This document shows, piece by piece, positions 1-34,232 of a stretch of 34,232 bases of DNA (position 1 is the first letter of the stretch; every line of letters begins with the position of its first letter). This stretch comes from an uncultured Acidimicrobiaceae bacterium (GTDB lineage Bacteria > Actinomycetota > Acidimicrobiia > Acidimicrobiales > MedAcidi-G1), in contig CAJXIS010000001.1 of the NCBI GenBank assembly GCA_913054115.1, forward strand, positions 1 through 34,232, given 5' to 3'. Made by a program: the position numbers and the translations under genes. The notes under the pieces were generated by a model. That model had not been told where the DNA came from. It saw only the letters and a list, made by a program, of their open reading frames with translations, and did no database searches.

Positions 1-250
1 TGAACGACTTGTCATCCACCTGACCCACATCAGTCACCAGACCGATACACGCACCAGCCTCGACCGGCTCCGTGGTCGTCACGACCTCGGTCGTGGTCGT
101 CGGTGCCTCGGTCGTGGTCGTCGTGGGCGCAGCAGTAGTCGTCGTCACCCCCTCCGTCGTCGGCGTGGCGTCGCCCCCTCCACCGCCACAGGCCGAAGCC
201 AGCAGTGTGAACGAGAGCAGTACAGCCGGCAGAGTTCGTGATCGCCGCAT
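1..250 (-). CDS. BMP-family (PnrA/Med-like) ABC-transporter substrate-binding lipoprotein, N-terminal part only (gene runs off the window start)
   Basis: Not in the ORF track because there is no stop in the window. Hand translation of the minus strand from ATG 250-248 gives MRRSRTLPAVLLSFTLLASACGGGGGDATPTTEGVTTTTAAPTTTTTEAPTTTTEVVTTTEPVEAGACIGLVTDVGQVDDKSF. This is a signal peptide with a lipobox-like SAC, a Thr/Pro linker, then the GLVTDxGxxDDKSF signature typical of BMP lipoproteins. Confidence 0.7.
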   Translation of the reverse strand, partial: MRRSRTLPAVLLSFTLLASACGGGGGDATPTTEGVTTTTAAPTTTTTEAPTTTTEVVTTTEPVEAGACIGLVTDVGQVDDKSF

Positions 251-312
251 GGAATGCTCTCCCCTCATTGGAATTTGGTCTGACTGTCGGATCTGGGCCT
301 GGAGCACATCGA

Positions 313-2334
313 TCAGCCCGCTGCCTGACGGACAGCGGCTTCGAGGTCGGCTCGACCGGCCTGGTGCGCGGCGATCAGGCTGGCTGCGTGCGGAACCGGC
401 GTGAACGCGGCGGCGACTCTCGTGACCGGTGCCTCGAGTTCACCGAACAACTCCTCGTTCACCTGGGCTGCGATCTCCGCTCCGGCGCCGGCAAAGCCCA
501 CCGAACCGTGCGCGATGACGGCTCGCCTGGTACGTCCGACCGAGTCGAGGATGGTTGGGAGGTCGAGGGGCAGCAGGGTCCGTAGATCGACGACTTCGAC
601 CGAGATGCCGTCCTCGGCAACCGACTTGGCGACCCGGTGGGCGGTTCCCACCATCGGCCCCCAGGAGATCACGGTGACGTCTGTGCCCGGTCGTGTGATG
701 ACGGCCGAGCCGAGGGGGAGCGTGTAGGGCTCATCGGGAACAGCCGATTTGGCGAAGAGCAGGGACATGCCTTCGAGGAAGACGCACGGGTCCTCGTCGT
801 CGATACACGCAGCGAGCAGGCCCTTGGCGTCGGCCGGGTTCGAAGGAAAGACGACCTTGAGGCCGGGAACATGCATTGCCCATGCCTCGAACGACTGGGA
901 GTGTTGTGGTCCGTTCCCGGTGCCGACCACGGTGCGCACGGTGATCGGCGCAGTGACTCGACCACCGGTCATGTAGCGGAGCTTCGCCGCATGGTTGACG
1001 AGCTGATCCATGCAGACGCCGAGAAAGTCGCAGAACATGATCTCCGCCACGGGGCGCATCCCAGCTGCGGCAGCGCCGATGGCGGCACCGAGGATCGCCG
1101 TTTCGGAAATCGGCGTCGATCGGACCCGGTCTCCGAAATCGGTCGACAGGCCGGCCGTCGCCTTGAACAGGCCGCCCATCGGATCGGCGATGTCTTCGCC
1201 GAGGATGACCACGCGTGGGTCAGACTCCAGGGCGTGGCGCATCGCCGAGTTGACCGCACCGGCGAGGCCCATGTCGGTGGTCGGTCCGACAGGGACCGAG
1301 TGGGACCGGGGCGGCGAGGTGGTCAACTCGGCTGAAGCGTTCGTGCCCGCGTAGACGTGTGTGAAGACCGAATCGGGGTCCGGGGGCGGCGCCGCCTTGG
1401 CCTTCTCCACGGATGCATCGACCGCTGCGAGTTCCTGTTCATCGACCCGGTCGAGTTCGGCCGCATCGATGCCTTCGTCGAGAAGCCGGTTCCGGAACGC
1501 TTTCAGCGGTTCGTTCTCCAGCGCCTCGGCCAACTGCTCCTGGTCGACGTACACGCACGGGTCACCGAAGTAGTGGCCGCTCAGGCGGTGTGCGACCGCT
1601 TCGATCATCGTGGGCCCGTCGCCGGCCCGGGCGCGGCGGGTGGCGTCCGCGACTGCGTCACACACGGCGAGTGGATCGGTTCCGTCGATCGTGACGCCCG
1701 GCATTCCGTAGCCGGCGGCCCGGTCGGAGAGTTTCTGGGTTGCGGTGTAGCCGGCGAGGGGGGTGGCTTCGCCGTAGAGGTTGTTCTGGCAGAGGAAGAT
1801 GACCGGCAACTTCCAGACTGCCGCGAGGTTCATGGCTTCGTGGACGAAGCCGATGCTGGTGGCGCCGTCGCCGAAGCTGACCACCGTGACCCGGTCCCTG
1901 CCTTGCAACTGATCTGCCCAGGCAAAGCCGTTGGCGATGGGCGGACCCGCACCGACGATGCCGGTCGTCGCCATCAGGCCGACATCCGGGGCGTTCACGC
2001 CCATGGCGCCGCCTCGGCCACCCGATGTTCCGATGGTGGTCCCGAGGAACTCACCGACCAGCGACTCGGTCGTCACCCCCTTTGCCACTGCGTCGCCAAT
2101 GCAACGGTACGTGGTGATCCACTGATCGTCGGGTCGGAGCGCTGCCGCTGTTCCCGCCGAGATCGCCTCCTGCCCCTCGGGTGACCACATGCTGAAGGCG
2201 AACTCGCCGGCCTTGAGCCCCCTCCGGCACCGTTCGTCGACGGCGCGGATACGACGCATGGTGCGATAGATCGCCAGCAGTTCGTCGTTCGAATGTTGAT
2301 GCATCGGGTGTCCCTCGGGGTGGGTGTTCGTCAT
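313..2334 (-). CDS. Fused E1 alpha-beta subunit of a TPP-dependent 2-oxoacid/acetoin-type dehydrogenase
   Basis: 673-aa ORF. The N-half is E1 alpha with the TPP motif GDGATSIGFVHEAMNLAAVWKLPVIFLCQNN (GDG..NN). The C-half (from ~GLAGAVNSAMRHALESDPRVVILGEDI) is E1 beta / transketolase-like. Both lie in one continuous frame. The stop of the upstream Rieske gene is only 10 nt away. Confidence 0.9.
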   Translation of the reverse strand: MTNTHPEGHPMHQHSNDELLAIYRTMRRIRAVDERCRRGLKAGEFAFSMWSPEGQEAISAGTAAALRPDDQWITTYRCIGDAVAKGVTTESLVGEFLGTTIGTSGGRGGAMGVNAPDVGLMATTGIVGAGPPIANGFAWADQLQGRDRVTVVSFGDGATSIGFVHEAMNLAAVWKLPVIFLCQNNLYGEATPLAGYTATQKLSDRAAGYGMPGVTIDGTDPLAVCDAVADATRRARAGDGPTMIEAVAHRLSGHYFGDPCVYVDQEQLAEALENEPLKAFRNRLLDEGIDAAELDRVDEQELAAVDASVEKAKAAPPPDPDSVFTHVYAGTNASAELTTSPPRSHSVPVGPTTDMGLAGAVNSAMRHALESDPRVVILGEDIADPMGGLFKATAGLSTDFGDRVRSTPISETAILGAAIGAAAAGMRPVAEIMFCDFLGVCMDQLVNHAAKLRYMTGGRVTAPITVRTVVGTGNGPQHSQSFEAWAMHVPGLKVVFPSNPADAKGLLAACIDDEDPCVFLEGMSLLFAKSAVPDEPYTLPLGSAVITRPGTDVTVISWGPMVGTAHRVAKSVAEDGISVEVVDLRTLLPLDLPTILDSVGRTRRAVIAHGSVGFAGAGAEIAAQVNEELFGELEAPVTRVAAAFTPVPHAASLIAAHQAGRADLEAAVRQAAG

Positions 2335-2344
2335 GCGCGCAGGG

Positions 2345-3754
2345 TCACGGTTCGAATGGCGGCGGCTCGCCGTGGTCGACGCCGAACAGGAATCGGTCGG
2401 CGATCCTGTGGTGGTTGATGATCGAGCCTTCCTGCTTCTGGTTCAACCAGAGGCCCGTGAAACCGATGCTGTGCATCCCCTGCTGGATGTCGCCGAGATT
2501 CTTCAGGTCCTGCGTGATCAACTGGCCCCAGTCGTGGTCGCGCCATGTGGGGTAGCTCTCCCACTTCGTCTCAGGAATCTCATCGGACCGGAAGTGCTCC
2601 AGCGACCAGACGTCCCAGATACAGGAGTCGGGGTCGTCACCGTTGGGTCGCATGCGATAGCCGAGCAGGCACGATTGTTCGGCAAGGAACACCATCGTGG
2701 GGGTGACGTGCCAGTCGCCATTGCCGGCCGAGTACTCCTCGGCGGACATGTCCGGGTACCCCTCGACCCCTTCATCGTGGGCAAGCCTCTTGCACGCTGC
2801 GAGGTAGGCGAGGAACATGGGCCCCTCGAAGTCGCTCCCGATGAGAGACTCCGCCGCCCGTACGTCGCGTTCGGTGGCCATCGAGCCGATGTGGTTCTTC
2901 TCGTAGGCGATCAGCGCTGCGTGATATTCGGGTCGACCGACCCGCTCGGCCCGCACCGGGTCCACCTTTCCGGTGAACGGGCGCTGGGTGTAGATGAACC
3001 GGGAGTGGTTGCGGTACATCAAAGTGGGAGTCCACGCACCGAAGGCGAACTCATCCACCGTTGCGGGTCTGGCTGAAGGCGGGTCGCCCTCGTCGAGGCG
3101 CAGCATCTGCGGGTGGGTGCCGGTGCTGTGCCATCCCTCGATGAACGCATCGACCAGCGTCTTCCAGTTCGAGGGGACGATCGTGCTCTTGCGCCAGGCG
3201 TAGCGCATGCCCTCGAGATTGAAGGGTGCCAGCAGCGTTGGGATCGGATCGAGCCACTCGAGCAACGGTTCCGGGTCATCGCCCATGTGCACGAACACCC
3301 AACCACCCCATGTATCGACGTGAACCGATCGAAGGTTGTTGCACTCCGTGGGCCGCTCCGTGAACTCCTCCTCCATGTACTGGAACGTGTTGACGCCGTC
3401 GATTGCGTAGCGCCAGCCATGGAAGCGGCAGCGGAACTCGTCGACACGGCCTGCGCCGCCGATGATCTTCATGCCGCGATGAGGACAGGAGTTGTGCATG
3501 GCCCTGATCGACCCGTCGCCCTGGCGGACGACCAGGATCGACTGTCGGCCGATGGTGTAGTCGTAGTAGCTGCCTGCCTGGGCGAGTTCCTCCTCGCGGC
3601 ACGCCATCTGCCACACGTTGGGGAACAGGTGCTCATATTCGAGGGCGAGGAAGTCTGCGTCCAGATACCGACCCTTCGGTACCATCCATTCTCCGAGGGT
3701 CCAACGCTCAGGGACCTCTTGGGGAGACGCAGCGATCAACCCTTCACCAGCCAT
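2345..3754 (-). CDS. Rieske [2Fe-2S] ring-hydroxylating oxygenase, alpha (catalytic) subunit family
   Basis: Rieske motif CPHRGMKI...CRFHGWRY and a mononuclear-iron His pair in EGWHSTGTH. Start placed at ATG 3754 (MAGEGLIAAS...) because the longer ORF (to 3787) would run into operator O1. Confidence 0.88.
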   Translation of the reverse strand: MAGEGLIAASPQEVPERWTLGEWMVPKGRYLDADFLALEYEHLFPNVWQMACREEELAQAGSYYDYTIGRQSILVVRQGDGSIRAMHNSCPHRGMKIIGGAGRVDEFRCRFHGWRYAIDGVNTFQYMEEEFTERPTECNNLRSVHVDTWGGWVFVHMGDDPEPLLEWLDPIPTLLAPFNLEGMRYAWRKSTIVPSNWKTLVDAFIEGWHSTGTHPQMLRLDEGDPPSARPATVDEFAFGAWTPTLMYRNHSRFIYTQRPFTGKVDPVRAERVGRPEYHAALIAYEKNHIGSMATERDVRAAESLIGSDFEGPMFLAYLAACKRLAHDEGVEGYPDMSAEEYSAGNGDWHVTPTMVFLAEQSCLLGYRMRPNGDDPDSCIWDVWSLEHFRSDEIPETKWESYPTWRDHDWGQLITQDLKNLGDIQQGMHSIGFTGLWLNQKQEGSIINHHRIADRFLFGVDHGEPPPFEP

Positions 3755-3773
3755 TCCCGGAGCATTGCACAAA

Positions 3774-3800
3774 TAGGACAGTAGCACAATATGTGTTCAA
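3774..3800. promoter_or_regulatory. Operator O1 of the 27-bp family: TAGGACA-GTAGCACAATATG-TGTTCAA
   Basis: AT-rich island in the 62-bp divergent gap between the Rieske start (3754, -) and the crotonase start (3817, +). It fits TAGrACA-N13-TGTwCwA, which is shared with six other gaps. Confidence 0.65.
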
Positions 3801-3816
3801 CTGATAGACCAGTGAC

Positions 3817-4692
3817 ATGACCCCACCCCCGGTTCCCGACGGCCTACCCCACGAGATCCACGGCATCGACCTCATGGCGGACGAGTTGCACGCTTCGATC
3901 CTCGGCGACACGCTCACCGTCACGATCGACCGACCGGAGAAGCGCAACGCCATCACCAGCGACGGCTACCACGGCATAAAGCGGGCGGCGATGATCGTGG
4001 CCGACGAACCCCGACTCCAGTTCCTGGTGATCACCGGCACCGGAGACGCCTTCTGCGCCGGCGGCGACATGGGCAGGTCTGCACCGAGCCGCCGATGGGA
4101 CATGTTCACCGAGTCGGCCGACGGGGTCCCGTTCGAGACCCTCGGCCGCATTCCGAAGATCGTGGTGTGCAAGATCAACGGCATCGCCATGGGCGGCGGG
4201 ATGGTGATGAGCATGTACGCCGACCTCGTCATCGCCTCCGACGAGGCCCGGATCCGTATCCCCGATCTCACCCGTGGCGTCTACGAGGCGTTCATCGCGG
4301 CCCGGCTGCCCCAGAGAGTGGGCACCCTGCGGGCCAATCACCTGATGTACGAAAGCGAATGGCTCACTCCGCAACAGGCCCTCGAGATCGGCCTCGTGGG
4401 CCGTGTGGTGCCCCACGCCGATCTCGACGCCGAGACCGAGGCCATGATCGAACGGGTGCGCAAGACCGGCCCGGTCGCACGGGCCCTGATGAAGCGGCAG
4501 ATGTGGCAGTCCCTGCCACCCGTGGACGTCGGTGGCTACTGGGAACGCATCGGCACACCCGAGACGGCAGAGGCATGGACTGCATTTCTCGACAAGAGGG
4601 ATCCGCAGTGGCCCGGAACCGACGATCCGCCCAACCCGCTCAAGAGGTCTCGCCGAGCGACATGGATGCCGACGACAGACGACACGCAATGA
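3817..4692 (+). CDS. Enoyl-CoA hydratase/isomerase (crotonase) family protein
   Basis: 291-aa ORF with LTVTIDRPEKRNAI and ITGTGDAFCAGGDM (crotonase oxyanion-hole region). An alternative start is the Met at 3874. Confidence 0.88.
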   Translation: MTPPPVPDGLPHEIHGIDLMADELHASILGDTLTVTIDRPEKRNAITSDGYHGIKRAAMIVADEPRLQFLVITGTGDAFCAGGDMGRSAPSRRWDMFTESADGVPFETLGRIPKIVVCKINGIAMGGGMVMSMYADLVIASDEARIRIPDLTRGVYEAFIAARLPQRVGTLRANHLMYESEWLTPQQALEIGLVGRVVPHADLDAETEAMIERVRKTGPVARALMKRQMWQSLPPVDVGGYWERIGTPETAEAWTAFLDKRDPQWPGTDDPPNPLKRSRRATWMPTTDDTQ

Positions 4693-4781
4693 TGACGGTG
4701 ATGCTCCGCGGTGGAGCGCCGTTCGCCTCCGGCACCTGATCCCCGCGTCGGCGAAAATCCAACCTGCCCCTGCTGGGCCGG

Positions 4782-5300
4782 TCAGGCCAGCTCCAGGCCG
4801 AGACGCATCACGTCCTGCACCGCATCTCCACCGAGAACCTCGCTCCGCCTGCGATGGATGAGCCATGCGCCGTCGCTCTTCACGCACTCGTAGTGGTTCA
4901 GGGCCAGTCGAAACAGGACGAAGTCCTCCCCCCGCCGTTCGTAGATGCGGGTGTACCCCGTGGCCCTGGCATCGGATCCATCGACCACCACGACGACAGG
5001 CCCAGGCGTATGCGCCGAGTTCGGGAGCAGCGCCTGGTGGGGGGCCGAGAGCACCATCGCCCCGACCGCTTCGCGTCCCTCCATACGCAGCACCCGACCA
5101 CGGTCGCCGTCGATGCCCGTCGTGGCTGCACCCACCTCGTACACGGTGTCCTCGGTGAACAGGGCCATCGCCGCCTCGGCCTCGCCGGCATCGACGGCCA
5201 GCCCGTAGCGGACGATCAGGCGGTGCACCGCGAGCTCGTCCTCGGCGCTGGTCAATCGTGTTTCCAGCTCGGCAAGTCGCTCCTCGACAGACATGGTCAT
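4782..5300 (-). CDS. SnoaL-like / NTF2-fold protein
   Basis: 172 aa. The N-terminus ERLAELETRLTSAEDELAVHRLIVRYGLAVDAGEAEAAMALFTEDTVYE is typical of SnoaL_4/NTF2-like proteins. ATGA overlap with the upstream LLM gene (5297-5300). Confidence 0.72.
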   Translation of the reverse strand: MTMSVEERLAELETRLTSAEDELAVHRLIVRYGLAVDAGEAEAAMALFTEDTVYEVGAATTGIDGDRGRVLRMEGREAVGAMVLSAPHQALLPNSAHTPGPVVVVVDGSDARATGYTRIYERRGEDFVLFRLALNHYECVKSDGAWLIHRRRSEVLGGDAVQDVMRLGLELA

Positions 5301-6247
5301 GTGGTTCTCCTGGGACGGTCTCGACGGGAATTGACGGCGTCGATGACATCGACGCCGAAACGTGCATAGCTCTCGAGCGCGTGATCGACGCTCCTGGCCG
5401 CCACGCCGACGGTCGACCAGCCGACGCCCTCGTCGATCAGCTCACCGAGCGCATCGACATAGGCCCCTGGCTCGAAGCGTGTGGTACCGGGGACGCCCCC
5501 GGCGAACGGTGCACACATCACGTCGATGGAATCCGTACGTGCGGCCTTGTCCATCTCCTCCGCCAGATGGGCGAGCATCCCCCGCAGGTCATCGATCGAT
5601 TCGAGATGGGCGGTCCGGCGACGGTCGCCGAGTCGACGGGGGTTCGGCATCGGCATCCAACCCTGGGCCCAGGCGGCGACGCGGCGGCGGGTGAGCCTCG
5701 AGTTGCCGCCAATCCACACCGGCGGGTGAGGCGACTGTGCCGGCGTGGGGAGGCTGCGGATGCCCTCGGCGGTGAAGTGGCGCCCGCTGTGGTCCACCGG
5801 TTCACCGGTCCACGCCTTGCGCATCACCTCGAACGATTCGTCGAACAGGTCGTTGCGATCCTCGAACTCGACCCCGAGTGCCCGATACTCGGCTTCGAGG
5901 TAGCCGGTCCCCGCCCCGATGATGAGCCGACCGCCGGACAGCGCGTCAAGTGTCGCCGCTGTCTTCGCCAACAGGAACGGGTTGCGATAGGGGACGACGG
6001 TGAGATTCGTCAGCAGCCGGAGTCTCGAGGTGACCGTTGCGGCCACGGTGAGCCCGACGAAGGGGTCGATTGCGTCATGGCCACCACTGGTGCGCCACGC
6101 TTCGGAGGGGGCAGGGTGTTCGGTCAACCAGACGGCCGAAAAGCCTGCATCCTCGGCAGCGATCGCAAGGCGGCTGATCGCATCGACCGAGATGAACTCC
6201 GGATCGGGCGGCGCGGAGTTGATGGGGATGCCGACGGCAAACCTCAT
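5297..6247 (-). CDS. LLM-class (luciferase-like) flavin/F420-dependent oxidoreductase
   Basis: Start trimmed to MRFAVGIPINS (ATG 6247), which overlaps the upstream stop by 1 nt (TGATG). Luciferase-like features: AVWLTEHP, GRLIIGAGTGYLEAEYRALGV, PPVWIGGNS. Confidence 0.82.
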   Translation of the reverse strand: MRFAVGIPINSAPPDPEFISVDAISRLAIAAEDAGFSAVWLTEHPAPSEAWRTSGGHDAIDPFVGLTVAATVTSRLRLLTNLTVVPYRNPFLLAKTAATLDALSGGRLIIGAGTGYLEAEYRALGVEFEDRNDLFDESFEVMRKAWTGEPVDHSGRHFTAEGIRSLPTPAQSPHPPVWIGGNSRLTRRRVAAWAQGWMPMPNPRRLGDRRRTAHLESIDDLRGMLAHLAEEMDKAARTDSIDVMCAPFAGGVPGTTRFEPGAYVDALGELIDEGVGWSTVGVAARSVDHALESYARFGVDVIDAVNSRRDRPRRTT

Positions 6248-7326
6248 CACCACTCCCCCATGGATGCGGCCCGGTCGCGCTGGCGGTCCGGTCCCCCCAG
6301 GAATGCCCGGTCGAACATGATGCGCTTGTACCAGAGATGCACGTTCGACTCCCACGTGTAGCCCATCGCCCCGTGGAGGTCGACGCAGGCTCTGGCGATG
6401 GCCATCGAGCAATCGGTGATGTGTGCGTGCGCCATGGCCGCTACCCGGGAGGCCGCAGTGGGGATGTGATCGAGCGCGTGCGCGGCGTACCACCACAATG
6501 CCCGGGTCGGCTCCAACCCGGTGACCATGTTGGCGAGTTCGTGCTTGATGCCCTGGAACTGGGTCAGTTTCGTCTCGAACTGCTCTCGTTCGTCCAGGTA
6601 GTCGATGGTCTCCCTCACCAACCGGTGGGCGCAGCCGAATGCGTCGGCCGCGAGCAGGACCAGCCCCGCATCGAAGACCCGGGGTGCCGCGGCGACACCT
6701 TCCGGAAGCTCCGAGACGGGAGTGTCATCGAACACCACCGTGTCCAGTCGCCGGGTCCGGTCGATGCCGTCGAACGACGTCACCTCGACGCCGTCACCGG
6801 GAGCGGAGACGACGAAGAGGCGGCTCCCGGCGCCGCCCACGACGATGACATCCGCATGGTTGCCGTGGAGAACGTGCGCTTTGGTGCCGGACAATCTGCC
6901 GTCACGGACTTCGACGGACCAGTGGTCGGGTTCCCAGACATCGCCGGGCTCGGCCCATGCAATCGTCGCGATCGCCTCTCCGCTCGCCAGGGCCGGAAGC
7001 CAGCGGGCGCGCTGGTCGTGATCGCCGCCGAGCAGGATCGCCAACGATCCGAGCTGGTGTCCCAGGAGTGGGCCGGGCATCGCCCCTTCTCCGGCGACCT
7101 CCGCCATCAGGGCGGCGTCGAGGAGTTCGAGTCCGGAACCACCGTGCTCCTCGGGTAGGCACAGACCGACGAGTCCCAGCCCGGCCAACATCGACCAGAG
7201 CCCGGGGTCGTGTGCCGTTTCGGCTTCGAGCCCCTCACGAACGACTGCGGGAGGATGTTCGTTCGCGAGCAGGGCGCGCACCGCGTCCTGCATCATCAAC
7301 TGCTCGTCGGTGAGCCCGAAGTCCAT
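6247..7326 (-). CDS. Acyl-CoA dehydrogenase family protein
   Basis: Start trimmed to MDFGLTDEQLMMQDAVRALL (ATG 7326; 1-nt TGATG overlap with the upstream gene). C-terminal ACAD helices: FETKLTQFQGIKHELANM, LHGAMGYTWESNVHLWYKR. Confidence 0.82.
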   Translation of the reverse strand: MDFGLTDEQLMMQDAVRALLANEHPPAVVREGLEAETAHDPGLWSMLAGLGLVGLCLPEEHGGSGLELLDAALMAEVAGEGAMPGPLLGHQLGSLAILLGGDHDQRARWLPALASGEAIATIAWAEPGDVWEPDHWSVEVRDGRLSGTKAHVLHGNHADVIVVGGAGSRLFVVSAPGDGVEVTSFDGIDRTRRLDTVVFDDTPVSELPEGVAAAPRVFDAGLVLLAADAFGCAHRLVRETIDYLDEREQFETKLTQFQGIKHELANMVTGLEPTRALWWYAAHALDHIPTAASRVAAMAHAHITDCSMAIARACVDLHGAMGYTWESNVHLWYKRIMFDRAFLGGPDRQRDRAASMGEW

Positions 7327-8711
7327 CAGCGATTGAACCGCTGGAGGCCTGCGGCCTCCAGCGCGAGCTCCTTTGCGTGGTTCATGTCGTAGTGCTTCAT
7401 GGTGATGAGCTTCTGGGCGTACAGGCCGCCCCCCGAGATCGAGACCGTGACCTGCCACCAGCCACCGAAATCACTCGCGGTGATGTCTCGCACCGCGTGG
7501 AAGAGACGGGTCCGGTACTCCCCGGAGACACCCTCCATGGTCCGCATGTACTTTTCGACCAGTGGCCGCGTCTCCGGGTTCGCCAGGTCGCCAGGCAGCG
7601 GCGCAGTCACGATCGAGCCGCCTCCTATGTCGTGGATCAGGCTCAGCATTCGCGGAAACTCCCGGGCCCCGAAGAACTTCGCTGCGTTGGTGTACAACTC
7701 GCTCGGCGTGACCCAGCCCTCCGGCGTGGTCGTGACGTTCGTGATCGCGGCTTCGAGCCCGGATCGGACAAGCGTTGCGTGGATCACCATTTCGGCGATC
7801 TTGTCCTTGACGTGGCCGATCCGCTCCGTCCCGTTCGCTTCAGCGAGCAATCTGGCGAGACCGATGAGGAGGTCGTAGTTCTTCGCCATGTGGGCGATGC
7901 CTCCGGCGCGCTGCCAGAGGCCGAGCGAGTGGGCGAAGGTCGCCGAGTGTTCGACCTCGCCGTTGAGGAAGATCCGCTCGTTCGGCACGAACACGTCCTC
8001 GAACACCACGAATCCCTCGGGCATGGATCGGGTCTTGCTGTACGGGTGTTCTTCCAACTCCTCGAGCCGGGGTGAGATCGAGGCATTGAGAACGGTGACG
8101 CCCGGCGCGTTGACCGGAATGGCACACGCGATCGCCCACGGCTCTTCGCCGGTCTTCATCTTCTTGGTTGGCATGACCACCATCTCGTGGGTGATCGCGG
8201 CCGCTGAGATGTGCAACTTTGCGCCCCGGATCACCACACCGTCGGGTCGCTGTTCGACGACACGGGTGAACACGTCCGGATCGTCCTGGTCGGCAATGGA
8301 GCGGTCGCGGTGTCCCTTTGCATCGGTGAGCGTCTGCACACACCTGACGTCGTTCTCCTGGCACCATTCGATGTATGCCTCCATGCGATGTCCATAGGGG
8401 ACTTCGGTCTCGCCGATCCGGCCCGCCGCCGTGCGCAGTGCGGCCAGGCTCTCGAGCGTCGTGACCAGCGACGTGTCCCACTTCGTGAGCAGGTCGAGCC
8501 GCGCCCGGAGCTCTTCGGACGAGCGGGGTGCGGTGTAGGCGGCAGCGAATGCATCCGGGCCCTGCTCGACGTATGCGTCGTAGCCGGCCGCGATGAGGTC
8601 GACGGAGCCCTGCATCCGGGGGTGGACCGTCACGTCCTCGACGAGTTCGCCGTCGTAGAAGATCCGGCGTCCGTCGCGTAGCGACGCTCGGTAATCGTCT
8701 CCGGTCATCAT
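7326..8711 (-). CDS. HpaB / 4-hydroxybutyryl-CoA dehydratase (AbfD)-family protein
   Basis: 461 aa. N-terminus MMTGDDYRASLRDGRRIFYDGELVEDVTVHP and the core TDAKGHRDRSIADQDDPDVFTRVVEQRPDGVVIRGAKLHISAA match the 4-hydroxyphenylacetate 3-hydroxylase / AbfD fold family. The subfamily cannot be decided by eye. Confidence 0.75.
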   Translation of the reverse strand: MMTGDDYRASLRDGRRIFYDGELVEDVTVHPRMQGSVDLIAAGYDAYVEQGPDAFAAAYTAPRSSEELRARLDLLTKWDTSLVTTLESLAALRTAAGRIGETEVPYGHRMEAYIEWCQENDVRCVQTLTDAKGHRDRSIADQDDPDVFTRVVEQRPDGVVIRGAKLHISAAAITHEMVVMPTKKMKTGEEPWAIACAIPVNAPGVTVLNASISPRLEELEEHPYSKTRSMPEGFVVFEDVFVPNERIFLNGEVEHSATFAHSLGLWQRAGGIAHMAKNYDLLIGLARLLAEANGTERIGHVKDKIAEMVIHATLVRSGLEAAITNVTTTPEGWVTPSELYTNAAKFFGAREFPRMLSLIHDIGGGSIVTAPLPGDLANPETRPLVEKYMRTMEGVSGEYRTRLFHAVRDITASDFGGWWQVTVSISGGGLYAQKLITMKHYDMNHAKELALEAAGLQRFNR

Positions 8712-9934
8712 GAAACTGATCTCCCTGTAGGGGTGCGCAGGTCACGGGGCAGGCCCAGTGCCCGTTCTCCGATGATGTTGCGCTGGATGTTGGGTGCTCC
8801 TCCGGCTATCGCGGAGGCATGGGCGAAGAGGTAGTTCATGGCCCATCCGCCCGGTTCATTGGCCCTGCCGAGATCGACCGACGCACCGCCGGGGGCTCGC
8901 AGGCCCTCGTCGGCGCCGGCCAGATCGAGACCGAACTGGGTGAGTCGCTTCGCCATCGTCGAGGCATGGAGCTTCTTCACCGCTCCGGCGAGGTCGGCGT
9001 TGGGATCGCTCCTGCCCCGGGCAGCATTGGTCAGGGAACGGAATCGGCTGAAGCGTGCAGAGAGCAGGTCGGACTCGATGTCGATCAGCGTGCGGCGAAT
9101 GCCGGGATGTTCGATCGCCGGGGCTCCACCGATCTTGCGGGTGCGAGCGAGTTCGAGGACGCTCTCGAACAGCTGTTGGAGGCGGAACCCCATGAGGTTG
9201 CGCTCGTTGACCAGCAGATCGCGTGACACCTCCCAGCCGCTGCCCCGCTCGCCGACCTGGTAGCGCACCGATGTGCGGGCGCCGGTGAGAAAGACCTCGG
9301 CGAACTCTGGTTGACCGGTCATTGCCATGATCGTCTGGACTTCGACGCCGGGCTGGTCCATGGGGACCAGGAGGAACGTGATGCCGCGGTGGCGCGGTGC
9401 GTCTGGCTCGGTGCGGAAGAGGCCGAACATCCAGTCGGCCCGATCGGCATCCGAAGTCCAGATCTTGTGACCGTGGATGACCCAGTCCTCGCCGTCGAGT
9501 TCGGCTCGGCTCCTCAGGGACGCCAGGTCGCTGCCTGCGGTCGGTTCGCTGTAGCCCTGACACCAGGTGATGTCGCCCATGAGCGTCGGGGCGATGAGTT
9601 CCCGCCGTTGGTCCTCGGTGCCGTTGCGCAGCAGGGTCGGCACGACCATGTCGGGTCCCTGGCCGACGATGCCAAGCGGTGCCCGCGCTTCGGTGAATGC
9701 GCGCTCGATGACGTCGTCGGCGATCGGGTCGATCGGCCGCTCCGATCCGCCGTAGACGACGGGTACGCCCCTGTAGAGGTAGCCATGTTCGATCGCGAGG
9801 CTCCGGAACAGACGGATCTCATCGTCAGGGACATGGCGGTCACGACGTTCGGCGGGCCAGTGCTCGTCCAGGAAGAGCCCAACCTGATCACGCAGCGTGA
9901 CGTGATGCGTTCCCAACTCGAGGTCCACATCCAC
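8708..9934 (-). CDS. Acyl-CoA dehydrogenase
   Basis: 408 aa with GYSEPTAGSDLASLRSRAELDGEDWVIHGHKIWTS and C-terminal AIAGGAPNIQRNIIGERALGLPRD. ATGA overlap with the downstream gene (8708-8711). Confidence 0.88.
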   Translation of the reverse strand: MDVDLELGTHHVTLRDQVGLFLDEHWPAERRDRHVPDDEIRLFRSLAIEHGYLYRGVPVVYGGSERPIDPIADDVIERAFTEARAPLGIVGQGPDMVVPTLLRNGTEDQRRELIAPTLMGDITWCQGYSEPTAGSDLASLRSRAELDGEDWVIHGHKIWTSDADRADWMFGLFRTEPDAPRHRGITFLLVPMDQPGVEVQTIMAMTGQPEFAEVFLTGARTSVRYQVGERGSGWEVSRDLLVNERNLMGFRLQQLFESVLELARTRKIGGAPAIEHPGIRRTLIDIESDLLSARFSRFRSLTNAARGRSDPNADLAGAVKKLHASTMAKRLTQFGLDLAGADEGLRAPGGASVDLGRANEPGGWAMNYLFAHASAIAGGAPNIQRNIIGERALGLPRDLRTPTGRSVS

Positions 9935-9948
9935 ACTCTAGTTGGGAT

Positions 9949-9975
9949 TAGGACAGAAGTACATATTGTGTACTA
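9949..9975. promoter_or_regulatory. Operator O2: TAGGACA-GAAGTACATATTG-TGTACTA
   Basis: Lies in the divergent gap between the ACAD start (9934, -) and the SnoaL/amidohydrolase operon (+). Aligned with O1 over ~34 bp: 3774-3807 (TAGGACAGTAGCACAATATGTGTTCAACTGATAG) against 9949-9982 (TAGGACAGAAGTACATATTGTGTACTATTGATAC), with several mismatches. Confidence 0.65.
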
Positions 9976-10013
9976 TTGATACGGACCGTGATGCCGGAGG
10001 CTACAGTCGGGTC

Positions 10014-10418
10014 GTGGTCCCCGCCGACGATCCTCTTCCAAGCGCCGACGTCGTCGAGATCGAACACCTCTATCCCCGCTACTGCCATGCGGTCGATGCA
10101 GGTGACGGCCAGGCATTCGCGGCGTTGTTCGCCGCCGACGGTGTGCTCGATGTGGCGGGCACCCGCCATTCCGGGACCGCAGCACTCGCCGAGTTCGCTC
10201 TCAGCGTCCCGCTCGCGCTCCCCGGCATTCGCCACACGGCTTCGAATGTGGTCATCGGCACGTCCGAGGGCGGCGCCATGGGTACTGCCGATCTCATCGT
10301 CCAGGTCGTAGGCCCCGATGGGCCGACGATGATCACCTCCGGTCGCTACACCGACCTCATCGTCCAAATCGACGGGGCGTGGCGGTTCGCCACCCGCACC
10401 TTCACCCCGGACGCCTGA
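10014..10418 (+). CDS. SnoaL-like / NTF2-fold protein (start uncertain)
   Basis: The ORF 9942..10418 covers operator O2, so the start was moved to the in-frame GTG at 10014 (GGAGG lies 13 nt upstream). Sequence IEHLYPRYCHAVDAGDGQAFAALFAADGVLD...GAWRFATRTFTPD is SnoaL-like. Confidence 0.6.
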   Translation: MVPADDPLPSADVVEIEHLYPRYCHAVDAGDGQAFAALFAADGVLDVAGTRHSGTAALAEFALSVPLALPGIRHTASNVVIGTSEGGAMGTADLIVQVVGPDGPTMITSGRYTDLIVQIDGAWRFATRTFTPDA

Positions 10419-11287
10419 TGGCTGCTCCGCTCGACGAGATCGGGATCGTCGACACGCTGATCGGCTTCCCCGCGAGCGACTTCACCGGCTACGACCGTCT
10501 CCGGGTGCAGCTCAAGGACGCACAGAGTCGCGACGACTTCGACTTCCCGGTCGAGTACATGTTCAGACACGTTCCCAAGCATCTGTACGGCACCGAGAAC
10601 CCGATCGACGTCACCCTCCACGAGATGGATCGCTTCGGGGTCGAGTGGGGGCTGGTGGGGTGCCGCGACGAGGTCGGGCAGAAGGCGCTTCGGGATCACC
10701 CGGATCGGTTCCTCGCGACCGGCGGGGTGTACCCACACGACAGCGTCGACGGTCTGCGGCGCATGGAGCGGCAGTACGAGGAGTTCGGCGTCCGGTCGTT
10801 CGACGCCTTCCCGTCGGGCTTCAACCCGCAGGTCCCCATCGACGACCCGAAGATGTATCCCATCTACGCCAAGTGCGTGGAACTCGACGTGCCGATCTTC
10901 GTGTGTGCCGGCGTGCCGGGCCCCCGTTTTCCGATGTCGCCGCAGAAGGTCGAGCGCATCGACCAGGTGATGTACGACTTCCCGGAGCTCGTGTTCGTCA
11001 CCCGTCACGGGTGCGAGCCGTGGGACGACCTCGCCGTGAAGCTCATGCTCAAGTGGCCGGGGCTGCACTACTCCACGTCGGCCTTTGCTCCCCGCCACTA
11101 CCCCGACTCCATCGTGCACTTCGCCAACACCCGCGGCGCCGACAAGATCCTCTACGGCGGCTATTTCCCCATGGGGATGTCGCTTGAACGCATCATGGGC
11201 GACATGGATGCGGTCGGGTTCAAAGACAGCGTGTGGCCCGGGTTCCTGCGGGGCAACGCGGCCCGGCTGCTGAAGATCGACGGTTGA
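10418..11287 (+). CDS. Amidohydrolase-2 family protein (ACMSD/LigW-like metal-dependent hydrolase/decarboxylase fold)
   Basis: Start at ATG 10418 (MAAPLDEIGIVDT...), with a 1-nt TGATG overlap with the preceding gene. TIM-barrel amidohydrolase-2 features: IVDTLIGFP, PIFVCAGVPGP, VTRHGCEPW, KILYGGYFP. Confidence 0.82.
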   Translation: MAAPLDEIGIVDTLIGFPASDFTGYDRLRVQLKDAQSRDDFDFPVEYMFRHVPKHLYGTENPIDVTLHEMDRFGVEWGLVGCRDEVGQKALRDHPDRFLATGGVYPHDSVDGLRRMERQYEEFGVRSFDAFPSGFNPQVPIDDPKMYPIYAKCVELDVPIFVCAGVPGPRFPMSPQKVERIDQVMYDFPELVFVTRHGCEPWDDLAVKLMLKWPGLHYSTSAFAPRHYPDSIVHFANTRGADKILYGGYFPMGMSLERIMGDMDAVGFKDSVWPGFLRGNAARLLKIDG

Positions 11288-11296
11288 CCGGTCGGG

Positions 11297-12244
11297 TCAG
11301 CCATCGGCCTCGGCGGCGGGATAGAACTGGCGGGCCCAACGGCGGAAGGGCATGATCGGGCCGTCGCCCGACGTCAACAGCGGTCGCTCTCGATAGATCT
11401 TGGCCTCCCAGATCGGGATGTCCTGTTCGAGTTGGCTCAGCACGTTGCGGATCAGCGCCGCAGCGACACCGCCGGTCGGATTCGCGCCATCGACGCGCTG
11501 TTGGGAGAACGACTTGCGGATGATGACGGTGTTCTCGTCGATCGGCGTCACCGACCCGACCTGGAGCGTCTCACAGATCCCCTTGTAGCGAACCGTGACG
11601 AGTCCGAGTCCGAAGGCGCTCGACACAACCTCGCCGTCGACCTTGCCTTTCGGGGTGTCGAGGCTGACGGGGTTGCGGCTGTGGCGCAGCGGCCCGTCGA
11701 AGACTGTCTCCGTGTCCGGGACGTTGAGGGTGCCGTGGACGTAGCGGAAGTGGGCACTGTCGGCGACGTTCTCGGCGATCTCCTGGGGCTGTGTGCGTAC
11801 GGTCCACTCGAACCGCTGGGGGTCGGACCAATCGGGGCTCGTCGCCTCGGGGATCTCGGGGACCTCCCAGCTCGGGGGTTCGCCTTCGGGGTGATACCAG
11901 ACCATGACGAGTCCGTTGCGCTCCCGGGTCTCCCAGGACTCGACCCTGGCATTCGGCGGGGTGTGGCCATAGGGCACCTCGACGCAGGTGCCGCAACCGT
12001 CGAACTCCCATGCGTGGAAGGGGCAGCGGATCCGGTCGCCCACGACCTCGCCACCGACGCCGAGATGGGCGCCGAGGTGGGGGCAGTAGGCGTCGAGCGC
12101 ATGGGCGACTCCGTCCCCGGTCCGGAAGACGACCAGCTCCCGGTCGAGCGCGGTGACCGATCGGACCGAGCCGGCCTCGAGTTCGTCGGCGTAGGCGACG
12201 GCGAACCAGCCGGACGGGAGCGGATGAGGGAAGTTCTTGGCCAT
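11297..12244 (-). CDS. KshA-like Rieske non-heme iron oxygenase (3-ketosteroid 9-alpha-hydroxylase oxygenase-component-like)
   Basis: Start trimmed to MAKNFPHPLPSGWFAVAY (ATG 12244). Rieske motif CPHLGAHL...CPFHAWEF, iron motif DSAHFRYVH, and EVPEIPEATSPDWSD parallel my recollection of KshA (DMAHFFYIH, IPEIPEAASDEWTD). At 315 aa it is shorter than classical KshA. Confidence 0.8.
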   Translation of the reverse strand: MAKNFPHPLPSGWFAVAYADELEAGSVRSVTALDRELVVFRTGDGVAHALDAYCPHLGAHLGVGGEVVGDRIRCPFHAWEFDGCGTCVEVPYGHTPPNARVESWETRERNGLVMVWYHPEGEPPSWEVPEIPEATSPDWSDPQRFEWTVRTQPQEIAENVADSAHFRYVHGTLNVPDTETVFDGPLRHSRNPVSLDTPKGKVDGEVVSSAFGLGLVTVRYKGICETLQVGSVTPIDENTVIIRKSFSQQRVDGANPTGGVAAALIRNVLSQLEQDIPIWEAKIYRERPLLTSGDGPIMPFRRWARQFYPAAEADG

Positions 12245-12268
12245 CGACGCGATCCCCTTGTGTAACAT

Positions 12269-12295
12269 CAGAACAGAATCTGATTTATTGTACAC
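12269..12295. promoter_or_regulatory. Operator O3: CAGAACA-GAATCTGATTTAT-TGTACAC
   Basis: AT-rich island in the divergent gap between the KshA-like start (12244, -) and the SDR start (12355, +). It also contains an internal 6-bp inverted repeat, ATCAGA(12267-12272)/TCTGAT(12279-12284). Confidence 0.55.
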
Positions 12296-12354
12296 CTCTC
12301 GCCGGGCACTGTCGCCCGGACGACCAGACCGTCCAGAGTAGGAACCACCCAGCC

Positions 12355-13134
12355 ATGCACGAAGTACAACGCCTGTTCTCGATCGAAGGGCGCCGCGCCC
12401 TCGTCACCGGAGGAACCGTCGGCATCGGCCGGATGATCGCGGCTGCCTACGTGCGGGCGGGGGCCGACGTCACGATCGTGTCCCGAAAGCCCGAGGACCT
12501 CGAGCGCGCCGTTGCCGAGCTCTCAGCCGATGGAACCTGTCGATCCATCACCGCCGACCTCTCGACTCGAGAGGGTTGCGCCCATGTCGCCGACCGGTAC
12601 GCCGATCACGCTTCGTCACTCGACATTCTCGTGAACAACGCCGGGGCCACCTGGGGTGCCGACTTCGACGAGTTCCCCGACAAGGCATGGAGTCGGGTGC
12701 TCGACCTCAACGTGCGTGCCGTGTTCAACCTCACCCAGGCATTCGCCCCGGCGTTGCGGGCAGCGGCAGCGGACGACGCCCCTTCCCGGGTGATCAACAT
12801 CGGCTCGGTCGACGGCATCCGGGCACCCGACCTCGACACCTACTCGTACGCAGCCAGCAAGGCGGCCGTTCACCAACTCACCCGACACCTCGCCAAGCGA
12901 CTCGGCCCCGAAGGCATCACCGTCAACGCCATCGTGCCTGGACCGTTCCCGTCTCGGATGATGGCTGCGACCATCGAGGAGATGGGTGACTCAATCGCCG
13001 AGATGTCGCCGCTGGGGCGCATCGGCCGTGCCGACGACATCGGTGCGGCGGCGATCTATCTCGCGTCGCCGGGCGCCGCCTGGGTCACCGGGTCACTGCT
13101 GCCCGTCGACGGCGGCGTGATCGTCGGCTCGTGA
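12355..13134 (+). CDS. Short-chain dehydrogenase/reductase (SDR)
   Basis: 259 aa with TGGTVGIGRMIA (TGxxxGxG), NNAG, and YSYAASKAA (YxxxK). Confidence 0.9.
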   Translation: MHEVQRLFSIEGRRALVTGGTVGIGRMIAAAYVRAGADVTIVSRKPEDLERAVAELSADGTCRSITADLSTREGCAHVADRYADHASSLDILVNNAGATWGADFDEFPDKAWSRVLDLNVRAVFNLTQAFAPALRAAAADDAPSRVINIGSVDGIRAPDLDTYSYAASKAAVHQLTRHLAKRLGPEGITVNAIVPGPFPSRMMAATIEEMGDSIAEMSPLGRIGRADDIGAAAIYLASPGAAWVTGSLLPVDGGVIVGS

Positions 13135-13157
13135 CCTCGTGATGCCATCGCCGCCGA

Positions 13158-14381
13158 TCAGCGGAGTGTGTAGTTGATCGGCAGGTGTTGCGGCCCGCTC
13201 ACCAGGTTCGACGCCAGATGCACACACGGGCCCGCTGCCTCGACGTGAACCAGTTTCGGAATGAGCAGTTCGTAGAACTTGCGGACCTCGAGGCGGGCCA
13301 GATGGACCCCGAGGCAGAAGTGGCGCCCGAATCCGAACGCTATGTGCTGATCTGCGTTGGGTCGCGACACGACGAAGGCGGAGGGGTCGTCGAAGACGAG
13401 TTCGTCGCGATTTGCCGAGGGGTACGACAGCAGCACGCGGTCCCCCTCTGCGATCGGGACGCCTGAGAGTTCATAGTCACGCTGCGCCGTGCGAATGAAG
13501 TGCTTGACGGGGCTGACCCACCGGATGATCTCGTCGGTCGCGTTGGGGAGCAGGGCGGGGTCCCGACGGAGCGCGTCCAGCTCGTCGGGGTGACCGGCAA
13601 GTGCCTCCATCCCCCCGGCCAGCGCACTGCTGGTGGTGTCATGGCCGGCGGTCGCGACGATCAGGTAGAGCCCGAACGCAGCCAGCACATCGACGGGTTC
13701 GCCATCGACCGTCGCATTGGCGATCAGGCTGGCGAGATCGTCCGTCGGCGCAGCGCGGCGGTTGTCGGCCAGCACCTGGAAGTATTCGAAGAAGCCGATC
13801 ATCGCCTCCTGGGCGTCATCGGTGGACTCTGGATCCTGTGCGGCGAAGAGCGTCTGGGTGAGGCTGAGCATGAGGTCGAAGTCGACATCGGGCACGCCGA
13901 AGAGGGTCATGATGACCTTGAGCGGATAGTGCAGTGCGACGTCCTGGGCGAAATCACACGAACCCCCATGGGCCGCCATGATCTCGATCGCCTCCCTCGC
14001 ACGCTCGGCGATCGCCTGTTCGAGCCGCCGGATGCTCCCGGGTAGGAACCACTTGTTGACGATGAGCCGGTGGGCCAGATGCTCGGCTCCATCCATTTCG
14101 ACCAGCGTCTTCATCTGGGGTGCTGCATGGTCGGGAATCATCACGGCGTGCGCCTGCGACACGGTGCAGGCAGGAGAGTTGGTGAACAGCTCGGGCTGGC
14201 GCTCGACCTCCAGCACCTCCGCATGGCGCAGGACAGCCCAGACCGGCTCGATCCCCGTGGCAGTGAGTCCGACGACCGCCGCCTTCTGGCGCAGCGGCGT
14301 GACGGCGGCATGCCACGCGGTCGGATCGGCAAAGGGCGCCGACGAGGTGAAGATGTCGGTGTCGGTTGTGGTTGGAAGCAT
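13158..14381 (-). CDS. Cytochrome P450
   Basis: 407 aa. Heme loop FGFGRHFCLGVHLARLE, I-helix AGHDTTS, and EIIRW (ExxR). Strong SD (AAGGAGAG) upstream of ATG 14381. Confidence 0.92.
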   Translation of the reverse strand: MLPTTTDTDIFTSSAPFADPTAWHAAVTPLRQKAAVVGLTATGIEPVWAVLRHAEVLEVERQPELFTNSPACTVSQAHAVMIPDHAAPQMKTLVEMDGAEHLAHRLIVNKWFLPGSIRRLEQAIAERAREAIEIMAAHGGSCDFAQDVALHYPLKVIMTLFGVPDVDFDLMLSLTQTLFAAQDPESTDDAQEAMIGFFEYFQVLADNRRAAPTDDLASLIANATVDGEPVDVLAAFGLYLIVATAGHDTTSSALAGGMEALAGHPDELDALRRDPALLPNATDEIIRWVSPVKHFIRTAQRDYELSGVPIAEGDRVLLSYPSANRDELVFDDPSAFVVSRPNADQHIAFGFGRHFCLGVHLARLEVRKFYELLIPKLVHVEAAGPCVHLASNLVSGPQHLPINYTLR

Positions 14382-14444
14382 GGGAAGACTCTCCTTGCGT
14401 CGTCGCCTCTTGTTGAGGCTGCCGGTCGGTGATGAACCCCGACC

Positions 14445-14951
14445 TCAGGTACCCCGGGCGAACGACATGGGTTCAAGGTATTCCTCGAACCCCGCCAGGC
14501 CCATCTCGCGTCCGACCCCCGACTGCTTGAAGCCGCCGAACGGCATGTCGGGGCCGTACCAGACCCCACCGTTGATGGACATCGTCCCTGTGCGAATCCG
14601 ACGACCGACGGCCGTGGCGCGCTCGTGATCGGAGCCGACAACGGCCCCGGAGAGGCCGAAGATCGAGTCGTTGGCGATGCGAACCGCGTCGTCTACGTCG
14701 TCATAGGGGATCGCGACCAGCACCGGCCCGAAGATCTCCTCACGGGCGACGGCCATCGAATTGTCGACATCGGCCAGCAGGGTCGGCTCGTGGTACCAGC
14801 CGAGCGGCAGATGCGCCGGCCGACCGCCACCGGTCGTGATCCTGGCGCCGGCGGCCACGCCGGCCGAGACGTAGCCCTCGACTCGCGAGCGCTGTCGTTC
14901 GTTGATGAGGGGGCCCTGGAGCACCGAGGGGTCGTCCGGAGACACGGTCAC
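14445..14951 (-). pseudogene. Aldehyde dehydrogenase, C-terminal third only (remnant or stand-alone fragment)
   Basis: 168 aa with GPLINERQRSRVEGYV..., EEIFGPVL and PFGGFKQSGVGRE, which correspond to ALDH residues after ~320. The NAD-binding Rossmann part and the catalytic Cys/Glu region are absent. The upstream space is fully occupied by an intact SDR whose stop is 2 nt before this GTG. Confidence 0.75.
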
Positions 14952-14953
14952 GA

Positions 14954-15694
14954 TCAGATCCTCGTGATCTGTCCGCCGTCAACGGCGAGCACATGACCGG
15001 TGACCCAGGCGGCGTCGTCGGAGAGGAGGAACGAGAGTGCTCCAGCCATGTCGTCCACCTGACCCATGCGCTTGAGCGCGAGGCCTGCGAGGAGGTGCTT
15101 CCGAAACTCCTCGGGCACGATCGTTCGGGTCGCTTCGGTGTCTGTCGGGCCGGGCGCGATCGCGTTGACTCGGATGCCCTGGCCGCCGAGTTCGTGGGCG
15201 AGGCTGACCGTGAGGGCGTTGATCCCGGCCTTGGCCACGCCGTAGAAGCCGCTCGGCATCCAGGCTGCGGTCGATGACTGGTTGACGATGACACCACCGC
15301 CTCCGGCTGCCAGTGCGGGAACGCACGATCGGGTGCAGCGCAGTGCGCCCCAGAGGTTCACGCTCATGAAATGGTCGAGGTATTCGTAGGGCACGGTCGT
15401 GAGCCCGTCGAGTTGCATGGTCTTGTAGATCGCGGCGTTGTTCACCAGGAAGTCGAGCCTTCCGAACGCATCGACAGCGGCTCTTGCCATCGCGTCGGTA
15501 CTTACCGGATCGGACACGTCGGTCGTCACCGCTATCGCCTGTTCGCCGATCTCCGCTGCGACCCTTGCGCCGCCTCCGGCGTCGATGTCGGCGATGACGA
15601 CGCTGGCTCCGTCGTCGGCCAACCGTTTTGCGTACGCCTCGCCGATACCGCCTCCGGCACCGGTGATGATTGCGACGCGGTCACTGAATCGCAT
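14954..15694 (-). CDS. Short-chain dehydrogenase/reductase (SDR)
   Basis: Start trimmed to MRFSDRVAIITGAGGGIG (ATG 15694). NNAA and YGVAKAG (YxxxK) are present. Confidence 0.9.
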   Translation of the reverse strand: MRFSDRVAIITGAGGGIGEAYAKRLADDGASVVIADIDAGGGARVAAEIGEQAIAVTTDVSDPVSTDAMARAAVDAFGRLDFLVNNAAIYKTMQLDGLTTVPYEYLDHFMSVNLWGALRCTRSCVPALAAGGGGVIVNQSSTAAWMPSGFYGVAKAGINALTVSLAHELGGQGIRVNAIAPGPTDTEATRTIVPEEFRKHLLAGLALKRMGQVDDMAGALSFLLSDDAAWVTGHVLAVDGGQITRI

Positions 15695-15735
15695 GGCTGC
15701 GGACCCTTCTTTCCCGCCTGGCTGGGCGTGGTCGG

Positions 15736-17022
15736 TCAGTCTTGGAACGCTGCACTGACAGCGCCGTCGTCGATCGCCCTGTCCCAACCACGAATTTTTT
15801 CACCGCTGCGATCGAGCGTGTTGCGGGCCCGGATCGATACGTCGTGGTCGCCGGCCACCGCCCGGAGTGCTCCCACTGTCGATGCCTCGCGGGGGAGGTG
15901 GGCGAAGGGGTCGAACGAGTACCAGCGCATGGCGTTGAGGTGGGTGATCTTGTCGATGTCGTCGTCGGGCACGTCGAACTGCTCGAACTGGGCCGTCAAC
16001 ACCTCTGGATCGTGCGGCCAGTTGGAGTCGCTGTGGGGATAGTCGCACTCCCAGGACAGCGAGTCGATCCCGATCTGATGGCGCAACTCGATGCCGACCG
16101 GATCGGAGATGAAGCAGGTGAGGAACCGCTCGCGGAACACCTCCGAGGGGAGCTGGTTGCCGAAGTCCTGACCTGTCCATTCGTGGTGCATCTCGTAGGT
16201 GCGGTCGATGCGGTCGAGGAAGTAGGGGACCCAGCCACTGCCGCCTTCGGAGAGGGCGATGCGCAGATCGGGATGGCGCTTCAACGCCGGGCTCCAGAGG
16301 AGGTCCGCTGCGGCGGAGCAGATGTTCATCGGCTGCAGCGTGATCATGACGTCGGGGGGAGAGTCGGGCGCGGGGATGGCGAGTTTGCCTGACGAGCCCA
16401 GGTGGATCGAAAGGACCGTCGAGGTGTCGACGAGCGCCTCCCACAACGGGTTCCAGAACTCGTTGTGGAAACTCGGATAACCCAGGGTGTGGGGGTTCTC
16501 GGTGAAGGTGAGGGAGTGACACCCCTTCTCGGCGACTCGGCGGACCTCGGCTGCGCACTTCTCTGCGTCCCAGATCACGGGCAGCGCCATCGGGATGAAC
16601 CTGCCGGGATGGGCGCCGCACCATTCGTCGATGTGCCAGTCGTTGTACGCCCGCACGAGGGCATGTCCGAACTCTTCGTCCTCGACGGCGAAGAGGCGCG
16701 CCGCGAATCCAGGGAACGAGGGGAAGTTCATCTCGGCCAGAATCCCGCCGGCGTTCATGTCCTTGACCCGCTCGTCGACCTGCCAGCATCCGGGTCGGAT
16801 TTCGTCGAGGGACTGGGGTTCGAGGCCGTACTCGCTCTTGGGCCGACCGGCCACGGCGTTGAGCGCCACGTTCGGGACGGTGACCTTGCCGAACCGCCAG
16901 ACATCGGCCCCGTCCCTGGCCTTCACGATCCGGGGGGCCCGGTCGGCGAAGCGGTCCGGCAGGTGGCCGTCGAAGAGGTCGGGCGGTTCGATCACATGGT
17001 CGTCGACCGAGATCAGGATCAT
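15736..17022 (-). CDS. Amidohydrolase-2 family protein (large form)
   Basis: Start trimmed to MILISVDDHVIEPPDLF (ATG 17022), the characteristic N-terminus with a metal-binding DxH. 428 aa. Confidence 0.82.
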   Translation of the reverse strand: MILISVDDHVIEPPDLFDGHLPDRFADRAPRIVKARDGADVWRFGKVTVPNVALNAVAGRPKSEYGLEPQSLDEIRPGCWQVDERVKDMNAGGILAEMNFPSFPGFAARLFAVEDEEFGHALVRAYNDWHIDEWCGAHPGRFIPMALPVIWDAEKCAAEVRRVAEKGCHSLTFTENPHTLGYPSFHNEFWNPLWEALVDTSTVLSIHLGSSGKLAIPAPDSPPDVMITLQPMNICSAAADLLWSPALKRHPDLRIALSEGGSGWVPYFLDRIDRTYEMHHEWTGQDFGNQLPSEVFRERFLTCFISDPVGIELRHQIGIDSLSWECDYPHSDSNWPHDPEVLTAQFEQFDVPDDDIDKITHLNAMRWYSFDPFAHLPREASTVGALRAVAGDHDVSIRARNTLDRSGEKIRGWDRAIDDGAVSAAFQD

Positions 17023-17095
17023 CTCATCGGTGCGAATGGTGGGTCCCCCGGATGCTCGGTTCGACGGCTCGGCGGAATCCAAGTTACTCCACCAG

Positions 17096-17122
17096 TAGAA
17101 CAAATGCACGCGAAACGTACTG
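17096..17122. promoter_or_regulatory. Operator O4: TAGAACA-AATGCACGCGAAA-CGTACTG (weakest right arm)
   Basis: Divergent gap between the amidohydrolase (17022, -) and the SDR (17150, +). The left arm plus AAATGC is shared with O7 (TAGACAAATGCGC). Confidence 0.5.
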
Positions 17123-17149
17123 TTGTGTCATATCCGCTACTCTCAAGAC

Positions 17150-17911
17150 GTGAACACTCGAGACTCCATCCCATCCCTCGCACGCCGGCGCATCCTCGTT
17201 GTCGGAGCCTCGTCCGGGATCGGCCGCGAGGTTGCGCTACGGGCCCTGACCGCCGGAGCCACCGTGGCGGTTGCCGCACGTCGCTCCGAACGCCTCGAGG
17301 AGGCCTTCGGGGCCACCTCCGCAGTGCAGGTCCCCGCCGACGCGACGGATGTCGCCGAGGTGGCGGCGATGGTCGCGACGGCGAACGAGGCCCTCGGAGG
17401 GTTCGATCTCGTGCTCTACGCAGCCGGCGGGGGCACCCTTGCCCCACTCGTTTCGACCGATCCCGAATCCTGGGCGCACGATCACCAGGTCAACGTCATC
17501 GGCGCCAACCTGGTCTGTGCCGCCGCACTCGAGCATCTCGCGCCTGACGGCGTGACTGCATTCGTCTCCTCCCGAGGACCGCTCGACAATCACTGGGGAC
17601 TCGCTTCGTACGCCTCATCCAAGGCGGCGCTCGACACTGCGGTCGAGGGATGGCGGGTCGAACATCCCGATCGGCGGTTTCTGCGCATTGTCATGGGCAA
17701 CACCATGCCAACCGAATTCGCCGCCGATTTCGCCCCCGACATTGCCGGCGTGGCCGTGGCCCGCTGGTTGGCCCAGGGCATCCCGCTCGACGTGATGGAG
17801 GTGGGCGATGTCGCCGAACTGCTGGTCGAGCTGTTCGGGATCATCCTCGCCCACCCGGGGATCGACATACCCGACGTGCGACTCGATGCCCGGCGGCCGG
17901 CCTGGAGTTGA
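17150..17911 (+). CDS. Short-chain dehydrogenase/reductase (SDR)
   Basis: ILVVGASSGIGREVA glycine motif and YASSKAA (YxxxK). Start moved to the in-frame GTG at 17150 because the annotated ORF start (TTG 17123) abuts the operator. Confidence 0.78.
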   Translation: MNTRDSIPSLARRRILVVGASSGIGREVALRALTAGATVAVAARRSERLEEAFGATSAVQVPADATDVAEVAAMVATANEALGGFDLVLYAAGGGTLAPLVSTDPESWAHDHQVNVIGANLVCAAALEHLAPDGVTAFVSSRGPLDNHWGLASYASSKAALDTAVEGWRVEHPDRRFLRIVMGNTMPTEFAADFAPDIAGVAVARWLAQGIPLDVMEVGDVAELLVELFGIILAHPGIDIPDVRLDARRPAWS

Positions 17912-17948
17912 CGGCGCGGCACGCTCCTTCAGGGCGGGTCGCCGAGGC

Positions 17949-18794
17949 TCAGTCTTCGCTCCCGCTGTCGCTCTTGTGCTCACCCATCCGTTCGCGGGGC
18001 GTCGCGCCCTGCTCCATCAGTTCCTTGAGGAACTTCCGAAACTCGGGAGTGTGCGAGACGACGGCCTGCAGATCGTTGGATGCCTGCTGGTGGGTGCGGA
18101 AGCCCATCGTCTCCCATGCCCGGGTGAGGTTCATCTTCGCTGCCTGGAGGGTGACCGTCGGCGCCCGTGCGATGGTCGCCGCCATCTCTTCGACCGTCGA
18201 CTCGAGTTCATCGGCCGGCACCACCCGGTTGATCAGCCCATGATCGAGCGCCTCGGCCGCATCGACCTTCTTTGCGGTGTAGATGTACTCGGCTGCCCGC
18301 TTGTAGTTCATGTAGACCCACGGCTCGAACACCGTCTCGAGGCCGGGGAGCCCGAAACCGGGGACCAGTGGCATCTGGAACCAGGCGTCCTCCGAGCAGA
18401 TGGTGATGTCGGGCAGCAGTCCCCAGGTGGTGCCGCCGCCGATGCAGTACCCATGGACCTGGGCGATCGTCGGCTTCGGGAACTCCCAGAGTTTCAGAAC
18501 CGGCCAGAGGAACAGTCGTGCAGGACCACGCCAGGTTCCGCCACTGGCCGCTCGTTCGGCGATGAACGAGGGGTACTGGCCACTCGGGTCATGGCCCGAA
18601 CAGAAGCCCTTGCCGTTGGCCTTGATGATGACGACCTTGATGTCGTAGTCGTACTGGGCGTCATCGAGGCAGTCGTTGACGCTCCAGACCATGCCCTCGG
18701 TCTGCACGTTGGCCTTCTCGGGCTTGTTCAGAATTATCCGGGCGATCGGCCCGTCCTTTTCGTAGATGACGTCGTCCATCTCGCGGCGCTCCAT
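17949..18794 (-). CDS. Enoyl-CoA hydratase/isomerase (crotonase) family protein
   Basis: 281 aa with IARIILNKPEKANV and KANGKGFCSGHD. SD AAAGGAGC lies upstream of ATG 18794. Confidence 0.88.
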   Translation of the reverse strand: MERREMDDVIYEKDGPIARIILNKPEKANVQTEGMVWSVNDCLDDAQYDYDIKVVIIKANGKGFCSGHDPSGQYPSFIAERAASGGTWRGPARLFLWPVLKLWEFPKPTIAQVHGYCIGGGTTWGLLPDITICSEDAWFQMPLVPGFGLPGLETVFEPWVYMNYKRAAEYIYTAKKVDAAEALDHGLINRVVPADELESTVEEMAATIARAPTVTLQAAKMNLTRAWETMGFRTHQQASNDLQAVVSHTPEFRKFLKELMEQGATPRERMGEHKSDSGSED

Positions 18795-18815
18795 CGGAGG
18801 CTCCTTTCGGCTCTG

Positions 18816-19049
18816 TCAGCCCTGTTCGATTGTGGCGATGATCGTGCCGACCGGATACTCCTCACCGGTTTCGGCCACGATCCTGAGGACCCCGTCGGCG
18901 GGGCTGTCGATTTCCATCTCGACCTTGTCTGTCTCGAGTAGATAGATCGGCTGGTCCCGGTGCACGACCCCACCGTCCTGCACGAGCCATTCGATGATGG
19001 TGCCGAATTCGACGGCATCACCGGTCTTGGGGATTCGAACGTCGATCAT
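18816..19049 (-). CDS. Stand-alone lipoyl/biotinyl-attachment domain protein (77 aa)
   Basis: MIDVRIPKTGDAVEFGTIIEWLVQDGGVVHRDQPIYLLETDKVEMEIDSPADGVLRIV is a classical E2-type lipoyl domain with the ETDK acceptor lysine. No catalytic or E3-binding domain follows. Confidence 0.85.
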   Translation of the reverse strand: MIDVRIPKTGDAVEFGTIIEWLVQDGGVVHRDQPIYLLETDKVEMEIDSPADGVLRIVAETGEEYPVGTIIATIEQG

Positions 19050-19121
19050 TCGGAGTCCTCGGCATCGGCGGTCGAGACGCCCTCGGTGCTCACGTCCATC
19101 GAACCGGGTCGCAGAAGCGTA

Positions 19122-19148
19122 TGGAACAAGTACACATATGTTGTTCTA
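19122..19148. promoter_or_regulatory. Operator O5: TGGAACA-AGTACACATATGT-TGTTCTA
   Basis: Lies 73 nt upstream of the lipoyl-protein start and directly downstream of the SnoaL stop (19174). It is the only copy not in a divergent gap. It contains the 8-bp palindrome ACATATGT. Confidence 0.62.
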
Positions 19149-19173
19149 TCATATCACACTCGGAATCGCGCCT

Positions 19174-19560
19174 TCAGTCGGACTGAGGTTGCACCGGCTT
19201 GGCCATGCGGATCTCGCGGCGGGCAAACCGCCACCCGTCCCCTTCCCGGATGAGGGTGTCGGCGTAGAGCCCCATGCTCGACAACTCCCGGTCGAGGTTG
19301 AAGAACACGAAGTTCGACAGGGCGGTCGCCTGGTCGCCATCGATGTCGATGCGAACAGAGGTGTTGAGATGGAGTCCCTGCGGCGCGTTGGAGATGAACC
19401 CGGTCAGCGCCTCGAATCCCGACCAGTCGCGGCGAAAGGCGACCATCACGCCGTCGTCGCCGAAGAGCCGTGCCCAGTCGTCGTAGCGGCATTCATCCGC
19501 AGCGAGGCAGTACTCGGCCAGGAGTCGGCGAACGCCTTCGATGTCATCGGTCGTGGTCAT
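19174..19560 (-). CDS. SnoaL-like / NTF2-fold protein
   Basis: 128 aa. IEGVRRLLAEYCLAADECRYDDWARLFGDDGVM...GDGWRFARREI is SnoaL_4-like. Confidence 0.72.
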   Translation of the reverse strand: MTTTDDIEGVRRLLAEYCLAADECRYDDWARLFGDDGVMVAFRRDWSGFEALTGFISNAPQGLHLNTSVRIDIDGDQATALSNFVFFNLDRELSSMGLYADTLIREGDGWRFARREIRMAKPVQPQSD

Positions 19561-19596
19561 GGGTGTCCTCCCAGGTGTCGGCTGGCGCGAGCCAGG

Positions 19597-20835
19597 TCAG
19601 GTGATGGCCCCCAGGGCCTTGAGCTCGGTGATCCGGTCCCAGTCGAGACCGGCCTCGAGCAGGAGGAGTTCTGTGTCCTGGGCGAACTCCGGCGCCCGCT
19701 TGAGCGTTGGCGGCTCCCGGTCGAAGAGCACCGGGCTGCCAACCAGTTCGCGCTCCTTGCCGGCGCCGTCCGTGATCCCCACGATGTAGCCGTTCGGTCG
19801 GGCCTGAGGATCGTTGGTCAGATCGACCGTGTTCTGGACGACCGCCCACTGGCCGTCGAGCGTTGCGAGGCGGGCGACCCAATCCGCGAGCGGCGCGGAG
19901 AGGATCCGCTGTCGGATCAACGATCGCGCCTCCTTCGCATTCGCCATGAGCTTCTCTGTCGTATTGAATCGGTCGTCGTCGATGAGGTGTTCGAGTTCGA
20001 GGTGTGCGCAGGTGTCGGCCCAGTACTTCCCTGGCTGCAGCATGAACAGGGTGAGCCATCGGTCGTCGCTGGTGCGAAACATCCCGGCCAGCGGGTTGCG
20101 AGCGTCATCGAGCAGCATGTCGCTGCGCGGCACCCACCATGGCTCGCCGGAGATGAGTGCGACGTTGGTGGCGACTCCATTGGCCCACATCGCGACTCCG
20201 AGCAGGGAAACGTCGATCTCGCTCGTCTCTCCTGTTCGTTCGCGCCGCAGAAGCGCAGCGGCGATCCCACCGGCGATCGTCATGCCGCCCATGCTGTCGC
20301 CGAACGCTGCTCCCGGCTGGCCGATCACACCGTCGATATCGGGTGGCGTGCAGGTGCTGGCCGCTCCGCCTCGACACCAGAACGCCGTGAAGTCGTAGCC
20401 GCCGGAGTCACGGTCGGGGCCCTCATCACCGAAGGCGGACCCGCGGACGTAGATGATGGACGGGTTGACGGCGCGGATGTCGTCGACCTCGATTCCGAGA
20501 CGGCTTCGGGCGTTCGGGAGGAAGTTGGTGAGGAACACGTCGCAATCGCGGGCGAGGTCGAGCAGGATTTCGCGCCCCTCCGCCATCTCGAGATCGAGTC
20601 CGATGCTGCGCTTGCCGCGGTTCGCGTGCTCCATCAACGGGTTGAAGTCGGCCGACATCTTCGCGGTGCCGAGATACCGGATGCCCCGCTGACCGTCGCC
20701 GGTGCGCGCATGCTCGACCTTGATGACGTCGGCACCCCAGTCGGCGAGCACGGCGCCCGCCGCCGGCACGAAGGTGTACTGCGCAACCTCGAGCACCTTG
20801 ATGCCCTCCATCGGTCGTGCTGCCATGCTGCTCAC
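19597..20835 (-). CDS. Family III CoA-transferase (CaiB/BaiF / alpha-methylacyl-CoA racemase family)
   Basis: MEGIKVLEVAQYTFVPAAGAVLADWGADVIKVEHARTGDGQRG is the family III N-terminal signature. The start could be Met1, Met4 or Met9. Confidence 0.88.
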   Translation of the reverse strand: MSSMAARPMEGIKVLEVAQYTFVPAAGAVLADWGADVIKVEHARTGDGQRGIRYLGTAKMSADFNPLMEHANRGKRSIGLDLEMAEGREILLDLARDCDVFLTNFLPNARSRLGIEVDDIRAVNPSIIYVRGSAFGDEGPDRDSGGYDFTAFWCRGGAASTCTPPDIDGVIGQPGAAFGDSMGGMTIAGGIAAALLRRERTGETSEIDVSLLGVAMWANGVATNVALISGEPWWVPRSDMLLDDARNPLAGMFRTSDDRWLTLFMLQPGKYWADTCAHLELEHLIDDDRFNTTEKLMANAKEARSLIRQRILSAPLADWVARLATLDGQWAVVQNTVDLTNDPQARPNGYIVGITDGAGKERELVGSPVLFDREPPTLKRAPEFAQDTELLLLEAGLDWDRITELKALGAIT

Positions 20836-20851
20836 CTCTCACCGGCCGTGA

Positions 20852-20878
20852 TAGAACATATATGCATGACTTGTTCTA
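20852..20878. promoter_or_regulatory. Operator O6: TAGAACA-TATATGCATGACT-TGTTCTA (perfect; arms extend to the 9-bp GATAGAACA/TGTTCTATC, 20850-20880)
   Basis: Divergent gap between the CoA-transferase (20835, -) and TetR (20973, +). This is the best palindrome of the family. Confidence 0.72.
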
Positions 20879-20972
20879 TCGTCTCAGACGGGCGTTGGCA
20901 AACAGCGGCCGATCGCCAGGGGATGCACGGCATGCTTGAGCACCCTCGATCACAGATGGGAAGGAAGTCGCA

Positions 20973-21581
20973 ATGACAGAGACGGCCGTCGACACGTCAG
21001 TCACCGACATGCGGAGACGGATCATCGCTGCGGGCTACCGGATGCTGCTCCAATTCGGTGAGAACAAGACCAGCATGGGCGACATCGCCGACGCAGCCGG
21101 CGTCTCACGTGGCACCGTCTACCGGTACTTCGACGACCGCGACCAGCTCCTCGAAGCTGTCATGGACCATTCAGCACACAGATACTGGGATGCCATCGAC
21201 GCCAGCATCACCGACGACATGTCGCTCGGCGACAAGATCGAATCACGGGTGCAGACCAGCATCCGATTCTCCAGCGGGCTGATCGATCAGCTCGCGTCGG
21301 GTTCGGTCGAGATGTATCGCCGGATGATCACCGGCGACCTCCACCGCAGTTCGATTCTGTCCGCGGAACGCACCGTGCCCATGCTCGAGTTGGCCCGTGA
21401 GCGTGGAGAGTTTCGCGCCGACCTCGACATCGCCCTTGCAGCGGACTGGATCTCGCGCATCATCGTCAGCATCATCTGGCTGCCTGTCTCGACGGTGATC
21501 GACATGAGCGACGAGAAGGTCGCCGCCGCCTACACCCGTGATCTCATCATGGGCGGAATCGGCGCCCCTGGGCACACCTGA
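20973..21581 (+). CDS. TetR/AcrR-family transcriptional regulator
   Basis: N-terminal HTH RRRIIAAGYRMLLQFGENKTSMGDIADAAGVSRGTVYRYFDDRDQLL. SD GGAAGGAAG lies upstream. Confidence 0.9.
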   Translation: MTETAVDTSVTDMRRRIIAAGYRMLLQFGENKTSMGDIADAAGVSRGTVYRYFDDRDQLLEAVMDHSAHRYWDAIDASITDDMSLGDKIESRVQTSIRFSSGLIDQLASGSVEMYRRMITGDLHRSSILSAERTVPMLELARERGEFRADLDIALAADWISRIIVSIIWLPVSTVIDMSDEKVAAAYTRDLIMGGIGAPGHT

Positions 21582-21582
21582 C

Positions 21583-22350
21583 TCAACCGCCCTTCTCGGC
21601 GAAGCGGGCGATGTTCGCCCGGAGTTCGGGCGTGTCGAATGACCGGTACTCGGCGCTCACGCAGAACTCGACGACCCCGCTGGCCGCTCTCGCCAGATGT
21701 TGGTTGAGCGCCCGCTTCGTGTCCTGTACCGCCTGCGGCGGTGATTTCGCGAGGCGGTGGGCGAGTTCGAGTGCGGCTCCGAAGCACTCACCATCCGGCA
21801 CCACCCGGTTGGCCAGACCGAGGCGGTGCGCCTCCTTGGCCGGGATGCGGTCGCCGGTGAGGATGTACTCCTTGGCGGCCAGGAGGCTCATTGCCAGAGG
21901 CCAGGTGATCGCGCCGCCGTCGCCGGCCACCAGTCCGATGGGCACATGGGGATCGGCGAGGTAGGCGCTCGCATCCATGATGACGATGTCGCTCATCATC
22001 GCCAGGCTGCAGCCGAGTCCGACGGCGGGACCGTTCACGGCGGCCACCAGCGGGAGCCGAAATCCGATCATGTCGCGCATGATCCGTCGCGACTCGTCCA
22101 GTACCCGCTCGCGCAGAACCACGTCGTCGACCATCTTCTGCAGGAGTTCCATGTCGCCACCTGCGGTGAAGGCCCGGCCTTCGCCGGTGATCACGACCGC
22201 ACGGGCGTCGTGGTCTGCGTCGAGCTCGGACCAGATGTCGGCCAGGGCCGTATGGAGGACCTCGTCGACAGCGTTGAGCGCATCGGGTCGGTTCAGGCGG
22301 ACGATCCGCACGGGACCATCCTCTGACACGGTGAGCACGTTCTGGGTCAT
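21583..22350 (-). CDS. Enoyl-CoA hydratase/isomerase (crotonase) family protein
   Basis: Start trimmed to MTQNVLTVSEDGPVRIVRLNRPDALNAV (ATG 22350). ITGEGRAFTAGGDM is present. Confidence 0.88.
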   Translation of the reverse strand: MTQNVLTVSEDGPVRIVRLNRPDALNAVDEVLHTALADIWSELDADHDARAVVITGEGRAFTAGGDMELLQKMVDDVVLRERVLDESRRIMRDMIGFRLPLVAAVNGPAVGLGCSLAMMSDIVIMDASAYLADPHVPIGLVAGDGGAITWPLAMSLLAAKEYILTGDRIPAKEAHRLGLANRVVPDGECFGAALELAHRLAKSPPQAVQDTKRALNQHLARAASGVVEFCVSAEYRSFDTPELRANIARFAEKGG

Positions 22351-22451
22351 GTCGGTCTCCCTGGATCGGCCGTGGAATGTGGGGGGTCCTGCCGACGTCG
22401 TTGGTTGCGCTTGCGGACCCTGGGCCCGCATTCCGACGCTGCAGCACCACA

Positions 22452-22478
22452 ATAGACAAATGCGCAGTATTTGTACTA
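22452..22478. promoter_or_regulatory. Operator O7: ATAGACA-AATGCGCAGTATT-TGTACTA
   Basis: Divergent gap between the crotonase (22350, -) and the P450 (22519, +). The left arm is shifted or degenerate by one base. Confidence 0.55.
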
Positions 22479-22518
22479 TCGTAACTAGCACCAGTCGGGA
22501 GCGCACAAGGAGTTCGCG

Positions 22519-23718
22519 GTGACCACGGATACCACGTCAGTCCCCTACTGGGACCCCTACGACGACGACCTTCGGCGATCTCCCTATGACGCTTGGCGGG
22601 TGCTTCGAGACGACGCTCCGCTCTACCGCAACGACCGCTACGACTTCTTCGCCCTGAGCCGGTTCGACGATGTGCTGGGCGCTTCGCTCGACACCGAGGC
22701 CTTCAGCTCTGCCCGGGGCATCACCCTCGACACCATCGGACGCACCCCCGAGCTCGCATCGATGATCGAACTCGACCCGCCCCACCACGACGTCCTCCGC
22801 AAGGTCGTGGCGCGTTGGTTCACGCCCCGATCCGTCGCCCAACTCGAGACCCGCATCCGCGAACTCAGTGCCGGATACCTCGACCCCCTTGCCGCCGCCG
22901 GCGGAGGCGACATCGTCGCAGCGTTCACCGCGCGCCTTCCGGTGATGATCATCTCGTCGCTGCTCGGGTTCCCCGAGGAGGATCACGACAGCCTTCGGGA
23001 GTGGAGTGATTCCCAGCTCCATCGCGCCGACGGCGAAGAGGGTCGCAGCGAAGCGGCCCTGGCCGACAGCCGGGCACTGCACGCCTACTACCTTGACGCG
23101 ATCGCCCAGCGCCGGAAGTCGCCCAGGGACGACATGGTCTCAGACCTCCTCGTGGCCGATATGGAAGATGTCGGCGGCCAGACCCGGGGGCTGACCGACA
23201 TCGAGGCACTGGCGATGATCCTTCTGATCAACGTGGCCGGCAACGAGACCGTGGCCCGCCTCCTCGGGTCGGCGGCGCTCGTTCTGTCGGATTGGCCGGA
23301 CCAACGTCGCCGCCTCATCGACGACCTCTCACTCTGCGGCAATGCCGTGGAGGAACTGCTGCGGTTCGAGGCACCTTCACCGGTTCAGGGGCGCTACGTC
23401 TCGCGTCCCATCGACCTCTACGGAATCACCGTGCCCGAGGGGTCCAAGATGCTGCTGTTGACGGGCGCCGCGGGGCGGGACGAGCGCCACTACCCCGACG
23501 CCCATCGATTCGACGTGACCCGGACCTTCGATCGCCACCTGAGCCTCGGCTACGGGGCGCACTACTGCCTCGGTGCGGCATTGGCCCGTCTCGAGGGGAG
23601 GCTCGGAATCGAGGAGATGCTCACGCGCCTCCCGGAATGGCATGTCGATCCGGACCAGGTCGAGTACGTCAAGACCAACACCGTTCGTGGACCCGCATCG
23701 TGTCCGATCACGTTCTGA
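22519..23718 (+). CDS. Cytochrome P450
   Basis: 399 aa from a GTG start with AAGGAG 6 nt upstream. Heme loop LSLGYGAHYCLGAALARLE and ELLRFE (ExxR). Confidence 0.9.
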   Translation: MTTDTTSVPYWDPYDDDLRRSPYDAWRVLRDDAPLYRNDRYDFFALSRFDDVLGASLDTEAFSSARGITLDTIGRTPELASMIELDPPHHDVLRKVVARWFTPRSVAQLETRIRELSAGYLDPLAAAGGGDIVAAFTARLPVMIISSLLGFPEEDHDSLREWSDSQLHRADGEEGRSEAALADSRALHAYYLDAIAQRRKSPRDDMVSDLLVADMEDVGGQTRGLTDIEALAMILLINVAGNETVARLLGSAALVLSDWPDQRRRLIDDLSLCGNAVEELLRFEAPSPVQGRYVSRPIDLYGITVPEGSKMLLLTGAAGRDERHYPDAHRFDVTRTFDRHLSLGYGAHYCLGAALARLEGRLGIEEMLTRLPEWHVDPDQVEYVKTNTVRGPASCPITF

Positions 23719-23728
23719 GAAACCACAG

Positions 23729-25372
23729 GTGAACGTCGCCGACCTCCTGCTCGCACGCGCAGCCGATCGCACCGTCGGACTCCGCTTCGACGACCAGGCG
23801 TGGACCTTCGAGGAGTACGTCGACGAGGCGATCGCCCGCGCCCACCTGCTGCTCGAACACAGGCCGTCCGATGCTCCGTTCCATGTCGGCGTGCTCCTCG
23901 AGAACACGCCCGACTACGTGTTCCTGCTCGGCGCTGCGGCGCTTTCCGGCGCGGTCGTCGTCGGGATCAATCCCACGCGCCGCGGTGCCGAGCTCGAGCG
24001 CGACATCCGGCACACGGAATGCGCTGTGCTCGTCACCGAGGAGAGGTTCCTGCCCCTCCTCGACACGCTCGACATTGGCGTCGAGCCATCAGCGACCTTT
24101 GTCGTGGAGTCGGCGCGGTGGAAAGACGCCGTGGCGGCCCGGCGGGGTCGGGCGGCTCCCCGGGGGGAGATCGCTGAGGCCGAGCCGTTCCTCCTGATCT
24201 TCACGTCTGGTACGAGCGGCAGTCCCAAGGCATCGATCTGTTCCCAACGCCGCCTGGCCGACATTGCCGCGACGATCGCGAAGCGCAGGGGGATCACCTC
24301 GGACGACGTCCTCTACTGCGCCATGCCGCTGTTCCATGCCAACGGCATGATGTCGGGATGGGTTGCCGCCCTCGCCGGCGGATGCACGCTTGCGCTCCGT
24401 CGCAGGTTCTCCGCTTCCGAGTTCCTCCCCGATGTCCGGAGGTACGAGGCGACGCTCGCGAACTACGTGGGCAAGGTGCTCGCCTACGTACTCGCCACTC
24501 CTGCGACAGGCGACGACGCCGACAACACCTTGCGGTTCGTCTACGGCAACGAGGGGACGACGCTGGATCTCGGGCGATTCGCGGATCGGTTCTCCTGCGA
24601 GGTCTCCGATGCGTACGGTTCGTCGGAGGGCGGGGTCACGATCTTCCGGGTTCCGGGAATGCCCTCGGCGGCGCTCGGCAGGGGGGCGCCGGGCACCGTG
24701 GTCCTCGATCCCGAGACCGGCCGACCTTGCCGCAGGGCGGAGTTCGGTCCCGACGGAAGGGTGGTCAACTCCGACGAGGCCGTCGGTGAAATCGCCCGCG
24801 TGGGCGAGGATCTCGACTTCGAGGGGTACTGGAACAACGCCGAGGCCGAGGCCGACAAGGTCCGTGACGGGATCTTCTGGACGGGCGACCTCGGCTACCT
24901 GGACGATGACGACTTCGTCTACTTCGTCGGGCGCAACGCCGACTGGCTGCGTGTCGACGGCGAGAACATCGCTGCGGTCACGATCGAGTCGGTGGTCGCC
25001 AGGTTCCCCGGCGCCGGCGTGGTGGCCGCCTATGCGGTGCCTGACCCCGATGTCGGCGATCAGGTGATGGTGGCCATGCTCATGGCCGAGGGGGCCTCCT
25101 TCGACCCTGGCTCCTTTGGCCGGTTCCTCGACGAACAACCCGATCTCGGTTCGAAGGCGGTGCCCCGCTTCGTGCGGATCGTCTCGGCCCTTCCGGTGAC
25201 GGCCAGCAACAAGGTCCTCTATCGGGAGTTGCGCTGCGACTTCTGGGAATGCCCGGACCAGGTGTGGTGGCGCGATGGCGAGGGCTACCGCCTGCTCTCG
25301 GATGCCGACATCGACGATCTCCGCCAACGGTTCGTGGTACGGGACCGCAGCCACCTGCTCGGCGCGGGCTGA
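23729..25372 (+). CDS. Acyl-CoA synthetase / AMP-dependent ligase (FadD-like)
   Basis: Start moved to the in-frame GTG 23729 (MNVADLLLAR...), 10 nt after the P450 stop. AMP motif LLIFTSGTSGSPKAS. GDLGYLDDDDFVYFVGRNADWLRVDGENI is also present. Confidence 0.86.
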   Translation: MNVADLLLARAADRTVGLRFDDQAWTFEEYVDEAIARAHLLLEHRPSDAPFHVGVLLENTPDYVFLLGAAALSGAVVVGINPTRRGAELERDIRHTECAVLVTEERFLPLLDTLDIGVEPSATFVVESARWKDAVAARRGRAAPRGEIAEAEPFLLIFTSGTSGSPKASICSQRRLADIAATIAKRRGITSDDVLYCAMPLFHANGMMSGWVAALAGGCTLALRRRFSASEFLPDVRRYEATLANYVGKVLAYVLATPATGDDADNTLRFVYGNEGTTLDLGRFADRFSCEVSDAYGSSEGGVTIFRVPGMPSAALGRGAPGTVVLDPETGRPCRRAEFGPDGRVVNSDEAVGEIARVGEDLDFEGYWNNAEAEADKVRDGIFWTGDLGYLDDDDFVYFVGRNADWLRVDGENIAAVTIESVVARFPGAGVVAAYAVPDPDVGDQVMVAMLMAEGASFDPGSFGRFLDEQPDLGSKAVPRFVRIVSALPVTASNKVLYRELRCDFWECPDQVWWRDGEGYRLLSDADIDDLRQRFVVRDRSHLLGAG

Positions 25373-25437
25373 TGCGGGCAGCCGATACACAGGTGCGAGG
25401 GTTGTTCGATCGCACTGGCGAAAGTTAGGACCGGGTC

Positions 25438-27504
25438 GTGTCAGATATGGCTTCACCTGTTCAGGTAGGTGCGGAGTTCGAGGCATGGCTCCTCGCCAAC
25501 GCCGACGAGCTGGCGCACCTTCGGGTGCCGCAACCGGATGCCGACCGGAGGGTCGAGACCCTCAGAGAGCTCCAGTCGAGGCTCTACGACGCCGGCTGGG
25601 CTGGTGTCGGCTGGCCGGTCGAGGCCGGGGGTCGAGGGGGGTCGATCCTCCACCGGGCGGTGATCTATGAACAGCTGGCTTCCGCCGGCTACCCACCGAG
25701 ATTCGTCTACGAGCACCTGGAGGTGCTCCTGCCGTCGTTGGTTCGCTTCGGCAACCCAGCCCTGATGGCGGAACTCCTGCCCCGGATGCTCCGAGGGGAG
25801 GAGACCTGGAGTCAGGGTTTCTCCGAACCGGGCGCCGGCAGCGACTTCGCCGCCCTGCGAACCAGGGCGACGCCCGACGGCGACTCCTGGCTCATCAACG
25901 GTCACAAGATCTGGACGAGTTGGTCGAAATGGGCCAGGCGCTGCCTCGTTGTCGCCCGAACCGGGTCGCTCGAGTCGCGCCATCGCGGGCTCTCGTGTTT
26001 CGTCGTCGATCTCGAGGCACCGGGGGTGACCGTCGTCCCCATCAACCATTCGAACGGCTCGCCGGAGTTGGCGGAGGTGTTCTTCGACGACGTTGGTGTG
26101 GATTCGACCGCGCTCGTCGGGGAGGTCGACGGGGGTTGGGAGGTGGCGATGTATCTGCTGTCGTGTGAGCGTGGCTCATTCGCCTGGCAGCGCAACACCT
26201 ACCTCTATCAGCGCCTTGCCGAGTTCGCCTCCAGCACCACCGACTCCGCCGATGTCGAGCGCATCGGCAACAGCGTGGCCGACCTGTTCGCGGTCCGCAC
26301 GAGATCGTGGTCCACGATGCGTGAGCTCGCTGCCGACGGAGCCCCCGGACCCCAATCGGCGGTGAACAAGGCGCTCCTCGCCGACGCCGAGCAGTACCTC
26401 TTCGAGACCGGTGACCGGGTCAGCCCGTCGGGTCTCATGTGGACGAATTGCGACAGGGACGAGGTGCTTCAGGAGGAACTGCTGTTCTCCCATGCAATCT
26501 CGATCTACGGCGGCACCCGCCAGATCCAGAACCTGACGGTCTTTCGCCAACTCGTCGCCGGTCATACCGTCAGCCCTGCGGACGAGTACCTCGAGGCGAC
26601 GCTGGCGGCGCTTGCCGATCCGGCCGGCCCGGAGAGTGGCCTTCTGGCGATCGGCTTCGAAGACGTCGTCCACGACCTCGGGTCCGAGGACAACCGGCGC
26701 GCGGTCGGGGCCACCTTCGAGGCGGCCGGTCGACTCGCAGTGCCGGTCTCCGCTCTCGCTCGACTTCTTGAGGCCATTCTCGGTGACGGCCACACGTTGG
26801 CACTCTCGACACACCCATCCGGGGACGGCCGACTGACCGTCGTCATCGACGCTGCGGCGAGTCGGGACGACATGGTCGTCTTCGAACACGCCGGGCAGTG
26901 GATGCGACTGCCCGGGCAGGAGATCGACTGGTCGGGGCCGACGCAGTTCCTCGTTCCTGGCCGGCTGCACGTAGGCGTCGTCGACCCGGCTGCCGCCGGG
27001 TCTTCGACCCCGGGGGCGCCGGGCACGGCCATGATGTACGCGAGGATCGCCCTCGCGCACGAGGTTCTCGGCGCCGTCGATGCGATGTTCGATGTAGCCG
27101 TCGAGCATGCGAAGCAGCGCGAGCAGTTCGGCGCTCCCCTCGCGTCATTCCAGGCGGTGCAGTTCATGCTCGCCGAGTCACACATCGCCCGAACCGCTCT
27201 TCGGGAGGTGTGCACGGCGACACTTCGTTGTCCGACCGAAGACGCCGCGAATCTCACGAAACTGCTCGCCGGCCGACTCGGTCGTGGTGTCGGCCGAGCG
27301 ACCCTCCAGGTACTCGGGGCCATCGGGTTCACCGACGAGCATCCACACCACACATGGTTTCACCGCATCCTGACCGTCGATGCGCTCGCAGGGCGATCCG
27401 TCGGCCTGGCTCGTCAGATCGGGCGAGGGGTCGTCGCCGGCGGGAAGGTACCCGTCGGTCTCGAGGTCGCCGAACTCCCGGATGGTGCCTCGGCGTCGAT
27501 CTGA
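25438..27504 (+). CDS. Two-module (alpha-beta fused) acyl-CoA dehydrogenase
   Basis: 688 aa. The N-half is a complete ACAD (WSQGFSEPGAGSDFAALRTRATPDGDSWLINGHKIWTS ... IYGGTRQIQNLTVFRQL). The C-half is a second, degenerate ACAD-like module with only the C-terminal helices clearly conserved (EHAKQREQFGAPLASFQAVQFMLAE, LQVLGAIGFTDEHPHHTWFHR). Confidence 0.82.
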   Translation: MSDMASPVQVGAEFEAWLLANADELAHLRVPQPDADRRVETLRELQSRLYDAGWAGVGWPVEAGGRGGSILHRAVIYEQLASAGYPPRFVYEHLEVLLPSLVRFGNPALMAELLPRMLRGEETWSQGFSEPGAGSDFAALRTRATPDGDSWLINGHKIWTSWSKWARRCLVVARTGSLESRHRGLSCFVVDLEAPGVTVVPINHSNGSPELAEVFFDDVGVDSTALVGEVDGGWEVAMYLLSCERGSFAWQRNTYLYQRLAEFASSTTDSADVERIGNSVADLFAVRTRSWSTMRELAADGAPGPQSAVNKALLADAEQYLFETGDRVSPSGLMWTNCDRDEVLQEELLFSHAISIYGGTRQIQNLTVFRQLVAGHTVSPADEYLEATLAALADPAGPESGLLAIGFEDVVHDLGSEDNRRAVGATFEAAGRLAVPVSALARLLEAILGDGHTLALSTHPSGDGRLTVVIDAAASRDDMVVFEHAGQWMRLPGQEIDWSGPTQFLVPGRLHVGVVDPAAAGSSTPGAPGTAMMYARIALAHEVLGAVDAMFDVAVEHAKQREQFGAPLASFQAVQFMLAESHIARTALREVCTATLRCPTEDAANLTKLLAGRLGRGVGRATLQVLGAIGFTDEHPHHTWFHRILTVDALAGRSVGLARQIGRGVVAGGKVPVGLEVAELPDGASASI

Positions 27505-27610
27505 AGGGCCATTTCCCGCTCGGCGACGGTCATCGACTGCCGGCGGGCACGGGCGGTTGTCTGCATCCCGCGGGAACGACAGTGGTCAGACCTGTGCGTA
27601 TTCTCACCCC

Positions 27611-28432
27611 GTGGCCAGCGTGCGAGTCGATCCGACAACCGTTGATGCGTACGCCGCCGATGGGGCGGTGTGCCTGCGCGGGCTGTTCACCGACTGGGTG
27701 GACGTCCTGGCTGCCGGCGTGGCCCGCAACGAGGCCGAACCGAGCGGGTTCTTCAACGACAACGGGACATCCGGCGACTCCGGCCGCTTCTGGGACGACT
27801 ACTGCAACTGGGACCGCATCCCGGAATACGAGCGCTTCGCCTTCGAGTCCGAGGTGGGTGCCATCGCCGCAGAGCTGATGCGGTCCGAGACAGTGCAGTT
27901 GTTCCACGAGCACGTGCTGGTCAAGGAACCGGGGGCGCCACGCCACACGCCCTGGCACTGCGACACCCCGTACTACTTCGTCGAGGGCACGCAGACGGTC
28001 AGCATCTGGATCCCCCTCGACCCGGTGCCCCTGGAGTCGACCCTGCGGCTCATCCGCGGCTCGCATCTCTGGGACGCAGCGGTCCACCCGGTCAGTTGGA
28101 CGACGGGCGACGGCTTCTACGGCGACGACGAGACGACCCACAGCGCAGGCTTCCGGCCGGCACCCGACCCGGATGCAGAGCCCGACCGGTTCGAGATCCT
28201 GGAGTGGGCGGTCGAACCCGGCGACGCCGTGGCGTTCCACTTCAACACGGTGCACGGCGCCAGGGGCTCTTCGCACCTGCGCCGCGCCTTTTCGCTGCGG
28301 GTCGTGGGCGACGACGCCCGCTATGTGGAGCGCCGGGGTCGGACCTCGCCGCCGTTCGACGGCCACGACATGGTCGACGGCCAGCGGCTCCGCGAGGACT
28401 GGTTCCCGATGCTCCCCGCTGTCCGGCACTGA
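27611..28432 (+). CDS. Phytanoyl-CoA dioxygenase (PhyH)-family Fe(II)/2-oxoglutarate oxygenase, paralog 1
   Basis: HxD iron motif in TPWHCD, VSIWIPLD, IRGSHLW and the distal His in FNTVHGA. The start is GTG 27611 or 27620; upstream ORF sequence is Arg/Pro-rich non-coding-looking. Confidence 0.8.
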   Translation: MASVRVDPTTVDAYAADGAVCLRGLFTDWVDVLAAGVARNEAEPSGFFNDNGTSGDSGRFWDDYCNWDRIPEYERFAFESEVGAIAAELMRSETVQLFHEHVLVKEPGAPRHTPWHCDTPYYFVEGTQTVSIWIPLDPVPLESTLRLIRGSHLWDAAVHPVSWTTGDGFYGDDETTHSAGFRPAPDPDAEPDRFEILEWAVEPGDAVAFHFNTVHGARGSSHLRRAFSLRVVGDDARYVERRGRTSPPFDGHDMVDGQRLREDWFPMLPAVRH

Positions 28433-29256
28433 TGAGCGGCCCCTGGAGCACCGCCCTCACGGCCGAGCAGTACCGGTCCTACGCCGACGACGGCGTCGTC
28501 CACGTGCCGAACGCCGTCGATGCCGACCTGCTTGCGGAGATCGACGGCCTGGCCGACCGGCAACTGCAGGAGCCGGGGCCGTGGACCACCGACGATGGCG
28601 GGGAGCCGACGGCCGGGCGCCTGTTCACCACCCGCTACCTGTGGCGCAGCGAGCCGGCCATGCGCCGCTTCGTGTTCGAGTCGGGGGTGGCCGAGTTGGC
28701 GGCCACGCTCATGGGCTCGGCCTCGGCCCGCTTCTACTTCGATCACCTGCTGGTCAAGGAGCCGGGCACCGAGTCGCCGACCCCGTGGCATCAGGACATC
28801 GGCTACTGGCCGTTCCTGGGATCGCAGATCTGCTCGGTGTGAGTGGCCTGCACCGGGGCGAGCGTGGAGGAGAGTTCGCTCGAGTTCGTGCGGGGCTCGC
28901 ATCTCTGGGGCCGGTATTTCTCTCCGAAGCCGTTCACCGGGGAGTCCGAGTGGACGGCCGACTTCGAGGGCGAGCACTGTCCGGACATCAAAGCCGCACG
29001 CCACGACTACGACATCATCGGCTTCGACGTGGAGCCCGGCGATGCCGTGGTCTTCTCGGCGTGGACGGTCCACGGTGCTCCGGGCAATGCCGGCACGAAT
29101 CGCCGGACCGCCCTGTCGACGAGATGGCTGGGCGACGATGCCAGCTGGTCGCCGCATCCCGGCAGCGATCCCAGCGTGACCCAGGCCGACACCACGGCCG
29201 TGCCCGGGGAGTACCCGGCCGACGACGACCGCTTCCCACAGGTCTGGCCGGCCTGA
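28432..29256 (+). pseudogene. PhyH-family dioxygenase, paralog 2, interrupted by a single in-frame TGA (28840-28842)
   Basis: ATG 28432 overlaps the paralog-1 stop by 1 nt (TGATG). ORF-track pieces 28432..28842 and 28843..29256 are in the same frame. TPWHQD, VRGSHLW and WTVHGAP are all intact. The TGA aligns with the Trp of VSIW in paralog 1. Confidence 0.8.
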
Positions 29257-29269
29257 CGGCAGGTTCCGC

Positions 29270-30565
29270 TCAGCCGCCTTCGGGGGATGCCGCCATGGCC
29301 TGGAGTTGGGCGATGTCGAAGCCTGCCAGCGCCTTGTAGGCGTTCGCCTCGCGTTCGAGGTCGGCGGCGTCGACACAGGTGTGTCGGTCGGTGCAGGAGC
29401 CGTCGCACCGGTCCTTCACCCACTGCATGACCCGCTCGGGGCCGGCCTGCCGGTTCGCCAGCACCAGCCGGCTGGTCGCCTCCAGGCGCTGGTCCTCGTA
29501 CCGGGCCAGGGCCGTCGCGTGATCGGCCCCGGGCTCGAGTGCCTGTGCCAACGCCTCCGCATCGAGGATCGCCTGGCTGGCACCGTTGCTTCCGTTCGGT
29601 CGCATCGGGTGGGCGGCGTCACCCAGGAGCGTGACCCTGCCGTGTGACCAGCGCTCCAGTGGGTCGCGGTCGACCATGGGGAACCGGTAGGCGACCCGGC
29701 TGGATGCGATGAGCTCGCCGATGTGGATCCATCCGAAGTCCCACGCCTCGAACCAGGGGGCGATGTCGGCCGGGTCGACCGGGGTGTTCCAGTCGGCCTC
29801 CGCCGTGTCGTGCTCGACGGGGCGTTCGGCGACCCAGTTGACGAGCGCCGTGCCGCCGGCGGCCGCCGGGTCCCTGATCGGGTAGACGACCGCCTTCTGC
29901 TCGTCGTGGCCGGCCATGAACATCGTCCGGCCGTCGAGGAACGGCGCTGCCTCGACCGCTCCTCGCCACAGCACCAGGCCCGCGTGGTGGAGCGGGCCCT
30001 CGTCGGGGAACAGGTTCGAGCGGACGGCGGAGTGCAGGCCGTCGCAGCCCACCAGGATGTCACCACGAACCGGCTCGAGGGCGCGTCCGGTTCGGCGTTC
30101 GATGAAGCGCACGGTGACCCCGTCGTCGTCCTGGTCGAAGCCGTCGAGGTGGTGGCCGGTCCGGACCCGGTCAGGTCCCAACTCCTGTCGGACGGCGGCC
30201 AGCAGCAGCATCTGGAGCCGACCCCGGTGGATCGAGTACTGGGGCCAGGGGTTGCCGGCTGCGAGGCCCCGGGGCTCGGACCAGATGAGGGTCCCGTCGT
30301 CGCTGCAGAAGCGCAGTTCTCCGGTGAGGACGGCGCCTGCCGCCAGTGCCGGTTCGAGGCCCAGGTCGTGGAGGATCCGCACGGAGTGGGGCAGCAGGTT
30401 GATGCCCACGCCCAGCTCGTGTGGCTCTGCGACCGATTCGAAGACGGTCACGTCGTGGCCGGCACGGTGGAGACACAGCGCCGCCGTGAGCCCACCAATT
30501 CCGCCGCCGGCGATGAGCACACGGGCCCCGTCTCGCTGACCTGGCGATTCCCCGCTGGCTGCCAT
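29270..30565 (-). CDS. FAD-dependent aromatic-ring monooxygenase (salicylate-hydroxylase-like, group A flavoprotein)
   Basis: VLIAGGGIGGLTAALCLHRAGHDVTVFE (GxGxxG) and TLLGDAAHPMRPNGSNGASQAILDA. Start candidates are ATG 30565, GTG 30571 and TTG 30574. Confidence 0.86.
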   Translation of the reverse strand: MAASGESPGQRDGARVLIAGGGIGGLTAALCLHRAGHDVTVFESVAEPHELGVGINLLPHSVRILHDLGLEPALAAGAVLTGELRFCSDDGTLIWSEPRGLAAGNPWPQYSIHRGRLQMLLLAAVRQELGPDRVRTGHHLDGFDQDDDGVTVRFIERRTGRALEPVRGDILVGCDGLHSAVRSNLFPDEGPLHHAGLVLWRGAVEAAPFLDGRTMFMAGHDEQKAVVYPIRDPAAAGGTALVNWVAERPVEHDTAEADWNTPVDPADIAPWFEAWDFGWIHIGELIASSRVAYRFPMVDRDPLERWSHGRVTLLGDAAHPMRPNGSNGASQAILDAEALAQALEPGADHATALARYEDQRLEATSRLVLANRQAGPERVMQWVKDRCDGSCTDRHTCVDAADLEREANAYKALAGFDIAQLQAMAASPEGG

Positions 30566-30597
30566 GGGCACCAAGAGTATCCCGCCCCCGACAACGC

Positions 30598-30632
30598 AGA
30601 AGGCCCGGAACCGTTGCGATCCCGGGCCTTCT
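30598..30632 (-). terminator. Hairpin downstream of the tRNA fragment (11-bp stem AGAAGGCCCGG / CCGGGCCTTCT, 13-nt loop)
   Basis: Perfect 11-bp inverted repeat at 30598-30608 / 30622-30632. No strong U-tract, so a terminator role is inferred from its position 3' of the tRNA sequence. Confidence 0.5.
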
Positions 30633-30636
30633 CGTT

Positions 30637-30685
30637 TGGTGGCGGGGGCAGGATTTGAACTTGCGACCTTCGGGTTATGAGCCCG
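30637..30685 (-). pseudogene. tRNA-Met(CAT) 3' fragment (anticodon arm to CCA), non-functional copy
   Basis: The reverse complement reads GCGGG-CTCATAA-CCCGA-AGGTC-GCAAG-TTCAAAT-CCTGC-CCCCGCC-A-CCA. There is a T-stem A:C mismatch (GCAAG vs CCTGC) that R2 lacks. Upstream sequence (GGTGACCGAAGCCTAC) has no D-arm or 5' acceptor strand. Confidence 0.75.
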
Positions 30686-30797
30686 CGTAGGCTTCGGTCA
30701 CCAATGGCCAACATGGTCAGGACGGCCAGTATCCAAGCGGATCGGCATGCCGATCTGGTTACCGCTCACCTGCGAAGGCTCATCAAGCAGCCATTTC

Positions 30798-30817
30798 TGT
30801 GACAAATTTTGTGACAA
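30798..30817 (+). repeat. Double octamer TGTGACAA-ATTT-TGTGACAA (left copy)
   Basis: 19/20 identical to 34098-34117 in the same orientation. Lies 112 bp inside R1. Confidence 0.8.
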
Positions 30818-31007
30818 CAGAGCGTCCGACCCCACCCCCATCGACGGCCGCTATACACGGATACCACCGTCGGATTCAGACTCCGGGGCCTCTTCGCCGC
30901 CGGCACTATCGGGGCGGAGGGAGCGGGAGTCTTCGTTCCGTCGTACTGCTCGGAAATCGGCGTCGCAGGCCGGGCGTCGCCGTCCGGTAACTGGCAGGCT
31001 GTGTCCC

Positions 31008-31181
31008 GTGCACAACGAAGGCGAAGCCCTGGCCAAGTGGCTGTTCCTGGCCGGTGCCGTGGTGTTCGTGGTGGCGTCGATCCGAGCCGGCGACTTGCTG
31101 TTTACCGTCGGCTCGGTTCTCGTCCTCGCCGCCTGCGTGGTGTTCCTTGCCGGGCGTGGGCGCCCGACTCGCGACCGGTGA
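31008..31181 (+). CDS. Hypothetical small two-TM membrane protein (57 aa; weak call)
   Basis: In-frame GTG inside ORF 30747..31181. Only the tail KWLFLAGAVVFVVASIRAGDLLFTVGSVLVLAACVVFLAG looks protein-like (two hydrophobic helices). The upstream part of the ORF is low-complexity. Confidence 0.3.
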   Translation: MHNEGEALAKWLFLAGAVVFVVASIRAGDLLFTVGSVLVLAACVVFLAGRGRPTRDR

Positions 31182-31230
31182 CCGGTACCAGCCCGTCGGT
31201 CGGCGACTCACCTCCCGCTTGGAGGGAGAA

Positions 31231-32193
31231 GTGAGTGGACACGAAGGTGCTTGGGTGTCATTGGCGGTTAGCCTTCGCCAACTTTCTGCTGATTGTGAGC
31301 TCATTGTGAAACCACCGATCCTCCTTGATGGCGGTATGGGTCAGGAGTTGATCCGTCGAGGGGCTAACCGCAAATCCGACATGTGGGCAGCCTGGGCCCT
31401 GGTCCACGACCCCGAGTTGGTCACCGCAGTCCACACTGATTACGTCGCTGCCGGGGCGGACATACTCACCACCAACACCTACCACACTTCTGCCGACCGC
31501 CTTGAATATGTCGGCTTCGGAGACCGGACCGAGGAACTCACCCGTCTGGCTGGTCGGCTGGCCCGAGAGGTGGCCGACAACGCCGGCCATGACGTGATGG
31601 TTGCCGCATCGCTGCCACCCCTCCGCCACAGCTACAACCCGGATCCCGACGCCACCTACGAAGAACTCCTAGACGAGTACAGCGAGATGGTCGGGTACCT
31701 GGCCGAGAGTGTCGACTTGTTCCTGCCCGAGACCATGGGAACGTTGTTTGAGGCCCAAGCAGCCGTAGATGCCGCCCGCGAATCTGGTCGACCAGTGTGG
31801 GTCTCGTTCACCCTCCAGGGATCACCTGGCCCCCATCTGCTCGATGGCACGTCGTTCGCTGAAGCCGTCGCATCGATTGACGCCGACGCTTACCTAATCA
31901 ACTGTTGTCCCCCCGAAGAGATCTCTAATGCCCTCCCGATCCTCCGGGCGGCGACCAATCGCCTCGTTGGGGTGTACGCCAATGGGTTCCGCGATATGTC
32001 TTTGGGCTACCGGCGGCGGGAGGGAGACCCTCTGCCGTCTGCACGTACCGACATGGGAACGGATCGCTATGCGCAAATAGTGCTGGAGTGGGTAGACGCG
32101 GGAGCCGACATAGTCGGCGGGTGCTGTGAGATCGGTCCTGACCACATCGCTCGGATCCGCCAAGTGCTACCCCAGCCATATTCCGACCTCTAG
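31231..32193 (+). CDS. Homocysteine S-methyltransferase-family (Pfam S-methyl_trans type) zinc methyltransferase
   Basis: ILLDGGMGQELIRRG, ILTTNTYHTS, a Zn-ligand Cys in LINCCPPEE, and GGCCEIGPDHI. Start chosen at GTG 31231 (GGAGGGAG SD 5 nt upstream); the alternative is GTG 31306. GC content is visibly lower than in the 1-30.6 kb region. Confidence 0.8.
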   Translation: MSGHEGAWVSLAVSLRQLSADCELIVKPPILLDGGMGQELIRRGANRKSDMWAAWALVHDPELVTAVHTDYVAAGADILTTNTYHTSADRLEYVGFGDRTEELTRLAGRLAREVADNAGHDVMVAASLPPLRHSYNPDPDATYEELLDEYSEMVGYLAESVDLFLPETMGTLFEAQAAVDAARESGRPVWVSFTLQGSPGPHLLDGTSFAEAVASIDADAYLINCCPPEEISNALPILRAATNRLVGVYANGFRDMSLGYRRREGDPLPSARTDMGTDRYAQIVLEWVDAGADIVGGCCEIGPDHIARIRQVLPQPYSDL

Positions 32194-32208
32194 GAGTCCT
32201 GAACCAGC

Positions 32209-33054
32209 ATGGTTTCCCCAGATTTCGTCTACAGCCGCAGTTATCGCGGGAGCGTGAAGGCAGTCATCCTCGACTGGAGCGGGACCACCGCTGACGCCTA
32301 TGTCATAGCTCCCGCGGTCGTATTCGTAGAGGTGTTTTCCAAGCACGGCGTCGAGATCTCAATGGAGGAGGTCCGGGGACCGATGGGCTTGCGTAAGGAC
32401 CTCCACATCAAGGCTCTCACCGAAGATCCCACGATACGGGAGCGGTGGAAGGGCGTTCACGGCAGATATCCGGACCAGTCCGACGTCGACACGATGTTCG
32501 AGCGTTTTGTACCGCTGCAACTGGAATGCCTGCCCAAATACACCACGTTGTTGCCGGACGTAGCCGAGGTAACGACCAAACTGCAGGCCGACGGTATCAA
32601 GATCGGGTCAACCACCGGTTTTACACGGCCAATGGTCGATATCTTGGAATCGGCGGCCAAGAAGCAGGGCTACGAGCCGGATGCTTCCGTCGCAGGGGAT
32701 GAGGTGATCCACGGAGCGCGGCCAAAGCCGTTCATGGTGTATCGCAACCTCGACCTTTTGGATGTTCATCCCATTCAGTCGGTGGTGAAGGTCGATGACA
32801 CGGTGAGCGGAGTCGGGGAAGCGCTCGAAGCTGGATGTTGGGGTGTCGGCATCGCTCGCTATTCGAACTACATGAACGTCAACTCGCTCGAAGAGATCGA
32901 TCAGCTCACTGACGATGACATTGCACGGCGCCTTGCCCATACTCGAGACCTGCTTGGCAAAGCAGGGGCTCACTATGTCATCGATGGCTTCGGCGAACTC
33001 CTCGATGTCATCGACGACATCAACTTCCGCCTCAAGAGAGGCGAGCGCCCCTGA
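32209..33054 (+). CDS. phnX: Phosphonoacetaldehyde hydrolase (phosphonatase), HAD superfamily
   Basis: AVILDWSGTTADAYVIAPAVVFVEVFSKHGVEISMEEVRGPMGLRKDLHIKALTE closely parallels the PhnX N-terminus as I recall it (DWAGTTVD ... PMGL.K..H). It includes the HAD DxxGT nucleophile motif and the Schiff-base Lys region. Confidence 0.85.
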   Translation: MVSPDFVYSRSYRGSVKAVILDWSGTTADAYVIAPAVVFVEVFSKHGVEISMEEVRGPMGLRKDLHIKALTEDPTIRERWKGVHGRYPDQSDVDTMFERFVPLQLECLPKYTTLLPDVAEVTTKLQADGIKIGSTTGFTRPMVDILESAAKKQGYEPDASVAGDEVIHGARPKPFMVYRNLDLLDVHPIQSVVKVDDTVSGVGEALEAGCWGVGIARYSNYMNVNSLEEIDQLTDDDIARRLAHTRDLLGKAGAHYVIDGFGELLDVIDDINFRLKRGERP

Positions 33055-33060
33055 GAACTC

Positions 33061-33237
33061 TGCCACACCCACCTCGTCAGTCAGGTCGACACTGACCAGG
33101 TCGACACTGACGTTGAAATCACCGTCACCATCCGGGCCAAGAATACCGGCGGCTTCGACGACAAGACGATCCGAGACGTGACCGAAAACGCCCGAACACT
33201 CAAGTTCGACGACGGCTCAGGATTCAGCGACAGTTAA
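33061..33237 (+). pseudogene. Orphan 3' gene fragment with no start codon; tail resembles C-termini of DUF499-type P-loop NTPases (tentative)
   Basis: Same frame as phnX, directly after its stop: ...VDTDQVDTDVEITVTIRAKNTGGFDDKTIRDVTENARTLKFDDGSGFSDS*. There is no Met/Val start with an SD. The family assignment is from memory of the ...ENARTLKF..GFxx tail only. Confidence 0.4.
33082..33111 (+). repeat. Perfect 15-bp tandem duplication (CAGGTCGACACTGAC x2)
   Basis: Read directly: 33082-33096 is identical to 33097-33111. It encodes QVDTD-QVDTD in the frame of the fragment below. Confidence 0.9.
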
Positions 33238-33239
33238 CT

Positions 33240-34232
<993 letters not shown>

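Follow-up and report, generated by a model that had tools for sequence, protein, structure and literature searches.

Results

The window, by which we mean the whole stretch of 34,232 nt analyzed here, from an uncultured Acidimicrobiaceae bacterium, holds a 29-kb degradation cluster of the lipid/steroid type, with seven related elements (O1 to O7) in the gaps between its genes. The elements are given below as read on the plus strand, with half-sites in capitals; their scores come from a 36-column matrix that was built from distant loci only, the window and its orthologous sequences being excluded. O1 (3774..3808; ta GGACA gta GCACA atatg TGTTC aac TGATA ga; score 33.2) separates a Rieske oxygenase gene on the minus strand from an enoyl-CoA hydratase gene on the plus strand, and the unit to its left (313..3787, minus strand), presumed from its position to be regulated, encodes the Rieske oxygenase alpha subunit and a fused E1 alpha-beta dehydrogenase. 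O2 (9949..9983; ta GGACA gaa GTACA tattg TGTAC tat TGATA cg; score 34.7) lies 15 nt from the GTG start (9934) of a leftward operon for an ACAD, an HpaB-type monooxygenase, a second ACAD, an F420/LLM oxidoreductase and SnoaL_4 (4782..9934, minus strand), again a presumed target, and has an amidohydrolase gene on its right; genes of the leftward unit also adjoin the motif in two other loci (L005/L006). O3 (12261..12295; tg TAACA tca GAACA gaatc TGATT tat TGTAC ac) falls between a KshA-like Rieske gene (minus strand) and an SDR gene (plus strand), scoring 31.0 on the plus strand at 12261 and 25.8 on the minus strand at 12269. The sequence-only reading had placed it at 12269-12295; that pair exists, as the second N13 pair of the element, but the better register starts 8 bp further left.

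O4 (17096..17130; ta GAACA aat GCACG cgaaa CGTAC tgt TGTGT ca; score 24.3) stands between an amidohydrolase gene (minus strand, its start placed near 17040 by alignment with orthologs) and an SDR gene (plus strand); the putatively regulated unit on its left (13158..17109, minus strand) comprises the amidohydrolase, an SDR, a truncated aldehyde dehydrogenase and a P450. O5 (19122..19156; tg GAACA agt ACACA tatgt TGTTC tat CATAT ca; score 33.1) sits between two minus-strand genes, 18 nt beyond the stop codon of a SnoaL_4 gene (19174-19560) and 73 nt ahead of a lipoyl-carrier gene (18816-19049). The lipoyl-carrier gene encodes 77 amino acids and was hidden by the 100-aa threshold of the open reading frame list. 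O6 (20852..20886; ta GAACA tat ATGCA tgact TGTTC tat CGTCT ca; score 37.4), with perfect 7-bp arms, lies between a CoA-transferase gene (minus strand; ATG at 20826 with a Shine–Dalgarno sequence, or GTG at 20835) and a TetR gene on the plus strand, 87 nt away. O7 (22452..22486; at AGACA aat GCGCA gtatt TGTAC tat CGTAA ct; score 20.0) separates an enoyl-CoA hydratase gene (minus strand) from an operon starting at 22519, and this presumed target (22519..29339, plus strand) encodes a P450, a CasI/FadD17-like CoA ligase, a fused ACAD and a PhyH dioxygenase, with one following ORF. Orthologous gaps at the fused-ACAD/P450 or amidohydrolase genes carry the motif as well.

The seven sites are real and non-random. 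Re-reading the letters found all seven 27-mers of the earlier description in place with their arms, and the core AC(A)-N13-(T/C)GT was indeed invariant across them. With up to three mismatches, TAGAACA-N13-TGTTCTA matched five times in the window, against 0.16 expected from dinucleotide shuffles, and none of 100 shuffles reached five; the bare ACA-N13-YGT core, at 33 matches against 24 expected, was not significant. The matrix recovered exactly O1 to O7 in the 34 kb, with scores of 20–37 where the best of 50 shuffles gave 15.3, and found nothing else in the window, in coding sequence or in the 12 kb to the right. Of the eight 40-nt stretches in the window with at most 40% GC, seven are O1 to O7; the eighth (30775-30822) is unrelated. 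Six sites lie in divergent gaps, O5 being the exception, and all seven have the same polarity (plus-strand scores of 20–37 vs. minus-strand scores of 11–26), both as previously noted. This shared polarity is a point against the operator reading, in that a purely symmetric operator would not need it.

The 27-bp palindrome with its N13 spacer turned out to be only part of the element: it is the outer-left and inner-right pair of an operator with four half-sites and a length of about 31–35 bp, with the consensus GAACA-N3-kwACA-N5-TGTwC-N3-yGTnC. In the logos, GAACA occupies positions 3–7, kwACA 11–15, TGTwC 21–25 and yGTnC 29–33; the oriented logo has its best center of symmetry at position 18 and is palindromic over about 30 bp, which places the half-site centers at −13, −5, +5 and +13 from the dyad. 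The histogram of spacings peaks at N13 (40 matches) and N5 (16), as the four-block model predicts, and at six of the seven window sites the minus-strand matrix matches are shifted by +8. Because the full operator has four half-sites around a dyad at 18, both the conserved central CA and the "right-flank extension" of the first description are explained; the latter sequence corresponds to half-site four.

Arranged around a single dyad, the four half-sites make up two inverted repeats that overlap, as in interleaved two-dimer TetR operators. The interleaved pairs are, however, 18 bp apart from center to center, beyond the 10–12 bp that one dimer would reach, and only the inner pair, at 10 bp, is within reach of a single canonical dimer; each operator therefore likely binds more than one dimer. 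The best-conserved pair in Acidimicrobiia, outer-left with inner-right, is among those 18 bp apart and too far for one TetR dimer, a second point against the operator reading.

The only regulator gene in the cluster (20973..21581, plus strand) encodes the presumed binder, a TetR-family protein of 202 amino acids with the recognition helix VSRGTVYRYF. PF00440 is assigned to it, and NCBIfam TetR-type models match its N-terminus; its AF2 model has 10 helices at a mean pLDDT of 80, TetR-family matches run throughout the 50 Foldseek hits shown, and the predicted fold is that of a canonical single-domain TetR. The protein was also considered as an orthologue of KstR (Rv3574) and rejected, as NCBIfam NF033703 gives 26.5 bits against a cut-off of 280 bits and covers the HTH region only. 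The palindromic operator occurs in the TetR gene's own promoter region, where O6 is a predicted autoregulatory site, and in six further gaps of the cluster.

The motif is found far beyond this contig. In about six related MAGs, orthologous clusters carry it in the same kinds of gaps; the gene order is shuffled, and the motif stays beside the same gene families, including the upstream region of the TetR gene in three loci (L007, L014 and L084). It was absent from the gaps of unrelated genes flanking the orthologous Acidimicrobiia clusters, within the 10 kb covered on each side. The search for distant TetRs used the recognition helix SRGT[VL]YRYF, which all of the proteins retrieved share, and those with the motif come mostly from Mycobacterium and Mycolicibacterium. 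Around these proteins, of 28–37% identity, a matrix made from the Acidimicrobiia sites found 220 sites in 1.19 Mb (~184 sites per Mb) and none in shuffles; 51 of the 60 distant loci have a site next to the TetR gene (−400 to +900 of its start). The 9% of the sequence that is called non-coding holds 159 of the 214 unique sites; of the other 55, 30 are within 200 nt of over-extended ORF starts. Far from being confined to this locus, the architecture is conserved around a whole TetR subfamily in Actinomycetota, mycobacteria included.

Discussion

We consider it probable, judging from the sequence comparisons, that O1 to O7 are composite operators of the cluster's own TetR repressor (20973-21581), each bound by more than one dimer, and that they repress ~13 transcription units. 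The sequence-only reading had seen one regulon of at least 11 units in ~27 kb, and the present picture of a cluster-specific element extends it; the local TetR, as was suggested, is the best candidate for the binder, being the sole regulator in the cluster and having a site in its own upstream gap, and the motif tracks its subfamily. Without inducer, TetR dimers would occupy O1 to O7, probably more than one per operator, and block the divergent promoters that the sites would overlap or abut, that of the TetR gene among them. This would keep silent the genes for Rieske and P450 oxygenases, acyl-CoA dehydrogenases, hydratases, CoA ligase and transferase, and SDRs, until a pathway substrate or a CoA-thioester intermediate released the repressor. 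The presence of the sites, their specificity and conservation, and their co-occurrence with the TetR subfamily are observations; the binding by TetR, the number of dimers, the repression rather than activation, the inducer and the overlap with promoters we infer.

The element could also be something other than an operator. Its blocks might be core elements of strong rightward promoters of the sigma-A type (−35 TnGAACA, an 18-nt spacer and −10 TATCGT or TATTGT), the palindromy being incidental: positions 26–31 fit TAnnnT in most sites, positions 2–7 resemble TTGACA, the promoter scan reports TAGACA-18-TATCGT at O7, and all window sites but one are followed on the right by a rightward gene. This nevertheless appears unlikely, as both neighbors of O5, and likewise of six orthologous sites, read leftward, and in the one-directional gaps of the distant loci, the regulated gene is on the "wrong" side for 50 of the 76 unique sites. 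Moreover, the logo's symmetry about position 18 over ~30 bp includes inner blocks without a role in a promoter, the motif is missing from the gaps of unrelated neighboring genes, and a sigma-70 scan gives 2 promoter-like sites vs. 2.2 in shuffles. In divergent gaps, the outer blocks do resemble a sigma-A −35/−10 pair (TnGAACA, 18 nt, TATCGT), and part of the conservation may be that of a promoter and not of the operator. A promoter for an alternative, ECF-type sigma factor, with GGAAC, a spacer and CGT or GTT, is highly improbable. GGAAC(A) does appear in several left arms, and (C/T)GTT or CGT in the right blocks, but the distance from AAC is 15 nt to GTT and 22 nt to the outer CGT, both atypical of ECF promoters, none of the clusters has a sigma or anti-sigma gene, the sites are oriented independently of gene direction, and the logo is palindromic. 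Finally, the sites are AT-rich islands of a GC-rich genome, and a terminator scan touches O4, as might be expected of chance likeness or of a transcribed hairpin or terminator. That explanation is effectively refuted: the shuffle controls oppose chance, the fixed spacing is conserved across phyla-level distances, a 13-nt loop on AT-rich arms of 7 bp would make a feeble hairpin, no Rfam family matches, and terminator-like matches number 7 vs. 6.2 in shuffles.

A different objection concerns the binder: O1 to O7 could be bound by a regulator encoded elsewhere, such as a KstR-like TetR, and the local TetR could have another target. The arms TAGAAC and GTTCTA are KstR half-sites (PMC1995591), as had been pointed out from the start, and canonical KstR-type sites with an N2 core (TAGAACGTGTTCTA and TAGAACACGTTCTA) do occur in other Acidimicrobiia loci (L017 and L083). 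KstR, however, binds as one dimer to adjacent half-sites, its site being the 14-bp palindrome TAGAAC-N2-GTTCTA (PMC1995591), and no pair of half-sites here has that spacing. Nor do the window sites fit the 14-bp KstR motif TnnAACnnGTTnnA (PMC1995591); none has the N2 core, and the ACA-TGT spacings are N13 and N5. The first judgment, that the arms use KstR words but do not make a KstR site, therefore holds, given the different spacing and a TetR scoring far below the KstR cut-off. Moreover, in more than 60 loci that differ in gene content, both the occurrence and the placement of the motif follow this TetR subfamily, and the recognition helix shared by 30%-identical proteins matches the shared half-site. 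A binder from outside the cluster is, in our estimate, quite unlikely.

Under the preferred reading, with the cluster's own TetR as repressor, the system still has much in common with the KstR regulon of mycobacterial cholesterol and lipid catabolism: in both, a large catabolic regulon of the lipid/steroid type has a cluster-encoded TetR-family repressor, autoregulated (here by prediction), and a single palindromic motif that recurs in many of its promoter gaps, and the half-site words are nearly identical. Unlike in KstR, there are four half-sites, with AAC and GTT 15 nt apart in the N13 pairs and 7 nt in the inner pair. A similar design is seen in the Bacillus halodurans FadR operator (PDB 5GPC), in which two interleaved inverted repeats take one TetR-family dimer each in an acyl-CoA-responsive catabolic regulon (PMC5397183). 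Both have four half-sites, with a pair of direct copies on the left followed by an inverted pair, and the profile of the TetR gives weak full-length matches to the FadR group, although sequence identity is only ~23%. The FadR repeats, 16 bp long, are shifted by 4 bp relative to each other, which leaves each dimer a normal distance to span (PMC5397183), whereas in O1 to O7 the shift between the interleaved pairs is 8 bp, and the 18 bp between half-site centers exceeds the reach of one canonical dimer.

QacR binds its 28-bp operator IR1 as two cooperative dimers (PMC3241653; PMC4482099). A long palindrome (~28 bp for QacR) and more than one TetR dimer, the latter proposed here, are common to both, but QacR controls an efflux pump through one site only, with half-sites in a different geometry, and the proteins, at 12% identity, have no homology beyond the family fold. 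The EthR operator of M. tuberculosis spans 55 bp of direct and inverted repeats and binds a cooperative octamer, several dimers being needed. It has been described as "larger, more complex" (PMC4482099) and likewise pairs an actinobacterial TetR with mixed direct and inverted repeats; unlike ours, it is much longer, belongs to a single locus and is not repeated regulon-wide. Mce3R of M. tuberculosis is also a TetR-type repressor of a lipid/redox regulon with fadE, echA, LLM monooxygenase and SDR genes, but it is a double-TetR protein of 406 amino acids with non-palindromic 25-bp sites (PMC11667970), as opposed to a single-domain protein of 202 amino acids and a palindromic site. Composite operators bound by several TetR dimers, as in QacR, B. 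halodurans FadR and EthR, are thus a known kind, and the description "distinct, undescribed" needs to be narrowed: our searches, limited to open-access full text, found no paper on the motif, and its novelty is plausible but not proven.

The finding is an uncharacterized example of a familiar switch and adds no new category of regulation. Nevertheless, the 8-10-8 geometry of the four half-sites raises the question of how many TetR dimers each site takes. More speculatively, and we would sooner bet against it than for it, the SRGTVYRYF subfamily may read an 8-10-8 code used by no solved TetR–DNA complex and requiring three dimers or a non-canonical higher oligomer, which would mark hundreds of promoters in uncharacterized lipid, terpenoid or steroid catabolic clusters from sponge-associated Acidimicrobiia to environmental mycobacteria; on this view, the one-sided polarity of the sites could reflect directional assembly on DNA. 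For the uncultured marine or sponge-type Acidimicrobiia bacterium, the outcome is a testable predicted regulon of ~13 transcription units in 29 kb. For the TetR subfamily, spread through Actinomycetota and including many non-tuberculous mycobacteria with uncharacterized catabolic clusters, it is a transferable operator model, and the matrix can be used for regulon prediction and for choosing a culturable Mycolicibacterium.

Reality and anatomy of the proposed operator sites

The sequence-only reading had proposed seven copies of a 27-bp inverted repeat, TAGrACA-N13-TGTwCTA, and all seven 27-mers were recovered in their places with the arms described (sites O1 to O7, at 3774, 9949, 12269, 17096, 19122, 20852 and 22452). 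Matches to TAGAACA-N13-TGTTCTA with up to three mismatches numbered five in the window against 0.16 expected, a count reached in none of 100 dinucleotide shuffles, while the bare core ACA-N13-YGT by itself occurred 33 times against 24 expected, which is not significant; the significance thus resides only in the full arms and not in the three-base core. A matrix built solely from the surroundings of distantly related TetRs picked out exactly these seven sites in the window, scoring 20 to 37 against 15.3 for the best shuffle, and found none in the right-hand 12 kb. The sites had also been taken for the sole AT-rich islands of the window, whose GC content is 65.7%; seven of the eight 40-nt stretches with at most 40% GC are indeed the sites, but the eighth, at 30775–30822, is unrelated. 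Placement in divergent gaps was borne out for six of the seven, and O5 lies 73 nt upstream of a small lipoyl-carrier gene (18816–19049). An Rfam scan of the window gave no match at the sites, and a terminator consensus scan of 3600–22700 returned a count not above shuffles.

An alignment of 23 sites from Acidimicrobiia reads tnGAACAAww..gCA..A.TTGTwCTATcgT: the arms continue inward (ACAA/TTGT), and conservation also extends to a central CA at positions 14–15 and a right flank TAT-CGT. The pattern is clearer around the distant TetRs, whose N13 sites give the logo aTAGAACAnTTTTACAnnAtnTGTTCTATTGTnCA; its best centre of symmetry is position 18 rather than 14, and the element therefore resolves into four pentamers at 3–7, 11–15, 21–25 and 29–33, spaced 8-10-8. 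The N13 palindrome originally noticed is a genuine pair, but it is merely the outer-left and inner-right members of these four, and what had been called a right-flank extension is conserved but is actually the fourth half-site. The inner-left and outer-right blocks form a second N13 palindrome, shifted by 8 bp, and six of the seven window sites have a minus-strand match at +8. Inverted AC[AG]/[TC]GT pairs in the seven window sites peak at N13 (8 pairs), with four each at N3, N5 and N21; direct pairs are commonest at N5 (8 pairs), which corresponds to a period of 8 bp. The pentamer-level spacing count, noisy from codon periodicity, peaks at N5 and N13 and lacks the outer N21 pair. Among 115 unique N13 sites from the distant loci, 69 carry CA at positions 14–15 in one orientation and a further 36 a central CG (CGT, ACG or GCG at 13–15).

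Association with one TetR subfamily

The single regulator gene of the cluster encodes a TetR of 202 aa (20973–21581). Close homologues (59–75% identity along most of its length) are encoded in MAGs of Acidimicrobiales and Candidatus Poriferisocius; the genome collection has only about ten such loci and the metagenome collection a single one (L084), whose TetR-upstream site is GC-richer (CAGAACA-N13-TGTACCC). These orthologous loci hold the same gene families as the window cluster in shuffled order, and the motif recurs in equivalent gaps: upstream of TetR, of SnoaL_4 and of ACAD, and at fused-ACAD/P450 or amidohydrolase, AKR/ligase and KshA/SDR; no motif stands beside the unrelated genes that flank the loci. 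In the Acidimicrobiales genome OY760141.1 the TetR and its cluster occur as a pair of paralogous loci (L015 and L016; 0.36 Mb and 2.41 Mb), both with motif sites. Canonical KstR-type sites are present in other Acidimicrobiia MAG loci, at 6189 in L017 and at 12509 and 16903 in L083 (TAGAACGTGTTCTA, TAGAACACGTTCTA), so that both operator types coexist in the class.

More distant TetRs were fetched by a genome scan through the peptide SRGT[VL]YRYF, the recognition helix. At 28–37% identity, in Mycobacterium, Mycolicibacterium, Williamsia, Actinomadura and various MAGs, they retain the helix, and their homology extends over the whole protein. One Mycolicibacterium homologue lies in CP183063.1 at 3.00–3.02 Mb. 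Within 1.59 Mb around them, TAGAACA-Nx-TGTTCTA with at most two mismatches matched 40 times with x = 13, 16 times with x = 5 (the spacing of the inner pair) and 0–6 times with other spacings; a matrix made from Acidimicrobiia sites alone found 220 sites over 1.19 Mb, a density of 184 per Mb, and none in shuffles. A site lies between −400 and +900 of the TetR start in 51 of the 60 distant loci. With ORFs generously extended, 159 of 214 unique sites fall within the 9% of sequence outside them, and 30 of the remaining 55 are no more than 200 nt from an extended ORF start. The mycobacterial clusters are again of a lipid-type catabolic kind (LLM monooxygenase, MaoC, FadD, FadE, EchA, SDRs, ALDH and a DUF427-thioesterase); they also carry, a few kilobases from the homologous TetR, a second TetR with an MftR-type C-terminal domain (3321–3953 in locus L022).

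Operator or promoter

In the divergent gaps, the outer blocks resemble a sigma-A-like promoter (TnGAACA, 18 nt, TATCGT), and a sigma-70 consensus scan of 3600–22700 flagged O7 as promoter-like; O7 was, however, the sole site so flagged, and the yield of the scan was not above shuffles. A pure promoter is further disfavoured by O5 and six orthologous sites, which sit in gaps where both neighbours run leftward, by the one-directional gaps of the distant loci, where a regulated gene on the left of the oriented site outnumbers one on the right by 50 cases to 26, and by a logo that is palindromic over about 30 bp. These three observations argue that the element is an operator, and one that probably overlaps promoters. 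A search by eye for −10 boxes inside the operators, leftward or rightward, found no consistent register. Since the start codon of a leftward gene is about 11–25 nt away in four of the seven window sites, the leftward transcription start would have to lie inside or beyond the operator.

The shared polarity of the seven sites also stands: all score higher on the plus strand (p about 0.016 under random orientation), and the stronger N13 pair is on the same strand in every operator whatever the direction of the neighbouring gene. To the left of every window site is the start of a leftward gene. In other lineages same-strand polarity is not universal, and mycobacterial loci show no fixed polarity with respect to the TetR gene.

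Gene content of the cluster

The catabolic cluster of the window comprises a fused E1 dehydrogenase, two Rieske oxygenases, one of them KshA-like, two P450s and an HpaB-type monooxygenase, an F420/LLM oxidoreductase, several acyl-CoA dehydrogenases, one fused, four enoyl-CoA hydratases and three SDRs, a family-III CoA-transferase and a CasI/FadD17-like CoA ligase, together with PhyH, two amidohydrolases and two SnoaL_4 proteins. The E1 fusion is an alpha-beta 2-oxoacid-dehydrogenase-like protein of 673 aa (313–2334, minus strand) and shares the cluster with the stand-alone biotinyl/lipoyl-carrier protein of 77 aa (18816–19049, minus strand); genes for an E2 catalytic or an E3 component were not seen there.

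Directly behind an SDR gene (14954–15787) and inside the proposed regulon, the ORF at 14445–14951 (minus strand) covers only the C-terminal third of an Rv0768-type aldehyde dehydrogenase (aligned residues 316–476 of 480) and is a truncated gene or pseudogene. The start of the amidohydrolase to the right of O2 is uncertain: its frame is open for 91 codons (10106–10379, plus strand) upstream of the first ATG/GTG/TTG at 10379, its Pfam match begins only at profile position 74, and a frameshift or an unusual start is possible. Further right, a direct repeat (30600–30681 and 34152–34232, 81–98% identity) is made up of the 3′ portion of a Met-type tRNA and the hairpin downstream of it, the window containing no whole tRNA. 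It brackets about 3.5 kb with an unknown ORF, a homocysteine S-methyltransferase, a phosphonoacetaldehyde hydrolase and an IS3 transposase orfB, a segment resembling an island that inserted at the 3′ end of a tRNA.

Binding mode and relation to known systems

The predicted structure and fold search gave the regulator a canonical TetR fold; among the structures in the PDB, neither sequence nor fold searches revealed a close homologue. When the half-sites are paired into canonical dimers, the inner pair, 10 bp apart, alone fits; the strongly conserved outer-left and inner-right blocks are 18 bp apart. In the FadR operator of B. halodurans each of two interleaved 16-bp repeats, shifted 4 bp against one another, takes one dimer (PMC5397183), and QacR places two dimers on a 28-bp palindrome (PMC3241653; PMC4482099). 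The window operators follow the same interleaved logic as FadR but with 18-bp pairs and an 8-bp offset. Still larger operator arrays are found with EthR. Given that only the inner pair suits one dimer, and with FadR, QacR and EthR as precedents, cooperative occupation of each operator by two or three TetR dimers would be the most likely mode. Judging by KstR and FadR, the repressor may dissociate from the DNA in response to a metabolite of the pathway or a CoA thioester.

Identity with KstR, from which the site had already been set apart, was rejected: the KstR motif TAGAAC-N2-GTTCTA, bound by one dimer, differs in spacing (PMC1995591), and the TetR fails the KstR model. Mce3R was dismissed as a counterpart for its 25-bp asymmetric sites and double-domain protein (PMC11667970), and KstR3 of M. 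neoaurum for its lack of a defined operator and its different gene context. A literature search for TAGAACA or TGTTCTA with TetR and mycobacteria returned the KstR paper alone, and one on Acidimicrobiia, sponges and steroids nothing on this cluster. The architecture had been called undescribed; searches of open-access papers, one on FdmR among them, turned up none with the motif. It is widely distributed around one TetR subfamily. Operators taking several TetR dimers are already known from FadR and QacR, and the four-half-site arrangement described here may be new. Judged from its sequence and distribution, the element is most likely a composite four-half-site operator of an uncharacterised, widely distributed TetR subfamily.
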